A DNA stretch of 64,000 nt from Patescibacteria group bacterium (GTDB taxonomy: Bacteria; Patescibacteriota; Kazan-3B-28), in contig JAWKSK010000003.1 in the NCBI GenBank assembly GCA_041389145.1, positions 128-64,127 on the forward strand, written 5' to 3'. Positions 1 through 64,000 of the stretch are shown here, piece by piece (position 1 is the first letter of the stretch; the number at the start of each line of letters is the position of its first letter). The translations under genes were made by a program, and so were the position numbers. The notes beneath the pieces were generated by a model, which ran no database searches, had not been told where the DNA came from, and worked only from the letters and a program-made list of their open reading frames with translations.

Positions 1-1
1 A

Positions 2-403
2 CTTCCTGGTGGAATCAAGAGCTTTAAGGTGACCGCATACGATCAAGATAATGCAGTAATCGAAAACGCTAAGTTTAAGTGGTATGTAGTCGCTGGTGGC
101 GGAACTATTGAGAAGAATGGAATTAACGGAGATAGCCAGCAAAGCATCTTTACCGCAGGCCAGGATCTTGGCTTATTCCAAGATACAGTGTTGGTGGCAA
201 CCATCTTTAATGGTGAGTTTGGGTTTGCAACAGCAGATATTAAGGTGTCAGATATTGTAGATATGGATGGCCCACAAGGATTGCCAACCACTGGTGTAAA
301 TAGCCTTCAATTACTATTCATGGCTCTCACCTTGCTTGCAGCTGTGGGATTAGCCTGGGTAGAACACTATGATAAAACCCACCTTGAGGAGGGTCAGTCA
401 TGA
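2..403 (+). CDS. C-terminal part of a cell-surface protein (Ig-like segment plus LPXTG-type sorting signal); 5' end lies outside the window
   Basis: Frame is open from nt 2. The Big_2-like stretch FKVTAYDQDNAVIENAKFKWYVVAGGGTI is followed by LPTTG, a hydrophobic segment LLFMALTLLAAVGLAW and a short polar tail. Confidence 0.6.
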   Translation, partial: LPGGIKSFKVTAYDQDNAVIENAKFKWYVVAGGGTIEKNGINGDSQQSIFTAGQDLGLFQDTVLVATIFNGEFGFATADIKVSDIVDMDGPQGLPTTGVNSLQLLFMALTLLAAVGLAWVEHYDKTHLEEGQS

Positions 404-903
404 TAGAGTTGATCAGAAATCTCAGACGTTTACGCAATTACCATCCCAGAGAAAAATGGTGGGTGTTTGGTGGATTGGCCGTAATTACCTTGGTAATTTG
501 GTCTGTTAACAGTGTATGGCTTGACGATACTCCAGCTAACAAGCATACGGTATCGGTATCCAACCTGTCTGTCCCTTCTGATGTGGTGAAGAATGAAGGA
601 TTTGAACTAGCCACAATTCAGCTGACTGATAAAAATACCAGCCAACCAGTAAGTGGCGTATGGGTAGGTCTTAGAATTAGCGATAAAGCCAAAAGAAGCC
701 CAAGTTATACCTACTACGATTGGTATAGCCCAAAGGCTGGAAGAGCATTCTTCCCTACCAATGAAGAAGGTGAGGTGTACTTCCCATTAGAGTCAGAATT
801 AGATGGTGAAGTAGAATACGACATTTATGTTGGTAATCCAGATGTTGCCAACTACGCAAAATACCAGTCACTAGATACTGGGTTTAGGGTGAATTATCAC
901 TAA
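400..903 (+). CDS. Hypothetical membrane-anchored protein with an Ig-like extracytoplasmic part
   Basis: 167-aa ORF with an ATGA overlap onto the upstream gene. N-terminal TM helix WWVFGGLAVITLVIWSV. No family recognised. Confidence 0.5.
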   Translation: MIELIRNLRRLRNYHPREKWWVFGGLAVITLVIWSVNSVWLDDTPANKHTVSVSNLSVPSDVVKNEGFELATIQLTDKNTSQPVSGVWVGLRISDKAKRSPSYTYYDWYSPKAGRAFFPTNEEGEVYFPLESELDGEVEYDIYVGNPDVANYAKYQSLDTGFRVNYH

Positions 904-904
904 T

Positions 905-1336
905 CTACTTTCCAAGCCGATTAAGGGCTTGGTTTACCAAAGCATCTGCTTCAGTGTTTAGCTCACGAACCACGTGTTCGAACTTTACTGATCCAAACTT
1001 ATTTACCAGCTCAAGTGCTGCCTCATACAGAGGAATTAGGTCTTTAGCTCTGACCTTATATTTGCCCTGCATATGACGAACAATGAGTTCGCTATCCATT
1101 AAGATTTCAATCTCAACATCTGCTAAAGATATTCGAGGATCGATTGAGGATGCAATCTCTAATCCCAAGAGCAGTGCTCTGTATTCTGCTTGGTTATTGG
1201 TAGTTTCACCAAGATAACGGCTTGCAGTTTTTAGGACTTCGCCATCTCCGCTACGCAAAACGATACCTGCTGCAGCAGGACCTGGGTTGCCACGAGATCC
1301 CCCATCCGTATTTAAGATGTAATGAGTTTTTGCCAT
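905..1336 (-). CDS. rnhA: Ribonuclease HI
   Basis: 143 aa with the type-1 RNase H pattern: TDGGSRGNPGPAAAGIV, NNQAEYRALLLGLE, MDSELIV, EADALVNQAL. Confidence 0.85.
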   Translation of the reverse strand: MAKTHYILNTDGGSRGNPGPAAAGIVLRSGDGEVLKTASRYLGETTNNQAEYRALLLGLEIASSIDPRISLADVEIEILMDSELIVRHMQGKYKVRAKDLIPLYEAALELVNKFGSVKFEHVVRELNTEADALVNQALNRLGK

Positions 1337-1347
1337 AACGATATTTA

Positions 1348-2100
1348 TTAATGGGATGCTTCTGAGATAAACCAGATAACTATTAATCCTAACCCAACTA
1401 CTAAGATTCTGCTAATTCTATCACCCAGACTAGTACCCTTCTTTACCTCTGCAAAGAGATCCACTAGTGAGATATATAGAAGGCCTCCAGCACCAATGGC
1501 AATTGCATAAGGAAGAATATGGTTAGCTACTTCAATGGAATAGTATGCAACTAATGCACCGGCAATTGCGGTGAGGGCTGAAATGAAGTTAAGCCAGAGG
1601 GCTTGTACACCCTTCATTCCACTGTGCAACAGAATAGACATATCGCTAAGCTCCTGAGGGATTTCGTGAAGGATAACGGCAAATGTAGTGGCAATGCCTA
1701 GTGCTGGATCAGCAATGAATGCTGAGGCAATTAGGACACCGTCTAAGAAATTGTGGATTCCATCACCAAGCAGAACAGAATATCCCGTTGCTTTATTGTG
1801 CTGATGAGATGGATCGTCACAGGATTCGCCATGATCATGATGCCAATGAACAGCTTGTTCAAAGATTAAGAAGAACAGGATTCCAATAACTACATATATA
1901 GAGAAGTCGTGTGAAAGTAATTCAATAGCCTCTGGGAGCAGATCGAATAAGCTGACCCCGAGTAAGGAACCAGCAGCAAAGGCCACCAACCATGCCATCC
2001 ACTTTTGAATGGCTACTCGATTAATAACTAAATACAATCCTCCAATGAAGGAGACGAGACTGACCAATAATACAGCGAATAAAATGTATGAGAGAATCAT
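1348..2100 (-). CDS. ZIP family divalent metal transporter (ZupT-like)
   Basis: 250-aa polytopic protein with a His-rich loop (HWHHDHGESCDDPSHQH) and ZIP signatures HNFLDGV and HEIPQELSD. Confidence 0.85.
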   Translation of the reverse strand: MILSYILFAVLLVSLVSFIGGLYLVINRVAIQKWMAWLVAFAAGSLLGVSLFDLLPEAIELLSHDFSIYVVIGILFFLIFEQAVHWHHDHGESCDDPSHQHNKATGYSVLLGDGIHNFLDGVLIASAFIADPALGIATTFAVILHEIPQELSDMSILLHSGMKGVQALWLNFISALTAIAGALVAYYSIEVANHILPYAIAIGAGGLLYISLVDLFAEVKKGTSLGDRISRILVVGLGLIVIWFISEASH

Positions 2101-2355
2101 GAGTTATTAGTGTGATTTAAGCAACGACGATAAATCGATATCGAGTCTTCCATTTTACCTCTTAGGAGACCGCGAGCATCTTCCAGCTCCCTGATTATAC
2201 AGTTTAATTGCAACTTGGCTGAGAACTTGATCCAGAATCTCTTCAGCTGCAATTACCCCTATCTCCTCCCCCTTCTCAGTTTGAAAATAAGTGATAATTT
2301 GATCGATTGCGTCTGATTTATCCGAGTCTAGTAAGATTTCCCAATTTCGTTTCAT
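2097..2355 (-). CDS. DUF2164-like small protein, apparently frameshifted near nt 2190
   Basis: MKRNWEILLDSDKSDAIDQIITYFQTEKGEEIGVIAAEEILD...LYNQG matches DUF2164. After YNQG the family-like tail ELEDARGLLRGKMEDSISI continues in another frame and ends in an ATGA overlap with the ZIP start. The ORF-track start at 2424 runs into the tRNA and was rejected. Confidence 0.5.
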
Positions 2356-2374
2356 ATATGTTTGTTTATAAATA

Positions 2375-2448
2375 TGGAGCGGGATACGAGAATCGAACTC
2401 GCGTCTTATCCTTGGGAAGGACATATACTGCCATTGTACTAATCCCGC
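2375..2448 (-). tRNA. tRNA-Gly(CCC), CCA encoded
   Basis: Hand-folded cloverleaf GCGGGAT/ATCCCGC acceptor, anticodon loop TTCCCAA, T-arm GCGAG-TTCGATT-CTCGT, 3' TCCA. Confidence 0.9.
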
Positions 2449-2483
2449 ATTGAAAAACTCCCTCGAAAATCGTGGGAGCTTTT

Positions 2484-2696
2484 CTACTCTACTGATTGCT
2501 GCTTCTTTTTAGGAGCAGCCTTGGACAGGCTCTTTAACATGCGAGCTGGCATTGAGACTTTGCGCTTTACTCCGCCAATTTCCATGGTCTTGGTGACAAT
2601 GTTTGGCTTGAAAGTACGCTTGGTACGTCTCTTTGAGTGACTCACATTATTGCCTGAGGTTGGCTTATGATTGCCAATCTTGATTACTTTGGCCAT
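2484..2696 (-). CDS. rpmB: 50S ribosomal protein L28
   Basis: 70-aa basic protein. The segment GNHKPTSGNNVSHSKRRTKRTFKPN is the L28 signature region. Confidence 0.85.
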   Translation of the reverse strand: MAKVIKIGNHKPTSGNNVSHSKRRTKRTFKPNIVTKTMEIGGVKRKVSMPARMLKSLSKAAPKKKQQSVE

Positions 2697-2757
2697 AATG
2701 CAATTACGTTAAGACTAAGTTATTTTAGTCTAAAATCCGGTTTGGAGCAAGCTTTTT

Positions 2758-3408
2758 ATGTTTTTCGCACAGTTTCAACAGCTAGACACTCTAATTTTCT
2801 TCATTGTAGCCCTAATTATAGCGGTGACAGTCCATGAGGCTGCTCATGCTTTAGTGGCTTATTGGCAAGGTGATCAGACGGCAAAGATGCTGGGAAGACT
2901 CACCTTAGACCCTAGATCACATATGGATCCAATCGGAACCATTATGCTGTTTTTGGTTGGATTTGGATGGGGTAGACCAGTCCCCTACAACCCAAATCAC
3001 CTAAAAAATGGGACTGTAAGTGAGGTATTAATTGCCCTAGCAGGTCCTGCTTCTAATATTATTACAGCTTTCATCTTGGCCTTACCGGCTAGGATTTACG
3101 TGGCTACTAATGCAGCCCTACCTGAGGGACAGGTCTATACATTCTTGGCAGTAGTTGTGACTTTAAACATCTTTTTGGCGGCATTTAACCTAATTCCCCT
3201 GCCTCCACTTGATGGTTCTAAGGTGTTGTACCTGGTGTTAGAAAGCTTTGGGGTAAGTAGATGGAGAATCTTAAGCCTTGAGCAATATGGACCAATGATT
3301 CTATTGGGATTGATTGTGATGGATCGGTTAACCAATACCGGAATATTGTTTGGAATTTTAGAGCCAATTATTGCCTTCCTGCAATTCTTAGTGGGAGCTA
3401 GTTTCTAG
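2758..3408 (+). CDS. M50 family (site-2 protease type) membrane metalloprotease
   Basis: HEAAHALVA (HExxH) lies in a TM helix and NLIPLPPLDGSKV is the second M50 motif. Polytopic protein. Confidence 0.8.
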   Translation: MFFAQFQQLDTLIFFIVALIIAVTVHEAAHALVAYWQGDQTAKMLGRLTLDPRSHMDPIGTIMLFLVGFGWGRPVPYNPNHLKNGTVSEVLIALAGPASNIITAFILALPARIYVATNAALPEGQVYTFLAVVVTLNIFLAAFNLIPLPPLDGSKVLYLVLESFGVSRWRILSLEQYGPMILLGLIVMDRLTNTGILFGILEPIIAFLQFLVGASF

Positions 3409-3625
3409 AAAATTTATCCACATTGGAAGTAAAAGTGCTGGAAAATACGGTGTATACTGTATGTAGCACCTTAGATTTGTTATCGCTTTTTTGACCCAAC
3501 AAGCTTTGATACGGGATCTTTATATTGCTTGCTCCTTTGGGGGTAAGTTGCAAGAACCCACTTGGTTTCCCAAGGATCAAAGATGGGCGAAACAAATTTA
3601 TAGGTGTCCAAAGCCACGCTACCAT
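3398..3625 (-). CDS. Hypothetical 75-aa protein (weak call)
   Basis: ORF fills the gap between the M50 and MEMO-like genes. No Shine-Dalgarno sequence and no recognisable family. Confidence 0.25.
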   Translation of the reverse strand: MVAWLWTPINLFRPSLILGKPSGFLQLTPKGASNIKIPYQSLLGQKSDNKSKVLHTVYTVFSSTFTSNVDKFSRN

Positions 3626-3656
3626 CAGGTAGGGTGTTTTTGGTTATAATGAGGTC

Positions 3657-4504
3657 ATGAAACTGACTCCCTTCCTGCTTTTGGTTACCTTCGGGTTAGG
3701 TATTTATCTAGGATTTGGCTCTGAATCAGATCAGATTAGACATCAGTCATTCTTTAGTACTAAGGAGTTTTTTGATGAGGCATATTCTGCAGCTGATGCC
3801 ACCCCTTCCAAGGAGGGGGTGAAGATGATTTTGGTCAATCACCACCTGTTGGCTAAGGAGTTGATTGCAGAGGGCATTTAATACTGTCTCGAATCCACCG
3901 AAGACTGTGGTCTTAATCTCACCAAATCATTTTGGGGTGGGACAGTTCGATACACTAACATCTGAAGTTAATTGGGATCTCCCTATGGAGTGCTTAGGGC
4001 AAATCAACGGGTAATACACTTGCTTGAGAATAGCGGATCAGTTCAGGTAGATCCCGTTCCATTTAATTATGAGCATGGGGTGTCTGGAATCGTGCCGTTT
4101 GTTAAGCACAGCTTTCCCAGGGCTAATATTGTTCCCATCATTATCAAGGAAAAGATGAAGCCCGATGAAGCTGAGAAGTTATTGTCAGTACTTAGCGAGG
4201 TAATTCTGATAACAGCTTAATAATATGGTCCGTGGATATGTCTCACTATATGGACGAGGCGACTTCGCTTGCGAAAGATAATATTACGATAGCTGCATTG
4301 GAGAATAATGATGCAGATGAACTACTTAACGCCGAAGTAGATTCCCCTATTGGGCTAAATATGGCTGCAAGATGGGCGGAGATAATGAATTTGAATTTTA
4401 ATTTGCTGGCCAGAAGTAGTGCAGCAATTATTACTGGTAACAATGAAGCTGGTGATAATACAAGCTACATTACAGGCTACTGGTCTGTGAAATCTGATGA
4501 TTAG
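3657..4504 (+). pseudogene. MEMO1/AmmeMemoRadiSam-B family protein, frame-disrupted (at least 3 frameshifts)
   Basis: Family-like sequence is spread over frames: ILVNHHLLA, PKTVVLISPNHFGVGQFDTLTSEVNWDLP (shifted frame), YGVLRANQ...EHGVSGIVPFVKH, LIIWSVDMSHYMDEA. Shifts near 3880 and 3985 sit at short T runs. Confidence 0.6.
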
Positions 4505-4534
4505 GGTTATACTAGGGGTAAGATTATTAAACAG

Positions 4535-6245
4535 ATGAATATGGAACAAGAACCAAAGGAACAGATGGATCCCAGTTCAGAACCAAAGTCAGAGATGGCT
4601 GAGAGAGAAGATGGACTCCAAACTAGAGAGTCGTCCAGGCTGGAATGGCATCTTAAGAACTGCAATGTGGGTTGCAGTTGGGGTGGTAGTGCTAGGTGGT
4701 GGAATCTACTTAGGTGCTAACTGGTCTGGAATGCCAGCAAACCAAAATGGTGACGAACAACAGATGGATGACAATTCCATGAATGTTGAATTTGTATCAC
4801 CAGTAAAGGTAAGGGTGACTATATTGTGTACAAAGGTAGTAGCGATGAGAACTTCTCTGGTGCTCCTTCCTATTACAAGTTCGCTGAGATTTCTGGTGGT
4901 GAGTGGGATGGTTATGAGTTGGTGATTGCAAGAGCTAAGCCAGCTGGACCTGCTTTCTATGACAACTACTACCGGTTCGTGAAGTTGGACCAGATATGGC
5001 ATGGCCCTACTTATCTAGACAGTCTGATAGTTTTGATGACCAGATGCTTAACTGAGATGACTCTACTACTCGATTTAACCAGTTATCTAGCCCTTCAAGA
5101 CTTGAGAACCCCAAATAACGCAGATCAAGGATTAGTTGAAGTAGACTACTCTGACCATTCCTGGTTTGCAGATATGACTGGGTTAAAAGCTCAATTCGAA
5201 GATGATACCTGGGGAACTGTATATGTTGATTCAACTACCCGTGCAATTCCACCAGCTGTAAATAACAGCAATCCTCGTGGAGGGTTTTATATTCAAATGC
5301 CAGACGGTACAGCACGTACCTACCGCATTAGAGGTTCCTTTCTTAAGCCAAGACGGTAGAGCAAGTATCACCTGGATGAAGGAGGTTCAAATACTGCCCG
5401 CTATCGAATGACAGATGTTGGTGGATGTGGTGCAGTAAACGTTGCTTCTGTGATGCCTGCCAGTCTAAAGAGCAGTTTGGTAAAGTCAGGAACTGCTAGA
5501 TATGGAAGCAACACAGAAACGGTTTATGAATTGAATTCCATCAATCATCCATTAATGGCTGCTACCTTCTCTGATTATCAGGTTTGGAACGATGATAATA
5601 TAACCATCAATCAGTTTGCGGCTAATCACCCACTTTTCTTCTGGGAAGATATGTTTGGCAGAATCATTAAGTTTACTAACGACCTATACATACCAGGTGC
5701 AGAATGTGGTAAACCAGTAATCTATCTTTACCCTGAAACCAAGACTCAGGTGCAGTAGAGGGTGCTTAATTGGTGGATTTTCCTACACCGATCCAGAGTA
5801 CGGCACTGGCTATGAAATGGCAGATCCATCTGGTTCGCTGTTAACCTTGCAGATGGAAAGACTTACCCTCTTGTTCTGGGAAGGACGTGGTGTAGCATCT
5901 ATGAATCACCTGATAAGGGTTGGGTTGTATCTCAAGCACAAGTAGAAGCAACGATAGATGATAAGCTGGGACAGTATGGCTTGAATGAAACTGAGATTTC
6001 CGACTTCAAGGAGTACTGGATTCAAGAATGCAGGATGCTCCATATTACTTCATCAGCTTCTATGGAACTCAAGTGATGGACCAGCTGGCTCCATTAAAGA
6101 TCACCCCTAAACCAGACACAGTGATTTAAATTACTGATGGACTTTAAGCCACTTCCAGAGACCAATTGGGTGAACGACCCCACAAGATCACTTCCCTACC
6201 TCGTGAAGGATTTACCGTTATCGAATGGGGTGGCGTAATCAAGTA
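4535..6245 (+). pseudogene. Membrane-anchored secreted protein of unknown function, heavily frame-disrupted
   Basis: TM anchor AMWVAVGVVVLGGGIYLG, then coherent peptide stretches in alternating frames (GAECGKPVIYLYPETKTQV, LFWEGRG, PDKGWVVSQAQVEATIDDKLGQYGLNETEISDFKEYW, PYYFISFYGTQVMDQLAPLKITPKPDTVI). Ends IEWGGVIK-TAA just before a terminator. Confidence 0.5.
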
Positions 6246-6271
6246 AAAAGGAAAGCAACTTCTTAGTTTTA

Positions 6272-6299
6272 AAGACCCAACAGAAGTTGGAGTCTTTTT
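6272..6299 (+). terminator. Intrinsic terminator
   Basis: AAGACCCAAC-agaa-GTTGGAGTCTT hairpin followed by TTTTT. Confidence 0.6.
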
Positions 6300-6304
6300 A
6301 TTGC

Positions 6305-6381
6305 TGGAGCCGATGAGAGGATTTGAACCTCCGGCACTCTCCCTTACGAAGGGATTGCTCTACCAGCTGAGCTACATCGGC
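6305..6381 (-). tRNA. tRNA-Thr(CGT), CCA encoded
   Basis: GCCGATG/CATCGGC acceptor, D-arm GCTC-AGCTGGTA-GAGC, anticodon loop TTCGTAA, T-loop TTCAAAT, 3' TCCA. Confidence 0.9.
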
Positions 6382-6443
6382 TAGATTGCTCGTGTAATAT
6401 ACCTGATTACTAATCTGTTATGCATACAGATTAGTTTAGGGAA

Positions 6444-6889
6444 TCAAACGGTGTAAAGCAAGTACGTAGCAAAACACCCAGCAAAATATGGGACCAAGAG
6501 CAAGGCAGATACAGGGTGGCGGCCTTTAAGTAGGTAGATGAGTACAATTGTGGTGAAGTTGAGGAAGAATATCTCTACCAGAGCAGCATCGATATTTTGA
6601 AGACCGAAGAATAAGTAATTCCAATAGAAGTTAAGAGCTCCATTAACCAGGAACAGCCAAAGGATGGCAATCCGATTGGTTTGGTTTTGAGATTTATGCA
6701 GGAATCTAAGAATCGAAATTGCTAGTAATACATAGATGACAGTCCAGACAATTCCAATAATATTGCCCGGAGAGAGTGAAGGTCGGAAGATTGAGCGTGT
6801 AATACCAATCAAGGTTGGGGGTAGTTGCCACCCGCTCCCCGAAAGCAATTGAGAGCAATATAACGAAGTGGAACAATGTATTTAAGCAT
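6444..6889 (-). pseudogene. tspO: TspO/MBR family tryptophan-rich membrane protein, N-terminal part frameshifted
   Basis: GNIIGIVWTVIYVLLAI and NGALNFYWNYLFFGLQN are TspO-like. The preceding segment TTPNLDWYYTLNLPTF lies in another frame upstream of nt 6848. Confidence 0.6.
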
Positions 6890-7003
6890 TGGTTTTTAAT
6901 TAAATGATGACGACGATACCATTTGAGAACTTCAAGGGTGAGGATAATACCACCTGCTAAGACCTGGGCTAATTGGAGGCATAAGAACCAGAGCCAGATA
7001 TTA

Positions 7004-9729
7004 TTAATCAGGTATAGCTAAAACTACCGATTCCAAGTGGGCCAAACCATTCACCAGAGGCTGGGGTGTATGTTCAGTCCCACCTGGTTCTAAGGCGTAT
7101 GCATAGGTTGCATATGGTGTTGAGGTAGCTGTTCCTTCTGTATAGTAATCGCTTGAGATAACAGGTCTGAGTGGTTCTGAGTATATATTGTCATCTAGTG
7201 GTGGGTTAGTTGGATCATTGGCAAGGTCATTGTTGGGAAGGTTTCCAATACGAGGAATGGATACCACTTCAGCATTATTGAGCTGGACCAACCGATCTGT
7301 TGTCACAAGAGGTTGAGCTGTTGGAATAACGTGGCCAGTTGCGAGATCGTAGATGAAGAGACGATTAGTGGAGTCAGCAACAAGTATCTGATTACCGGGA
7401 AGAGTGAACAATGGGTCACCAGTGAATTGTGGGTTTTCTACTGTTCCAATGGATTGCAATTGGAGACTTTGAAGATTAACTAGCTCTAGATTATCTTTAC
7501 CGACTAGCAGTAGATTGCCATCAACTAATGGCATCAATGAATCTATTTGAGTTATGAGAGTAGAGCTGAGTTCTTGTTCCAGTTTTTGGGTTTTGTAGTT
7601 ATAGATTTTAAGCTGGTTACCGTAGCTAATAACTATCCGATGATTGCTGGCGCCTTGAACAATCAGCTTTCCGGCTCCGGAAGTAAATCCATCCAGGTTA
7701 CTGTTGCCGGCGTTGATAAATTTTACAGATTGGTTATTTACGTCATAAACCTTAAGTCCGGCTTGAGAATTTGCGTTTAGCGTAACACCACTACTGATAC
7801 CACCGAATGGTGTATTTACTGTCCGACTTGAGAATTGATAGTTAACAAATATAATTTTATTATCAACTACCGCATAGTATCCCCCACCACTTAAGTCTGC
7901 ACCTTGCTTGCGTGTGAGTTTTTTTGATTTTGCATTGAAAATATATACTTCACCATTCCCAAAGAAATGGATGTTTCCGAAATTATCACGGATACCATTC
8001 TTAAAGTCTGGTAGTTGATTGGCAGCAAGTAGTTTGCTGGTGATAATTCTAGTCGAACCTGATTTTGGATTGTACACCTGACCTAGTACTGATTGGTTGC
8101 GATCAGGGTGAATGATCAACACCTCGTTACCACGAAGTGGGTAGACTGCTTGAGCAATGAGCTCACCTTGATTGGCAGCAACGGTGATATGGTTTTTACC
8201 TGTTTCCCAGGTACTGTCCTGATTTGAGTTTAGTGGTGATGATGAGCTAGTGAGCTGACTCTTTGCTTGGTTCTGATCTGCTGTATTGCGATCTGATGGG
8301 GTGTAAACAGTCCATGGAGCTAGTGAGTTTGCTAGTAGCACTTCCCCATTTGATAACTGGATTGGCTGAACTTGAGGTGCCAGGGATTTGAGTTCGTCTA
8401 TATCTTGGTTACTTCCATAGTTATTGGTGTAATCATATTCAGCGGAGATATCTGTTTCTGAATTCATCCAGGAAAAGGTACTAGGTTCAATTAATCCAAA
8501 TGGCCAAGGTATATGAGAAGATGTAGCACCTGTTAGAAGAATGGTTCCGTCTGCTAGTGGCACCGTTTGGAAAGTTGGAGATGTATTGTCTTCAAGTCTT
8601 ATAATAGGTTTTCCGTCATCACCAGCGCGAGGAATGCCGTTGATTTGTTCAAATTTGATATTTTTCTGGGCAACCGGCAGCTGTCCCATTTCTCGAGTAA
8701 AGAGTTGATTGGTCTTTTGGTTGTAGATACCAATTATTGAGTCTGGAGTTAAGACATGGTCATATTGCATCCAAACTAGGTTTGAATCCCCAATCGTGTA
8801 CATAGAAACTGGTTTACCGATCTTACGCATAAACGTAGTACTGGATTTTTGATGATTAAGTAAGTAGAGGTTTCCGTCGGTTGAGATTAGAGACTGTCTA
8901 TCATCTAATTGAAGAGTAATACCTTGTGATGAGGATGGTTCGTATGAACGTGGTAGTTCGATATCATTTAGCTGAGAGATGGTTTGTGAATCTGGATTGA
9001 GTTGATAGACCACAGAGTGAATAGTTCTTCTAGCAAACACATCCTCACCAACTGTATCGGTTTGATAGGTGCCAATTAAAACTTTGTCTTTGGTTTGTAC
9101 TAGGTATGGGTGCTTGCTGATGTGGGTATTTGAATTCGTAAATGAAACTGACTGTGAAGAATTGTTTTCGAGATTGTAGATTATTAAATCTAAACTTGGA
9201 TAGCGAGTATCATCACCTGATTCGATATAGTTGTTGGCACCCGCTACTAACAGCTTGTTGTCATCTAACAATAAGGCGGTGCTGTGATATGGGTTGGTAA
9301 TCTTAATTTCATCCATCAGAGATATCTGATGTGACTTTATATCAAAGGTTGCGAGGTGGTTGGTTTGGGGTTTAACGAATGTTCCGGAACCAGGTAGTTC
9401 TTGGAAGGTGTTGATGTACATCAATATATTTCCGTTACTGAGTGGGAAGTATTGGATGCGATCATAGCTCACTCCATATTCATCATCGCCTGGCTGCAAA
9501 CCCTGTCGGTTGTGCGTCCAACTGGTAATACACTGGTATCGACTAACTCAAAGTTGCCGTAGTTGGCTACGCTGTATTCTGGTTTCGGAGTTGGCTCCTC
9601 TTGCATCTGGAAGTAGTTAAACAGATACCAACCAAGGGCAAGTAAAAGAAGGATTAGCAATGTAATCCATATCCAGGATTTAGATTTGCGTTTTTGTGGC
9701 TGAGCAGGTGCCGGAGAAGGGTTAGGCAT
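7004..9729 (-). CDS. Large membrane-anchored repeat (beta-propeller-like) surface protein; one frameshift near 9505-9515 splits the N-terminal anchor from the 831-aa body
   Basis: The 86-aa ORF (9469..9729) has TM SWIWITLLILLLLALGWYLF and runs into the 831-aa ORF in the -1 frame at the sequence GACAGGGTTTGCAG. The body has repetitive strand-rich segments and no enzymatic motif. Confidence 0.6.
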
Positions 9730-9812
9730 TAAGGGTTTGGTTTATTACTAGAGTACAGAATAAATGTGTATCTCTATTATAGATAGGATAAGGCAGCCAC
9801 AGCAAATTACTG

Positions 9813-9887
9813 TGGTCGGGGTGACAGGAATTGAACCTGCGACCTCACGCACCCCATGCGCACGCGCTTCCACTGCGCTACACCCCG
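9813..9887 (-). tRNA. tRNA-Pro(GGG), CCA encoded
   Basis: CGGGGTG/CACCCCG acceptor, anticodon loop ATGGGGT, T-arm GCAGG-TTCAATT-CCTGT, 3' ACCA. Confidence 0.85.
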
Positions 9888-9896
9888 GGATAGCCT

Positions 9897-9971
9897 TGGT
9901 GTCCCCGACAGGAATCGAACCTGTATTTAGGCGTTAGGAGTGCCTTGTTCTATCCGTTAAACTACGGGGAC
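9897..9971 (-). tRNA. tRNA-Arg(CCT), CCA encoded
   Basis: GTCCCCG/CGGGGAC acceptor, anticodon loop CTCCTAA, T-arm CAGG-TTCGATT-CCTG. The overall sequence is close to the classical tRNA-Arg(CCU) pattern. Confidence 0.85.
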
Positions 9972-9986
9972 AAAAATAGTTTCTCC

Positions 9987-10088
9987 TTAAAAGGACCCTA
10001 TAACATAGGGTAGAATTAAACTAATGCCAAGGATTATTGCCAAGGCCACCATTACGGAGCGTTCTAGTTTCTTATTACGATTGCTCAT
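9987..10088 (-). CDS. Possible 33-aa leaderless small membrane protein (weak call)
   Basis: MSNRNKKLERSVMVALAIILGISLILPYVIGSF. A TATAAT box (10096-10101 on the minus strand) lies 7 nt upstream of the ATG. Below the ORF-track size cut-off. Confidence 0.25.
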   Translation of the reverse strand: MSNRNKKLERSVMVALAIILGISLILPYVIGSF

Positions 10089-10117
10089 CTTCGATATTAT
10101 ATAGAAATTGAAACCTA

Positions 10118-10705
10118 ATGCCTAAACGCCAACTAGAAGAATTTGAACCAGAGTTTGCCTCACAGCGTGATGGTGAATATGTAATAGATATTGTGTGGGC
10201 TCATTGGTATGCGTTACTAATTCGTGTAATGGGGTCTTTGGGTATCATTCTGGCATCCTTCTTAATTCCTGCCCTACTTGGGATTATGCCCTACATATTT
10301 ATGTATGGAATTACCACTGCAATCTACTATCTATGGATGGTATTTTGGGTATTCCAGATTGTTCAGTCCTACGTCATCTGGCTGAAGGATAAATGTATTA
10401 TTACCAACGAACGTATTATTAAAGTGGACCAGAAGAATGTAGTGGATCATAAGGTTACTACAGTAGAGTTGGAAAGAATTCAGGCTGTGGTTTATGCAAT
10501 GAAGGGTCCGGCTGCTAATACCTTTAAATTTGGAACTGTAAGTATCTACTTCCCAGGGGGAAATAACATTGAGATCAAATATGCAGCCAACCCATCTATC
10601 TTGCAGGAAGAGATATCAAGGATGGTTAAAAAGAACCAGAAGGGATTAGATAAACAAACAACAGACGACATAGAAGATTTTTTGGATGATGAAGGTGAAA
10701 AGTAG
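10118..10705 (+). CDS. Membrane protein with a bacterial PH (bPH_2/YdbT-like) domain and an acidic tail
   Basis: Two TM helices followed by ITNERIIKVDQKNVVDHKVTTVELERIQAVVYAMKG...FGTVSIYF, the bPH_2 pattern. Confidence 0.6.
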   Translation: MPKRQLEEFEPEFASQRDGEYVIDIVWAHWYALLIRVMGSLGIILASFLIPALLGIMPYIFMYGITTAIYYLWMVFWVFQIVQSYVIWLKDKCIITNERIIKVDQKNVVDHKVTTVELERIQAVVYAMKGPAANTFKFGTVSIYFPGGNNIEIKYAANPSILQEEISRMVKKNQKGLDKQTTDDIEDFLDDEGEK

Positions 10706-11237
10706 GTTTAGTTACTTCCTAGGGGTCTCTATATTACTGTTAGTGTTCGCGATCGGGTATCAACTACTATCACACGTAGATAGTCCAAACATCTCTCCCC
10801 TGTTAGAGAGTGTGGCTGGGTTTAGCACCGATAGACAACAGTTAGGATCAGAGGGTGGTTTCCATTACTTACGTAAAGGGAATATTACAAACCTCAACAG
10901 TAGTCAGCGCCTAGAATTAGTGACCGAACTCAATCGCCCTAGTGTAATTGAGGATCAAATCATTACCCCTCAAACCACCGCCCAGTTAGTGAGTCGAAAC
11001 GGTAAAACCTTTATTGAGGTGTTAATGGTGGGTACAACGACCATATATAGCGAAGAAGGTCCAGCAGAAAGCATATATTCTGGTGTTAGGGGCAAGGTGG
11101 AAGGAGATGGACCAATATCTAGAGGTAAATATCTGACAGGAATGAAAGTAACCCAACCAATTCAGGTATTTGTGCCTTCTGAGAATACAAAATTTAAGCT
11201 TACACCGACCCAGAAGGCTCTGGTGTTATATGGTTAG
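10686..11237 (+). CDS. Hypothetical secreted or anchored protein
   Basis: 183 aa with N-terminal signal anchor FSYFLGVSILLLVFAIGYQLL. Overlaps the upstream gene by 20 nt. Confidence 0.45.
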   Translation: MMKVKSRFSYFLGVSILLLVFAIGYQLLSHVDSPNISPLLESVAGFSTDRQQLGSEGGFHYLRKGNITNLNSSQRLELVTELNRPSVIEDQIITPQTTAQLVSRNGKTFIEVLMVGTTTIYSEEGPAESIYSGVRGKVEGDGPISRGKYLTGMKVTQPIQVFVPSENTKFKLTPTQKALVLYG

Positions 11238-11296
11238 ATATACTACTATAATCTGAACAAATTGGGTCGTAGGACCTGATTTATCTAATTTATCTC

Positions 11297-11367
11297 TGAG
11301 GTGTAGCTCAGTTGGTTAGAGCGTCCGCCTGTCACGCGGAAGGTCGCGGGTTCAGTCAATCACTCCA
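11297..11367 (+). tRNA. tRNA-Asp(GTC)-like gene with a defective T-arm and acceptor 3' strand (probable pseudo-tRNA)
   Basis: Normal 5' two-thirds: D-arm GCTC-AGTTGGTTA-GAGC and anticodon arm TCCGC-CTGTCAC-GCGGA. After GCGGGTTCAGTC there is no complementary CCCGC or CACCTCA. Confidence 0.55.
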
Positions 11368-11374
11368 TAAGTCT

Positions 11375-11400
11375 AAAAGCACCGAATTCCCGGTGCTTTT
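11375..11400. terminator. Hairpin terminator, potentially bidirectional
   Basis: AAAAGCACCG-aattcc-CGGTGCTTTT. Confidence 0.6.
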
Positions 11401-11940
11401 ATAATTGATCTAGCTGGTTTTGATACTTCTTCGTTGTGTCTCCAATCTGGGTGTAATAGTCGATCAGTTCACGTAGTAGATCTGAGCTATTGGTGTTGAA
11501 GTGATCCCCTGTTTTAGAAGGTCTGGGATTTTTTTGAGCTGATTGTCATCGGCTGGCCAATTTTAGTGCAAAGAGACTAAGTTGATGTAGGCAGTGGTGT
11601 ACTTGGGATTTATAGAAATTGCGGTTTGATAGTTGGTTTCAGCATCTTCGTAGAGCTGGGTTTTTGTATGCATTACCAGGTTGTTGAATGCAGCAACCGA
11701 TGCCCTTATCTCTGGGTAGCAATTTCATAGTATTTAAAGCAGAAGTTTGATAGTCTTGGGTTCTAAAAGTATAAAACACCTAACTGATAGGCGGCTTCAA
11801 AGTCATTTGCAGGTCTTGGGTGAGACGGTGGTGTAGTTGGTAATTTGGGCACTGGTAAATAGTGAATCTTTAACAAAATAGCCAGTTACAAGAATTGCAA
11901 CCAGCGATAGCAGAAAGAGGATAAGACCAGTCTTGCGCAT
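11399..11940 (-). pseudogene. TM-anchored TPR-repeat protein, frame-disrupted
   Basis: Start MRKTGLILFLLSLVAILVTGYF. TPR-like stretch YPEIRASVAAFNNLVMHTKTQLYEDAETNYQTAISINPKYTTAYINL. Tail LLRELIDYYTQIGDTTKKYQNQLDQL-TAA. The pieces lie in three frames. Confidence 0.55.
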
Positions 11941-11944
11941 TCGT

Positions 11945-12485
11945 GCGAGGACGGATGATCTCTTACCGCTAATTGGTAAATCTAATACATGATCGGCGGT
12001 GAGAATTCCAAATAAAAGCTGGCACCGAAAGTGGTGTTAGACTGACCGAGCGAATTTGCATGAACCCAGGCTGACTAGTTCTCTGGCAAGGGTAATTTCT
12101 TCATCTAAAAGTAACGGTCTGATGGATTGCCTTCAAATCGAATACCCAGTTGGCAACAACCTCGTCTTCTTGGGGAGGTAAGTGGAACCAGTCCGTTAAA
12201 TTTACGAATCTTTTTTGGAGGCTCCCGCCTTCTGGGTAGAAACTAGCCCAGAAATTGAGATATCTTCTTCCGTGGTATTGGTTAAGTGTAGGTATCGAGT
12301 AGTTGTGAGTTGGATTCTGAATGATAGTGATAAAGTGTTATCTAATCCAACATCAAGCCCCACGAGCTGGCTTTAGTATTGCTTGTTGGCCCAGAAAGGG
12401 TCAAACTAGTACCGATAACTACTACTAGGGCCCAAGCAGCAACTTGGGCAAAGCAGACAGGTGCAGGATAGTTCCTGGTTTTCAT
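11945..12485 (-). pseudogene. Hypothetical exported protein, frame-disrupted
   Basis: MKTRNYPAPVCFAQVAAWALVVVIGTS start, then coherent peptides in shifting frames. No family recognised and the end coordinate is approximate. Confidence 0.35.
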
Positions 12486-12518
12486 TACTATTAATATAGC
12501 ACAGCTAAGAGATATAAG

Positions 12519-13860
12519 ATGAGATTTTCAACCCGAAGGATAAAATTCTTAACTTTTATTTTAGACCTCATCGGACTAACAACGGGGTTAGCCTTGGCTT
12601 TGTATTTGAGATATCCCGAGACCTTTGGGCCATCGTTGTTTTCAACTTTACGCTGGTGCATTTGCAGTGCATGTGCAAAATTGGCTGGTGATTATGTATA
12701 TCAAATCTGTATGGTAAAAGTTTTCTTAAATAGGTGGTTGTGTAGTGAAGCTAGCACAGGCGTTAAGCCTAGGTATCGTATTAGGAGGAGTTATTGTCTT
12801 CTATCTATTACCCTAACAATGACCTAACTCCAAAGCGACTATTGCTACTTGATGGAGCGCTTGGATTTGGATTGATTGTTGGTCTAAGAGGCTTTACTGA
12901 TCTCATTGATTGGTAAGTATTTTCAACGGACAACATCCTATTACTAGGAAATGGTCCAATGCTATCAGCGATTGTTAATGAAACTGAAATAGACCTTTTA
13001 GAATAGTTGGCGTGATTTCTGATCATCAAAATGAGATAGCTAAGATTGATGGAATCAAACTGTTTGGGGACTGGAACAGGCTGCTGAATCGTGGAGAAGA
13101 ATCGAGTAAAAATAAGATTGTATTATTAAATGATTTAAAAAAGCCAATGGGATGACCGAGCTTCTTTATCCCCCTGTCCAAGGTTGAGTTCTTATCTAAG
13201 AGGATTTTTATGGGAAACATTTCATAAAATTCAGTTAGTGAAATCCCGATGCAACGTGGATGCTTACCAACTTAAAAAAATTGTGGGTTTTGAGGATGGG
13301 TTAAAACGAATTGCAGATATTCTGTTAGGTCTTATTTTGTTAGCGATTACCATTGTGACCTTCCCGGTGGTAGCAATCTTAGTGTGGACGACCAAGGGGC
13401 CATTGATCTTCACCCAAAGAAGAGTGGGGTTAAATGGTAAACCGTTTGTAATGGTGAAATACCGCACTATGTATGGAGATGTGGATGACAAGAAGGTTAG
13501 TGGCTAACCAATGAGAATGATCCCAAAATTACTTGGGCAGGAAAGTTTCTGAGAAAGTCTCGGCTAAATGAATTGCCTCAAGCTTGGAATATCAAGGTGA
13601 GATGAGTTTCTAAGTGGGCCACCGGCCTAGGCGTCAGGTTTGTAAAGATGCTGGAAAAGAGATTCCTTTTATAACGACAGACATCTAACAAAACCCAGGC
13701 CTCACTGGTTGGGCACAAATTCATTGGAGCATGTTGCTAGCGTAAAGAGTCATTAGAACTGCAGTACGATTTGTACTATGTTAAGCACCGTAACCTATTT
13801 ATGGATCTTGGGATTATCTTAAAGACGGTCGCCAATATCCTAGGCCTAAAGGGTCGGTAA
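12519..13860 (+). pseudogene. Polyprenyl-phosphate glycosyl-1-phosphate transferase (WbaP / bacterial sugar transferase family), frame-disrupted
   Basis: ADILLGLILLAITIVTFPVVAILVWTTKGPLIFTQRRVGLNGKPFVMVKYRTM, then NDPKITWAGKFLRKSRLNELPQ, LTGWAQI and YDLYYVKHRNLFMDLGIILKTVANILGLKGR in other frames. Confidence 0.7.
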
Positions 13861-14780
13861 TGGTTGTTTACTAAAAATCAGGTTGGTATGAATGCTATCT
13901 TTACCAATGACCCGGGCAACTTCCTCCTGGGTAATTTCTAATGGTTGAAGTAGTCCTTCTAGATTTAGTGCGTATGCCCTGTAGCTAACTAATTAGGTGC
14001 TGAAGAGGCTCTTATATGAGGCTCGTTTTATTAATCCTCATTTCTAGACTGATAAGGGGTTGATGTTGGTGAGAGTTTTCATTCCCCCAGCAATTACATC
14101 CAAAGCTCAGCTCCCTCTACATCAATTTTGATAAAGGAAGGAACTATATTCTTTTCCATACAAGAGCGATCAGGGTAGTGACGGATACTGAAATGGATTC
14201 AGTAGTAGAGCGTCAGTGTTGAAGACTGTTTTTAACTTCGATACCTTTGAACTGAGATGGAATTGAGAGGTTCTGAGGTTTCCCTACCGCCAATTGGTGA
14301 AGATGGATTTGGGGGTGGTGGGTGGTATTTGTTGCAGTAAATTGAATGTTGCTGGAGTTGGTTCAAAGCATGGATTTGGCCGTCATAATGAGCTGTGCCG
14401 ACAAAGAGTAGGTAAATCCAACACTAGCCCCCAATATCTAAAAAGGTATCGCCTGGCTGGAGATGATTAATCAGGAAGCGGGTTAAGCCTACCTCTGAGC
14501 TATCCTTTAGGAGACCGAATACTGTAGTATAAGTAATCGAGCCAATAACACTTTAAGGCTCGCCCAAAAAGCTAGCGGTCTGTGGAACTGGTATAATTTT
14601 TAGAAATTTGCAATCTAGCAAAGAGAAGAAGAGGAGCTTGAAATCGCAAAGCGTGACTGACTTTCCCTTGCCGTAGTGTTGTTGCCACCACTTCCATTCA
14701 ATAACGGCACCGTCTAGTTGGTGATTATTTCTCGACAGTAGATTGCATAAGTATACACCAGGAATTATCAGATAGAACAA
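13846..14780 (-). pseudogene. FkbM-family methyltransferase, frame-disrupted
   Basis: LINHLQPGDTFLDIG..IYLLFVG and SFIKIDVEGAEL..VIAGGMKTL are recovered from different frames. The start is approximate. Confidence 0.5.
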
Positions 14781-14781
14781 G

Positions 14782-15490
14782 ATGAACGAAGATCAATTCA
14801 ACAACTCCTGATTTTGCAATGCAGTTACACTAGCTAGGTAAGCTTTGCTGCAAGATAGCAGGTGAAGAGTATAGACATTGCCTGCTGGACCATGGACGGC
14901 AGCAGATGTTGCTTGATGCAGGTGCAACCCAAGTTATTGGGATGGATATCGATAACAAAACCATCAACCAGGCTCAGTCAGATTATCCAGAATCTGGGCT
15001 AACTAAGGTGGGCAATGCTGAAGCGATTATTTAAAAGATGCCATCTAAGCAGTATGGTGGTGTCTTTTTGAGACGATTGAACACTGAACCATCCAGGAAA
15101 GTTTTGGATGAAGCTATATGAGAGTCTTAAAGCCAGGAGGAAAGTTAATCCTTTCGACACCAAATCGGAATATTACATCTCCCCTACCTTGTTAAACCGG
15201 GTAATGTTTTCATGAACATGAATTTAAAGTCAGGGCTGATTAATTTAATTAAGGAAATCTGGTTTTAAAGATATCAATATGTCTCGGACAGCAATCGATC
15301 CAGAAAAGAATTTAAAAAAGTTTTGATTACTCAGTCGATTACTCAAGTTATTAGAACCTGGGGACTGAGAAAGATTGTAAACTGGGCCAAGTCGAGTTCC
15401 CAAATGGAAGGCAACCATAAGAAATTCATCGGGGATTTTACCACACTAGCAGACCCCAACTTGGTTGCTGTGAGACAGGAAGAGAATTAG
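14782..15490 (+). pseudogene. Class I SAM-dependent methyltransferase, frame-disrupted
   Basis: IDIAC.T..GSRMLLDAGATQVIGMDIDNKTINQAQ and LKPGGKLILSTPN are split between frames. Confidence 0.55.
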
Positions 15491-15523
15491 CATTTGTTGA
15501 TATATGGTAGTTACTGCTACAAA

Positions 15524-16994
15524 ATGAACCGATTAAAAGGACTATTCCGGGAAGTGATTGCATATAACTTGCTAGAGAATTATTCCGGTTGTAGTTGGTT
15601 TTGTTTTTGTTGCCACTCTATACCAGAACCTTAACCCCTGGTGGTATGGGCAGTTTGCTTTGGCAGATACCATATCCAAATTGCTGCTATTATTGGCAGG
15701 TGGATTGGGCACGGTGATTATTCGACACTATTACAGACAGTGCCAATCATTTACTAAAAACCAAACTAGAAGGCTCCTTGTCTTAGTTGGGATTGTGACA
15801 ATTGGCGGACTAGTTCCTATGCACCTGGCTAGCTTGGTGTTTGACCTAGGACTTGATACCAATCTTATCCTACTAGCAGTTGGTAGTGGTGGGTTGAGTG
15901 CTGGATTGCACAGTATTGTCAATGGTATCCAAGATCTCAGAGGAATAGTTCAGGCTTCACTTACTGGAATAGTTCAATTAGTCGGCACCTTAGTGCTTAC
16001 CTGGATTTATTAACCACAATTAATCCAACTAACTGACGGTAATAGCTGTGGTAATTGGCGGAGCTATAGCAGTGCTACTTGGAACTATTCTGGTATAAAG
16101 TATTCCTTTTTCCAATTAAATCGGGTGGAAGATTTCGCGAACTATTACGAGGTCTTTGCCGTTGGTTCCCGCCGGATTAGCAGCCTGGGCAATGACATTT
16201 TATTGATGGTGATGCTGTCTCCCTACCGTAGTTTTGAGGAAGTGGGTCGGTATGCATTCCTTACTATACAATTGGAATGGTAGTATCGTTCGCCGCTCTT
16301 GGGTTTCAACGGGCATGGGTCCCTACTTTATGGAGCAGGCAAAGGAAGCTACGAATAATAAGATAGTAAAACTGTCTCTGGTTTTATTTATTACCCTACT
16401 GGCTTGGGCTTTCTTGGGAATTAGTTTCTTTGCATCTGGTTATGAACTGATGGGTGGATCGTTGTATATGGCACTCCCCTTATCACCATCACTGCATTGG
16501 GATATGTATTCCGTACTATTTATCTAATTCAATCATGAGCATGTTTAACGATAAGAAGAATAGTTGGGTGGCATATATCAGCGTGATAGCGCAGTTATAA
16601 ACATTGGACTCAACTGGTGGTGGATTCCACAATACGGAATGATGGGAGCAGCCCTTGCGACATTGGTTTCATATCTAATAATGTGGTATTGGCTGGGATC
16701 TTAGTAAGTCGGACTAAATTTTCTGATTATCCGCTAGGAATCTGGATTATTTCGTTATTTAGTGCCATAATTTTAAGCCAAGCAGGAATTGAGCAAGTCT
16801 GGCTCAAGAAGCAGGTGTACTATTTATTGGCAGTGATTGGGGCATTGTATGCAAAACAACAGTTAAAGAATATTAAAGGTTTGAAAGTAATTGCCCTCCC
16901 ATCCAGAAAACAGGATTTGTCCCCAGAGCAAGAGCACAAACTGCAGGACATGGTTTGTGTATCACCAAATCACTCAACCATGGATTTCAATTAG
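15524..16994 (+). pseudogene. Polysaccharide flippase (Wzx/MOP-type)-like membrane protein, frame-disrupted
   Basis: MNRLKGLFREVIAYNLLE start, many TM-like segments across frames and YGMMGAALATLVSYLIMWYW near the C-terminus. The end is approximate. Confidence 0.45.
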
Positions 16995-16999
16995 TTACG

Positions 17000-18986
17000 G
17001 TGCTAAGGACTTAGAGACCCAAAGCTATGGGTTAATGCGGTTCGTACACAGGTGTATAACATTCCCCAGTTGATCAATTTTCTTGATCTATTAGAAAAAT
17101 CGGGGAAGAATTAAACTACACGGGAGCAGTAGTATTGTCGCCAAGTGGTAAGGGTATTTTATTACTGGTTGGAACGATATTGGAAAAAACCACATACACT
17201 ACATTTTAGGGAAAATGGGGTATGGAGTTTTGGCGGACGATTGCTTCTGGATGGACCAGAAAGGGATTTGTTATCAGGCTCAAAACAAACAGGAGTTATT
17301 CCCCACCCGATAATTTGGCTGGTATCGACTTAGCATGGCTCTGAAGATTACTAGCTGCAATTAAATTGCGCATTAGCAAACTAGCATTTTTACATAAGAA
17401 TGTTTCCAAACTTTTTATCTTGCCATATTCAAGGTTTGGAAAAGATATTTCAATGGCTCAAATTAATGAGGTGTTAGTAGAGCCAGGAAATATCGAGCCA
17501 ATTAGAGATATAGATAAAGAGATTGGTTTGGATAAAATTATTAATACCTCATGGGCTTTGGAGGCTTAACGGGTTCCTAAAAGAATTGTTGAGCACTACT
17601 GCTTTGCAAATAACAACGACTACAATTCTTACGGATAGAGCAGAACAGATCCGTAGAAGCTCCCTGAAGAACATTAAGGTGGTTGGGATTAAAAGGTAAT
17701 AACTACCAGGAATACGTAGGATCAAATGGTGGTATGTTAGTGAACGAGAGCCAGTATCAGAAAATTATCAAAGTAATTTTCCAGATCCGGCAATACATCA
17801 GCCAGCAATGAAGAAAGGTGAACTATCCAAAGATTTAGGAGTTTGGGAATTAAATATCAATGCCTGGTATTGGCTGGTGGTGGATGGAAATATGGAGAAA
17901 CCACCATCCGGGATGGAAAAATGTATACCGATATCGATATCTTCTATTTGCTCCACTAGCATTCCTCAAGGACTGGAGACATTAAACAGATTGAATCCCA
18001 GTAAATAAGGAGCTGGATGAACTGAAATCCATTTCCAGGGACTTATCATACAGTTGATTAATAAAACCCGGACACTATGGGTATCGACTCAAAAACGAAG
18101 GGGTAGTATTAGATGGTGATGAAATGTGCTAACCCAAGATTTTGTACAGCTGAGACCAACCTCCTACCACTGAGGCGATCAGAACCTAACGGAAAACTTA
18201 ATCGGCAGACTCTGGTATTTCTCAACTCACAATTATGAACAGAAAATGGAGGAGGGGTATCAGCTCGGCAAGAATACTATCTAAGCTTAAGGTGAAGCGG
18301 TACTAATGAAAGCTGGCATGTTGGCTCCTAGTCGAGCTGAACGACTCAAGATGCTGGAACAAGTATCGTATTGATGAAGAGGTGATGAAGAAGCGAATCA
18401 AGTTAGGTTACGAGATTAAACTAACACCTGGAACTAAATATGTTCCCATTCCAGAGCTGGGCAGTATAAAAGATGCAAGAGCGGCAGGTATTTCGGTTTA
18501 AACTAGTTATTAGCACCAGTCATCCTCTGGAATACTGGATAATGAACAGCAAACCAAGTCTTAGCACTAGATTGTTGTTTCACGGTGGAGGTGTATAAAG
18601 AGCAGGATTAAAGCCAAAACTGTCAGTTATAAACCTTAATCCATTCATCGTAACTGTACCAGTGGGCGTGGAATGCTACTCAAAACCCAGTAGATATTTC
18701 TAAATGGTTGGAATTGAAAGTAATAAGTATAATTTGGTTGAGATTATCAGGAGATGGCAACTCCAGCTACTATTAGACTTGAGTAATGGAAAATAAGAAA
18801 TTTTATTTTAATTGTTGGTGCAGCCTAGGTTAGGGATTTTTTGAATGCTAAAATAAGTTTATTGAAGGAGGTCACAAGCTGTACTGATTGGAGAATTGTC
18901 GGCATGGGGTGAACCTAGAGTTCGATTATTAATGACTCTATTGATCAGGTAACTGAATACGAGAATAATTTTTACAATCCCACAAA
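17000..18986. other. Unresolved block of frame-disrupted coding remnants
   Basis: Only short ORFs. Fragments include a nucleotidyltransferase-like piece (..GGG.KYGETT..D.DIDIFYLL, about 17.85-17.95 kb) and a gene end KKRIKLGYEIKLTPGTKYVPIPELGSIKDARAAGISV at about 18.5 kb. Confidence 0.3.
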
Positions 18987-20017
18987 ATGAAATATGGAAA
19001 GCGCAATAGATTAGCCAACTATATGCCAAACGTTGTGCCAATGCAATTGCTAATAAGATTGATGCAAATAGAAGTTACTGATCTGATAGTTTGGAATGGT
19101 GCACCAACTCTGTCACAAGCTGCTGTTCAGATAGCTAAGCAAAAGGAGTTAAGGTATAAGTATGGAAAATGGTATGCTAAAACCTTACAGCTAGACCTAA
19201 AGGTGTAAATTTTAATAACTGTGTCACCTCAATCCCGGTAGAGAAGTTTTTAACCTACCAGTTAAAACCCAAGCAATCACAAGAGTTATCCCCTACTCCA
19301 AAGATATGGCATAACGGATTGGAGATGTTGGGAAGATATATAAATAAATTTGGTTTGTGGTGGTTTGTCACCGATATTTATTGGAACAGATTTATTCCGG
19401 ATCAGGTAGGAAAGAAACTTAGATCTAGGAGAAAAGATGAAAACGTGGAATTGCCGGATAAGTTCATTCTGCTTCCACTCCAGGTCCAGGACGATACACA
19501 GATCCTGATGCACTCTAGATTTAGTGGGATGGAAGAAGTTATTGAGGAGACTGTACAGGCTGCTAAATCTTTAAACTACCAGTTGGTAATCAAAGAACAT
19601 CCTCAGGATTTAGGGAGGGTTAATTACGAAGAGATTAAAAAGAAGTATCCAGAAGTAGTCTGGGTTAGATGGATTCCAATCCCAGAACTAATTAAAAAGG
19701 CGGATGTAGTAGTGACAGTTAACTCTTCGGTTGGAATCGAAGCTTTATTGGAAAAGAAACCAGTTGTGGTATTAGGTGATGCATTTTACAACAAACCGGG
19801 AGTTGTATGGTCTGCTAGGAAGGGTGAGATGGCAAATCAAATATCCAGTGCCTTAAACACAAAATTAAACCATCAGTTGATTGATGGGTTTATCGCATAC
19901 CTAAATGATTACTTTATCTCAGGGACCTGGACTCAGTTTAGTGATCAGACATTGACCGAGATAGTTCACAGAGTTGTCGAGGATCGATACGCTGGAAAAA
20001 TTTACATTCTGGAATAG
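18987..20017 (+). pseudogene. Capsule polysaccharide biosynthesis protein (Capsule_synth, KpsS/KpsC-like); N-terminal third frameshifted, C-terminal 232 aa intact
   Basis: DLIVWNGAPTLSQAAVQIAKQKELRY, then LQLDLKGVNFNN-like text in another frame, then the intact ELPDKFILLPLQVQDDTQILMHS...VIKEHPQD...VVTVNSSVGIEALL. Confidence 0.6.
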
Positions 20018-20954
20018 TTCCGTATAGATCATAGCTGGCCTGATAGATATCCTCATCTGTCCAAACCACATGAGCTTTAAAGGGAGCTTTGCGTTTGGGA
20101 TCAGTTGGGCCAAAGATGGCTATCATAGAAACTTTTGTAATAGCAGCAAAGTGCATTGGTCCACAGTCAGTAGTGATGATCAGCTTTGCATGCTTAAGTA
20201 ATGCAACCGTTTGGGGCAAGGTCATTTTACCTGCTAAGTTAATAACGTTTGCGGGTAGGTTTAGCTGCTGGTAGCGATCACGATCATGCTTATCCCCTAT
20301 TAGAACCACCTGTTGGTGGGAATTGCCAAGACAATTGATAAGTTGTTGAAACTTATCCATAGGCAACATTCTGACCTGACTACTTTCATTGAAATTGTTG
20401 CCCCCGCTATTAACTACGGCAATGAAGTTAGTAAGGTGGTCTTCCTGGATTAGGGTTTTGGAAACCTGTTCATCCCCTGGGAGGAGAGTGAAGTCGAAAT
20501 CGGTGTCTTTGTAATCAACCGCCCCAAAAGATTGGAGGAGATCAAGGTAGAGATGAACTTCATGCTTTAAAGTTGTGGTAGGATAGCTACGTTGCAGTAA
20601 AAGCCGTGCAATGGCGTCTCTTCCAAACCCGATCCGAGAAGAGACCTGAGCAAGAGTAATAATTAATGCGAATACCCAACTACGACCAAGGGCAAAGCCA
20701 ATATCGTATCTACGGGTGCGAATATCACGAATCAGCTTTAATACCTGTTGTGGTTTACGCCACGATAATGACTGCTGAGGGATTGTGACAAAGTTGGAGA
20801 TATATGGATTTTGGCGGTATACCAGTGCTACCGATTCGGTTCCCCAAAAGTCGATTTGAGCATCAGGAAATAGCCCGCGCAATTGACGGGTAAACGGAGT
20901 GGTCATCAAGGCATCTCCTAGGGCTCCAATTTTAAATATAATAATCTTTTTCAT
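19938..20954 (-). CDS. Glycosyltransferase family 9 (heptosyltransferase-like)
   Basis: KIGALGDALMTTP at the N-terminus and ITTDCGPMHFAAI near the C-terminus. 338 aa. Confidence 0.75.
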   Translation of the reverse strand: MKKIIIFKIGALGDALMTTPFTRQLRGLFPDAQIDFWGTESVALVYRQNPYISNFVTIPQQSLSWRKPQQVLKLIRDIRTRRYDIGFALGRSWVFALIITLAQVSSRIGFGRDAIARLLLQRSYPTTTLKHEVHLYLDLLQSFGAVDYKDTDFDFTLLPGDEQVSKTLIQEDHLTNFIAVVNSGGNNFNESSQVRMLPMDKFQQLINCLGNSHQQVVLIGDKHDRDRYQQLNLPANVINLAGKMTLPQTVALLKHAKLIITTDCGPMHFAAITKVSMIAIFGPTDPKRKAPFKAHVVWTDEDIYQASYDLYGTIPECKFFQRIDPRQLCELSRSMSDH

Positions 20955-20987
20955 ATATTCTGTACTGGTTATGAGTATAATAAATTT

Positions 20988-22007
20988 ATGGCACAGGAGC
21001 TAATTAATTTACTAAAAGTTGTAGATACAGGGCTAGGCACACCAGCTAGCTGGCTTCTGTCATTGGCTAAAGCAAAAAGAACTCAACCAGAGAAGGTAGA
21101 GCGGATTTTAGTGAATAAATGGATTGGGATGGGAGATGTGGTAGTGACCTTACCAGCCTTAAAGAGGTTAAGAGAAAAGTATCCAAGTGCGAAAATAGAT
21201 TATCTAACCCACCCCAGAAGCTCTTTTCCATTAAAGAAGTCTGGATTGGTTGATGAAATTCATGAGTACAACCCAGTTAAAGATTCTGCATGGCAATTGA
21301 TTAAGAAACTAAGAGCTAATGACTACGATCTTGTCATTGATTTAGAACAACGGTATCGATTTTCTACTATGTTGCTGTTTTGGAGCAACCCTAAGTGGTT
21401 AGTTGGGTTTAGAGTGCCTGGTCAGGGCCGAGGGAATTTATTTGATGATGGAATCCCCTACCCAAACAAGGGACATGAGGCAGAGAAGTTTGGAAAAGTT
21501 ATGGAAAGCCTGGGATGTTTGCCGATAGAAAACCAACTTCCTAATCTTGCCTATGCAAAGAGTCCTATCACTGATACTAAAACTAAGGTAGTGATTCATA
21601 TTTCGGTAGGTCCTGCTTTATTAGCAAGAAAAATGTCAGCTGATACCTGGAATAGAATTGTGGGTATGCTTCCTCAAGATATTGAGCTTGTAATAACAGG
21701 TACTTCAGATGATGCGAACATTGCAGAAGCAGTACAGCAGAGTACTCAATTACCTGTTGTTAATACAGTTGGGAAATTAACCCTGGATGAGCTATGCGGG
21801 GTGTTTGATGATGCCAAGCTAGTTATTAGCTCTGAGACTGGCCCAATGCATCTTGCGGCTGCATCTAAGGCAGTGACAATTGGTCTATTTCCAATTGGTG
21901 ATCCTAATCAATGGAAGCCATTTGGTGAAAAGAACTTTGGGATATTAGCAGTAAATCAGCAGATTGACTGGAATCAGCTCGAGAAATTGATTAAATCTGC
22001 TTTATAG
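20988..22007 (+). CDS. Glycosyltransferase family 9 (heptosyltransferase-like), paralog
   Basis: WIGMGDVVVTLPAL and SSETGPMHLAAA motifs. 339 aa. Confidence 0.75.
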   Translation: MAQELINLLKVVDTGLGTPASWLLSLAKAKRTQPEKVERILVNKWIGMGDVVVTLPALKRLREKYPSAKIDYLTHPRSSFPLKKSGLVDEIHEYNPVKDSAWQLIKKLRANDYDLVIDLEQRYRFSTMLLFWSNPKWLVGFRVPGQGRGNLFDDGIPYPNKGHEAEKFGKVMESLGCLPIENQLPNLAYAKSPITDTKTKVVIHISVGPALLARKMSADTWNRIVGMLPQDIELVITGTSDDANIAEAVQQSTQLPVVNTVGKLTLDELCGVFDDAKLVISSETGPMHLAAASKAVTIGLFPIGDPNQWKPFGEKNFGILAVNQQIDWNQLEKLIKSAL

Positions 22008-24239
22008 AGTTCTTCCGTATTGAGCGAGGAATTGGATTGCAGCTGATTTTAACTCGGGGTTTATCTCAACAGATTTACGGGTAGCGGTTACCGCCTTATC
22101 TAGCTGATTGATATTTGCATAAGCAACAGCCAGGTTAATCCACTCCTCAGCTATTTCTCCCCTACTGGTACGTACAAGCTGTTCCTGAAGCAGGACAACC
22201 AGATCCCAACGTTCTATTTCTGCAAGGCGCTTATTGAATTCATGGATGATTTGATAAGGCATGTCCTTAGAGGCGATGATAGCAAGGTCGTTTCTGTGAC
22301 TAGCTGCTTCAATGCTCTCAATCACTGCTTCAGTGGAATCACCGTCGAATTGACGGAGGGCTGCTTGCCACAGGTAGGTGCCCCGAGGTGGTTCTGGACT
22401 TGTTATCAGATTATCGATGACTGATTTTGCTTCATCGAATCGTTCAGCACTCATCAACATCCTGACCCAGAATAAATCTAGATATGGGTTATCCGGGTTC
22501 CAAGCCTTAATCTCTTCGAATGATGAGCGCATCAATGGAAGATACGTGTCTGCATCTATGGTTGATAGATGGGCATAAAGGACGGGACGATCTAATAAAA
22601 TATAGTCTCGATTAAAGACATCTCCAATCTGATTTAATACTCCAAGACTGTTATGGATTACCTCCTGGTATTTCTCAGAGTCTGAATCAATGAGAGTAAG
22701 CGCATATGCTTCACTGATTTGTGAATGACGGCGAATAAGCTCGTAATAGTATGGGGTGCGGTGGTAGCGATCTTGGATCTGATCGATGGTTTCATATGCC
22801 TCTTGTGTAAACCCATGATTACTGTAGTTTAGAGCCTTGTCTGAGAGAATAGCTGGTCCAATGGTTGGGATCATGTAACGAACTGCAATGAATAAGTAGA
22901 CCAGTAGCATTAAGAATGGTAGCCAGTTGTAGATGTACTTGGAATGTACAGCAGTAGCTTTGGTGGTGTGATAGATCAGATAGGCCACCAGCATGATAGC
23001 GTAGATTGCAGTAACGACAACGTTAAAGGAGAATTGAAGCGCGACTAGGTATCCCAACAAACTAGCGATGACTGCCGAAATCTCTATGCGAGATTGGGAG
23101 GATAGGTTGCTGTTGAGGTAGTGCTTGAATGCAAGGTATGCACCAGTTAAGACCGCAATTAGTGAGGTGATTAGACTTAGCCATCCACCATTAACTGCTT
23201 GTTGAAGGAAGGTGTTGTGAATTCTATCACTAGTGGCTTCGTTGAATCCAACTACTGAGCTTGAAAGCTGGTAATGTTCCTGAAGTGCAATCTGAGTGTT
23301 TTCCCAACCATATCCAAAAGGACGTGCAAGCAAGCTTTCCCATGCAGAACGATAGAAACCGAAACGACTAATAGTGGTTGGGTGGTTGAGGTAGTATTCC
23401 ACTAATGACTGACCATTAAGTAGTGGGAGGAAGACAATTACAGTTGCCAACAGAATGGCTCCGAGAGTAATTAGCCATAGAGTCTTGGCGGTCCAACGAT
23501 ACCTAATGCCTAGATAGAGGAGGGTGAAGATGAAGAGTGTAGCAATAAGCGCAACAATACCACCGGTACTTTGAGTCCAAATAATAATAAGGATAGACAG
23601 CAAGGCGCCAAATCCCCAGAATAGCTTCTTCCAGATAGCAGGATGAAGGATTGCTTGATACATCAGCAACGGAAGACCCAGGACCATAAAGGAAGCAGTG
23701 TAGACCCGGTTACCAAGCAAAGATGAGATGTATCCGTCTTCTGCAACATAGACTAGACCCGGGATAAGTTTTTGTAAGAGACCGTAGAAGGCCATAATCC
23801 AGGCAATCCAACCTAGTGCCAAAAGTAGCTGACGCCAACCGGATTCAGACCTAATGGATAAAAGGAGGAAAACTAAGAAGACATAGAGGCTGGACCAGAA
23901 AATAAGGCCATCTCCACGGGAAACAGAACCCCAAATGCTTTGATAAAGATTAACTCCCATGATGGAGCTAATCCAGGCGATCAACAAACCAAGTGTAGTT
24001 AGTAAAAATAGTGGGTGCTTCCACCAAACAGCAGTCGTTGTGTTAGGTTTTGGTTTAGCAAAAGCCAGGTAGGTACCATATAGAACAGGAATGGCTAAGA
24101 CAAATACCAACATCCTCCTAAAGGTAAATGGGATCGGGAAGTTGGGCGTAGGTCTGGATAAATACGAGCTAGAGAAAACCCAGAAAACTAATGTAGCGGT
24201 TGGATTATCGGCAATGGTTTTCCAGGTTTTTTGTAACAT
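22002..24239 (-). CDS. O-antigen ligase/polymerase-like polytopic membrane protein with a C-terminal TPR-like domain
   Basis: About 12 TM segments in the N-terminal 450 aa, including a Wzy_C-like loop region. The C-terminal 280 aa is helical-repeat. Confidence 0.6.
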   Translation of the reverse strand: MLQKTWKTIADNPTATLVFWVFSSSYLSRPTPNFPIPFTFRRMLVFVLAIPVLYGTYLAFAKPKPNTTTAVWWKHPLFLLTTLGLLIAWISSIMGVNLYQSIWGSVSRGDGLIFWSSLYVFLVFLLLSIRSESGWRQLLLALGWIAWIMAFYGLLQKLIPGLVYVAEDGYISSLLGNRVYTASFMVLGLPLLMYQAILHPAIWKKLFWGFGALLSILIIIWTQSTGGIVALIATLFIFTLLYLGIRYRWTAKTLWLITLGAILLATVIVFLPLLNGQSLVEYYLNHPTTISRFGFYRSAWESLLARPFGYGWENTQIALQEHYQLSSSVVGFNEATSDRIHNTFLQQAVNGGWLSLITSLIAVLTGAYLAFKHYLNSNLSSQSRIEISAVIASLLGYLVALQFSFNVVVTAIYAIMLVAYLIYHTTKATAVHSKYIYNWLPFLMLLVYLFIAVRYMIPTIGPAILSDKALNYSNHGFTQEAYETIDQIQDRYHRTPYYYELIRRHSQISEAYALTLIDSDSEKYQEVIHNSLGVLNQIGDVFNRDYILLDRPVLYAHLSTIDADTYLPLMRSSFEEIKAWNPDNPYLDLFWVRMLMSAERFDEAKSVIDNLITSPEPPRGTYLWQAALRQFDGDSTEAVIESIEAASHRNDLAIIASKDMPYQIIHEFNKRLAEIERWDLVVLLQEQLVRTSRGEIAEEWINLAVAYANINQLDKAVTATRKSVEINPELKSAAIQFLAQYGRTL

Positions 24240-25366
24240 AGTTAGGACCTCAGGTTAGCACCGGCTTGAGCAAATCAGCGTTTGGGGCGTTGTGGTCAAT
24301 TGCGAACTGATACCACTCAATCGCTTTTTGGTTGTTATTTATATCCTGGTAATAAGAAGCCAAGGTAGTTGGGTGAAGTGGGTGTCGTCGGTACTGCTTG
24401 GTGGCGGGATGTAAGTGCATCCTCAAAGACCTTGCGTTGGTTCATTAGGTGGACCAGTTTGTATGTATCTACAATATCGGTAAAGAGATGGAAGTAGATA
24501 ACGATGGCGTTATTGGCACGTAAGAAATAGGTTTGAGCCGCCCTGATACTTACCCTCTTGCAATGCGATGTTATAAGTCCCTTGTTAGCATGGTAGATAG
24601 TTGGACTATCGGCAGGTGCTTTAATTAGAGTTCTTTGTAAAGCTGTTTAGCCTCACCCAGGTTATCGTTATCTTGTTGCTCAATTGCGATTCCTACCAAT
24701 TCGACAGGCTCTTCTGGTAGTCCATCCAGGCAGGAACGTATTTATTCAAAGGAACTCTGGCTACTACGAGCGTGAGAAATCAGTAGACCAACTACAATAA
24801 AGTAGGCGTTTAACTTATTGGTTAAGAAGTTGTTCACGGATTTGAAGATATGAATTTACTGTAGCACTGTCCCTATCCGGTCGTAGAACTTGATTAAGTC
24901 TTCTCGATGACTACGTGGAATCTGGATTGGATTGTTTCTTCTTCACTCCTATCATTCAGAATACCTTTCCTGAAGGTAGTCATCTCTTTTTTGCCTTCAG
25001 CATTCAAGGGCAGAGATCGAGATAGAGGGTTACAAGGCTACGGTATGCCTGCTCGTAATCTGATTGGCGATTGATAGCTTATTTTTGTAAGTGCCGAGCG
25101 CCTTCTCTGGTTAGCATTATCATTGCAGACGTTACCAAGATTGTTCCAAGCTTCTGGGATTGTTCTTGTTTGAACCTCTTGGTGATTATACTGTTCGAGG
25201 GCAACACGGATGTTACCGGAACTGTATGCAGATTTTAGCATTATCTAAAGCCCTGCTGACTATTGTTGCTGGTAATAATAGCAACCAAACCTCTGATCAC
25301 TAAGATGCCAAGAAGACCGTATATCCACTGTTGTTGGCTTAGTTAAGTTCTTAAACTGTTTCATAT
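24240..25366 (-). pseudogene. TM-anchored TPR-repeat protein, frame-disrupted
   Basis: ATG at 25366 (MKQFKNLTKP..), an anchor in a shifted frame and TPR text such as IPEAWNNLGNV. Multiple frame changes. Confidence 0.45.
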
Positions 25367-25512
25367 GGTAAGAGTTGGTATTCCAGAATTTTACGACAGT
25401 GGGCCCCGAGTTGTCTCGAGGCCCATAGGTCAGATTTGAGCTATCTGAGAGCTGTTACAAGTCTAGAGAAACTAGACGCTCATTCCGAAGGAAGAGAGTG
25501 GGAAGTTCTTGA

Positions 25513-28500
25513 TCAAGTAACCGTTGGTCCAGTCAGCAGATGATTCTCAACGACACCATCAGCATCGAAGGCTGAAGCGTGGGAAGTTGCGGAAAGATCA
25601 GACCAAATAAACTCAACGTCTGAGGTATCCTGTGTACCATCGGCTTTTGAAGAAGAACATTGACTATAGTTGCGTTGGTTTCCGGCATCAGACAAGTGCA
25701 TGTCGTCAGTTGGATCGGTGCGTCACCGAGCAAGACGACGGATACGGCGGTCGTCAAAGCCAGAAACCAGCTCCTGCGGAAGCGCGAAGAGGTAGGTGTT
25801 GGTTACACCAGCATCAATAAGCTCTTCACCACCGTTAACTGAGTAAGTCATCAAATGCTACCTGAATGGTAGAAGTACCATCGGTAATGCGTTTGTTGAC
25901 TACAGCAGTTACAGGAGATGAACTGGTAATGTCAGAAATCTGAGCAGAACTTGCAGATAACCTGGTAAAGTACCACGAAGAATTGACTTACCGTTTGTAA
26001 AGAATTAGTAGTACCGTTATCAGCGGATTGCGATGGTTGAACCCAATGCCTGATGGCAACTCCACCACCACCAGCAACACCTGTTTCCTACGCTATCAGC
26101 GGTGACCTCGAATCTGTAAAGATCCTGGGTACCACCTGGGTGATAACGTTAGACAAACCAGTAGTGTCTCGAGTGACAGTAAGGTTTGGTCTGTAAAGAA
26201 TGGTGTTCTGCTGTTGAGACCAGCACCATCAGATACAGATTACTGGTGTTAAAGTCTAGATCAGTAGTTCCTGAGGAAATACCGGTAGCCTTAACATTGG
26301 AGCCGTTAGTATCTTCCATGGTGATTGTGATTTCATCAGCGAAATCTGCTGGTTCACCACCTGAATTGATCTTGAAGAAGGTAGCCTTTAGGGTGACAAA
26401 TCTTTTGAGCTGTCATCCTTGCGAGATAACCCTGCAAGTTCTGGAAGTTTACAGTTGTACCACTCACAGCGTGGCAGTCTTGGTTGCAGTACCGTTTTGG
26501 GTTGGGTAGGTCAAACAAAGACTTGGATACTATCTTCACCGCCAGAGGTGGTAATGTCACCAAGGTTGTCGAGTGAATACTTCGTCAGTAGCGGTAAGCT
26601 TCCAAGCACCAACGAGGTTGCGCAGCGCTCAGCAATAAGGATCTGGGATGCTGGGCTAGATGAGTCAATAGTAGCGGTTATCGAACACTTGCTGAGACGG
26701 TCATAATACCACCAGCACCAGAGGTTGATTCAGAAATGTCTGAACCAGTGTCGGCACCAGTTGCTGTTGCAGCGCTCACAGAAATTTTATGAGTACCGTT
26801 AGCAGTTGCACCAGATGCCAAGTCACCAACGAAGGCAACCTGGATTGATCCACCCTTAGGAACAACAATGGTTGTGCTTAAGGTGAATGCGTGGGTGTCG
26901 GAAACTCCTCCACCACCAGTTGGCTGATCTGGACCAGCTACTAGGGTTTCGTAGGTACCGTTGTCATCGAGGTCAGCCCATAATTCGGCGTTGTCGATGT
27001 CTGCCATGTCAGCAGTAGTACCGTCAAGAGTGTCGGTTACAGTTACAGTAGATACAAGTACGTCTTCACCAGAATCACCTGCGTCGAAGCTGAATGTGCT
27101 CCAGACGTAGTCATTGGTGTTAACAATTACGTTGCTGTCTGCTGGGTTACCAATGGTGTCGATATCAAGATCTCCAACCTTAACAGTCTGGGTGTTACCA
27201 GTTACTGAGAAGGAACCACCTGCTGTGATGGTGTCGTTGGTTACGAAACCACGAGCGGTAACGTCAGCAGCTGCGTTTACTTCAACAGCGACAGTTTCAG
27301 CACCTGCGGTAGAAGCTACACGTACACGTACGGTGTAACCATGAGTTCCAACAGGAATGATGAAGGTGTCAGTGAAGGCAACGTGTGAGTTTGAAGCTAC
27401 ATCCTTAGGACCTGCGACGATGTTACCGTTTTCGTCGTAAAGACGAACGTTGGTAACTTCGGCGATTTCAAGTCCACCAGAGGTGTCAGCAGAGGCGTCA
27501 AGGTCGGTTGAACCGTTGACGGTGAAGTCAAGTTCAAGAGCAGTGACACGTACTGATTCACCACGAGCTTCGAAGTTGAAGGTTGCCAATGCTTGGTTGT
27601 CAGCAGCGGCAATGTTTCCAGTAGGAGCAGTGTTAGCTGCCTTGGAAATGGTCAAGCTACCGGAGTTAATTGTCTGGTTGCTTGAACCCTTACCTTCGTC
27701 GGATCCACCTGCTGGGTCGGTCCAAGAACCGGAAGAACCAGTGATGTAGAATCCGTAAGTTTGACCCTTAACGTTGGCCAAAACGTCAGTACCGTCAACT
27801 AAGTCGACGTTTACAGTCTGACCGGAGCCAGAAACAATGTCGAGACGGACTAAGAAACGGTAGGTACCACCCTTGTCAACGTTGAGGTTGAGGTTGGTGA
27901 AGGTTGCCTTGTCACCGCTCCATGTAGTGACTGTACCAAGAGACTTGTTCTCGGTTACAGACCACAATTCGATGTTCTTGGTGTCAGCAGAGGAAGCAGA
28001 ACCTGCGCGATCCACAGTAATGGATTCAACAGTGATTGCTTCTACTGAACCAGCGCTAACCTTGAAACGGTTAACTACAACATCCTCGTCACCAGCATCT
28101 GGAGTATCGTCAACGGTTGTACCGTCAGCGTCCCAAGTAGCGGTTCCGATTTCAAGAGTAACAACAGTCATTGCGTTACCCCATACAGGAAGGCTTCCGC
28201 CTACTGTACCAGCGATAGAAACGTCGGATGCAGATGCAATACCGAGTCTTACAGTCTTACCAGCGGAAGTACCATCTACGATACCTGCACGAATGTAGGC
28301 TTCAGTAGTGGAGTTAGCTGGCAAGGTGATTGCTGGGGAGAAGTAAAGTAATGCGCGGTTGTCGGTATTGAAGGAAGCTGGAGAGTTCCAAGGAGTTCCA
28401 TCCATACCTACAAGCTTGACGTTCTCGACGTCAGAGTTGAGGGAAAGTCCATCACGAGTGACGTAGAGTTGGTTCAAGGTTGCTGGAGCAGAACCGGTGG

Positions 28501-29229
28501 TGAAAGCAACTTTTGTGAAGTTTGCGTTTGCACCGTCGGCAATGCTAGCGGATGGTGGGGTACCAGAAGCTAAGGAAACGTTTACGTTACCAGAAGCTAC
28601 TGGAGTGGAGCCACCACCTACCTGGATGTTCCAGAAGATGGTACCACCACCCATACCACCAAGGTTGTTGTTAGGGCCACCAGCGCCTGGTCCAGGAGCA
28701 TCTCCTAACCATGCGTCGTATTCCTGTACAACACCTACAGCGTATTTATAAGTACCAGGACCAAGATCGGACTTCAACTTAAGACTCCAGTTGAAGGTTA
28801 AGTTTTGACCTGGGAATACTGAGAACCAGATTCGAATAGTAAAACGGTTGTTGTTTACGAATGGACCACCGTAGTTGAAGTCAATGAAACTAAAGACTTC
28901 GTCGTTGGTAGCACCAACACGTAATTCATGAGCGCCTACATAGCGAGCAGCTTCATCAGTAAGATCAGCTGCACTGTAGAAGACGTCAGTTGGGAGGTGT
29001 TCTGACCGTTAACGAAAAGTTCAGAACATCATTCGCATTAGCGTTCACGACAGTAGCACCGTTTACAGCACCATCATTAGGAAGCTGTGAAACATGCTTT
29101 GCACTCAGAGGTGTTACCACGTGATTCGAATGCGAAGGCCTGAGGAATGAATGAGAATGCAGTTACGACTGCAACAGTCATTACCCAAGCAATTGCTTTA
29201 GAAGTTCTTTGAAAAGCTAAGCTATTCAT
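25513..29229 (-). pseudogene. Roughly 1240-aa repetitive T/V/G/S/D-rich surface (S-layer or adhesin-like) protein; intact core 26678..about 28990, both ends frameshifted
   Basis: Signal peptide MNSLAFQRTSKAIAWVMTVAVVTAFSFIPQAFA at 29229. The core has tandem Ig-like modules (e.g. EDVVVNRFKVSAGSVEAITVESITVD, NQALATFNFEARGESVRVTALELDF). The same module style continues 3' of the stop at 26678 in other frames (NLVGAWKLTATDEVF, LDNLGDITTSGGEDSIQVFV) down to 25513. Confidence 0.6.
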
Positions 29230-29283
29230 CAGTTAATTATTCTCTATAAGGTCTATATAGTTTGTTTTAGGTTGAAATGTAAT

Positions 29284-30306
29284 TTACCTTAGTGACTGAT
29301 TTTGGTCACCATCGACCCTAGGTAAAGATTCTTCTATCTTGGTGGGTAATTCCCACACAAGCTTGCTATCAATGAATACTTTGGAAACCTGGAACCCAGT
29401 ATTAGTAGCGCTACCTGAAATGGAGACGTTTGCACTACCGATATATTGGGACAGGCTTCCGGCTGGAAGGTTGCTAAAGATAATAATTGCCTGATCTGTC
29501 TTTAAAGCAGGCACTCCAGCTGCGGTTATCAAGGTACCAGTTGGCTTAGAAGTAGCAGGAGGTGTCTGAGTTGGCTGAGTTACGGCAGTAGCTACAGTCT
29601 GAGTAGGACTGGTAGTAGGTTTATTTTCTGTTGGAAGAAGGGCGTCTAATTCGTTACGAAGCTCGACTATCCCCTTCTGGACGGTCTCATCACCGATCTG
29701 ATCTTTGACGATAGTGGCGAGGAGATCTTTTTGGGAACCAATAATAGTTGCCAATTTCGCAGTTAAAGCTGCGGCATCTTCGGTATCATCTAAAGATGCT
29801 AGGGCAGTTTGGACTTCAGCTAAGGCTTTACGAGAATCTGCTAAAGCTATCTGAAGTACCCGAGGATCTGTGCTTTGCAATTGGTCTAAACGGTTAGAGG
29901 CAATAGAAAGCTTTAATTCGGCTTTCTTTGCAGGATCTGCTACCAGAGCTACCTGAACGTCTTCCATCGCCTTACGGACAGTGTAGAGGACGCCTGCGCC
30001 AGGTTGTGCGTTTAAGGCGAAAGCCCCAGTAGTAACGGTAAGAGCAAATGCGCTCAAAACAATACCTAAAGTAGCTGGAACACCGAAACTGACTCGTTGT
30101 GGTTTAAAGATAGTGAGCAGCTTTTGAAGAGGCATGACCAGGCCATCTACTTCAGTTTTGGTTTGGACAGCATCGATTAGATCGAGCTGACCCATCTTCT
30201 TAAATAGTTGATCACGTACTCGCTGGCGAGCAGTAAGAGAAAGCTGGGCATCTTTACCTAAGATGCTTAGCTCTTTCACCAGATTGTCAGTTGGAATACG
30301 TGACAT
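29284..30306 (-). CDS. DUF5667-type single-pass membrane protein (putative anti-sigma partner)
   Basis: TM VPATLGIVLSAFALTVTTGAFAL followed by a helical domain and a T/P-rich linker. Lies directly downstream of the ECF sigma gene. Confidence 0.55.
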   Translation of the reverse strand: MSRIPTDNLVKELSILGKDAQLSLTARQRVRDQLFKKMGQLDLIDAVQTKTEVDGLVMPLQKLLTIFKPQRVSFGVPATLGIVLSAFALTVTTGAFALNAQPGAGVLYTVRKAMEDVQVALVADPAKKAELKLSIASNRLDQLQSTDPRVLQIALADSRKALAEVQTALASLDDTEDAAALTAKLATIIGSQKDLLATIVKDQIGDETVQKGIVELRNELDALLPTENKPTTSPTQTVATAVTQPTQTPPATSKPTGTLITAAGVPALKTDQAIIIFSNLPAGSLSQYIGSANVSISGSATNTGFQVSKVFIDSKLVWELPTKIEESLPRVDGDQNQSLR

Positions 30307-30474
30307 TTAGTAATTGGAATTATGTATAAAAATTAAAATTGATCTAAACGGTTGAGAAGTCGATGTATAACTGATAAGAGTTATGGTTTTATAGCCATGG
30401 TGGCTATGTCCCCCATTCTTGACTCCCCAAAAATCTGTTTAGACCCTTAGGAAAACTGGTTTTTAGCGAAGGTA

Positions 30475-31050
30475 TTAACCTTCTAATATCTCTCTGAGCT
30501 TTTTAAGTGCCCGAGAGGTAATGGCACGAACATTATCTTCCTTCTTGCGAACAATCTGAGCCACCTTAGAGATGGAGTGTCCATCTACAAAGCGTAAACG
30601 GAGAACTTTTTCATATTCAGCTGGCAACTGGGTAAGGGCTTTATCTAGGTCAGTGGCTTCTTGGTAGATTTCATCTCCTTCAAGATCGGCGATTTCTGGA
30701 AGATCATCGAAAGAGATTTCAGTAGTTTTGGTAGCTCGATAGTGATCGATGATGGTGTTGCGAGCTACAGTGTAGAGCCAGGTACTAAATTTAGCGTTTG
30801 CCTGTGGCCGATACTGATGAATGCGTTCCCAAGCTTTTAAGAAAACTTCGGAAGTAATGTCCTCGGCAGTTGGTGCGTCTTTAACCTTGATGTAGATAAA
30901 GCGATAAACTTTAGTGGCCCAAATGTCATAGATTTGACCAAAGGCCTGCTCATCACCTTTTTGAGCATCAATAACTAAATTAGCTTCGACATTGTTAGTG
31001 TCGACTGCCGATTCGCGTTGTAACTGTACATCACCCATGTGGGTGTTCAT
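30475..31050 (-). CDS. ECF-type sigma-70 family RNA polymerase sigma factor
   Basis: Region 2 (FGQIYDIWATKVYRFIY...DITSEVFLKAWE...STWLYTVARNTIIDHYR) and region 4 (LPAEYEKVLRLRFVDGHSISKVAQIV...RALKKLR). Confidence 0.85.
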   Translation of the reverse strand: MNTHMGDVQLQRESAVDTNNVEANLVIDAQKGDEQAFGQIYDIWATKVYRFIYIKVKDAPTAEDITSEVFLKAWERIHQYRPQANAKFSTWLYTVARNTIIDHYRATKTTEISFDDLPEIADLEGDEIYQEATDLDKALTQLPAEYEKVLRLRFVDGHSISKVAQIVRKKEDNVRAITSRALKKLREILEG

Positions 31051-31214
31051 TAGTTATAACGATATAAAGGCCCATTTTGTGACAGAATGGACTATAAAAC
31101 TGCTTTGAGAGCTGTAAAACTCGATTTGAGCTATTTGCTTGTAACATCAGCAAAATTAGTAGCTAACGAGAAAAATTATGCCAGTTTTTGTGTTTTTTTG
31201 CAAGTTGTTATAGT

Positions 31215-31250
31215 AAAAAGCTCCCTATGACAGGTGTCATGGGAGCTTTT
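31215..31250. terminator. Strong bidirectional hairpin terminator
   Basis: AAAAAGCTCCCTATGACA-gg-TGTCATGGGAGCTTTT. Confidence 0.7.
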
Positions 31251-31404
31251 AAGAAATCGGTATATGGTACAGGCTAGTTTTAACTTGGTGTATCTCGGTT
31301 CTAGCAACCGTGAGTTCCCACTAACGCAGGGCTGCGATCCAGTTTCTCTACTCTCCGTAGAATAGGCATGGATTGCCTGATAATTTTCGACCAACAAATA
31401 GAGC

Positions 31405-31803
31405 TTAGGCTTTTAACTCTATAGTCGGAGGGCGCTCTGCGGTGGGATGACGATGCGATACTATAAACCCGTAAGATTTAGTATCCCCTTCAGACGGGAT
31501 GTCATCGTACTTGGCCTTGTAATTAATATCTGTCTCTAGAATATAATCCGAGGTCCAGATTTTAAACAACACCCACTTTGCGTCATCATCCCACTTCCAC
31601 ACCTCTCCTTTTCCATACCCTCCGGGCTGGTGATCAAGAAGTGTTACCTGGTTGGTGAATGGAAGCTGGCCCATCAACCATCTCCAACCCTCCTCCTCCA
31701 GTAATAAGCACCTATCACTCTCCATGACAAGCAAACCAAGAAGCTCCTGGTTATGAACCTGACAAAAGCTGGTGATGGTATTCAGAAGATTCGTTTTGGC
31801 CAT
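31405..31803 (-). CDS. Orphan hypothetical protein (GC-rich island)
   Basis: 132 aa with strong RBS AAAGGAGG 6 nt before the ATG. No family recognised. W/D-rich (GEVWKWDDDAKWVLFKIW). Confidence 0.6.
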   Translation of the reverse strand: MAKTNLLNTITSFCQVHNQELLGLLVMESDRCLLLEEEGWRWLMGQLPFTNQVTLLDHQPGGYGKGEVWKWDDDAKWVLFKIWTSDYILETDINYKAKYDDIPSEGDTKSYGFIVSHRHPTAERPPTIELKA

Positions 31804-31892
31804 GTTAGGCCTCCTTTTTAGGTAGTGTAAGCAAATTTATCTGCTCTGCAGAAAGCCGGGTTTTTATATCCGACATTCTGCAAGGTGACCGA

Positions 31893-32390
31893 CTATACTT
31901 CCAGGTAGCGTACTACTAGCACGCTCCCTGAACATATGTATCCATGGTCATTCCGTCCTGGATCAGTCTGCGAGATGACCAGGGATCCATCGGGGTTGGC
32001 ATAGGCGCACACAATAGTTTTACCCATTGCGTCGACAGCACGGATTGGCCATGGGCCATACTCGCCGTTTTCACCGGAGCCACGAGTGAGACCCACCACA
32101 CTTCCGGGATGTGACTGTACCCAATTGATGAACTCACGAGGACTTGCCGGCAGCATCCCCTCAGAGGCCATGTTACTCATCAATTCTGCGTTAGTTGCGC
32201 CATAAGCTAGCGAAATTGCAACCAACTCCCGATTGTACAGACTATCAAGATAGAGCCATCCATCTGGTGGACCAGCCTCTTCGGGCACGTGATACGCATC
32301 CGGAATGAACCCATCAAAGACAAATTCATTCTCTGGGAATTTCACTGGATCCGCGTGAACCGGAAAACCAAAACGATCGATGATATCCAT
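31893..32390 (-). CDS. Orphan hypothetical protein (GC-rich island)
   Basis: 165 aa with RBS GAAGGAG 6 nt before the ATG. A 100-nt sample counted 54% GC versus 33% in a sample of the adjacent TrmB-like gene. Confidence 0.6.
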   Translation of the reverse strand: MDIIDRFGFPVHADPVKFPENEFVFDGFIPDAYHVPEEAGPPDGWLYLDSLYNRELVAISLAYGATNAELMSNMASEGMLPASPREFINWVQSHPGSVVGLTRGSGENGEYGPWPIRAVDAMGKTIVCAYANPDGSLVISQTDPGRNDHGYICSGSVLVVRYLEV

Positions 32391-32551
32391 TGCGCACTCC
32401 TTCGATTGGAAAATCTCTCACAAATTATCAAGGCTTGAAGAATGTAGTTGGCTCTAGGAGCGGATTTCTTCTTACTTTAATGTTGCTAGTATAGTTTAAA
32501 TTTGTAAAAACGTCAATTCTATTTAACACTTTCGGCTTATATTTATGCTCG

Positions 32552-32581
32552 TTGACAAGTTAATAACAGATATGATATATT
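32552..32581 (+). promoter_or_regulatory. Sigma-70-type promoter for the TrmB-like gene (probably a leaderless transcript)
   Basis: TTGACA (32552-32557), an 18-nt spacer, then TATATT (32576-32581). The GTG start at 32588 is only 6 nt downstream. Confidence 0.55.
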
Positions 32582-32587
32582 AAAAGT

Positions 32588-33385
32588 GTGAAAAATTACC
32601 ACATATCTGAGAAAGTTTTAGATCAAGTAAAAGCTGCCGGTTTAGAAGAAAAACAGGCTCTTATTTATCTTAGTTCTTTGAAACTAGGTGGCGGTACTAT
32701 TACAGCCCTAGCGAAGGCTTCTGGAGTAGAAAGAACTGGGCTTTATTATTATCTGGATGGGCTAGTTCAGGCCGGGCTACTCAAACCCTCCACTACGAAA
32801 AAGAGAACTATTTACCTACCAGCTGATCCGGATAGGTTGCTAGACCTCGTTCAAAGAAGAGAGAAAGAGGTAAATGATGTTCTACCCTTTTTAAAGTCTC
32901 TGGTAGCTGACAATCAAGCAGGTTCCCAGGTTTCTTACTATGAAGGCAAAGAGGGTTTAATCAATCTATATGAAGACCAGTACAGCTTACTCAAACAGCT
33001 AGATGAATCAGATAATCAAATGTTGGTTTTTGCCAGATCTTTTGAAATATTGCATGCCTTACCTGATTATTTTCCTGGGTATATCGAGAAGAGAAAAAAG
33101 CTGAGTTTACGAACAAGAGCCATTTTGCCCGAGACCGAGAGACAAAAAGGAAAGACTGTCTACAACGACCCGGTCACGTATGCTAAATACACTCAACAGA
33201 TTGAGGATAAACGATATATGCCAGACGAATTCTTTCCTCACTCGGTGATTATTGTCTTCAAGGACTACGTAGGAATGATTGATTACAAGAACTACTTTGG
33301 CTCACTGACTCATAATTCAGTATTGAGCGAAACCTGGGTGAGATTTTTTGAGTACATCTGGAAAACACTCCCAGAAGAGCAATAA
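32588..33385 (+). CDS. TrmB-family transcriptional regulator
   Basis: N-terminal wHTH pattern AGLEEKQALIYLSSLKLGGGTITALAKASGVERTGLYYYLDGLVQAGLL plus a TrmB-like C-terminal domain. Confidence 0.7.
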   Translation: MKNYHISEKVLDQVKAAGLEEKQALIYLSSLKLGGGTITALAKASGVERTGLYYYLDGLVQAGLLKPSTTKKRTIYLPADPDRLLDLVQRREKEVNDVLPFLKSLVADNQAGSQVSYYEGKEGLINLYEDQYSLLKQLDESDNQMLVFARSFEILHALPDYFPGYIEKRKKLSLRTRAILPETERQKGKTVYNDPVTYAKYTQQIEDKRYMPDEFFPHSVIIVFKDYVGMIDYKNYFGSLTHNSVLSETWVRFFEYIWKTLPEEQ

Positions 33386-33393
33386 ATATAACA

Positions 33394-33420
33394 ATACGAC
33401 CCCTGTTGGGGTCGTATTTA
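33394..33420. terminator. Bidirectional terminator between convergent genes
   Basis: ATACGACCCC-tgtt-GGGGTCGTAT followed by TTT. Confidence 0.7.
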
Positions 33421-33427
33421 GTTGATT

Positions 33428-34381
33428 TTAGCGTGAGTGTTCTAGTTCTGTTTCATCCTCATCTTTCTCATCATCGTCACTTCCGTGATCGTCATTGAGA
33501 TCTTCGAGGGAATCGTTTCCTGAGTTGTCATCGAGTGGGCGTGGTACCCATTGGTCTTCACGATCTGGGATACCATCCTTATCTCCGTCTCTAAGTTCTG
33601 GGGTCTTAATCCATGGACCATAGAGGTTATCGTCATAGAATTGGTAGTCTAAAGGTTTGTTTGGGTCGACGTGGAATTCGTATCTAATATTTCTACGAAT
33701 CTGATCGCGGATATCATCTTTGAGTTCGAACTTCTTGTCGTTAGAACGATCTTTCAAGATTTCTTCTAATAGTTCAGCTTTTTCGGCTCTGCGATCGATA
33801 ACCTGTTGTAAATTCTTGCTGAGTTTAAGATATGCATCTTTTCTAGCAGAATCGTTGGTAGCGTCATATTTCTCGAGGACTACTTCTTGAACCTGGTTAA
33901 GACGTTCAAGACCAACTGCTGCTCGTTCTTGGGCTAGGTTTCTGAAGTAAAGAATACGTTCCTTGCGTGAGTCATTCCAATCTGAGGTGTCGATAGCTTC
34001 TAGAGCTCTAAATTCTGACACACGTTCTTCTGCTAAGGAGGCGTGGAACTTGGCTCTGGCAGATTCATCACGGAGTAAAGACTTGGTGATGTTTTCGGTG
34101 ACGGTATCAACTGGATAGAGGAGATCACCAGGTTTAGCACTATCTGCCATCACAGCTGTACTGGAGGTGATTACCAATATAGTTGCAAGCGTAACTGGGA
34201 CCCAGTTTAGGGATGGGTTCCAAGAGAGCCCAGATTTAGGGGCACCAAGATCGGCAATTTGACCCAAAACCTGTCCACGAAGAGCGGATTTTACACCATG
34301 TGGAGCATTGTACTCCCCTGCTAAGTGCTTGATTTGGTTTTCCAAATTGGTATGTGAATTATGTTTATTCATGTTGATCAA
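33428..34381 (-). CDS. DUF5667-type single-pass membrane protein with an acidic Ca-binding-like tail (putative anti-sigma partner)
   Basis: TM WVPVTLATILVITSSTAV, a helical domain, a thrombospondin-type-3-like DGDKDGIPDREDQ and a D/E-rich end. Overlaps the sigma gene by 17 nt. Confidence 0.55.
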   Translation of the reverse strand: MINMNKHNSHTNLENQIKHLAGEYNAPHGVKSALRGQVLGQIADLGAPKSGLSWNPSLNWVPVTLATILVITSSTAVMADSAKPGDLLYPVDTVTENITKSLLRDESARAKFHASLAEERVSEFRALEAIDTSDWNDSRKERILYFRNLAQERAAVGLERLNQVQEVVLEKYDATNDSARKDAYLKLSKNLQQVIDRRAEKAELLEEILKDRSNDKKFELKDDIRDQIRRNIRYEFHVDPNKPLDYQFYDDNLYGPWIKTPELRDGDKDGIPDREDQWVPRPLDDNSGNDSLEDLNDDHGSDDDEKDEDETELEHSR

Positions 34382-34901
34382 TGATTTTACGCAAGCGCGT
34401 AAGCCCCCGATTTACTATAACTCTAAGGTTATTTTCTGTTTTACCCATGATTTGAGCAATCTCTGGATAATCCAGCTCTTGAATGTATTTAAGCTGGATA
34501 ACGGTACGGTATGGTTCGGAAAGTTTGAGAATTGCCTCCCGAATTGCCTGATTTTCCAGGCTGGTAGCCGTTTCTGCTTCTATATCCGTAGTATCTGCCT
34601 GATCCATTACAGCAGATAACGGTGCATTTCGCTTTTGACGACGATAATGGTCGATGAGGCGGAAACGGGCGGATCCCAAAATCCAGGCCATAAAGCTACG
34701 GTCTGGGTTGAATCGCTTGAGGTTTTTCCAGGCTTCCAGATAGAGTTGGGAGGTTAAATCTTGGGCATCGGCTGGGTTTTTGACCCGGAAATTGAAGAAC
34801 TTATAGACTGCATCAAAGGTGGCGTCATATAGTTTGCCAAAAGCCTCGGTGTCTCCGGTTTGGGCTTCTCTAGCTAGCTGTTCTAGGTTTTGATCCTTCA
34901 T
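34365..34901 (-). CDS. ECF-type sigma-70 family sigma factor (second copy)
   Basis: FGKLYDATFDAVYKFF...DLTSQLYLEAWK...AWILGSARFRLIDHYRR and LSEPYRTVIQLKYIQELDYPEIAQIMG...RGLTRLR. Confidence 0.85.
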   Translation of the reverse strand: MKDQNLEQLAREAQTGDTEAFGKLYDATFDAVYKFFNFRVKNPADAQDLTSQLYLEAWKNLKRFNPDRSFMAWILGSARFRLIDHYRRQKRNAPLSAVMDQADTTDIEAETATSLENQAIREAILKLSEPYRTVIQLKYIQELDYPEIAQIMGKTENNLRVIVNRGLTRLRKIIDQHE

Positions 34902-35995
34902 TATTGGTTGGTGAGGACATCCTTAATGACTCCCCCACCAATACAAACATCTTGATTATATAGTACCAGAGATTGGCCCGGTGTGAGGGCTCTTTCTGGT
35001 TCATCAAAGGTGAATTGCCAAGTTTTGCCTTTGAGTTCTAGGGTTCCGGGGAATACTTGAGGTGAATATCTTGGTTTAGCATCTATGTGAATAGGTTTTG
35101 TTGGTTGATAACTGGGGTGAATGAAGTGAAGGTTTTCCAGAATCACACCTGGATTATAGGTGGCAGAGTCTGGCCCGACAGTAACTGTGTTTTTCTTGAT
35201 ATCTGTTGCTATGACATATAAAGGATGGGGTTGACCATCTAATCCCTGGATTCTTCTTTGACCAATAGTGTAGAACCATGCCCCTTCATGATGCCCGAGG
35301 ACCTTGCCTTCTTGGTTGACAATGTTCCCCTTTTTAGGCTTAATCACGGTTTTAAGGAAGTCTCTGACTTCAATGGGACCAATAAAACAGATACCTTGGC
35401 TGTCTTTTTTATCTGCAGTTGGCAGTTTCATTTGGTGAGCCAGCTTTCTGACCTGGGCTTTGGTGTACTCTCCAATTGGGAATAAGCAGTGGGAAAGCTG
35501 TTCCTGGGTAAGATTGTAGACAAAGTAAGTTTGATCTTTGATGGGATCTACACCTTTAAGCAGTTCCTGAATTCCCTCTTTAGTTACCTGTTTCCTGATA
35601 TGGTGCCCGGTTGCGATGAAGTCTGCTCCTAGCTTTATGGCTTTGTTTAAGAAGAGGTCAAACTTTACTTCTTTATTGCACATCACATCTGGATTGGGGG
35701 TTCTACCTGCCTGATATTCCTTGAAGAAGTAGTCGAGCACTCTTGCTTTGTATTCTTCTTCGAAGTTAAAGGTATAGTATGGGATATCTAAGAACTGGCA
35801 AACAGCCCTGACATCGGCAAAATCAGCTTCTGCAGTACAGATTCCAGTATTGGGGTCGTCTTCTGACCAGTTTTTCATGAAAACCCCAACTACGTTGTAG
35901 CCTTCTTTCTTGAGGAGGGCGGCAGTAACTGAGGAATCCACTCCCCCACTCATCGCAACAAATACTGTTTGGGCTTGTTTTTTCATGAGAACCAA
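34901..35995 (-). CDS. mnmA: tRNA-specific 2-thiouridylase MnmA
   Basis: PP-loop VAMSGGVDSSV, plus NPDVMCN and DSQGICFIG motifs. The true start is probably the ATG at 35986 (MKKQAQ). Confidence 0.9.
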   Translation of the reverse strand: MVLMKKQAQTVFVAMSGGVDSSVTAALLKKEGYNVVGVFMKNWSEDDPNTGICTAEADFADVRAVCQFLDIPYYTFNFEEEYKARVLDYFFKEYQAGRTPNPDVMCNKEVKFDLFLNKAIKLGADFIATGHHIRKQVTKEGIQELLKGVDPIKDQTYFVYNLTQEQLSHCLFPIGEYTKAQVRKLAHQMKLPTADKKDSQGICFIGPIEVRDFLKTVIKPKKGNIVNQEGKVLGHHEGAWFYTIGQRRIQGLDGQPHPLYVIATDIKKNTVTVGPDSATYNPGVILENLHFIHPSYQPTKPIHIDAKPRYSPQVFPGTLELKGKTWQFTFDEPERALTPGQSLVLYNQDVCIGGGVIKDVLTNQ

Positions 35996-36020
35996 AAACC
36001 CCTTAGTTATTGCTTAGGGG
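35994..36020 (-). terminator. Intrinsic terminator of the MerR-type gene
   Basis: Minus strand reads CCCCTAAG-caataa-CTAAGGGG followed by TTTTT. Confidence 0.6.
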
Positions 36021-36042
36021 TTATCGGGATGATTCTAGCTAA

Positions 36043-36555
36043 TTACCATAGTTTCCACCAGGCTTTTTTCTCTTCCTGAGGTGGGAATAATAGGAGTTTA
36101 AGGTGGTCCAACTCCCCTTTTAGGCTACCCTTTAGATCTTCTCTGATTTCTCTTCTCAAAGAATGAACTTCCGTTCCCAAGGAGTTAAGGGCAAAGATTA
36201 ACTTTTGCTTGTATTCTTCATCAAATGGATTGGGTGCCTGCTGGACTGCTTCAGGTTTGGCTTCTGGCTGAACGGCCAAGGACTTAGCGTCTCCCCCATT
36301 TGTCTTTAACATGTGGACTACTCCAGGAATGGTAAACATTCCGGATTCCATCAAATATTTAATACGTTCCAATACTTTTACATCATCTTGGGTAAAGACT
36401 CTGTGGTTGTATTGATTACGGTAGTTGCTTAAGAAATCACCGAATTTCTTTTCCCAGTTACGCAAAGTACTCTCATTAACGTCGAGGAATTGGGAGACTT
36501 CGACTAGAGAGTATGTCTGGGATTCGGTTGTGACTTGGTTTTCTACTTCTGCCAT
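36043..36555 (-). CDS. MerR-family HTH DNA-binding protein with a coiled-coil C-terminal half and an aromatic/basic tail
   Basis: YSLVEVSQFLDVNESTLRNWEKKFG....HRVFTQDDVKVLERIKYLMESGMFTIPGV is the MerR wHTH pattern. The C-terminal half has heptad-like text EEYKQKLIFALNSLGTEVHSLRREIREDLKGSLKGELDHLKLL and the protein ends in KKAWWKLW. Confidence 0.75.
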   Translation of the reverse strand: MAEVENQVTTESQTYSLVEVSQFLDVNESTLRNWEKKFGDFLSNYRNQYNHRVFTQDDVKVLERIKYLMESGMFTIPGVVHMLKTNGGDAKSLAVQPEAKPEAVQQAPNPFDEEYKQKLIFALNSLGTEVHSLRREIREDLKGSLKGELDHLKLLLFPPQEEKKAWWKLW

Positions 36556-36574
36556 TTGATTGGTTTTGTGGTTA

Positions 36575-37185
36575 TATTGTGGTTGCGGGTGGGGGTTGCA
36601 ACGTTGTTGTAGGTTTAAATGTTTTGTGAGAGCTGTTTATCTTTGTGGGTTACAACGTTATTGTAACTCATTTTAGTTTGCGATGTAAAAGAATAGTGCG
36701 ATTGCGATGACTGTTGCCAGGGTTAGCATTGTTTTGGGTTGTAACGTTGTTATAGGTTGTAACGTAGTTGTAGGCTTACCTACAAATGTATTGTAGTGCA
36801 AACGCAACGTTGTTACAACTGCGATATTTTTTGTGATAATTTTGCGATGAAACGATCTAGATCATATATATTATATATAATATGGTAGCTTGTTTTACAG
36901 CGTATCTATCCCCTACAACTGCGTTGCGGTGTTTTGGGTGTGTGTTGCAACGTTGTGTTAAGGTGGTTCAACCGTATTGTGGTGGTAGGTTGTATTGACG
37001 TTGCAGGTAATCAGATGGTGTAATGTTTTGCCTTATTCTACACCTATGGTGAGATAGGTCGCACAATATTTTCTACACCTAAGCTACAAAATGAATGTAA
37101 GTTAAAACTGTTTATGGAAGCAGTTTTCTTATATGGATTGCAACGGTGTTGCAGGTGCTTGGTTTACCGTTGTAACATTGTTGTA
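36575..37185 (+). repeat. Array of at least 13 copies of a 15-bp dyad-symmetric motif, consensus TRYAAC-GTT-GTTRYA, all in one orientation
   Basis: Copy starts are 36597, 36651, 36740, 36758, 36781, 36803, 36914, 36946, 36967, 36991, 37139 and 37171, plus degenerate copies at about 36575 and 37085. Example: TGCAACGTTGTTGTA. Start-to-start spacings include 18, 21-24, 32 and 54 bp. Confidence 0.85.
36864..36883. other. 20-bp uninterrupted A/T tract inside the repeat island
   Basis: ATATATATTATATATAATAT, flanked by TTGCGATG motif copies at 36678, 36702 and 36842. Confidence 0.7.
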
Positions 37186-37186
37186 T

Positions 37187-37238
37187 TAAAAAAGAGGCGA
37201 GTGCTCGCTCTGTTCTACAGCTACGAGGCACCGCCTCT
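37187..37238 (-). terminator. Intrinsic terminator of the minus-strand RNA
   Basis: Minus strand reads AGAGGCG...(inner GUGCCUCG/CGAGCAC helix)...CGCCUCU followed by UUUUUU. Confidence 0.7.
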
Positions 37239-37405
37239 ATAAAAGATCTAGGTTTATTTGATACTTCCGATCCCCCCATGTTGTGATAGCCGAAGCGCAC
37301 CACCGTACCGGTGCCCGACTAGGTTGCTGAATGATCAGCTGATGTCGCTAGCTAACGGTTTCCCCGGCTCGGGAATGAGAAGGGAAGTGGCTAACTAGAG
37401 TTGGT
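37188..37405 (-). ncRNA. Candidate structured, GC-rich small RNA of unknown class (5' end undefined)
   Basis: No ORF. Local helices include CCCG-agc-CGGG, the palindrome ATCAGCTGAT, CACCG-gua-CGGUG and a C(UUCG)G tetraloop. A possible closing helix pairs ACUUCC with GGAAGU. Ends in a strong intrinsic terminator. Confidence 0.45.
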
Positions 37406-37786
37406 TTTATAAATAATTAAAGATACATAAAGGTTGTAGGAAAATCCTCCGTTTATGTCTTTAATTGAGTTCTATTAGTTCTGTTTTGGGACAGAATTAT
37501 CGTTAAGACCTAGATTGAGAGATATCACCTCAGAATTGTCAGGTTAGACCCCTCAATCATAGGGTACAAAAGATGTTAACATCTGGTTTTTAAAGTTCTT
37601 TCTGTTGGTTTCCTAATATGATTACACCATAATTTGCAAACAACGTCTATATAGCAATTTATATTTTGTTATGTTGTAGTAGTATTGGTAGGGAAGTGAT
37701 CCAAGGTTTTGATCTTATACCAAACTTTTTTCAAAAAATCTTTTCTTTGTGGGAGCGGATAAACCGGACAAGTGAATACGTTAACA

Positions 37787-37815
37787 TTGACAGAGAGGGG
37801 ATACTAGGATATACT
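37787..37815 (+). promoter_or_regulatory. Near-consensus sigma-70 promoter
   Basis: TTGACA (37787-37792), a 17-nt spacer, then TATACT (37810-37815). Confidence 0.7.
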
Positions 37816-37821
37816 GTAGTA

Positions 37822-38176
37822 ATTTGGTGCTGAAGTTTAACAACTAGACGGTTAGTAGGTAGTTCTTTCACCTTTTAATTCAAGAAGGTGGGGAGAAGAG
37901 GGATATCAGCAACATCCCCCCAGCCTGATATCTCTCTTCTCCTCACTGTCTGATGTGTGATCCTCAAAAACAAAAATAAAAATTGTTTGTTTGTTCTTTG
38001 TACCTTTAGGTGAAAATATTACGTTGTCAGAGTTACTAGGAAGATAAGGTTAATTGATTTTGTCTCCCTACCAGCTCTGACTACGGTCAGATGGGAGGAA
38101 TCTACCTTCGACCCGCTACGTGGCGGCTTTTATTCTTCTTTTAGTCCGCTATCATCGTAGCGGGTCCTATTTTTTT
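37822..38176 (+). ncRNA. Candidate ~355-nt structured RNA or long 5' leader of unknown class
   Basis: Bounded by the promoter above and a long-stem terminator. Contains a perfect 18-bp hairpin (37892-37909 pairs with 37925-37942), a UCUGAC-UACG-GUCAGA hairpin nested in CUCCC/GGGAG and an A/U-rich hairpin. It holds only 8- and 17-codon ORFs. Confidence 0.5.
38110..38176 (+). terminator. Intrinsic terminator
   Basis: GACCCGCTACG pairs with CGTAGCGGGTC (with inner GCGG/CCGC pairing), followed by CTATTTTTTT. Confidence 0.75.
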
Positions 38177-38221
38177 CAATAATTAACGGCTCACTTTTAT
38201 GAGCCATTGAAATAGGGGAGT

Positions 38222-38288
38222 TACAACGTTGTTGTAGCTTTTTTTGGTATGTATAGGAGATATTTTAGACTGCCACAACGTTGTTGCG
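38222..38288 (+). promoter_or_regulatory. Two dyad-motif copies bracketing a weak promoter upstream of the orphan gene
   Basis: TACAACGTTGTTGTA (38222-38236), TTGGTA-16 nt-TAGACT (38244-38271), then CACAACGTTGTTGCG (38274-38288). Confidence 0.55.
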
Positions 38289-38356
38289 GTGGATTGACTG
38301 AGGACAGGCAAGCTCGTACAGTATTATCAACTAGCACTTTAAGGAGGCTGTCATTA

Positions 38357-38908
38357 ATGTTAATTGGAAGCAGTGGTGTTCTTGGTGTTCCAAAACACGC
38401 AATCAATGCTATTGAGCTACTCGCGAGCATACTTTGGACACAGTATGATCTCGGTGGCATTTCGCACGGCAGAAGCAATCGATCAGTGATGTTGGATGCT
38501 GCGCGGGCTATGCTGAAGATTACCGGCTATTCCGGCTTTTCGAGACCTACACCGAACGACCTCAGTGGCAAACAGATTGCACCAATCCTTACCCAATGGT
38601 CATGGCAGATTCAACCACTTGTCTTTGAGCATATGCATGAAATCCATAAGGCTAACTTGGAGCATATATCGGATAATGACCTAGGCATTTTGATGCTTGC
38701 ATCCTTGTGCTCCTGCTGTATCGACTGGCAAGAGATTCATGAACATGATTGGTCATACTGGCTTGATGAACAAACTGCCATCAGCAATCTTCTTCCCACT
38801 CAATTGCATGGATACATAAGTATCGAGTTCAGAGAAAGGATCCACACAGAAGCGTGCAGAAGACAGTATATCCTGCCAATGCAATTATCTAATCTTGGAC
38901 TCGACTAG
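38357..38908 (+). CDS. Orphan hypothetical protein (GC-rich), 183 aa
   Basis: RBS AAGGAGG 9 nt before the ATG at 38357. The ORF-track start at 38249 lies inside the promoter/operator region and was rejected. No family recognised. Confidence 0.6.
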   Translation: MLIGSSGVLGVPKHAINAIELLASILWTQYDLGGISHGRSNRSVMLDAARAMLKITGYSGFSRPTPNDLSGKQIAPILTQWSWQIQPLVFEHMHEIHKANLEHISDNDLGILMLASLCSCCIDWQEIHEHDWSYWLDEQTAISNLLPTQLHGYISIEFRERIHTEACRRQYILPMQLSNLGLD

Positions 38909-38927
38909 ATGGATTAATAATCATCCG

Positions 38928-38997
38928 CTGTAATGCTGTTGCAGGGGTGTATCGGCTCTAGGAGCGGAAAAAGTTAATAGCCCTACAACGATGTTGC
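38928..38997 (+). promoter_or_regulatory. Two further dyad-motif copies downstream of the orphan gene
   Basis: TGTAATGCTGTTGCA (38928-38942) and TACAACGATGTTGCG (38983-38997). Confidence 0.5.
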
Positions 38998-39026
38998 GGG
39001 GCTATTTTAACGTTATTGAGCTCGAA

Positions 39027-39479
39027 TTAGGACAGTTCTGGGAACCAGAGAGCGATTTCCTGAGCGGCAGTTTCAGGAGCATCGGAAGCGTGGACGAGGT
39101 TGTAAACTGCACGTCCTTCTTCGTCGGCTTTGGCATATGTATCATCGGAAAGATCGCCACGGATAGTGCCTGGATCGGCGGAAATTGGTTCGGTTGCACC
39201 AACGATGCGACGTACTTCAGCGATAGCATTTTCGCCTTCAATGATGAGGGCTTCGACGGGACCGGATGACATCATGGCCACCATTTTGTTTTGTATATCA
39301 GCGCCCTTACGTGCACCAAGGTCGTCGTAATGAGTGAGGGCAAATTCAGCATCTACCTGTATGTCCTTTTGGGCAACGATGGACAAGCCGGTAGCGGTAA
39401 GGCGATTCTTAATATCGTCTTGAAGGTTACGTTCTACACCGTCTGGTTTAATGACTACTAATGTTTTTTCTACTGCCAT
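39027..39479 (-). CDS. ndk: Nucleoside diphosphate kinase
   Basis: EKTLVVIKPDGVERNL, GATEP, TIRGD and NLVHASD (active-site His). Confidence 0.9.
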   Translation of the reverse strand: MAVEKTLVVIKPDGVERNLQDDIKNRLTATGLSIVAQKDIQVDAEFALTHYDDLGARKGADIQNKMVAMMSSGPVEALIIEGENAIAEVRRIVGATEPISADPGTIRGDLSDDTYAKADEEGRAVYNLVHASDAPETAAQEIALWFPELS

Positions 39480-39481
39480 AG

Positions 39482-40759
39482 TTAGTTGGTTAGTTCCTTA
39501 TAACTTTCTTTGATTTTACCAGATATGGTCTTTGGTCCCACTACTGTAAGGGTGAGAGGTGAGGCTGTAAAGAACTTCTTGGCTAATCTTTGGATATCCT
39601 GAGGCTTAACGGCCTTAAGCTGGCGTTTAACGGTATCTGGGGTGGTGACTTCACCATAGAGTAGCCATTTAAGGCCCAGATAATAGGCTATTTCGTCCGA
39701 AACCTCCAAAGATAGGGTAAGATTGCCAATTCGTTGTTCTTGGGCCTTCTTGAGCTCAATAATGGATACTCCGTTAGCTGCGATCTCACGAAGTTCTTTC
39801 ATAATCTGGTGGATTGCCAAATCTACTCTGGTTTTGTCGACACCTGCCTGAATAACGAAGTAACCTGTATCGGTATAGGTTTGATGACCAGCTCCAACGT
39901 AATAGGCAAGGGACAACTCTTCTCTAATGCTGGTGAATAGTCTGGAACTCATGCCGCCACCCAGGATAGTTCCAAGCAATGAGGCTGCATATCTGTCTTG
40001 ATGACTTCCACCAAAGGTTTTGGTACCGATTAGAAGGTGGGCCTGTTCTGTATCCTTAACCACGTGCTTGAATGAACCAGTGTTGGTTGCTTTATGAGGT
40101 AGTGGTTGATTAAGTTCTGTGGATGGCTGGTATGGGAGGTATTTGGCGATGAGCTTTTTGACCTTAGCCGTGGTGATATTACCAGCTACTGCTACGACTG
40201 TGTTGGTGGAGGAGTAGAATTGGGATTGGTAGTTACGAAGGTCCTGGCTGGTGAAGGATTTGATGTTTTTAGGTGTGCCAATAATATCCCAACCAAGTGG
40301 ATGATCTCCAAAGATTTGATGTGAGAAGGCTTCGGAGGCAAGGTGTCTTGGGTCATCTAGATACATTTTGAGCTCTTCTAGGATGACGCCTTTTTCCCGA
40401 TCCAAAGCGTCTTGGCTGAGTTGGGCATGGAACAGCATGTCCGAAAGAACGTCGAAAGCAGTTTCGACTTTGTGACTTGCTACTTTGACGTAGTAGCCAA
40501 CTACTTCATTACCGGTAAAGGCATTGAAGGAACCCCCAATACTTTCGATGGCTTCCGCAACCGAACGAGGGGTAGGGTATTTATCACCGCCTTTGAAAAA
40601 CATGTGCTCTAGAACGTGGGCAATTCCATTGGTGGATTTGGTTTCATAACGTGAACCGGCCCGAACCAAAATCATTACCGTAACCGAATCGGTGGCGGTA
40701 GTAGGGGAGACTAAAACTCTTAACCCGTTGGAAAGAGTGGTTTTGTTTACTTTGATCAT
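39482..40759 (-). CDS. M16 family zinc peptidase (pitrilysin-like)
   Basis: GIAHVLEHMFFKG (HxxEH). The start was moved to MIKVNKTTLSNGLRV at 40759. The ORF-track 5' extension to 41032 is low-complexity and overlaps an independent small gene. Confidence 0.8.
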   Translation of the reverse strand: MIKVNKTTLSNGLRVLVSPTTATDSVTVMILVRAGSRYETKSTNGIAHVLEHMFFKGGDKYPTPRSVAEAIESIGGSFNAFTGNEVVGYYVKVASHKVETAFDVLSDMLFHAQLSQDALDREKGVILEELKMYLDDPRHLASEAFSHQIFGDHPLGWDIIGTPKNIKSFTSQDLRNYQSQFYSSTNTVVAVAGNITTAKVKKLIAKYLPYQPSTELNQPLPHKATNTGSFKHVVKDTEQAHLLIGTKTFGGSHQDRYAASLLGTILGGGMSSRLFTSIREELSLAYYVGAGHQTYTDTGYFVIQAGVDKTRVDLAIHQIMKELREIAANGVSIIELKKAQEQRIGNLTLSLEVSDEIAYYLGLKWLLYGEVTTPDTVKRQLKAVKPQDIQRLAKKFFTASPLTLTVVGPKTISGKIKESYKELTN

Positions 40760-40786
40760 ACAAACAGAATAGCTGAAATGATGCTT

Positions 40787-40830
40787 AAAATGAAAACTCC
40801 CGGATTCTTGGCCTAAGCCTTGAATCCGGG
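40787..40830 (-). terminator. Intrinsic terminator of the small gene
   Basis: Minus strand reads CCCGGATTC-loop-GAATCCGGG followed by AGTTTTCATTTT. Confidence 0.6.
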
Positions 40831-40850
40831 AAGTTGGTGGAGCAGGTAGA

Positions 40851-41009
40851 CTAGGGATTGATCTCGAAGTTGAGGTCAACCCAGCCATTGTCTGCTGTGC
40901 AGGTGATCGGGGGCTTCGTGTTATCTTCCGCCAGATCATGGCTGAAGTAGGTGACGATGCCCATGAAGGCACTGAGAATGAAACCGATAACGTAAGCAGA
41001 AGCAGACAT
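40851..41009 (-). CDS. Unannotated 52-aa small membrane protein
   Basis: MSASAYVIGFILSAFMGIVTYFSHDLAEDNTKPPITCTADNGWVDLNFEINP. GGAG lies 7 nt before the ATG and the gene has its own terminator. 51% GC (counted). Below the ORF-track cut-off. Confidence 0.5.
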   Translation of the reverse strand: MSASAYVIGFILSAFMGIVTYFSHDLAEDNTKPPITCTADNGWVDLNFEINP

Positions 41010-41189
41010 TGAATAGCTCCGAAGGTGCACAATTATAGGCTTGAATTTAGAGGAAAAACCATTAACCTCTAGGCCCTAATTGGACAATTGAATTTAGGGT
41101 TTAAACCTAATTTAACTGTCATATAATTATAGCAAAAAAACCGCTCCCAGTCAAGGTTTTTCTGGTATTCTACACCTATAGAGTGGTAT

Positions 41190-41771
41190 TTATATGAGGT
41201 AGCGGAAAATGGGGTAAATTGTCGAATTATCGACCTTTTCAGGGGTTAAATGAGAGAACGGAAAACGAGCAGATAGAATGCGAGTTCCAGGCTTACATTC
41301 GGCCTTAATTTTAGCCAATAATTTATTGTTTAGTTTAGTGCTTAGATTGAGCACTATTACGTCGGCTCCACCGAGATTTACGTTGAAAAAGTTATCCTGC
41401 CGAATGGTAATTTTGTCTTCAAGCCCCAATAGTTTTACCTGCTGGCGACCACGAAAGTAGGGGAGAACTGCGACTTCAATACCATAACCCTGCGCTCCAT
41501 AACGCATGACGGCGGTGATGAGATTTCTAGCATCTCCGCAGCCTAGATCGTAGACCATTTCACCCGGTTTGATTTCGGCTAGTTCCATCATTTTATTGGA
41601 TACCTCTTCTTCTAATGGGACGAAGTAGGCGCCTCCAGTTGCAGATTGGAGGGCAGAGGCAAAGTTGGAAACAAGCCAAACCAGGGCTGCGAATGAGCCA
41701 ATGGTGATGATGAACAGAATAGTGGTTGCGATAATCATTGATTCCATTGTGACATGTGGGGACGGATACAA
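41190..41771 (-). CDS. Class I SAM-dependent methyltransferase with an N-terminal TM anchor
   Basis: VYDLGCGDARNLITAV (motif I) and ADVIVLNL. N-terminal helix IIATTILFIITIGSFAALVWLV. Confidence 0.7.
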   Translation of the reverse strand: MYPSPHVTMESMIIATTILFIITIGSFAALVWLVSNFASALQSATGGAYFVPLEEEVSNKMMELAEIKPGEMVYDLGCGDARNLITAVMRYGAQGYGIEVAVLPYFRGRQQVKLLGLEDKITIRQDNFFNVNLGGADVIVLNLSTKLNNKLLAKIKAECKPGTRILSARFPFSHLTPEKVDNSTIYPIFRYLI

Positions 41772-41822
41772 TAAAGCTCGGAATTTTGCATCCGAGCTTT
41801 ATTGTTAACTTACTGTTTACGG

Positions 41823-43373
41823 TTACTTGGCAATGCCTTCGGCACGGGTTTCACGAATAACATTTACCTTCACTTGACCTGGGTAGGTCATTTCTTTTTC
41901 GATTTGTTTGGCAACGTTTTGTGCAAGACGAGCAGCTTCGAGATCGTCGATCTTGTCTGGTTCAACCATAATACGCACCTCGCGACCTGCCTGGATGGCA
42001 AAAGCCTTACCTACACCTTCGTAGCTGGTGGCGATACGTTCAAGATCTTCTAAGCGTCTGACGAAACTTTCTGCAGATTCACGTCTAGCTCCAGGACGGG
42101 CAGCAGAGATAGCATCAGCAGCCATGACTAAGAAGTCGACAATACTGGTTGGTCCACCGAATCCTTCATGGGAAACTTCAAGTGCGTGAATAACTTCTTT
42201 TGGAAGTCCGTATTTAACGGCGATATCCCGAGAAAGTTCGATGTGGCTACCTTCGTATTCATGGTCTAGTGCTTTACCGATGTCATGAAGTAGGGTAGCA
42301 AGCTTGATGAGACGTAAGTCTTTGTATCCCATTTGGGCTGCCATAGTGGCTGCAATGTGAGCAGCTTCAACAGAGTGCTTTAAAACGTTTTGGCCGTAGC
42401 TGGTTCTAAAGTTTAAGCGACCAATAATTTTAACAAGGTCAGGGTGGAGACCGGTAAGACCAAGTTCCAAGACGGCATCTTCACCGGCTTTTTTGATTTC
42501 AGCTGCGATTTCTTTTTCTGCTTTTTCAACAAGCTCTTCAATTCTGGATGGCTGAATACGGCCATCTTTAACCAAACGTTCGAGAGCACGCTTAGCAACA
42601 TGACGACGAAGTGGATCGAAACCAGAGATGATAACCATTCCAGGCGTGTCGTCGATAATGAGGTCTACACCAGTAGCTTTTTCAAAGGCTTGGATGTTGC
42701 GTCCTTCTTTACCAATAACCCTTCCTTTAAGTTCATCGGTACCGATGTTAACGGCAAAGGTGGTGTTTTCGGTTGCTACTTCTGCTGCATAGCGTTGGAT
42801 AGCTTCGGCAATAATATCGCGGGCTTTATCTTCTGCAGATTCTTTAGCATCTGACTCAATTGATTTCATTAAAGCTAATACTTCGTCCTTGTATTCTTTT
42901 TCTAGACGAGTGAATAGCTGAGACTTTGCCTCTTCTTTGCTAAGAGAAGCTACTGCTTCCAGCTTGGCAATTTGGTTATCTTTAATCTTTAAGATCTCTG
43001 TGCGGATTTCTTGAATCTCTTTGTCTTTAGCGATGATGGCTTCTTTTTGGGCATCGATATCATCGAGCTTTTTAGAAAGCTGTTCATCTTTGGCTAAGAA
43101 TCTTTTTTCAAGATCTAGTAGTTCTGAACGACGCTGTTTTTCTTCTGTCTCCGCCTTTTCACGAATCTTACTAGCTTCTTCCTTGGCTTGTAGAACGATA
43201 CCCTTGGCTTCCTGTTCGCTGGAAGCTAGTTTGTCTTTAGCCTGTCCCAAGATGCGATTGGCATCTGCTTCAGCGTTGGCAATCTTCTGACCATTTAAGA
43301 AGGTTCGGCCAAAATACCCAACGATACCCCCGATGAGTAAGGCAACAATACTGCCCATGATTAAACCTGACAT
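41823..43373 (-). CDS. rny: Ribonuclease Y
   Basis: N-terminal TM, a long coiled coil, a KH domain (GRVIGKEGRNIQAFE) and an HD domain (LLHDIGKA). 516 aa. Confidence 0.9.
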   Translation of the reverse strand: MSGLIMGSIVALLIGGIVGYFGRTFLNGQKIANAEADANRILGQAKDKLASSEQEAKGIVLQAKEEASKIREKAETEEKQRRSELLDLEKRFLAKDEQLSKKLDDIDAQKEAIIAKDKEIQEIRTEILKIKDNQIAKLEAVASLSKEEAKSQLFTRLEKEYKDEVLALMKSIESDAKESAEDKARDIIAEAIQRYAAEVATENTTFAVNIGTDELKGRVIGKEGRNIQAFEKATGVDLIIDDTPGMVIISGFDPLRRHVAKRALERLVKDGRIQPSRIEELVEKAEKEIAAEIKKAGEDAVLELGLTGLHPDLVKIIGRLNFRTSYGQNVLKHSVEAAHIAATMAAQMGYKDLRLIKLATLLHDIGKALDHEYEGSHIELSRDIAVKYGLPKEVIHALEVSHEGFGGPTSIVDFLVMAADAISAARPGARRESAESFVRRLEDLERIATSYEGVGKAFAIQAGREVRIMVEPDKIDDLEAARLAQNVAKQIEKEMTYPGQVKVNVIRETRAEGIAK

Positions 43374-43613
43374 TTGTACCTCCGTGAATGTCCCGGCTCA
43401 TGTTATAGGATAAGATCCCACTGGTATAAGTGGGTTATGTTTGTCTGATACTACTACTGATCCAGGTTGCAAACATTGTAATTCTTAAGCTAAATGACTT
43501 TTTCGTCCGTGAGTCGGGAAGTTATTAAGTATGGTGGCTGTTTCTTGGAAAACCTGCTTTCAGCCAGTAATATCTTATAAAATTTTAGGGTTAATTTCAA
43601 GGAAGAGAGTAGA

Positions 43614-45527
43614 GTGGTTATACTAAGATTAATGAAGTTAGGAAGATACGGATGGCTATTATGTTTATCATTGATTGCAGTTGTTGCAATTCAGATTCCA
43701 CGACCAACGGTACACGCAGATAGTCCACTAGTAATTATTTCAGAACTAGCATGGGCAGGAAGCAGTCTATCTTCACAGGATGAATGGATTGAACTTAGAA
43801 ATGTTGGTAGCACAGATGTAGATATCAGCAATTGGTCACTTACCAAAGACACTGGTAGTGAAAGTGCTATGGTTACAATTCCACTCGAAACAGTTTTGCC
43901 CTCCGGGGCATTTTTTGTAATTAGCAACTACGATAATGTCGAATCTGTAATAAACATTGAGCCGGATTTGGTCGATAACGCTGTAACTTTATCCAATTCA
44001 AAACTATTGATTCGGCTATATGACGCAGACGGTTTACTGCAAGACACCGCCGGAGATGGGGGAGTTCCACCAGCAGGTAATAATACGAGCAAAAGTTCAA
44101 TGGAACGAGACATAGACCTACTTGGTTGGCACGATGCTGCGATTGCAGTTAACTTAGATCCAGCAGTAAGTGATTTAGCAACTCCAGGAGCAGAGAACAG
44201 TAGCATATCTTTACCACCGACTGTTTCTACCGTAACACCGGTAACAGGTATCGCTGGTGAGCAGTTGGTGATTGAAGAAATTAATGGTGATAATTTCGAT
44301 ATTGATGGAGTCGTAATTAAGCTAGTTCAGAATGAACGTGAATTGGTTGCAAATGATGTATCAATCGCTAGTTCTACCTTGATCGATAATGCGGTATTCG
44401 ATATTGAAATAACTGACACTGGTGTTTGGAGTATAGAAGTTACAAATCCAGACGGTCAGTCTGGATACCTAGGGAGTGCGATCACAATTTCTGAACCAGA
44501 ACCAGAATGGGATTTGAATCCATTAGTAAGGCTGAATGAGCTTTATCCACGACCTGGTACTTCATCGAGTGATGAGTTTATAGAACTTATTAATCTATCA
44601 GATAAAACAGTAATCCTTGATGGATGGGAACTAGATGATGAAGTTGGCAGTGGCTCAGCAAGGTTCAAATTAGATGGTTTTTCATTACCTGCAAGAGGTT
44701 ATTTAACATTCTACAAAACACAATCCAAGATTACTTTGAACGATAGTGGTGATGAGGTTCATTTATTCTTACCAACCGGTGATGAATTAGATATAGTCGT
44801 ATATGAATCCGCACCCAAAGCGCAAAGTTGGGCTAAGAATACAAGCAATTGGGAGTGGACAACAACACCTACTGCAAATGGTAATAATATTTTCACGCAA
44901 CCAGAGATACAGGAATCAGAAATTGACGAAGAAGAGGAAGATTTACAAATTGAGCCTCGGATCAATCTTCTCCCAATCGGTTCAGTGGTAATAACTGAGC
45001 TGTATCCAGATCCCTTGGAGGGAGAGCAGGAATTCATTGAGCTACTGAACATATCTTCAAAGTCAGTTTCACTAGAAGGCGTGTTTATCGAGGATGCAGG
45101 TGGAAAACGGTATAAGTTTATGTCTGGTACGTTAAATCCTGATCAGAGGTTGGTAATTTACAGAGATACCTCAGGAATTGCTCTGAACAATACAGGGGGT
45201 GAGGAAATCAGTCTGTTAAATCCTGATGGTACCGTAATTAGTAAACTAAGTTACCCAGATAAGGCACCTATAAGTGCAGCATTTATCAGACTAGATAACA
45301 ATCAGGGAACATGGGTAAGTGTATCGACACCAGGAACCAAGAATCCTACTGATTTAATTGAAATTGAAAGAGAGGTAGGAGCATGGGTAGATAGTACTCA
45401 GGAAGAAAATTCCTTGCCCGTTACCGGAATACCTGGATTTTCTAGGTTAGGCCTGCTATTTTGGATACTACTCGTTATAATAAGCGGGTACAGTATCCAT
45501 GAAAGAGCAAATCACAAAAATAGTTAG
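43614..45527 (+). CDS. Secreted protein with three lamin-tail-domain (LTD) repeats and an LPXTG sorting signal
   Basis: LTD-like starts are VIISELAWAGS..DEWIELRNVG..ISNWSL, LNELYPRPG..DEFIELINLS..LDGWEL and VITELYPDP..QEFIELLNIS. The C-terminus is LPVTG plus a hydrophobic stretch plus HERANHK. The start is possibly the ATG at 43632. Confidence 0.7.
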   Translation: MVILRLMKLGRYGWLLCLSLIAVVAIQIPRPTVHADSPLVIISELAWAGSSLSSQDEWIELRNVGSTDVDISNWSLTKDTGSESAMVTIPLETVLPSGAFFVISNYDNVESVINIEPDLVDNAVTLSNSKLLIRLYDADGLLQDTAGDGGVPPAGNNTSKSSMERDIDLLGWHDAAIAVNLDPAVSDLATPGAENSSISLPPTVSTVTPVTGIAGEQLVIEEINGDNFDIDGVVIKLVQNERELVANDVSIASSTLIDNAVFDIEITDTGVWSIEVTNPDGQSGYLGSAITISEPEPEWDLNPLVRLNELYPRPGTSSSDEFIELINLSDKTVILDGWELDDEVGSGSARFKLDGFSLPARGYLTFYKTQSKITLNDSGDEVHLFLPTGDELDIVVYESAPKAQSWAKNTSNWEWTTTPTANGNNIFTQPEIQESEIDEEEEDLQIEPRINLLPIGSVVITELYPDPLEGEQEFIELLNISSKSVSLEGVFIEDAGGKRYKFMSGTLNPDQRLVIYRDTSGIALNNTGGEEISLLNPDGTVISKLSYPDKAPISAAFIRLDNNQGTWVSVSTPGTKNPTDLIEIEREVGAWVDSTQEENSLPVTGIPGFSRLGLLFWILLVIISGYSIHERANHKNS

Positions 45528-45948
45528 TAACTCAGCTAAACAGACCCAAGAAATTGGGCACCAGTTAGGGTTGAAGTTAAAGGGCAATGAAACCATCGCC
45601 TTAAGTGGAGAGCTGGGTGCTGGAAAGACGCACCTAGTGAAGGGCTTGGTGTCTGGTCTTGGCATTGAGGCTAATGTAGTCAGTCCAACCTTTGTATTGC
45701 AGAGAGTTTATAAAAAAGGGAATAAAATCCTCAACCATTTTGATGCATATCGGATTTCAGCAGATGAATTTGCAAATCTTGGGGTCTTAGACTGGATTGG
45801 TGAGAGCGTTAATGTAGTTGAATGGGGTGAAATTGTACGGGACGTACTCCCAACTGATACGATTTGGATAACAATGACGGTGCTAGATGAGAATAAAAGA
45901 GAGATTTTAATAAAAACAGATGAAGAGCACAGCTATCTCCCAAATTAG
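45499..45948 (+). CDS. tsaE: tRNA t6A37 biosynthesis ATPase TsaE
   Basis: LSGELGAGKTHLVKGL (P-loop), SPTF and HFDAYR. Confidence 0.85.
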   Translation: MKEQITKIVSNSAKQTQEIGHQLGLKLKGNETIALSGELGAGKTHLVKGLVSGLGIEANVVSPTFVLQRVYKKGNKILNHFDAYRISADEFANLGVLDWIGESVNVVEWGEIVRDVLPTDTIWITMTVLDENKREILIKTDEEHSYLPN

Positions 45949-46570
45949 GAACGACGTGCTAGCCATTTACACTGCGGATAAAACTCTGGCGGTGGCAATT
46001 AATGGCCGGGCTTTAATTTGGAAACAGGATCAACACTACAGTGATCATTTATTAGAAAATATCGATACATTACTTGCAGAAGTTAAAGTTAAACCAACTA
46101 ATGTTAAGGGGGTGGTGGTGGCAACTGGGCCTGGCTCGTTCACAGGACTTCGCGTTGGAGCCACCGTAGCTAATGGAATTGGGTATGCCAACAACATTGG
46201 TGTTGCTGGTGTAACATTGTTTGATTTAATTAAAAGTTCCCGTCCAGCTCCAAAACTAAATTGGGTGATACTGGACGCGGGGAGGGGAGAAGTGTTTGTC
46301 GCACATTCTAAAAAGTTGGAGTTGTTAAAAATCTCAGAGCTTAACGATCGAATTAAAACTGGAGATCGGGTGTATATCGATACCCCTGACTTAGTCGCTA
46401 AAGTGCATCCAGTAATTAAGAATGCTGGAACCATTGTGTTTGGTCCGGTGACAATGCAAGAGAAGCTAGATTTGATGGTAAAAACAAAAATACCTGCCAA
46501 GTACTGGCAAGTATTACCAACCTATCTTAGAGAGGCAAATATAACGCTTAAGAACCCATCAAAAACCTAA
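45920..46570 (+). CDS. tsaB: tRNA t6A37 biosynthesis protein TsaB
   Basis: ATGPGSFTGLRVGATVANGIGYA. 216 aa, overlapping tsaE by 29 nt. Confidence 0.8.
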   Translation: MKSTAISQIRNDVLAIYTADKTLAVAINGRALIWKQDQHYSDHLLENIDTLLAEVKVKPTNVKGVVVATGPGSFTGLRVGATVANGIGYANNIGVAGVTLFDLIKSSRPAPKLNWVILDAGRGEVFVAHSKKLELLKISELNDRIKTGDRVYIDTPDLVAKVHPVIKNAGTIVFGPVTMQEKLDLMVKTKIPAKYWQVLPTYLREANITLKNPSKT

Positions 46571-46934
46571 CTGGAGCATTAGGGTCAGTGGTTAGGGGTG
46601 AGGTATAGGGAAGTGGCTGTTGTGGAACTGTTGGCTGATAGGTTGGGGTGGTTGGGTAATAGTATTGTGGGGTAGGGTAGTAAACCGGCTGATAGTACTG
46701 AGGCTGGGTAATTTGGTTGGATTGAACCTGGGGTTGAGGCTGGGCCTGAACCTGAGTTTGAGTTGGTTGTTCTTGAATATGAACCTGAGCAGGTTGGTGG
46801 TTCATCCAGCTGTTAATCATGGGAGAGAACCAGATGGTTATGATTAAACCAACATTTGTCATCACCAAGACCCAGATTAATACCTGGTTAGAACTGGTGG
46901 TGTGAAAATGATTTTGGTTTTGAAAACGATACAT
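46548..46934 (-). CDS. Single-pass membrane protein with a Q/P/Y-rich low-complexity tail
   Basis: TM VLIWVLVMTNVGLIITIWF, then QPTQTQVQAQPQPQVQSNQITQPQYYQPVYYPTPQYYYPTTPTYQP. Starts 18 nt after the giant gene stop. Confidence 0.5.
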   Translation of the reverse strand: MYRFQNQNHFHTTSSNQVLIWVLVMTNVGLIITIWFSPMINSWMNHQPAQVHIQEQPTQTQVQAQPQPQVQSNQITQPQYYQPVYYPTPQYYYPTTPTYQPTVPQQPLPYTSPLTTDPNAPVRFLMGS

Positions 46935-46952
46935 ATTACCCCCAATATTCTG

Positions 46953-49900
46953 CTATGGTCTTGGTTCGCCACTACCGTAGTTGATGGTCCAATAAGTAAA
47001 GTCGGTGGAGTTTACAAGTCCATCATTAGTGAAGTCTGCCTCGTATGAATTCTTAAACCAAGCTTGGATAATCTTGGATACATCAACAGTGTTTATCGCG
47101 TTATCACGCCAAAGGGTAGGGAGACTATTTAAGATATCTGGGGCGATGTCACCGATTAAGAGACCTTTTTGCTGACCCTTGTGAGTACCGGTGAAGTTAA
47201 CTGGAACTGTACCTGGCGTAGTTGCCACTACTGGCTTGGTACGAGCTAGGTGGTAACGACCCTTAGCCCAGTAGGTGTAGTTAACGTTTGGCTTGAGGTA
47301 GATGGTTGGAAGATCTAAGACATAGTCATCTCCATTGGTGAAGTATGATTCATCGATAACTGGTTGAGCAGTACCGTTTGGTTCACGCAAGAACAAACTG
47401 ACCAAGCGATCATAGGCTTTGGCTTCTAATGGAACAACGGTATCGAGGTTGATTGCAATCAGACTACCAACTGGTTCAAAGAAGGCTTGGGTTTCAAGGG
47501 TAATTCCGTCGACATTCGCGACGAGGTTGGCAATACCCACCGAGTTAGAGCGAAGGAAGAAGCTAGCCTGTCCAAGAGCATTCGTGGTGAGGGTAGGAAG
47601 AGGAGAAATAGTGCCCAACGAGCTGGTAAGGGTAACCTGACGGTTTGGAATACCGATGTTATTTGTATTTCTAACAGTGACCCTAATCACCGAGAAGGCT
47701 TCACCATCAGCTGGAACGTATTTAGGAACTGCAGAGATAGTGGAGAGCTCCTGGCTAATGGTTTGACCAATGGTCTTGCTAACTGGGACTGATACCGGCT
47801 GAAGAGCAACCGGCTTAGCGGTGATTAGAACGTTACCTGTGTAGAAACCAGGAGCAAACTGGGTGGTGATTTCACCATTAGAATTGGTGGTACCAGAAAG
47901 GACGGTGAGGAAGTCACCAGACTGAGTGTAGGCAGCGGTGAAGAAGACTGGCCAGTTTGGAACTGGAGTTGGAACACCCGAACCAATGTAGGTAACAGTG
48001 GCTGTAATGTTTGAACGTTGTGACGAACCTGCTTCAACCGAAGTAGGGGAGGCAACTACATTTACTCGGTACTTTGATGCATCTACTCCAATTGGTATAT
48101 ACAAATCGTTTGAGTAGACCACACCGATTCCTGCAATGGTGGCTTTAGCAACGATCAACGGGAACTGTGGAAGATCCTGTGGCCCCACGTTGTAGGTTGA
48201 GGTGGCAATACCCTGACCACCATTTACTGTGGTCTTGGATGGAGAAACAGTGCCAACACCTGTAAGAATAAATTCGACTGGAGTACCACTGGCAACTGGA
48301 TTTCCTTCCCGATCTACTACTGTTGCGGTAAGGGCGGAACTACCACCAGTGGCGCTTAAACTATCTGGATTACCAATCAATGTAAAGGTATGGCCAGTAT
48401 CAACTTCTTTGACAATCAAGCCAGTATTGGCGACAGGTACACCATCGATGATGACTGTACCCACGATTAACACCTCATCAGATTCATCACCGGCGTCGGT
48501 GGTATAGACAGTAGTTGCGATACCATCAGCATTGGTCTTACGGCCTTTGGATTCTGGGTTGTCAGGATCATCTACTAGCGGATCCAGGGTGCCGTTGTCT
48601 CCTCCCATGAATCCAAAGCGGACCTCGACGTTTGGAAGAGGTGAAATCTGACCCGTAATTTCGTCTAGACGTCCAACAAAGGCGGTAATATTTGACTTTG
48701 CAATTCCGTCACGTGGAATCCGATTAGGAGATGGGATAATGTTTACCACGATGTTGGATGGAGTAGTTACCAGGAAGTCAAAATTACCTGGGAGATTTGC
48801 TACTCGATTCCCAGTAGTTACGGTGACGTTCCAGTAGCCCATTGAAGCAGTGTTTGCGATATCAATGGTAACTTCTAGTTCGTCTGGACTAATGCGGTTC
48901 ACGCTGTCAGCTACGGTGATACCAGTGCCATTACCATCAACATAGGTAAAGGTAACTACCGAGGTTGGTTGGAAGAATGCATCTTCACCGGTTATATGAA
49001 TAACTAGATCATTAGTGTTGCGGTAACCAAACGATGGGTTCACCTGTGTTAAACGAGGACCAGTGATGCTACCGTTAGAAAGAACTTCTAATGGATAATC
49101 AACTACTTCATATTCTTTTTCATTATCAGGAGTACCGTCTGGACTAATCTCAGTGGTGACTCTAAAGATCCAGTTTCCAATTACCGCAGTAGGGGAGGCG
49201 GTAAGGTTTGCAACGGTAAGCTTGAGTGAATCTTCAATGGTGACATTGCCAAAGTTTAAGTCACTTGTATCATCAGTTTGGTTAAGGATTATCTTGCCAC
49301 CCAACTTTACACCGAAGATTTCAGTGGTGACGATAATTTGTGCTGGGCCTGCGGTTTGAGAACGGTTGAACACAGATTGTGCATAACCATTGGAGCTTGC
49401 CTTTGAACCTGGATTAAAGCTTCCAAGATTTGAAGTGAAGTTGAAGGTCAGAGTATCGTCTACCAGAACCCTGTCGGTACCAATAATCTCGTACACAGCA
49501 CCGCGTACTACTGCAGATTCACCTGGGGCCAAGTCAGAAGCTGGGGAAGAAGCAACATAGATCTCGTATGGATGGTCAGAGCTATCCTCTAACATGAACC
49601 AGAGTTCATCAGCAACCGTAGTACCTGTAACTTCTGCCCTTAATTTAACAATGCCTGGAGTTGCACCGGACCGGAAGGTGAAGGTAGCCTCTCCCTGTGC
49701 ATTTGTATTTACGGATGTAGTGCCAGGAGGTGAGAAGGAACCGCTACCGGTAACAATACTCAGATTGATCTGACGGTTTGGATATTGAGGTGCTGAAATT
49801 TGAATCGGTGTTTTGGAAACACTATCCGCCTTGATATGTGGATTATCTACTGACAAGGCAAGACCGGTCCGTGAAGGAGAGATTAATGATACATGGCTAT

Positions 49901-52900
49901 TTCCTTGTTCCCAGTTAGTCTGACCACCGATTGCTTCTACGAGATCGATGGTTTCGCCTTGAAGAATTTGATTTGGGGTTAGAGATTTGATGTAGGCTGC
50001 AAATTCAATGGTTAGGGTTTGCAGAAGTGGGGATGGGTTAGAACTAAGCTCGGCTGCAGTTGGAGCATAGAAAGCACGCAGCGTAGCCAGACCCTTAACA
50101 CTGGACTTGATAGTAAAGGTGGCCTCACCAGCGCTATTAGTAGTTGCCGAGGTAGGTGCGATGATATCAGCACCTTCACGATTAGATTCTATCTTTACGT
50201 GATAGCCAGCGATTGGTGTTCCCAAGTAGTCTTTAAGAGTAACGGTAAGGGTAGCTTGGTCGACACCATCGGCAGCTACTTTATATTTGTCAGTGGTGAG
50301 ACTAGATTGGAGTTGACTAGGAACTCCTGGAACATCCCTAACCTCGACTTGGTCGGTTAATCCAGGAACAAAGAATGAATATCCAGCTTCAGAAATTGCA
50401 CTTCCAATAACATCCATTGGTGATTCAGTAGGGGAGTTGGAGTAGATTCTAAAGCGAGCCTGTCCGTTTACATCAAAGTAGACATATTCATTAGCTTCGT
50501 CTGGGAATTGTGGGGTGTCGTAGACTTCACCAACGCGTTCTACGCGTTCGGTCTTACCTTCGTTGAAGGAATAGTCGGTAGTGACCAGTGGACTGGTAGA
50601 GCGTGAGGTAGTAAGTTTTACTGCATATCGATTACCGTTACTGTCCTGGAATACTGGTTCATCTAAACCATTCTTGATGGTAACGATGACATCGCTACCA
50701 AAGACACCCTCTGGTGAGATAGGGGAGGTAACGACTTCCAAGTTGCCGGTAATATCACCGGAACCAAAGAGCCCAAGGTTTTGAAGACGATTAGATTCCA
50801 CACCACCATAATGGAAGATGGATAGGATAGGGTTTGAAGTACCAGACACCACCATGTAGTCGGCTGCGAATGACTCGGATGAGGAACCATCTGCAAATAA
50901 TGATTCAGGGATAATAATGTCGATACTGTCGGCATAGGTTACCTCACCAAGGTTTGGATCAAGGTAAGTAATTCGGACAGTAATAGCATCTGGATATGAT
51001 CCTGCAAACTGCTTATCTTTGGTGGCTGTAAACTCGAGTTGAGAATTAGACTGAGATCCGATGGATCCAATATTGGAATAGTTGAGAGTCCATTCGTATT
51101 CAACTGCTTGTGAAAAATTGGTGTAGTACTGATCGTATGGTGTAGCTCTGAATACTCGTTTGGCACCTGGAACCACGATTGCGGAATTGGTATTGGCCTC
51201 TGCGCGACTAAGTACGGCATCTGGTTTTGGAGTACCACTTGGATAGACAGCAATGTCAGCAAAGCCACTAATCGTTTTCCCATCTAAGTTACAGTCGGCT
51301 TTAATTCCACGTCCAACCTTACGGTAGAGATCGAGGTTTGGATTGGCTGTGGCAGTTACACTATTGTTTGGATTAACTTCGAGATTGGAAATGATTCCAA
51401 ATGCACCACCGGTCAAGGACCAGGAACAAGTGGCACCGGTTAGTCTCACACCATTAGAGTTGTATGGGTGTGCAGTAAAGATAGTTTGAGATCCGGCTGA
51501 CAATGTTTGAATCCCAGGCGTGACCTTAACGTATGCAAATGAATTATCAACACCTGCAATTCCGAGATCTGACATTGCAAACCAACGTTCTTCAAAGTCG
51601 TCTGTGGTTGGCTTGTACATGAATGTTTTAGGACCAAAGTTGAAGGTATAGTCCGGTACATGTGGATCGTGATCTAGGCTTTGAGGAAGTGGGTTTTGGA
51701 ACTCTTGTTGACCTCCATAAAAGACTGCCTTATCACCAAGTGAATATCCCTGAAGGTTATATGCGGCTGTATAGATGTTTTGATCACCTGGCTCTGAATC
51801 TGCATTCAATGAGTTAATGTAATCGGTGTCCTGGAACCACTCAGAGCTGCGGAAGTTTTGTGATTGAGCAGTGACAGCAACAGGCAGTCTGAAATAAGTA
51901 ACGTTGTTGCCAGTGGCAGTTGTATAGTTGCCTGCATTTTCTAATCCACCAACTACAGCAGGGGAGGACAGCATGTCAGCAAGAGCAAAGAAGGCTTTAC
52001 CACGATTCTGATTTCCAGCTTCATCTTTTAAGGCCCAGCGATCATCTAGCAAGGAACCGGAATAGTTGCCGGTAGCCTGGTTGCCGTTGGTGCCTGACCA
52101 ACGGTTGTTAGATTCGTTCCAGGCATAACTAATGTTGCCAACGAACCTGTATGAAAAATTGGCAACCGTTTGATTTGCCCCGAACTTGAAGCGAAGATTA
52201 GAGCCGGTTGTATGAACTGGGTGCACACCGTCATCAATGACCCAGAAGGTTTTGAATCTTTCTGCAGAACCGTTGGTAACAACTTCCACTTCCTTAAGCC
52301 ATGTAGCACCACCGATTACTGCTAGTTTTCCACCAGCGAAGTTCTTGATAACTTTATGACCATAACGGCCCTGAGGAACCGGAACAACTTCGCCATCAGA
52401 GGTGATCATAAAGCGAAGATGGCCTAGCTTTGCAACTGTGCCAGGAGTCCAACTGGGGGAGAGTTGACCAATGTAGTCTGAGCCTAATTCTGATGCTGTT
52501 GATGCACCTACATTTGATGTGTTGATAATAAAGTGTTCACCAACGGTGGTCACAAAGCGAGCACTAAGAAGGGCCTCGGTTAGCTTGGTGCTGGAGATAG
52601 GACCTCCAACGATAAAGAAGTTCTCATCACTCACATCATTGCGTCCTGAGCCCCCAAGGTCACTAAGACGGATACGAGCCTGACTAGTAGGGGTTAAGTC
52701 TTCAGGTATAGCCCACAAGAAAGAAGTACTACCCTTGGAAACAATACCAGTTCCAGCTCCTGGAAGTGGAACCCAACTGGTGCCACCGTTAGATGAGTAT
52801 TCGAGTTTAAGATCGTTATTGGAATTTGTTTCCCAGGCAATTGTGTGAGTGGTGCCTGCTGACCAGTATTCACCACCGTTAGGGGAGGTTATAGCAAAGT

Positions 52901-54941
52901 TAACACCTTCACCAATAGTAAAGTCATCTGATCTATCCCATCTACCAGTTTGATTTACTGCACATGATTCTGGATTAATGTAATCATTGCCTGTAAGTTC
53001 TTTGGTTTGAATACAAATTCCAATATTTGCCTCATTGGTTAGAGCTTGAGGAGTCAACCAACTGTAGGAACTATCAATTGGTTGATTCTGTTTGATAAGT
53101 TTCCAGTTGAGACCTGGACTTTTCCACCACAATGAAACAAAGTCAAAATCTGATTGATAGTTCCAGCTTATGGTGGTTCGGTTTCCGCCGGGAATTTGGT
53201 CACCGAGTTGAGGAGAGGTGATTTCGACTGAATGATTTTGGATAGCGACTGGATCCGAGACATCGCTTACAACAGAACAATCTGGTTGATATTTACCTTG
53301 ATCATCAAAATAGTGGCCTAAACAAACCCGAATTTGGATATCAGTATTGTTCTGAATTTCAGAAGGAATAGTAAAATCGAAACTTCCATCATTGGTTACA
53401 GATGAGAAATACAGATTCCAATTGGTGGATGAGGTTGGTTTCCACCAAATAGAAGCGTAAGGTTCTGTAGAGTTTGTATCCCAGGTAATTGGGTATGTAC
53501 CCAATCGATACCAGGTGGTATCGGCGACTGGTGAAGTAATAATTAACCCGGTATCAACGATCTCAAATACATCACTTTCATCGGAATAGAATGAATTCCC
53601 ACCATCATTACAGGTAGCAACTGTATTACTACTGCCCATACAGAATCTAAACTTTGCTGCACCAAGCGGATAGCCAATTGGAACGTCAACTTGAAAAGTT
53701 TTAGTACTAGAACTAATTATTGAAAGTGGGAACTCCAATAACTGCCAGTCCTCAGCTTGTCCTGCCTTAGCTTCTGAAATCCAAATTGAACTCCAGGTAT
53801 TATTAGTGATATTTCTGGCGGTTACGGTGACCTGTGCTTTATAGCCTCGAGCAATTTGGTCGCCATTAGTTGGTGATATGATTTGTAGTTTAGTTTCGTC
53901 AATGCCTTGGATGGTAATACCTTGAACACCACCAGCGCCATCGTTTGAGCCTCGTCCGATTGGATCAGAAGTTGTATTGTCACCGTTTCCATCATTGCCA
54001 CCAACGGTCGTACCTCCTCCTGTACCAGTTCCGCCAATGACCGGCTTCTGACTGCTACCGATGCCACCATTTTCCTGTGTATGGTTCAAGAAAAGACCAG
54101 TGCTACCAATAACTGTCTTGTCCTTTACGTTATTCCAGAGAGCAAAATCACCTGAAATATCAATCATGTCAGTGTTGTAGGTTTGAGCGACATCTTCGTT
54201 GATTGGCGGGAATGGGTTGCCGTATACACCTCCAACCACGTGAATGTTTTCACCATCAACAACTACTTCTGGATAGAAGTTAACACCAGACAGAAGTGCA
54301 AATACCTCCCAGCCACTGCCTGGATTGTTCAGATTAAGACGTTCGATAGTGGAGTAGAGGAGAGCGCTCTGATTTTGGTTTTCGACCACCTTAGGGACGT
54401 TAATGTCACCGGACACTACGTAGAGGTACTCACCAACCTGAACGAATCCAAACTCTGCATGACCAAAGTTAGTGGAACCCCAAGCTGTTGCTTCACCTTC
54501 CCAGCTATCTCCAATCACGTTTCCTTTGGAGTCGATTTCTATTCTTCTGACTTTATCTAAAATTGTTTGCTGGTAGCGGTTTTCTGTAACGTTAAAAAGC
54601 AGGTCGATACCACCTGCAACGTATAGCCAGCGCTTTCCCCCCTGATTTACAGATACCATTTTGGAATGAGCTGCTTTTTCTGCACCGTCACGTTCAAGGG
54701 TAGACCAGATTTTCTCAAGATCTGGATCTGGGGCGACACTAGCGCGGCTACCAGATGGGGGATTGAGCAAAGAACCAATCTCGGTAGCAAACAATACGGC
54801 TGCAAATACAGCAATAATAGCCCCTAAACCGATAAGATTCCGTCGCAGGTATCTGCGATCGGCTATTTGGCTAATTATCTGCTCCAGGAAAGTCATTAGT
54901 TTTTTTGATTTGCTTATATTATTGTAGCAAATAATCCTCAA
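46953..54941 (-). CDS. Giant (about 2650 aa) N-terminally anchored multi-domain surface protein (adhesin-like)
   Basis: Uninterrupted 7989-nt ORF with a probable ATG at 54896. TM LIGLGAIIAVFAAVLFA and a beta-propeller-like N-region. Four tandem modules begin I(I/T)SP... with conserved W (e.g. LIITSPVADTTWYRLGTYPITWDT). Also an Asp-box-like SSNGGTSW, many Big_1-like Ig modules (e.g. ADGVDQATLTVTLKDYLGTPIAGYHVKIESN) and a dockerin-like end DFTNDGLVNSTDFTYW. Confidence 0.8.
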   Translation of the reverse strand: MRIICYNNISKSKKLMTFLEQIISQIADRRYLRRNLIGLGAIIAVFAAVLFATEIGSLLNPPSGSRASVAPDPDLEKIWSTLERDGAEKAAHSKMVSVNQGGKRWLYVAGGIDLLFNVTENRYQQTILDKVRRIEIDSKGNVIGDSWEGEATAWGSTNFGHAEFGFVQVGEYLYVVSGDINVPKVVENQNQSALLYSTIERLNLNNPGSGWEVFALLSGVNFYPEVVVDGENIHVVGGVYGNPFPPINEDVAQTYNTDMIDISGDFALWNNVKDKTVIGSTGLFLNHTQENGGIGSSQKPVIGGTGTGGGTTVGGNDGNGDNTTSDPIGRGSNDGAGGVQGITIQGIDETKLQIISPTNGDQIARGYKAQVTVTARNITNNTWSSIWISEAKAGQAEDWQLLEFPLSIISSSTKTFQVDVPIGYPLGAAKFRFCMGSSNTVATCNDGGNSFYSDESDVFEIVDTGLIITSPVADTTWYRLGTYPITWDTNSTEPYASIWWKPTSSTNWNLYFSSVTNDGSFDFTIPSEIQNNTDIQIRVCLGHYFDDQGKYQPDCSVVSDVSDPVAIQNHSVEITSPQLGDQIPGGNRTTISWNYQSDFDFVSLWWKSPGLNWKLIKQNQPIDSSYSWLTPQALTNEANIGICIQTKELTGNDYINPESCAVNQTGRWDRSDDFTIGEGVNFAITSPNGGEYWSAGTTHTIAWETNSNNDLKLEYSSNGGTSWVPLPGAGTGIVSKGSTSFLWAIPEDLTPTSQARIRLSDLGGSGRNDVSDENFFIVGGPISSTKLTEALLSARFVTTVGEHFIINTSNVGASTASELGSDYIGQLSPSWTPGTVAKLGHLRFMITSDGEVVPVPQGRYGHKVIKNFAGGKLAVIGGATWLKEVEVVTNGSAERFKTFWVIDDGVHPVHTTGSNLRFKFGANQTVANFSYRFVGNISYAWNESNNRWSGTNGNQATGNYSGSLLDDRWALKDEAGNQNRGKAFFALADMLSSPAVVGGLENAGNYTTATGNNVTYFRLPVAVTAQSQNFRSSEWFQDTDYINSLNADSEPGDQNIYTAAYNLQGYSLGDKAVFYGGQQEFQNPLPQSLDHDPHVPDYTFNFGPKTFMYKPTTDDFEERWFAMSDLGIAGVDNSFAYVKVTPGIQTLSAGSQTIFTAHPYNSNGVRLTGATCSWSLTGGAFGIISNLEVNPNNSVTATANPNLDLYRKVGRGIKADCNLDGKTISGFADIAVYPSGTPKPDAVLSRAEANTNSAIVVPGAKRVFRATPYDQYYTNFSQAVEYEWTLNYSNIGSIGSQSNSQLEFTATKDKQFAGSYPDAITVRITYLDPNLGEVTYADSIDIIIPESLFADGSSSESFAADYMVVSGTSNPILSIFHYGGVESNRLQNLGLFGSGDITGNLEVVTSPISPEGVFGSDVIVTIKNGLDEPVFQDSNGNRYAVKLTTSRSTSPLVTTDYSFNEGKTERVERVGEVYDTPQFPDEANEYVYFDVNGQARFRIYSNSPTESPMDVIGSAISEAGYSFFVPGLTDQVEVRDVPGVPSQLQSSLTTDKYKVAADGVDQATLTVTLKDYLGTPIAGYHVKIESNREGADIIAPTSATTNSAGEATFTIKSSVKGLATLRAFYAPTAAELSSNPSPLLQTLTIEFAAYIKSLTPNQILQGETIDLVEAIGGQTNWEQGNSHVSLISPSRTGLALSVDNPHIKADSVSKTPIQISAPQYPNRQINLSIVTGSGSFSPPGTTSVNTNAQGEATFTFRSGATPGIVKLRAEVTGTTVADELWFMLEDSSDHPYEIYVASSPASDLAPGESAVVRGAVYEIIGTDRVLVDDTLTFNFTSNLGSFNPGSKASSNGYAQSVFNRSQTAGPAQIIVTTEIFGVKLGGKIILNQTDDTSDLNFGNVTIEDSLKLTVANLTASPTAVIGNWIFRVTTEISPDGTPDNEKEYEVVDYPLEVLSNGSITGPRLTQVNPSFGYRNTNDLVIHITGEDAFFQPTSVVTFTYVDGNGTGITVADSVNRISPDELEVTIDIANTASMGYWNVTVTTGNRVANLPGNFDFLVTTPSNIVVNIIPSPNRIPRDGIAKSNITAFVGRLDEITGQISPLPNVEVRFGFMGGDNGTLDPLVDDPDNPESKGRKTNADGIATTVYTTDAGDESDEVLIVGTVIIDGVPVANTGLIVKEVDTGHTFTLIGNPDSLSATGGSSALTATVVDREGNPVASGTPVEFILTGVGTVSPSKTTVNGGQGIATSTYNVGPQDLPQFPLIVAKATIAGIGVVYSNDLYIPIGVDASKYRVNVVASPTSVEAGSSQRSNITATVTYIGSGVPTPVPNWPVFFTAAYTQSGDFLTVLSGTTNSNGEITTQFAPGFYTGNVLITAKPVALQPVSVPVSKTIGQTISQELSTISAVPKYVPADGEAFSVIRVTVRNTNNIGIPNRQVTLTSSLGTISPLPTLTTNALGQASFFLRSNSVGIANLVANVDGITLETQAFFEPVGSLIAINLDTVVPLEAKAYDRLVSLFLREPNGTAQPVIDESYFTNGDDYVLDLPTIYLKPNVNYTYWAKGRYHLARTKPVVATTPGTVPVNFTGTHKGQQKGLLIGDIAPDILNSLPTLWRDNAINTVDVSKIIQAWFKNSYEADFTNDGLVNSTDFTYWTINYGSGEPRP

Positions 54942-54987
54942 AATGTGAGGATTATTACGCTATTTTTTGGCTAAAAAGTCAAGAGGT

Positions 54988-55995
54988 CTAATTGTCGACG
55001 TTTTGGTCGAGTTCGAGTGGGTAGTAGGTCATGATGGCTTCCTTGATATAGTCTTCATCGGCAACAAGGAAGGTAAGGGGTTGGTCGAACTGGGCCATGA
55101 GGTCGGCTACTAGTTCGGTGGATGGGTGAGCCATTGCCACAGAAATAACACCATCTGGAGAACGATCTACGGCAATAGCTAAATACTGCTGTGCGATTTG
55201 TTTAGGTATAACTCGAACCGTATTACCATCTAGGTCGTAGCGTGAGAGATCGATGCCAGGAATGCGGTACTGGCTAGCAAGAGCTTGGACGATGTCCTGT
55301 CTAGTAATTTTATCTGCCTCTTCGAGAATTTCACCTAGTTTTTTTCCACTACCTGGTTGAAGCTGAAGGGCCTTGATCACATCTTCGTTGGTGATGCGAC
55401 CTTCGGCAACCAATATTTCACCAATGCGATGACTAGGTTTAATAACTCTAACCTTTTGATGTGAATGGTTTGATTCTTGTGGTTGTTGTGAGAGCAGGCT
55501 TTTGTCAGAAATCTTCGAGGCGAGACTTGCGGGGCGGGGGACAGACTGTAATTGAAAGAAGCTTTGTCGACCGGCGGACTGAACATTGATGTTTCCGTAG
55601 TTAAAGATGTTTTGTAGATATCCCTTCATTTCCACTTGAATATCTTGAACCTGGTTAAAACTAAGCTGTGAAAGCCGACGATTAAAAAGTGAGACAAGCG
55701 CAATATCAATAAGCCGATCATGAGTGATAATCCAGGCATCCTGATACCAGAATGTCCATTCGGTCATGAAGAAGCTTATGACAAAAACAATATACAAACC
55801 ACTGAATATCCAGATTGCCAATACACCTGCTGGATCCGAAGTAATTCCGACTGCCTGGAATACAACATACGAAAGCGAAACAGGGAGAAGCATGATTAAG
55901 GACCAAACCGCAGGAAGAAGGAGATCTAGAATATGCCTTCTTACGATAAGTGGTTCGTCATTGTAGGCTTGTTGATTTGGATATTCGTGTGTCAT
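54988..55995 (-). CDS. Membrane bPH_2-domain protein fused to an MshEN/T2SSE_N-type (c-di-GMP-binding) domain
   Basis: Two TM helices plus IITHDRLIDIALVSLFNRRLSQLSFNQVQDIQVEMKG (bPH_2). Then RIGEILVAEGRITNEDVIKALQLQ-PGSGK-KLGEILEEADKITRQDIVQALASQ and the rest of a T2SSE_N fold. The start was moved to the ATG at 55995 (MTHEYP). Confidence 0.7.
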   Translation of the reverse strand: MTHEYPNQQAYNDEPLIVRRHILDLLLPAVWSLIMLLPVSLSYVVFQAVGITSDPAGVLAIWIFSGLYIVFVISFFMTEWTFWYQDAWIITHDRLIDIALVSLFNRRLSQLSFNQVQDIQVEMKGYLQNIFNYGNINVQSAGRQSFFQLQSVPRPASLASKISDKSLLSQQPQESNHSHQKVRVIKPSHRIGEILVAEGRITNEDVIKALQLQPGSGKKLGEILEEADKITRQDIVQALASQYRIPGIDLSRYDLDGNTVRVIPKQIAQQYLAIAVDRSPDGVISVAMAHPSTELVADLMAQFDQPLTFLVADEDYIKEAIMTYYPLELDQNVDN

Positions 55996-56159
55996 GTAGT
56001 TGATAGGAGCTGATTGTATGCAAGGATGCCCCCAATCCAAGATATGGTGATTACTGCAATTACGATGGCAATATATAATCCGATCGCAACGCTAGTTTTA
56101 TCACCTCGAAATCCAATCCTAAATTTAACTAAGTGAAAAATATTGATAATCGTAAGCAT
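55992..56159 (-). CDS. Possible 55-aa small membrane protein, ATGA-coupled to the bPH-MshEN gene
   Basis: MLTIINIFHLVKFRIGFRGDKTSVAIGLYIAIVIAVITISWIGGILAYNQLLSTT. Its stop overlaps the next start. No clear Shine-Dalgarno sequence. Confidence 0.35.
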   Translation of the reverse strand: MLTIINIFHLVKFRIGFRGDKTSVAIGLYIAIVIAVITISWIGGILAYNQLLSTT

Positions 56160-56205
56160 AGGTAGCAATGGCGAGAAAGAAGATAATGTAGATTGAAATA
56201 GATAT

Positions 56206-57213
56206 TCATTTTGTCACTTCTATTTCGAAGTTGAGATGTTGGTATGCCTTTGGGGTAACAGCACGTCCCTGGGCAGTACGTTGAAGAAATCCTTGTTGGA
56301 TTAGGTATGGTTCATATACATCTTCAATGGTTTGAGATTCTTCACCAAGACTGGCAGCAAGTGAGTTAACTCCAACTGGCCCTCCTTTAAATTGCTGGAT
56401 GATGATTGTTAGGATCTTACGATCTAATTCATCAAGTCCTGCATCATCGATGGCCAAACTAGTGAGAGTGTTGGCTACCACTTCACGTGTAATGTTGCCT
56501 TCGTTTTTTACAGTTGCAAAATCACGTACTTGCTTTAAAATTCGGTTTGCAGTGCGTGGAGTAAATCGTGAACTCAGCGAAATTAACTCGGCAGCTGAGT
56601 CGGGTAATTCTACATTGAGAATTGTACTGGCTCGCTGCACAATTTTTTGAATGTCTTGTGCAGAATAATAATCCAAGCGATGAAGCGCACCGAATCGATC
56701 TCGTAGGGGAGAGGAGAGAGAACCTACACGAGTTGTTGCACCAATGAGAGTGAACTTGGGAAGTGATAGTTTAATCGAACGGGCTGACGGACCTTTACCA
56801 ACCATAATATCTAAGAAGAAATCTTCCATGGCAGAGTAGAGCACTTCTTCGATACTACGACCAAGGCGATGAATTTCATCGATAAACAACACATCACCCT
56901 CTTTCAAATTGGTGAGAATTGATGCTAGATCTCCTGGGCGCTCAATAGCAGGACCAGAAGTACTATGGAGGTTCACTCCCATCTCATTGGCGATAATGTG
57001 AGCTAGGGTTGTTTTACCCAGTCCCGGTGGCCCAAACAGTAGAATATGATCCAAGGGTTCTTCACGCATCTTGGCAGCAGAAATAGCAATCCCTAAAGCA
57101 TCCTTAATAGGGTCTTGTCCGATGTATCCATCAAAAGACTTAGGGCGAAGACCAATATCTATGGCTTCATCCCCAGGAATTGCGTTCTGGTCAATAATTC
57201 TATCTGTTTCCAT
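56206..57213 (-). CDS. ruvB: Holliday junction branch migration helicase RuvB
   Basis: [14 protein letters not shown] (Walker A), [10 protein letters not shown] (Walker B), GATTR and LRDRFG. Confidence 0.92.
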
Positions 57214-57220
57214 GGCTCTA

Positions 57221-57709
57221 TTATACCGAGCCAGCGAGCTTCAGGCCACCTAATGTTGCAAGGGTAACCAGTACGGATGCTGCCAGAGCTCCTGCAAGGA
57301 TGGCAGGCATTGCATTGCGATATGGAATACCAAATAGGTAGGCAACGATTGTGGCTGTCCAAACCCCAGTAAGTGGAAGCGGAATAGCAACTAGAATAAT
57401 GAGAGCCAAACTACCCCAACGATTTACCGTCTCAGAATGCTGACGATATTTAGCATCAAAAAATATTTGAGCGTATTCTCCCAACTTGTCATGCAGTCCT
57501 TTAGTCCAATTGATCAAACCATCTAAGAAGGGGAGGAGTAGCACTGGAACCAAACCACTTCCAATAAAGGCGAGTGCCAAAACGAGAGTTGGTGATAGTT
57601 GGTGAACAACAATACCCAAGGGAATGCTAGCTCGCACCTCTAAGAGGGGAATGAAACTAGTTACAAAAACAGAAATAACTGGGTTAAGAGAGCCAAGGTA
57701 ATCTAACAT
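57221..57709 (-). CDS. Small multidrug-export-family (Sm_multidrug_ex-like) membrane protein
   Basis: [15 protein letters not shown] signature. 162 aa with four TM segments. Confidence 0.55.
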
Positions 57710-58523
57710 GGAAAATATTTATTCCAATTAATATAGCACCCAGAATGATGCGATAGATTGCGAATGGAATAAGACTATGTGTCTTTAAGAAATCGAGCAT
57801 GAACTTAATTGCAATGTATCCAGAAATAAATGCAGTAGTAAATGCGATCACTAAAACAGTGATATCCATATTGGCTGGGGGAGAGGAGATGACTTGCAAT
57901 AAAGAATAACCACCTGCCATAAGAATAGTTGGAGCACCGATGAGAAATGAGAACTTTGCTGCCTGATCTCTTTTTAATCCCTGATAGATACCGGCCGAGA
58001 TGGTGGCTCCAGAACGTGAGACACCGGGAATTACAGCTGCAGCTTGAGCGATACCAACACTAATAGTGTCCCATATAGTTACCTTGCTGAGATTGCGTTT
58101 TGGTTTAGCAATCTTTTCGATCACGATAAACAAAATACCAACTGCAATTAAGGCAGAGGCGACATAGACGGTCTCGCGAGCGATGCCTTCTGCGATGTCC
58201 TTCATTAATAATGCTCCGAGAATCGCTGGAATGGTGGCAATAAGAATGTATTTAAATAGGAGCTGATGTTCAAAGCTGGCTTTAGTTTTAGATTTAGAAA
58301 CAAGAGCTAAATAAAACTCTTTCCAGTCAGACCAAAAGTAAATGATCACCGCGAAGAGGGTAGCGAAGTGCATGACCATATCAAATTCCAAACCCTGGTC
58401 CGGCCAACCTAGAAGATCGCGACCAATTACTAAATGCCCAGTTGAACTAATGGGCAGGAATTCGGTAAGACCTTGAATCAAACCAAGAATGGCTGCCTGA
58501 ATGTATGATGCGTACATTTCCAT
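57684..58523 (-). CDS. uppP: Undecaprenyl-diphosphate phosphatase
   Basis: GLTEFLPISSTGHL, PGVSRSGATI and FSFLIGAPTI. Confidence 0.9.
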   Translation of the reverse strand: MEMYASYIQAAILGLIQGLTEFLPISSTGHLVIGRDLLGWPDQGLEFDMVMHFATLFAVIIYFWSDWKEFYLALVSKSKTKASFEHQLLFKYILIATIPAILGALLMKDIAEGIARETVYVASALIAVGILFIVIEKIAKPKRNLSKVTIWDTISVGIAQAAAVIPGVSRSGATISAGIYQGLKRDQAAKFSFLIGAPTILMAGGYSLLQVISSPPANMDITVLVIAFTTAFISGYIAIKFMLDFLKTHSLIPFAIYRIILGAILIGINIFHVRLPWLS

Positions 58524-60686
58524 TAGGGAACTACTACATTAATTTTCCATGTAACTACCGGTCCGAACCATGTCACAAACTCTGAAACGAGCCTAAATGA
58601 CTCTTGGTAACTACCGACCTTTTGCGGTGCAGTTATCGTGAAGGTGAGCATGAACTCATTACCTGGGAGAATAGTTAGGAAGGTGTTTGAGACCCGATTA
58701 GAACTTTCCCAACTTGGATTGTAGATTAAGCTAGTACGATCATTGGGGCCAGTAGTACCAAGTTTTACCTGACCATGGTTGAGTTGTCTCCAGTTGCGGC
58801 GACCAACTTGCCGATCCAGTGTTTTTGAATCTGACTGAGACAGTCTTGCTCTCACCGGGTGAGGGTGAGGTCGTCAGACTGACTGACCAACGATGCTCCA
58901 TATGCATTTGGTGACAAAAAATAACAAGTCTGAATCTCCACTGCCAGTAACATTGATTTCCCAATAGATACCCAAGTCATTAAACCAACTTACGTATTCT
59001 GATACAGGACGGAAGTATTCTTTAAACGTTCCTGCAACGTCAGGAGTTTTTACTTTGAATTCAAATCTAAAGTACTTCACCTGATCTAACATAGTTAGAG
59101 CACATCAAACTCATACGGTTGGAAACCCAACCAACTACTGTCTTGAAAATACTTGTTCTGTCTAAATTTTGATCGGTTCCTAATTTAACGTTAGCGGTTG
59201 TTTGGTTTGCCAATGATGTCCCAAGCAACATTACTCTTGCAGTTACATCTACCCAGAGGTTTGGTGGTTTGACCAGGAGCTAAAACAAGGTATGGGCTTT
59301 GTTTAACCCAAGTCATGTTGCAGTTAGTAGTTCTTGGTTGCTGGAAGGTGAGCGAGAAGGTTATTGGTAAATGCTCCAGTGCTCTCTACAACTGCTTTTA
59401 CCCCTCGGAACCATTGAACCAACCTGGAAGGTAACTCTTCCAGTGTTGTCTGTATTACCAACTCCATAGCTGTTTACGAGACGTCGATTGATTAAATTAC
59501 CTTCACCATTAAGTCTGATGGTTACTGGAATATTGGGTTGTGCAACACCACTGCTATCAGCAACTGCGAATCTGCACCAGACTCATCAATCACCTGCAAC
59601 GATTGGTTTTTGACGCGCTAATTACTGCAGACTGTGAAAGCTTTGGTAGCTGAACTAATGCCAATGCATTTGAACCCATAACCAAAGTCGGTGGACGGAC
59701 TGGCTGAGCCGAGGAGTGTTGGTAGTAGTTAGTTTAGCCTCAAGTTGGGGAAGAAATAGATTACTGAGTTATGATGTTAACGAAGATACTGGTGACAATG
59801 GCAGTAAGTAAAGGACGAGCCCGCTCCTTGAGAGTAACCACCATCCAAGTCGGGTACTGCGATTTCTTCACCAGGTGCGGGTGAGGTCTAAACCAACACC
59901 GTAGTTGGTAAAGTAAGACTTTTTCAGAGTCTGACTCAGAGAACCTACGCTTATTACTGAAGAATATGCAGCGGGGAGACCTATCTGAACCAGCATTTCC
60001 TGCTGCGTACAAATAACGGCTACATTATTATTAATAGCGTAATTTATGGCAACCTTAAGATTTGCATCTGGGTATGCAGCACCAAAACTCATATTGATAA
60101 TGCGAGCACCATTATCTACTGCATAGTAGATTGATTTAACTACGTCGCCGTACTCACCACCGCCTGCGTTGTTAAGGCCTTTTACAGGCATAATGATTGC
60201 TTGTTGATTTACTCCAGCAATTCCTTGTCCGTTATTAGAATTAGCAGCGATGAGGCTTGCAATTCCAGTGCCATGACCATGATAGTCTTTAACGTCTGAG
60301 TTCTTTTCAGCAAAGTTATATCCATGATAGTCATCGATATACCCGTTACCATCGTCATCCTTGTTGTTGTTAGGAATCTCGTTGTTGTTGGTCCAGATTC
60401 TGCCAGCAAACTCTGGATGGGTAAGTTCTATTCCAGTATCAATAACCGCAACGATGATATTGCTTCCGGTGGTATAGTCCCAAGCCTGAGGAATCTGCAT
60501 GGTATTTAAATACCATTGCTGATGGAAGTAGGGGTCGCTGGCAATTTGAGTGACCTGGAAATCAGATTGGGTTCTAGAGATTGTGCCTGCGACGCTGAAG
60601 TCGGAGGGGTTGGAACTGGCCTGGACGTGACCGATAGAAGTAGTCACTAAGTACAGGGCCAAGATTAATTTTGAGATTGACCGCAT
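58523..60686 (-). pseudogene. Secreted subtilisin-like S8 peptidase with C-terminal tandem Ig-like (NBR1/FW-type) repeats; frameshifted from about 60010 downstream
   Basis: Signal peptide, then VAVIDTGIELTHPEF (Asp) and HGHGTGIASLIAA (His). AAGNAGS and GSSFTAAIVTS (Ser) are recovered only in other frames. Repeats such as FKNTGSASW...FEFKVKTPDVAGTFKEYFRPVSEYVSWFNDLGIYWEINV and FTITAPQKVGSYQESFRLVSEFVTWFGPVVTWKINV are spread over three frames. Confidence 0.6.
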
Positions 60687-60791
60687 AGAGTAATTTTAGC
60701 ACAGGAAAGCCTTTTTGGGTTTGACAAATTCCAGATATACCTCTAATTTGGTTGCTGTTAAGGTTAATATAGATATAGTAAATACAGAGCA

Positions 60792-60865
60792 GGGTCTATA
60801 GCTTAGTGGTAAAGCAGCTGCCTTTTAAGCAGTGGATGAAGGTTCGATTCCTTCTAGACCCACCA
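60792..60865 (+). tRNA. tRNA-Lys(TTT), CCA encoded
   Basis: GGGTCTA/TAGACCC acceptor, anticodon loop CTTTTAA, T-arm GAAGG-TTCGATT-CCTTC, 3' ACCA. Confidence 0.9.
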
Positions 60866-60867
60866 AC

Positions 60868-60889
60868 AAATCGCCCCAGGCGATTTTTT
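60868..60889 (+). terminator. Intrinsic terminator after tRNA-Lys
   Basis: AAATCGCC-cca-GGCGATTTTTT. Confidence 0.7.
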
Positions 60890-61760
60890 AGAATCCAAAA
60901 CCAGAAAATGGAGATTGATTAGGATTGTCTATTTGCTTACTAGATTCTGGTGCCAGGATCTGAGTAGTTGAGTTATGGTTTTTGAGATTCAGAGTAAGGT
61001 CGAAGGCGGTTGGAGAGTTACCATGCACATATACACCAGTTGCTGCGATTCTAACTATCTCAAAGTCTGAATAGCTAATATAGATATCTGGCTCATAGTC
61101 TGATAAGAATTCTAAATCTGGGAACTCGGCTGGAAGTTCTGGTAATGACTGTGATAAAAGTTTGATACTCTCTGGATTAAACTTGGCTTTGTAATGATAG
61201 ACTCGCTCACCGTTAACAAAAGAGACGGGTAAGGTTTCAGTAATTGTGAACGGAACTGTGCTAGATAGATTTTCTTCTAAATCAGAAATTTGGTCACCAG
61301 CAATTTGAGGAAGAGGGGACTGGGATGATTCAGTATTAATTCGGTACCAATTATTGTCACCACCTAGTGAAATAGGAACGAGAGTGGGAATACTCACGTC
61401 TGCTAGTTGAAAGTAGGTATTGTCTGGCAGACCAACCACCTGGCCGGAGAGTCTGATTTTGCCACGACTATTACCCCCGATAATTGTGGAGTTCACCCGA
61501 TATGCAGGATAATCTCCAACTGTAGTATCGAGCGTGCCTTGAAGGGCAATGTCAGCAGTGTCGATATTCCCGATAATATTGCTAGAGAGTCCGCCATTAA
61601 GATTGAGGTCAATTTCAAAATCAGCACTCATGAGCTCGAGCAATTGTTTACCAGTATGAGCAATTACGTCGTCGGGTTCAAGAGCTGGTTTAGTAGCACA
61701 TCCGGTAGCAAGTAGGGCAATCCCAAGCATTGGGACTAGAAGTTTTGGTTTTAAATTCAT
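60888..61760 (-). CDS. Lipoprotein of unknown function
   Basis: Signal peptide with lipobox LLATGC (MNLKPKLLVPMLGIALLATGCATKP). 290 aa. Confidence 0.6.
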   Translation of the reverse strand: MNLKPKLLVPMLGIALLATGCATKPALEPDDVIAHTGKQLLELMSADFEIDLNLNGGLSSNIIGNIDTADIALQGTLDTTVGDYPAYRVNSTIIGGNSRGKIRLSGQVVGLPDNTYFQLADVSIPTLVPISLGGDNNWYRINTESSQSPLPQIAGDQISDLEENLSSTVPFTITETLPVSFVNGERVYHYKAKFNPESIKLLSQSLPELPAEFPDLEFLSDYEPDIYISYSDFEIVRIAATGVYVHGNSPTAFDLTLNLKNHNSTTQILAPESSKQIDNPNQSPFSGFGF

Positions 61761-61778
61761 GCACTCATTATAGCAGGG

Positions 61779-62483
61779 CTACACGACCTGAATGAGACCT
61801 AGAGATTTTAGTTCTTCTCGCATCGCTGGATACTGCGGAAGTTGTTGTAGTTTCTGGAGTTCTTTTTTAACCACACCGGGTGAAACCTTTTTAACAGCAC
61901 CTGCTAACTTTTTAATTTGATTTGCAGTTTTAGCATCATACTTAAACCCTAGAGCATGACGCATCCTAATAGCTCGAAGAATTCGGATTGGGTCTTCTTG
62001 GAATCTAATTTCTGGATCACCAATCGCACGGATAGTTTTAGATTTAATATCCTTCTGGCCACCCAGGTAATCCAGGTAACGTTTGGTCTTTGGATTGTAG
62101 TAGATCGCATTAATAGTGAAGTCTCGGCGCTCTGCATCTTGAGCTACTAGTTTTACGAATTTAATCTCGTCTGGATATCTTTTAATTACACTAAAGTCAC
62201 CATGGTAAAGATCTTGGCGGAATGTAGTTACCTCGTAGTGTTTACCTTCGTAGACAAATGCAACTGTTCCAAATTTTTCATCAACGATGGATGGAATGAT
62301 GTTGTTGCGACGAAGCACCGATACCACTTCCTGTGGTATGGCAGAAGTAGCGATATCGACATCATTACGATCTGACTGACTACCAATTAACAAATCTCTG
62401 ACTTGGTTGCCAACAATATATGCACCATAGCCAGCATCCTGGAGCCAGAGCGCTGGAGTGAAGATGGTTGAGAGATTAGTCAT
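61779..62483 (-). CDS. tRNA nucleotidyltransferase / poly(A) polymerase family protein, short form (head and neck only)
   Basis: AYIVGNQVRDLLIG...DVDIATSA and RRDFTINAIYYN. Only 234 aa. Confidence 0.65.
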   Translation of the reverse strand: MTNLSTIFTPALWLQDAGYGAYIVGNQVRDLLIGSQSDRNDVDIATSAIPQEVVSVLRRNNIIPSIVDEKFGTVAFVYEGKHYEVTTFRQDLYHGDFSVIKRYPDEIKFVKLVAQDAERRDFTINAIYYNPKTKRYLDYLGGQKDIKSKTIRAIGDPEIRFQEDPIRILRAIRMRHALGFKYDAKTANQIKKLAGAVKKVSPGVVKKELQKLQQLPQYPAMREELKSLGLIQVV

Positions 62484-63276
62484 GATGAAGTCCGAATAAC
62501 TGGATAGCGTTTTGGGTGGTAGCGTCGACCACTTCTTTTACAGAAACTCCTTTAAGTTCTGCAACCATTCTAGCTGCCTCAACCACATATGCTGGTTCGC
62601 ATCTTTCACCGCGTAGTTGCTGTGGGGGAAGGTATGGTGAGTCGGTTTCAAGCAGCATTCGATCGAGGGGAATGATTTTAACCGCTTCTTGTAATGTCTT
62701 ACTACTTGGATAAGTAACTATATTATTAATACCTAAATTAAATCCTAGTTTTAAAAACTTCTGAGCATAGCTTGGGGTTCCTGTGAATGAGTGGACCACT
62801 CCAGGATGGCGACCGTTGAGGTGGGGAAGGTAGAAATCTTCCAATACGGAAATAACCTGAGCATATGAATCCCGACAATGCAGAATGACTGGCAGTTGAT
62901 GCTTGATTGCGATTTGGAGTTGTTGTTTAAAGGCTTCTACTTGGTCTCCGGCAGAAACTAGGTTGCGATAGTAGTCGAGACCAATCTCACCAATAGCAAC
63001 AACCTTAGGGTGGGATGCTAGTTCCTCAATGACTTCAATTTGCTGATCGATTTGGTCAGCAGAATGGGGATGGACTCCAACGCTTGCCGATAACCAATCA
63101 AATCGCTCTGAGAGTTTCACGGATTCTTGAGACGATTTTGCATCAACTCCAATATTTACTGCTGCTAATACAGAAGCCTGTTTCATTCTCTCAACCACTT
63201 GCTCTAGGTCGGCGTGGAATTGAGGGAAGTTGAGATGAATATGTGTATCTATTAGTTTCATTGAGCGTTTAACCAA
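62476..63276 (-). CDS. tatD: TatD-family metal-dependent hydrolase
   Basis: LIDTHIHLN, GEIGLDYY, ILHCRD, VHSFTG and ETDSPYL. Confidence 0.85.
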   Translation of the reverse strand: MVKRSMKLIDTHIHLNFPQFHADLEQVVERMKQASVLAAVNIGVDAKSSQESVKLSERFDWLSASVGVHPHSADQIDQQIEVIEELASHPKVVAIGEIGLDYYRNLVSAGDQVEAFKQQLQIAIKHQLPVILHCRDSYAQVISVLEDFYLPHLNGRHPGVVHSFTGTPSYAQKFLKLGFNLGINNIVTYPSSKTLQEAVKIIPLDRMLLETDSPYLPPQQLRGERCEPAYVVEAARMVAELKGVSVKEVVDATTQNAIQLFGLHHD

Positions 63277-64000
63277 CTAGCAATAACTACTAATAATACT
63301 ATTAAAACGCTGGAGATGATATTTTTGTTGCTCCACTTTTCTTTCAACAAATGTGCAGAGAACCAATAGACCAAGATGGGGGAGATTACCATTACCAACA
63401 TTGAAGAGGCCAAACCAATTTGTTGGAAGGAGGTGTAGATAGCAACTACCGCTAACACTGCTAAGCCGCCCAACATCATGGAGTAAGGGATGTGGTTCCA
63501 GCGCATGATAGAGAAGTTGGGACGAGAAACAATCGTAAGCGCTACGAAGATAAAGGCACACCTAATTAAATACAGTTCAATTGGCGGAAGACAGAAAGGA
63601 GGTTGTTTACAAAAATTAGTTCAACTCCATACACTCCCCAAAAACCCATAATTGAGAGAAGTTCGGGACTGAGTTTTATTCTTTTATTACTAAGATGGGC
63701 CCAGGCCAAAATGAGAGCAGAAGCAATGATTGCAAAGTAAATAATGGTGCTACGCTCAGCTGGAAAAGCAAGTGAGGCTATTAAAATAGCGGCCAATGGC
63801 TTGAAGATAATAAACGGCTCTACGTTTGATACGCTTTCACCTTCTAGCCCACGGAAGAATAGCACGTTTGCAAAAGTGCCTAGACCCGCAAGGCCAAGGA
63901 TTTGTGGCCAGTTATCAAAAATCATTTGTTTAGTTGGGAACTGATCCAAAAGAATGGATAGGATTACGAGCACTGTAACAATCCCCAAAAAAGCCAACCA
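63258..64000 (-). CDS. EamA/DMT-type transporter, 5' end outside the window, with an apparent frame break near 63510-63565
   Basis: Two adjacent same-strand ORFs (63566..63997 and 63258..63506), both all-TM and EamA-like, in different frames. Confidence 0.45.

What the first reader, a model, noticed from the sequence alone, without database searches (positions are those of the whole stretch)
3657..60010. Frameshifts are concentrated in discrete blocks whose edges fall inside genes
Frameshift-dense blocks lie at about 3.66-6.9 kb, 11.35-19.32 kb, 24.24-26.70 kb, 28.99-29.23 kb and 58.52-60.01 kb. Within them, coherent protein text jumps frame every 100-300 nt. Other stretches, including the 8-kb giant gene, show none. 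Block boundaries cut through single genes. The capsule gene has a broken N-terminus and an intact C-terminus, the S8 peptidase shows the opposite pattern, and the 1240-aa surface protein is intact only in its middle. The tRNA-Asp is damaged only in its 3' third. The shifts I reconstructed (3880, 3985, 9510) sit at short homopolymers. Genuine gene decay should follow gene boundaries, so uneven consensus quality or strain mixing at hypervariable envelope loci is at least as likely. If the shifts are real, they indicate recent loss of envelope polysaccharide and surface genes.
Basis: partly seen in the sequence, partly recalled or inferred. Interest (0 to 1): 0.55.

Follow-up and report, generated by a model that had tools for sequence, protein, structure and literature searches.

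The report
Assembly-error blocks, not gene decay
Five stretches of this Patescibacteria metagenome contig are full of small insertions and deletions that break genes, but short-read assemblies of the same strain carry those genes intact, so the breaks are uncorrected sequencing or assembly errors and not gene loss.

Summary
About 195 frameshifting indels lie in five blocks: 3,872-7,072; 11,121-19,195; 24,134-26,694; 28,820-29,106; 58,778-60,007. Together these are 24% of the window. One further deletion lies at 9,511. The remaining ~48 kb, including the 8-kb gene, has none that I could detect. Every block edge falls inside a gene. The tRNA-Asp and tRNA-Thr genes and the intergenic DNA inside the blocks are hit too.

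The indels are artefacts. The window comes from an NCBI MAG (locus tags R3B38_, 68-kb contig). Independent short-read contigs of the same strain are 99.9-100% identical to the clean flanks. Within the blocks they lack every indel and encode intact proteins. After frame correction, the window's proteins are 80-93% identical to intact orthologues in related strains. At most two in-frame stops appear in about 3,900 codons. Substitutions in most block genes keep their third-codon-position bias.

The blocks have 1.3-3.5% indels, mostly 1 nt, about 60% of them deletions. They are only weakly tied to homopolymers, and some random substitutions occur as well. This fits uncorrected long-read-type sequence at strain-variable envelope loci, where short-read assemblies break. 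There is no evidence for loss of envelope genes. Interest is low, except as a quality warning for the public record.

The parts
3872..7072 (.). Error block 1. It has 42 indel events and about 60 window-specific substitutions. It covers Memo, the 570-aa gene, tRNA-Thr, TspO and the C-terminus of the 949-aa gene.
   Evidence: DNA alignment to the same-strain contigs L094/L093 and to relative L006. Pfam Memo fragments are colinear in three frames.
3657..4504 (+). Memo-like gene, 282 aa and intact in the relatives. The window copy has 3 frameshifts (3872, 3978, 4205).
4535..6246 (+). Gene for a 570-aa protein, intact in L006, L093 and L094. The window copy has 21 indel events and 47 substitutions spread almost evenly over the three codon positions (13/13/21).
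6305..6381 (-). tRNA-Thr(CGU) inside block 1. It carries one extra A at 6336 relative to the same-strain contig.
6431..6889 (-). TspO/MBR gene, 151 aa and intact in the relatives. It is frameshifted in the window.
6882..9729 (-). Gene for a 949-aa protein, intact in L006, L093 and L094. In the window the C-terminus is broken (6893, 7011, 7071), 7,072-9,510 is clean, and a single 1-nt deletion at 9,511 splits off the N-terminus.
11121..19195 (.). Error block 2. It has at least 89 frameshifts at the protein level and about 3.2-3.5% indels at the DNA level. It spans the polysaccharide-synthesis cluster.
10686..11251 (+). Gene of 186-187 aa in the relatives. The window ORF (183 aa) stays open only by chance. 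It has four compensating shifts at 11,121-11,152 and a deletion at 11,202 that rewrites the C-terminus.
11297..11368 (+). tRNA-Asp(GUC), damaged at bases 1-3 and from 11,353 onward. It is intact in relative L008.
   Evidence: Rfam 36.6 bits, not called by ARAGORN. Alignment. ARAGORN finds an intact tRNA-Asp in L008.
11402..12527 (-). Two genes, a 190-aa TPR protein and a 205-aa protein, both intact in L008. The window copies have 9 and 11 frameshifts.
12519..13857 (+). Bacterial sugar transferase, 452 aa and intact in L008. The window copy has 26 frameshifts and no stops, and is 93% identical in amino acids after correction.
15601..16913 (+). Frameshifted gene that aligns to the 479-aa protein of relative L008 (31.5% identity) with about 14 frameshifts. 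The identification as a Wzx-type flippase is my own reading of the peptide text.
   Evidence: low identity, so an approximate count. No Pfam hit.
18786..20017 (+). Capsule_synth gene, 413 aa and intact in L088. The window copy has 13 frameshifts at 18,801-19,195 and is clean from 19,196. GenBank holds only a 230-aa fragment (MEZ4210378.1).
24134..26694 (.). Error block 3, with 37 frameshifts at the protein level. It runs from the first ~35 codons of the O-antigen ligase gene, through two TPR genes, into the C-terminal third of the surface-protein gene.
25475..29229 (-). Surface-protein gene, 1,249 aa and intact in L090 (P0321). The window copy is clean only across 26,695-28,819. GenBank holds a 699-aa fragment (MEZ4210385.1).
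28820..29106 (.). Error block 4, with 5 frameshifts in the N-terminal part of the surface-protein gene.
58778..60007 (.). Error block 5, with 22 frameshifts (16 of the +1 type) in the C-terminal two thirds of the S8 peptidase gene.
58532..60686 (-). S8 peptidase gene, 728 aa and intact in L003. The window copy is 80.3% identical after correction: 82.7% in the clean N-terminus and 79.1% in the block.
19196..24133 (.). Clean control stretch between blocks 2 and 3.
   Evidence: 0 differences from L092 over 19,196-21,027. 0 gaps in 2,814 nt against L088 at 93% identity. 0 substitutions against L090 over 23,594-24,093.
46953..54941 (-). Clean control: an uninterrupted ORF of 2,662 codons.

Best explanation
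The frameshift-dense blocks are artefacts of how this MAG contig was built. They are stretches of error-prone sequence that were never corrected, set between accurately assembled stretches.

The error profile has 1.3-3.5% small indels, mostly 1 nt, and about 60% of them are deletions. They are not confined to homopolymers. A few percent of random, transition-biased substitutions occur as well. This looks like a long-read consensus built from very low coverage, or a near-raw long read. It does not look like a polished consensus.

The blocks sit at strain-variable envelope and surface loci: a polysaccharide cluster, a surface protein and a secreted S8 peptidase. Short-read assemblies of the same community fragment at these loci. 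The most likely mechanism is one of two. Either long reads bridged gaps in a short-read graph, or short-read polishing failed where reads from mixed strains did not map. This mechanism is inferred, because I do not know which platform or pipeline was used.

What is shown: the organism's real genes at these places are intact.
For: (1) Same-strain controls.
- L092 (ERZ27309058 k141_367024) is identical to the window at all 1,832 positions of 19,196-21,027. In the last 110 nt of block 2 it differs at 13 alignment columns (1-, 2- and 4-nt deletions and a few substitutions in the window). At those positions it agrees with the 93% relatives L088 and L089, which encode an intact 413-aa capsule protein.
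- L093 and L094 carry the exact 195-aa protein of 10,118-10,705. L093 shows 6 substitutions and 1 indel across 7,073-11,087. It shows 40 indels and ~63 substitutions across 4,126-7,072, and 22 indels and ~46 substitutions across 11,088-11,777. L093 and L094 come from different samples but agree with each other at every window-specific site. Both encode intact genes of 570, 151, 949 and 187 aa.
- The Logan contig L091 is 100% identical over 60,142-61,904.

(2) After frame correction the proteins are conserved.
- Sugar transferase: 93% identity with 26 shifts.
- Capsule protein: 93.1% identity with 13 shifts.
- S8 peptidase: 80.3% identity with 22 shifts, and the block part (79.1%) is about as conserved as the clean part (82.7%).
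- The surface protein aligns over its full length.
- At most two in-frame stops (11,565 and 59,763) appear in about 3,900 block codons.

(3) Substitutions between the window and relatives keep their third-position bias in most block genes: 0.69 for the sugar transferase, 0.68 for TPR190 and 0.71 for Memo. Clean genes give 0.64-0.85.

(4) The errors ignore feature boundaries. They hit tRNA-Asp, tRNA-Thr, intergenic DNA and parts of genes.

(5) Block edges are sharp. For example, there are 15 indel events in the ~500 nt before 19,195 (BLAST counts 17 gap openings in that HSP) and none in the next 4.5 kb.

(6) Short-read contigs of relatives and of the same strain end at or near block edges (19,086; 11,240; 11,777; 60,142). 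Alternative alleles coexist at these loci.

(7) Published work: indel errors in long-read assemblies shift reading frames and shorten gene calls, and some survive short-read polishing (PMC6487183; PMC8812927 and PMC12007338, abstracts).
Against: - No reads, depth or assembly method are available, so the platform and the exact step that failed are inferred.
- The same-strain contigs come from other assemblies, and I do not know whether any shares the MAG's sample.
- Error density differs between blocks (about 1.3% indels in block 1, about 3.5% in block 2). The insertion/deletion balance differs too: block 5 is insertion-rich and block 2 deletion-rich. One uniform process does not predict this.
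- In block 3 the corrected C-terminus of the surface protein is only 71% identical to the relative, against 95% in the clean middle. Part of that could be real allelic divergence rather than error.
- In the 570-aa gene the substitutions are spread almost evenly over codon positions. That fits random error, but taken alone it would also fit relaxed selection.
Confidence: 0.95

Rival explanations
1. The blocks are genuine pseudogenes. On this reading the lineage recently inactivated its envelope polysaccharide, surface-protein and peptidase genes, and the indels are real mutations.
For: The affected genes are mostly envelope or surface functions, which are dispensable in some lifestyles. The 570-aa gene shows substitutions spread evenly over codon positions.
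Against: - About 195 indels and several hundred block-specific substitutions (3.5-10% divergence from the same-strain contigs) coexist with 0-0.1% divergence in the flanking 1.8-4 kb, synonymous sites included. Real mutations accumulate genome-wide, so this pattern cannot arise by descent.
- The indel-to-substitution ratio is about 0.4-0.6 inside blocks. It is 0 indels per 123 substitutions in three clean genes. The bacterial mutational expectation is about 0.1 (my own knowledge of mutation-accumulation studies).
- There is no large-deletion bias.
- At most 2 nonsense codons are seen, where roughly 80-100 would be expected.
- Block edges cut genes and tRNAs. An apparently essential tRNA-Asp(GUC) is broken in the window but intact in the relative.
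Confidence: 0.02
2. This is also an artefact, but with a different cause. The consensus was built from a mixture of co-occurring strains with divergent alleles at these loci. That gave a chimeric sequence with spurious indels, rather than low-coverage or unpolished long-read sequence from one strain.
For: - Divergent alleles coexist. Two 1,949-bp contigs in one assembly are 93% alike.
- L090 is 0% diverged in the flank but 7-15% diverged inside the surface-protein locus, with third-position bias.
- Gene content differs between relatives.
- In the TPR gene of block 2, the substitutions against the same-strain contig are third-position biased (6/3/19). This suggests a different allele there.
Against: - Real alleles differ mostly by in-frame changes, so mixing them should give substitution mosaics rather than 1-3.5% one-base indels.
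- Block 1 covers ordinary genes (Memo, TspO, tRNA-Thr) that are only 4% diverged between relatives. Its window-specific substitutions look random.
- This may well act together with the main explanation rather than replace it.
Confidence: 0.2
3. The frameshifts are phase-variable contingency loci or programmed recoding. On this reading they are biologically used, through slipped-strand switching, ribosomal frameshifting or transcript editing.
For: Surface and envelope genes are typical targets of phase variation. A few shifts lie in runs of 3-6 bases.
Against: - There are 10-40 shifts per gene, in both directions.
- Most are outside runs of 3 or more bases.
- tRNAs and intergenic DNA are affected too.
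- The same strain has uninterrupted genes in other assemblies.
Confidence: 0.005

Closest known systems
Residual indel errors in long-read or hybrid (meta)genome assemblies that create false pseudogenes
   Same: One- and two-base indels fragment ORFs. The corrected translation matches intact homologues. Errors persist where short reads cannot be placed (PMC6487183; PMC8812927 and PMC12007338, abstracts).
   Different: Here the errors are not spread thinly. They lie in five sharply bounded blocks with 1,300-3,500 indels per 100 kb. That is well above the 474 per 100 kb reported for unpolished long-read assemblies in PMC6487183. The rest of the contig is essentially error-free. This points to unpolished or near-raw inserts in an otherwise polished contig.
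Pseudogene-rich genomes undergoing reductive evolution, such as Mycobacterium leprae, Sodalis and Rickettsia (my own knowledge)
   Same: Many genes are interrupted by frameshifts.
   Different: Real decay follows gene units. It also brings nonsense codons, larger deletions and relaxed substitution patterns, and it is shared by independent assemblies of the lineage. None of this holds here.
Hypervariable 'metagenomic islands', meaning O-antigen, capsule and surface-protein loci that differ between co-occurring strains (my own knowledge; the concept also appears in PMC6487183)
   Same: Blocks 2-5 lie in a polysaccharide cluster, a surface protein and a secreted peptidase. Allelic and gene-content variation between relatives is seen at these loci.
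   Different: Strain variability explains where the assembly failed. It does not explain the frameshifts. Block 1 is not an obvious island.
Phase-variable contingency loci (my own knowledge)
   Same: Frameshifts occur in surface-related genes.
   Different: No long repeat tract is present, there are dozens of shifts per gene, and non-coding RNA genes are affected.

Membership tests
Assembly/consensus error tract | An independent assembly of the same strain lacks the indels | tested here: met
   L092 is identical to the window over 19,196-21,027 but indel-free at 19,086-19,195. L093 and L094 are 99.9% identical in clean DNA and lack all 42 events of block 1 and the first 22 events of block 2.
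Assembly/consensus error tract | Errors ignore the boundaries of genes, RNA genes and intergenic DNA | tested here: met
   All ten block edges lie inside genes. tRNA-Asp and tRNA-Thr carry errors. Intergenic indels occur at 6,125-6,300 and 11,289-11,389.
Assembly/consensus error tract | Frame-corrected translation is as conserved as in intact orthologues, with almost no nonsense codons | tested here: met
   Identity after correction is 93%, 93.1% and 80.3%. There are at most 2 in-frame stops in about 3,900 codons. One exception: the surface-protein C-terminus is 71% identical against 95% in the clean part.
Assembly/consensus error tract | Low depth or poor read support for the consensus inside the blocks | not testable with these tools
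   No reads are available. Run SRR28338162 probably holds this population, since its Logan contig is 100% identical.
Homopolymer-type (nanopore consensus or 454-like) error | Indels concentrated in homopolymer runs | tested here: not met
   22% of 1-nt deletions fall in runs of 3 or more, against 15% expected. 59% of insertions extend a run, against 43% expected (n=27 and n=17). Run-length spectra are equal in blocks and clean DNA.
Genuine pseudogenes (reductive decay) | Lesions are shared by independent assemblies of the lineage, and divergence in the flanks matches | tested here: not met
   Flanks are 0-0.1% diverged and blocks 3.5-10%.
Genuine pseudogenes (reductive decay) | Relaxed selection: loss of third-position bias and accumulation of nonsense codons | tested here: not met
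   Third-position share is 0.57-0.73 in block genes, against 0.64-0.85 in clean genes. At most 2 stops are seen. The 570-aa gene is the exception, with 13/13/21 against the same-strain contig. At 0.1% flank divergence those substitutions must be errors.
Genuine pseudogenes (reductive decay) | Decay follows gene units | tested here: not met
   Seven genes are part broken and part perfect.
Phase-variable contingency locus | One long homopolymer or short tandem repeat at the switch site | tested here: not met
   There are dozens of shifts per gene. Several feasible intervals contain no run of 3 or more, and 12 of 27 deletions are of single, non-repeated bases.
tRNA-targeted genomic island (considered for block 2 because it starts at tRNA-Asp) | Direct repeat of the tRNA 3' end at the far end of the island | tested here: not met
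   No match to the expected tRNA-Asp 3' end with up to 3 mismatches anywhere in the window. Block 2 in fact starts upstream of the tRNA, at 11,121.

The most novel reading that the evidence does not exclude
The most novel reading still open is that the indels are real in the particular population this MAG was built from. That would mean a sub-lineage acquired about 195 small indels confined to five loci within a time too short to change its flanks. A localised, indel-prone mutational process at envelope loci would be needed. My evidence does not strictly exclude this, because I could not inspect the MAG's own reads. A milder, likelier by-product is that the blocks mark real strain-variable islands in a compost Patescibacterium.
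Probability: 0.02. Interest if true: 0.5.

Novelty: not a real feature. Interest (0 to 1): 0.06.

Why it matters
As biology it does not matter. The organism's capsule, glycan, surface-protein and S8 peptidase genes are intact.

It matters as quality control. About a quarter of this public contig is error-dense. Truncated products have entered the protein databases as ordinary proteins. MEZ4210378.1 is 230 aa of a 413-aa protein, and MEZ4210385.1 is 699 aa of a 1,249-aa protein. Some ORFs that look intact hide out-of-frame stretches. Taken at face value, the record would suggest that a Patescibacterium has lost envelope functions.

The case also shows a test that needs no reads. Block-wise frameshift density can be compared against exact-strain short-read contigs found through 90%-identity protein clusters.

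Tried and rejected
- A codon-usage Viterbi frame tracker was too weak to place shifts. I replaced it with a frameshift-aware protein-DNA aligner.
- Exact-protein look-ups of two window ORFs failed. Both ORFs later proved to contain hidden errors. The look-up of P0121, the GenBank fragment of the capsule gene, also failed.
- The genome-contig scan gave only a 37% relative with no synteny.
- The first metagenome scan found nothing.
- A 2,642-aa concatenation of block-2 fragments returned no hits and wasted one homology search. Noisy concatenated queries defeat the word prefilter.
- The PDB search for the Memo fragments found nothing.
- Distant capsule homologues (29-35% identity) could not resolve the N-terminus. 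A local HMM gave only a marginal colinear hit. The close relatives L088, L089 and L092 settled it.
- Idea: block 2 is a degraded island integrated at tRNA-Asp. I rejected this because there is no tRNA 3' repeat and the block begins upstream of the tRNA.
- Idea: homopolymer-driven errors. Not supported.
- Global DNA alignment to L002 at 85% identity produced many paired insertion/deletion artefacts and forced alignments. I did not use it for counts. For the same reason, the DNA-level counts against L008 and L090 (87-88% identity) are upper estimates. The counts I rely on come from the protein-level alignments and from the 93-100% identical contigs.
- A literature search for the locus-tag prefix and sample accessions showed only that JGI Ga0079224 is a compost metagenome.


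Full report
WHAT THE WINDOW IS

The gene content is typical of Patescibacteria (CPR). It includes RNase Y, MnmA, TsaE/TsaB, RuvB, UppP, sigma factors paired with DUF5667 proteins, a 2,662-aa giant ORF and a lamin-tail-domain protein.

A homology search with the intact part of the capsule gene returned a 100% identical 230-aa GenBank protein. This is MEZ4210378.1, 'MAG: hypothetical protein R3B38_01565 [Patescibacteria group bacterium]', on a 68,009-bp contig. Ten other window ORFs are exact GenBank proteins of the same contig. So the window is part of a public MAG.

CHECKING THE OBSERVATION

A map of the longest stop-free ORF covering each position reproduces the ORF-poor blocks.

To show that the blocks are frameshifted coding sequence and not junk, I wrote a frameshift-aware protein-to-DNA aligner. 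A 728-aa S8 peptidase homologue aligns end to end with 60,686-58,535. It shows 18 frame changes, all between 60,007 and 58,775, and no in-frame stop.

A 1,273-aa homologue of the surface protein aligns end to end with 29,223-25,487. There are 2 shifts near the N-terminus, none across 2.3 kb, and then 15 in the last 1.1 kb.

Pfam places successive fragments, each in a different frame, on successive parts of the Memo model (54-91, 89-164, 169-214). The same holds for the Bac_transf model (1-64, 69-97, 150-178). PDB PglC shows the same colinearity.

Rfam finds a tRNA-Asp(GUC) at 11,297-11,368 that ARAGORN does not call.

FINDING CLOSE RELATIVES

The window's species was absent from the genome collection. 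However, the 90%-identity protein clusters of intact window proteins contained members from other assemblies. Fetching their contigs gave the following.
- L006/L008: JGI compost metagenome Ga0079224, 18.2 kb, 88-95% DNA identity, covering 620-13,864.
- L003-L005: 77-78% identity, covering 52-62.7 kb.
- L088 and L089: 93% identity, covering 18.7-23.7 kb.
- L090: covers 23.6-29.3 kb.
- Three contigs of essentially the same strain. L092 covers 19,086-21,027. L093 and L094 cover 3.86-11.78 kb and carry the exact 195-aa protein of the window. L091 is a Logan contig of SRR28338162, 100% identical over 60,142-61,904.

In every relative the genes that are broken in the window are single intact ORFs. 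These are Memo (282 aa), a 570-aa protein, TspO (151 aa), a 949-aa protein, a 186/187-aa protein, TPR (190 aa), a 205-aa protein, sugar transferase (452 aa), capsule protein (413 aa), two TPR proteins, the surface protein (1,249 aa) and the S8 peptidase (728 aa). L008 also has an intact tRNA-Asp.

REFINED ANATOMY

Against the same-strain contigs, block 1 runs from 3,872 to 7,072 with 42 indel events. The next 4.0 kb has a single 1-nt deletion at 9,511, which splits the 949-aa gene into the 86-aa and 831-aa ORFs. Block 2 starts at 11,121, inside the ORF that looks like an intact 183-aa gene.

Block 2 ends at 19,195. L092, L089 and L088 all show deletions in the window at 19,160, 19,178 and 19,195, and nothing after that.

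Block 3 starts with two compensating shifts at 24,138 and 24,169, inside the O-antigen ligase ORF, and ends at about 26,694. Block 4 is 28,820-29,106. Block 5 is 58,778-60,007.

Frameshifts by gene:

| Gene | Frameshifts |
|---|---|
| 183-aa ORF | 4 |
| TPR190 | 9 |
| 205-aa gene | 11 |
| Sugar transferase | 26 |
| L008 479-aa protein homologue | about 14 |
| L8_370 homologue | about 12 |
| Capsule gene | 13 |
| O-antigen ligase | 2 |
| TPR161 | 5 |
| TPR180 | 13 |
| Surface protein | 22 |
| S8 peptidase | 22 |

Together with the 42 events of block 1, this gives about 195 in total, all within 15.5 kb (24% of the window).

The clean DNA really is clean. There are 0 gaps in 2,814 nt against L088 at 93% identity, 0 differences in 1,832 nt against L092, and the 2,662-codon ORF is uninterrupted.

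WHY THE INDELS ARE NOT REAL MUTATIONS

First, time. The same-strain contigs differ from the window by 0-0.1% outside the blocks. Inside, they differ by 3.5% in block 1 and about 10% at the start of block 2, counting indels and substitutions together. Mutations accumulate everywhere, so a lineage cannot acquire hundreds of changes in five patches and none in the neighbouring synonymous sites.

Second, agreement between contigs. L093 and L094 come from different samples. They agree with each other and with the more distant L006 at every site where the window deviates. The window is therefore the odd one out.

Third, conservation. Once frames are corrected, the encoded proteins are as conserved as intact genes.
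- Sugar transferase is 93% identical, capsule protein 93.1% and S8 peptidase 80.3%. For S8, the block part is 79.1% and the clean part 82.7%.
- Compared with distant homologues, the block parts are no more diverged than those homologues are from one another.
- At most two in-frame stops occur in about 3,900 block codons. Neutral decay with this many indels would be expected to give on the order of 80-100. That estimate is my inference, from an indel-to-substitution ratio of roughly 0.1 in bacterial mutation-accumulation studies (own knowledge).

Fourth, substitution pattern. Differences from relatives keep their third-position bias inside blocks (0.57-0.73, against 0.64-0.85 in clean genes).

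Fifth, the lesions ignore biology.
- They cut seven genes part-way.
- They damage tRNA-Asp at both ends of its acceptor stem and in the T-arm.
- They add a base to tRNA-Thr.
- They occur in intergenic DNA.

ERROR SIGNATURE AND LIKELY CAUSE

Against the same-strain contigs, most events are 1 nt (L093: 43 of 63). Deletions outnumber insertions by roughly 60:40 overall, but block 5 is insertion-rich.

The link to homopolymers is weak and not significant.

Window-specific substitutions are transition-biased, 59 to 46. In the 570-aa gene they are spread over the codon positions as 13/13/21, which is what random errors would give.

Indel densities of 1,300-3,500 per 100 kb exceed the 474 per 100 kb reported for unpolished long-read assemblies (PMC6487183). 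The blocks therefore look like near-raw or very-low-coverage long-read sequence embedded in an otherwise accurate contig.

Their positions coincide with strain-variable loci.
- Two alleles 93% alike sit in equal-length contigs of one assembly.
- A GT9 gene is missing in L088.
- Beyond the sugar transferase, the polysaccharide cluster is not alignable at the DNA level between the window and L008.
- L090 is 0% diverged at 23,594-24,093 but 7-15% diverged inside the surface-protein locus.
- Short-read contigs end at or near the block edges.

From this I infer one of two causes. Either long-read bridging of gaps in a short-read graph, or short-read polishing that failed where mixed-strain reads did not map. 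A consensus built from mixed strains may also contribute. The pipeline and platform are unknown to me, so this step is inference and not demonstration.

VERDICT

The alternative, recent loss of envelope genes, is not. Nothing here is a biological feature. The value lies in flagging the record and the truncated proteins derived from it.

Noticed in passing
window 36,580-38,250: A 1.7-kb stretch has no credible ORF on either strand; its density of stop-free-path breaks equals that of shuffled sequence. It holds 4-5 copies of a GTTGCAACGTTGTTGTAG-like motif and 6 terminator-like hairpins (1.5 expected). The homologous 1.8 kb in relative L002 also has no called gene. No Rfam family matches. It could hold non-coding RNA genes or a regulatory or replication region.
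   Followed up: partly
window ~63,570-63,620: An EamA/DMT transporter is split between two reading frames (ORFs 63,566-63,997 and 63,258-63,561; Pfam EamA positions 33-129 and 68-134). No relative covered the region, so I could not confirm it.
   Followed up: partly
window 9,511: An isolated 1-nt deletion lies in otherwise clean DNA, with a few window-specific substitutions at 9,242-9,764. It splits a 949-aa gene, intact in three relatives, into 86-aa and 831-aa ORFs.
   Followed up: yes
window 60,888-62,483: A PolyA_pol/CCA-enzyme-like ORF (234 aa) and the next ORF (290 aa) lie in the same frame, separated by TAG and six codons. This looks like a nonsense mutation, but relative L003 also has two genes (248 and 292 aa), so the split is genuine.
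   Followed up: yes
window 10,686-11,237; 22,002-24,239; 26,678-28,777: Three ORFs that look intact, and that GenBank annotates as proteins, contain compensating frameshifts or are fragments of longer genes. Hidden out-of-frame stretches lie at 11,121-11,152 and 24,138-24,169. MEZ4210385.1 is 699 aa of a 1,249-aa protein.
   Followed up: yes
L092 vs L089 (ERZ27309058 k141_367024 / k141_367070); L088: Two contigs of equal length (1,949 bp) in one megahit assembly carry 93%-identical alleles of the capsule/GT9 locus, a strain bubble. L088 lacks the GT9 gene at 19,938-20,954. This shows real strain variation at the envelope locus.
   Followed up: partly
L091 (Logan SRR28338162_1770285) vs window 60,142-61,904: The contig is 100% identical over 1,763 nt. 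That SRA run probably contains the MAG's own population and would be the place to look for read support.
   Followed up: no
L002 2,392-3,669 vs window 39,482-41,032: The M16 peptidase is one 516-aa ORF in the window but is called as two genes (116 and 307 aa) in the JGI relative. The relative has its own break or error there.
   Followed up: no
window 3,464-3,610: A weak 6S RNA match (32.5 bits, gathering threshold 46.4, E=0.008) lies just upstream of block 1. It is probably chance.
   Followed up: no

Follow-up and report, generated by a model that had tools for sequence, protein, structure and literature searches.

What does a membrane protein of an ultra-small bacterium do with a receptor domain for cyclic di-GMP (c-di-GMP) at its C-terminus, and is the giant surface protein encoded next to it the target? 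The locus in question lies in a 64,000-nucleotide stretch (the window) of a Patescibacteria contig, where a gene at 54988..55995 on the minus strand, defined by its ORF, its translation and its Pfam and NCBIfam matches, encodes a 335-residue fusion of a bPH_2 module with an MshEN domain. Only one c-di-GMP receptor module is more widespread than MshEN, and membrane proteins of the bPH_2/YdbS type are common. In this study we establish the architecture, conservation, purifying selection and gene context of the fusion gene, and we weigh the functions that these suggest.

Architecture and conservation of the fusion protein

From N- to C-terminus the protein is composed of a two-helix membrane hairpin, a bPH_2 domain of the YdbS type and a complete MshEN domain. 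This layout, proposed in a first-pass annotation of the sequence, is confirmed here by Pfam, by NCBIfam, and by sequence and fold searches of the PDB. The reading frame starts at an ATG; the ORF lister runs on to a TTG at 56040, and the ATG is preferred because all homologs begin there and because it overlaps the stop codon of an upstream mini-ORF.

The membrane hairpin (residues ~22-85; 55741..55932, minus strand) shows hydrophobic segments centred at residues 30-43 and 63-70 in a Kyte-Doolittle profile, and the AlphaFold model contains helices at 22-49 and 55-85, with pLDDT values of ~79-87 in 10-residue blocks across residues 21-80. The outside loop between the two helices, of about 10 residues, is the only extracytoplasmic part of the protein. 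The hairpin is followed by the bPH_2 domain (residues 88-160; 55516..55734, minus strand), which PF03703 recognises at 25.0 bits, a marginal score against the gathering score of 22. Relatives score 21-48 bits, and the PF03703 match is precomputed in 15 of the 22 full-length homologs (P0001-P0022). Foldseek assigns the region to the bacterial PH domains 3DCX and 3HSA (rmsd 2.8-3.1 Å over ~86 residues, E=3e-4), model confidence being low in this part (pLDDT ~50-65); a sequence-profile search of the PDB returned no bPH match, and the fold search alone found bPH structures.

The C-terminal half contains the two subdomains of MshEN. The first, MshEN_N (residues 190-242), bears the tandem c-di-GMP motif, and the second, MshEN_C (residues 243-328; 55012..55269, minus strand), is a T2SSE_N1-like alpha/beta subdomain that scores 42.1 bits for the Pfam MshEN model PF05157 (gathering score 23.1), so that both Pfam families named in advance, PF05157 and PF03703, are found above their gathering scores. 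Residues 190-242 are encoded exactly by 55270..55428 on the minus strand and read RIGEILVAEGRITNEDVIKALQLQ-PGSGK-KLGEILEEADKITRQDIVQALASQ, that is, two half-motifs of 24 residues (190-213 and 219-242) and a five-residue spacer forming a 53-residue unit. The NCBIfam model NF053729 ('c-di-GMP_motif') aligns to precisely these residues with 51.6 bits (cutoff 38; E=5.8e-14), and the position first claimed for the tandem motif is therefore exact. The same model recognises each of the 23 diverse family members, including those at 25-35% identity, at E <= 0.01. These motif and domain matches are far above chance.

The protein ends 7 residues past MshEN_C and has no match to the ATPase domain PF00437 in Pfam, as had been read from the sequence; all matches that do contain PF00437 are longer proteins, aligning to only 31-42% of the query. 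In phmmer searches the C-terminal half retrieves the N-termini of PilB, PilF and MshE (best E=6.6e-19), its closest sequence relatives being PilB N-termini, and the TIGR02538 region is also matched. The best Foldseek match is 5HTL, MshE with bound c-di-GMP (E=1e-9), obtained with a model of only moderate quality (pLDDT ~65-85 in the MshEN region, 66.9 for the whole model). In a search of the PDB with a family profile, MshE (5HTL), which binds c-di-GMP, reaches 86.6 bits (E=1.4e-23), and XpsE, which does not, only 17.9 bits (E=0.011).

The motif had been described as a consensus one, which holds for its 24+5+24 layout and its HMM score but not literally: neither the strict nor the relaxed regular expressions of Wang et al. 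2016 match the window protein, owing to motif positions 7, 10 and 11, and the motif was for this reason judged by curated HMMs and per-position tables. The deviating residues are I2, R11 and V17 in motif I and K1, E7, D10 and K11 in motif II; the turn Gly is present in motif I, and motif II has D at the turn and E at a core hydrophobic position. At the six key positions R/L/G/L/L/Q the window protein reads RIGVLQ and KLGILQ, with 8 of 12 residues identical and 4 of 12 conservative. In the family as a whole both half-motifs have the consensus RLG..L..L..Q, and the homologs P0054 and P0043 have canonical motifs. Across the family alignment G3, L6, L21 and Q24 are invariant or nearly so in both, and the ribose/phosphate-contacting Gln pair is kept together with the LG...L...L core in 21 of 22 members. 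The leading Arg of each half-motif, which is important in Vibrio cholerae MshE, is found in 11 of 22 members in motif I and in 12 of 22 in motif II, and the turn Gly (position 10) in 17 and 12 of 22, respectively.

Such variation bears on whether the domain senses anything at all. MshEN_C-type N1 domains are protein-binding modules, as in the EpsE-EpsL complex, and MshEN could here be a degenerate, nucleotide-blind module for protein interaction or dimerisation, comparable to the N-domain of XpsE/GspE, and the organisms concerned would not produce c-di-GMP; the protein would then be no more than a YdbS-type membrane protein to which a docking domain is attached. The variable leading Arg and the altered turn and core hydrophobic positions of the window protein are in line with this, as are two homologs that have lost MshEN_N entirely (P0042 and P0060) and one in which the tandem motif is degenerate (P0019), all three retaining MshEN_C, and the finding of no c-di-GMP genes in the window. 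However, the Gln residues, which contact only the ligand, and the Leu triads are near-invariant down to 25-35% identity, the curated motif model is above its cutoff, and the family profile lies far nearer to the binders than to XpsE. We consider a nucleotide-blind domain unlikely.

The bPH_2-MshEN architecture is kept across 22 clusters at 90% identity and ~12 at 50% identity; an exact-sequence lookup with the window protein gave no identical record. Carriers of the fusion include METB01000001.1 (700 kb, Kazan), JAQUNP010000001.1 and JGI Ga0453684_0000041 (690 kb), all from near-complete genomes. Comparison with a 96%-identical copy (locus L044) yields a pN of 0.037 and a pS of 0.75, which indicates purifying selection on the fusion gene. 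Other orthologs consist of bPH only, of bPH with MshEN_C only, or of a cNMP_binding domain with bPH_2, and MshEN is thus a lineage-restricted regulatory add-on. The earlier statement that no bPH-MshEN system has been described stands in so far as the combination was not found in the searchable literature; MshEN itself has been seen before in proteins other than ATPases, its partners there including glycosyltransferase, REC, HD-GYP and CheA. The fusion is an undescribed domain combination built on an already known receptor type.

Gene context of the fusion

Upstream of the fusion gene lie ruvB (56206..57213, minus strand), identified by its RuvB_N, AAA_lid_4 and RuvB_C domains, and a mini-ORF with two TM helices (55992..56209, minus strand), whose start ruvB overlaps. 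The mini-ORF has 64-75 codons in relatives and is disrupted in the window. In L044 it is intact (71 aa) and shares 4 nt with the end of ruvB and another 4 nt with the beginning of the fusion gene; through these ATGA overlaps the fusion gene is translationally coupled to the mini-ORF and ruvB. Compared with L044 and L045, the window carries a 2-nt deletion and a 4-nt insertion, which reduce its mini-ORF to a 58-aa TTG ORF (55992-56168). Each lineage examined has the mini-ORF ahead of the bPH gene, whether or not the latter carries MshEN, and the order ruvB, mini-ORF, bPH recurs at loci of Kazan-type bacteria, Portnoybacteria and other Patescibacteria. These three genes are an ancient conserved unit of Patescibacteria. 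A role of ruvB as necessary functional partner was considered and rejected, as two loci (L041 and L042) have the mini-ORF, the fusion and the giant gene without ruvB.

The nature of these neighbours is relevant to another possible function. Many Patescibacteria have type IV pili, and the protein, as a PilB/GspE N-domain tethered to the membrane, could be an accessory of the pilus or of a type II secretion system, competing for or recruiting partners of the ATPase (PilM, PilC, GspL-like) or buffering c-di-GMP for PilB. The relatedness of the C-terminal half to PilB N-termini would fit, and in L048 a PilB-like ATPase, itself lacking the tandem motif, is encoded 7 kb from the fusion. Yet the partners conserved with the fusion are not pil genes but the mini-ORF and ruvB, and no pilus or secretion genes occur in the window or beside the fusion at any locus, which makes a pilus accessory very improbable.

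Downstream and on the same minus strand is the giant surface-protein gene (46953..54896); alignment of ortholog N-termini places its start at MTFLEQ, with the ATG at 54896. The protein comprises a short basic cytoplasmic tail, one N-terminal TM anchor (its single hydrophobic segment, near residues 26-37), a Kelch-like propeller and Big_1/Invasin_D3 repeats, with four Pfam matches to each of the latter two families; its orthologs in Kazan-type loci have 1650-3095 residues. The co-directional downstream position was correctly noted at the outset, but the gap was given as 46 nt, having been measured to an ORF-caller TTG (54941) that falls inside an inverted repeat. Counted from the ortholog-supported ATG, the gap is 91 nt and the protein has 2647 residues.

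This gap (54897..54987, minus strand) is a conserved, putatively regulatory region, near-identical in the window, L044 and L045 despite saturated synonymous sites. It contains a -35 element TTGACT (54977-54982, minus strand), an 11-bp perfect inverted repeat AATAATCCTCA-N5-TGAGGATTATT (54930-54956), which in L045 shows two compensatory pair changes, and an extended -10-like element TGCTACAAT (54921-54929). The pattern TTGACW-N17-TATAAT is present in the orthologous gaps at 13 of 15 loci. With the pattern TTGACW-N16-18-TAYAAT the copy in the gap is the sole exact match in 8 of 9 scanned loci of ~20 kb, and the remaining locus (L010) has none. An operon joining the fusion gene to the giant gene was rejected because of this conserved promoter in the gap, and the giant gene appears to be a separate transcription unit, with its own predicted promoter and operator-like palindrome.

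The most striking proposal of the first-pass annotation was that of a c-di-GMP-controlled adhesin module, in which the fusion, dedicated to the adjacent giant adhesin as LapD is to LapA, would control its retention, release or export. Synteny, whose complete absence had been named in advance as refuting the proposal, does exist: every Kazan-type genome examined has a giant Kelch/Big_1 ortholog downstream of the fusion, adjacent or one gene away, even in loci at ~30% identity without ruvB. The mini-protein, the fusion and the giant protein are all membrane-anchored with cytoplasmic N-termini, an S8 peptidase with Ig-like domains belongs to the same conserved block, and in Omnitrophota c-di-GMP receptor (pilZ) genes adjoin giant genes (bioRxiv 10.1101/2023.11.21.568195). 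However, a block of ~20 kb that includes housekeeping genes is collinear in the same Kazan-type genomes, so the synteny is not particular to the giant gene. Furthermore, three fusion-bearing loci lack a giant gene, two of them (L046, L048), from lineages outside the Kazan-type clade, having an LTD surface protein of 751-866 aa encoded downstream and the third being L043. Orthologs with bPH only occupy the same slot in L049, L026 (JAQTYI010000001.1) and L022, and a further one, in L021 (CAYGIK010000001.1), adjoins a giant gene. The giant gene has a strong promoter of its own and neither overlaps the fusion gene nor is coupled to it, which also argues against a dedicated switch, as do the lack of an extracytoplasmic domain, a LapG-type protease or a T1SS, and the state of the genes in the window, where the giant ORF is intact while the S8 gene (frameshifted) and the mini-ORF are disrupted. 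Indeed, with only ~10 extracytoplasmic residues, protease capture in the inside-out manner of LapD is impossible. Of the proposed module the synteny therefore remains, the LapD/LapA-like reading of the locus is weakly supported, and a dedicated adhesin switch is highly doubtful. Some functional link between the fusion and the giant protein is possible, for instance a TM-TM contact with the giant N-terminal anchor.

A candidate membrane-anchored c-di-GMP receptor

The reading that we prefer, as an even call made from the sequence, is that the fusion is a membrane-anchored cytoplasmic c-di-GMP receptor, a YdbS-type module to which a C-terminal MshEN has been added. On binding of a dinucleotide to the four-helix MshEN_N bundle, the bPH/MshEN_C assembly in the cytoplasm would change its conformation or its oligomeric state; bPH domains assemble into rings. 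The fusion and the 2-TM mini-protein would together make up a small membrane complex, whose activity may be switched in this way. The complex probably acts in the envelope or in an export-related process, by analogy with DdE/DdF of Enterococcus faecalis and in view of the surrounding genes, which encode the S8 peptidase, UppP/BacA, a small export protein and surface proteins. A more specific version, in which a c-di-GMP-gated complex of mini-protein and bPH-MshEN controls the insertion, export or turnover of the downstream giant or LTD surface proteins, is distinctly unlikely.

The frameshifted mini-ORF, the variable leading Arg, the altered motif II and the lack of c-di-GMP genes in the window are points against the receptor reading. 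A Pfam census of ORFs of at least 100 aa in the 64-kb window found no GGDEF, EAL, HD-GYP or PilZ domain, the sole HD domain being that of RNase Y, and no c-di-GMP-I/II riboswitch is present in the window, where Rfam matches are tRNAs only. Likewise, ~15 sampled neighbourhoods contain no c-di-GMP synthase, hydrolase, PilZ protein or riboswitch. Almost nothing specific was found in the literature on c-di-GMP in CPR, Kazan or Saccharibacteria; diguanylate cyclase genes are present in ultra-small groundwater MAGs (PMC9938205).

The conserved bPH_2-MshEN fusion and the parallel cNMP-binding fusion suggest that bPH_2 modules are effectors under cyclic-nucleotide control, which would offer an experimental handle on bPH_2 function. 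They imply that some ultra-small Patescibacteria, with their minimal signalling repertoires, may still read c-di-GMP at the membrane, and the gene block concerned is rich in envelope and surface-protein genes of likely relevance to host attachment. Were the control of surface display to prove true, a second messenger, self-made or even host-derived, would be tied to host attachment in episymbiotic Patescibacteria; CPR would thereby gain its first example of surface display under second-messenger control, and the enigmatic bPH_2 family a function.

Relation to known systems

The resemblance to LapD/LapG/LapA goes no further than the general idea of a c-di-GMP receptor in the membrane whose gene lies close to that of a very large surface protein. 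The two systems use unrelated receptor domains, with no GGDEF or EAL match in the fusion protein (Pfam, NCBIfam), and the fusion system has neither a periplasmic output domain nor a LapG-type protease, T1SS or retention module. Here, in contrast to LapD and LapA, receptor and surface protein belong to separate transcription units, and adjacency to the giant gene is not specific to the fusion.

With MshE and PilB/PilF (5HTL, 8PDK; PMC5013675) the fusion shares the 24+5+24 motif followed by a T2SSE_N1-like subdomain, the fold, the sequence and the ligand-contacting LG/L/L/Q positions. Unlike these proteins it has no T2SSE ATPase domain, and its MshEN is C-terminal and tethered to the membrane through bPH_2. 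Relative to MshE, the leading Arg is variable in the fusion family and motif II of the window protein is off consensus at positions 1, 7, 10 and 11.

On the membrane side the counterparts are YdbS of Bacillus subtilis and DdE of E. faecalis; the YdbS/YdbT-like pair DdE/DdF is needed for the export of leaderless-peptide bacteriocins (PMC8657885). The likeness lies in two TM helices followed by one cytoplasmic PHb2 domain, and in a gene placed beside that of a second small or large membrane partner. The fusion adds a nucleotide-sensor domain to the scheme of YdbS-YdbT and DdE-DdF; its partner is a 2-TM mini-protein of ~70 aa instead of the 6-TM YdbT, and its locus, in contrast to that of DdE-DdF, is not a bacteriocin locus.

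Finally, Escherichia coli NfrB is a membrane glycosyltransferase with a C-terminal MshEN that is activated by c-di-GMP (PMC8669469). The NfrB model NF008411 aligns to residues 176-331 of the fusion (E=1.4e-12), that is, to the MshEN part only, and the fusion protein contains no glycosyltransferase domain. Whereas nfrB loci are often linked to diguanylate cyclases (DGCs), no linked diguanylate cyclase gene is seen at the fusion loci. Both proteins join an N-terminal membrane-embedded effector module to a C-terminal MshEN sensor, the effector being a GT2 enzyme in NfrB and a bPH_2/YdbS-type hairpin with its PH domain in the fusion.

Domain architecture and conservation of the fusion protein

The fusion gene (54988-55995, reverse strand) encodes, from an ATG start, a protein of 335 aa in which two hydrophobic helices are followed by a PH domain (Pfam bPH_2, PF03703, residues 88-160; 25.0 bits against a cutoff of 22, a marginal match), a tandem c-di-GMP motif (55270-55428, reverse strand; residues 190-242) and a Pfam MshEN match (PF05157, residues 243-328, 42.1 bits). 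The tandem motif, identical in sequence to the one quoted in the first-pass annotation, is recognised by the NCBIfam model NF053729 ('c-di-GMP_motif') with 51.6 bits against a cutoff of 38 (E=5.8e-14). These three matches bear out the domain make-up proposed there, and no ATPase domain was found in the protein, as had also been claimed. Automated annotation had already labelled the bPH_2 and MshEN domains separately.

With E values as low as 6.6e-19, phmmer identifies the N-termini of PilB, PilF and MshE as homologs of the C-terminal half. Moreover, a profile of 22 family members scores 86.6 bits against the crystallised c-di-GMP binder MshE (5HTL) versus only 17.9 bits against XpsE, a known non-binder. 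The AlphaFold model of the fusion protein, of moderate quality (mean pLDDT 66.9), gives 5HTL and c-di-GMP-bound PilF GSPII-B domains as top Foldseek matches, while its middle part resembles the bacterial PH domains 3DCX and 3HSA at about 3 Å rmsd. Such kinship might point to an accessory of a pilus or secretion system, a role that we regard as very improbable.

Neither of the regular expressions of Wang et al. 2016 (PMC5013675) literally matches the motif, which deviates at I2, R11 and V17 in its first half and at K1, E7, D10 and K11 in its second; the 12 'key' positions comprise eight identities and four conservative replacements. Across the family, G3, L6, L21 and Q24 are invariant or nearly so in both half-motifs, the leading Arg being R in about half of the members only, and the curated motif model is matched by 23/23 members of a broader alignment (E <= 0.01), down to 25% identity. 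According to the crystal structure paper, the MshEN Gln residues touch the ligand only, and their conservation thus argues that ligand binding would be retained in the family. The departures from the published expressions might suit a docking domain blind to the nucleotide; facing the conserved Gln residues, we consider this reading unlikely. The gene itself is under purifying selection (pN 0.037 versus a saturated pS of 0.75 against the 96%-identical relative).

A word-indexed search yielded 22 full-length homologs, which show 36-96% identity in the family alignment and come without exception from Patescibacteria or 'Kazan' MAGs. An exhaustive profile search recovered the full architecture in about 12 clusters at 50% identity, together with many stand-alone proteins of ~190 aa that match the TM+bPH half only (130-238 bits). 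The full fusion is carried by 11 species-representative genomes, and two proteins (P0042, P0060) are MshEN_C-only variants. Furthermore, in a JGI metagenome protein of 596 aa (P0214) bPH_2 domains are joined to an N-terminal cNMP-binding domain, a parallel case in which the bPH membrane module is fused to another cyclic-nucleotide sensor.

The window also encodes a stand-alone TM-hairpin and bPH protein of 195 aa (10118-10705, forward strand), with a weak bPH_3 match and 23% identity to the N-half of the fusion protein, so that the genome has two paralogous bPH membrane proteins. The 8-kb stretch at ~11300-19300 has ORFs of at most 125 aa; a fragment of a bacterial sugar transferase (Bac_transf, 13184-13507) and membrane-protein-like fragments lie in it, GT9 and O-antigen-ligase genes adjoin it, and it may be a decayed polysaccharide cluster. 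At its edge lies a low-scoring tRNA match (11297-11368, forward strand, 36.6 bits), the five other tRNAs of the window scoring 57.8-79 bits. After each of two ECF-type sigma-70 genes (29284-31050 and 33428-34901, reverse strand) comes a putative anti-sigma or membrane protein that contains DUF5667.

The conserved upstream mini-ORF

In the relatives L044 (96% identical) and L045 (80%), ruvB, a mini-ORF of ~70 aa and the fusion gene run head-to-tail with 4-nt overlaps (ATGA), an arrangement implying that the three genes would be co-transcribed and translationally coupled. The mini-ORF product is a conserved two-TM hairpin with the motif Y..IN.(F/Y)H..(R/K)F(R/K)..GD. All lineages examined have it 5' of the bPH gene, whether in Kazan-type loci, in distant fusion loci (L041, L042, L043, L046, L048) or in bPH-only loci (L021, L022, L026, L049, L051, L050, L052, L070). 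In L026 (Portnoybacteria), two small ORFs between ruvB and the mini-ORF/bPH pair (9110-9643, forward strand) resemble, by eye, a toxin-antitoxin pair, one being RHH antitoxin-like and the other RelE/ParE-like.

Compared with L044 and L045, the mini-ORF of the window (55992-56209, reverse strand) has a 2-nt deletion and a 4-nt insertion; these disrupt it and leave an open remnant of 58 aa initiated at TTG. The conserved block also includes an S8 subtilase gene (58523-60686, reverse strand; ~720-750 aa in relatives), here likewise split over at least two reading frames, with residues ~271-383 having no match; it is a pseudogene unless the assembly is faulty at this place. Both sets of frameshifts could be real changes or assembly errors; the intact giant ORF of 8 kb argues against pervasive indel errors in the window.

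Relation to the downstream giant gene

The first-pass annotation saw in the fusion protein a c-di-GMP switch for the adjacent giant surface protein. All Kazan-type loci do share the order S8 peptidase, BacA, (Sm_multidrug_ex), (ruvB), mini-ORF, fusion, giant gene (1650-3095 aa) and, further on, tsaB/tsaE/LTD. L041 and L042 (about 30% identity) lack ruvB and carry one inserted gene, yet the orthologous giant gene again lies downstream. In Kazan-type genomes, however, the entire block is collinear, housekeeping genes included. Outside this clade the backbone reads ruvC, galT, ruvA, ruvB, mini-ORF, bPH(±MshEN), an LTD surface protein of 560-866 aa, tsaE and tsaB. L046 and L048 have this backbone with the fusion, L049 and L026 with a bPH gene lacking MshEN; the giant gene is absent from these four loci. 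In L043 the fusion is followed by divergently oriented glycosyltransferase genes, and in L021 the giant gene follows a bPH-only ortholog. The proposed synteny thus holds throughout the Kazan-type loci and fails in L046, L048 and L043, although these counts carry limited weight, the loci being phylogenetically non-independent. Synteny therefore tracks an ancient ruvB...tsaEB backbone: the giant gene is a Kazan-clade occupant of the slot 3' of the bPH gene, and its presence is separable from that of MshEN. In non-Kazan lineages this slot is taken by LTD proteins; the window has an LTD (lamin-tail domain) surface protein of 637 aa at 43614-45527 (forward strand), ending in LPVTG, a hydrophobic stretch and a basic tail, by eye a sortase-type sorting signal.

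The gap between the two genes is 91 nt, not 46 nt as first given, because orthologs place the giant gene start at ATG 54896, the TTG at 54941 being the ORF-caller's start. A TTGACW-N17-TATAAT element occurs in 13/15 orthologous gaps, and in 8/9 scanned loci of ~20 kb it is the only exact match across both strands (L010 has no exact match). The plain element is found in the other Kazan loci; the window, L044 and L045 keep the -35 (TTGACT) with a weaker -10. Here the intergenic region (54897-54987, reverse strand) contains, in this order, the -35, a perfect 11-bp inverted repeat (54930-54956, reverse strand) in which L045 has two compensatory changes, and an extended -10-like TGCTACAAT. Repeat and TGCTACAAT are almost perfectly conserved among these three loci, where synonymous sites are saturated and far less conserved than the intergenic region, and the palindrome has the look of a subclade-specific operator or RNA hairpin. 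With its own conserved promoter, the giant gene is predicted to be a separate, specifically regulated transcription unit. Its constant neighbourhood in the Kazan clade would favour an adhesin switch, and the separable presence and separate promoter speak against one, which we judge improbable.

Putative mechanism and comparison with known systems

The architecture, conservation, coupling and context of the fusion gene fit best with a membrane-anchored, cytoplasm-facing c-di-GMP receptor whose MshEN regulates a YdbS-type bPH module working with the two-TM mini-protein, a model to which we give about even chances. C-di-GMP would bind MshEN, and the ligand would exert conformational control over the bPH membrane module. 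The output is probably envelope- or export-related, by analogy with DdE/DdF, YdbS/YdbT-like proteins needed for leaderless bacteriocin export (PMC8657885), and because the gene block is envelope- and surface-related in character.

No GGDEF, EAL, HD-GYP or PilZ domain and no c-di-GMP riboswitch was found in the 64-kb window, nor any of these domains in the precomputed Pfam annotation of the neighbourhoods sampled; the sequence covered is a small fraction of each genome. Diguanylate cyclase genes are reported in ultra-small groundwater MAGs (PMC9938205), so c-di-GMP is not implausible as a messenger in this phylum. In L048, a PilB/GspE-like ATPase of 542 aa (18188-19816, forward strand) lies near a bPH protein with a canonical MshEN motif and appears by eye to begin at the N1-type subdomain, without the tandem motif.

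The likeness to LapD/LapA suggested in the first-pass annotation is contradicted by anatomy: unlike the LapD system, the locus has no periplasmic domain, LapG or T1SS, and the transcription units are separate. The supplement of Wang et al. does not mention the bPH_2-MshEN pairing in its text, and none of the papers in the searchable literature names MshEN together with a pleckstrin or bacterial PH domain. MshEN joined to non-ATPase partners is already known; in function the closest precedent is the membrane glycosyltransferase NfrB, which carries MshEN at its C-terminus and is activated by c-di-GMP.
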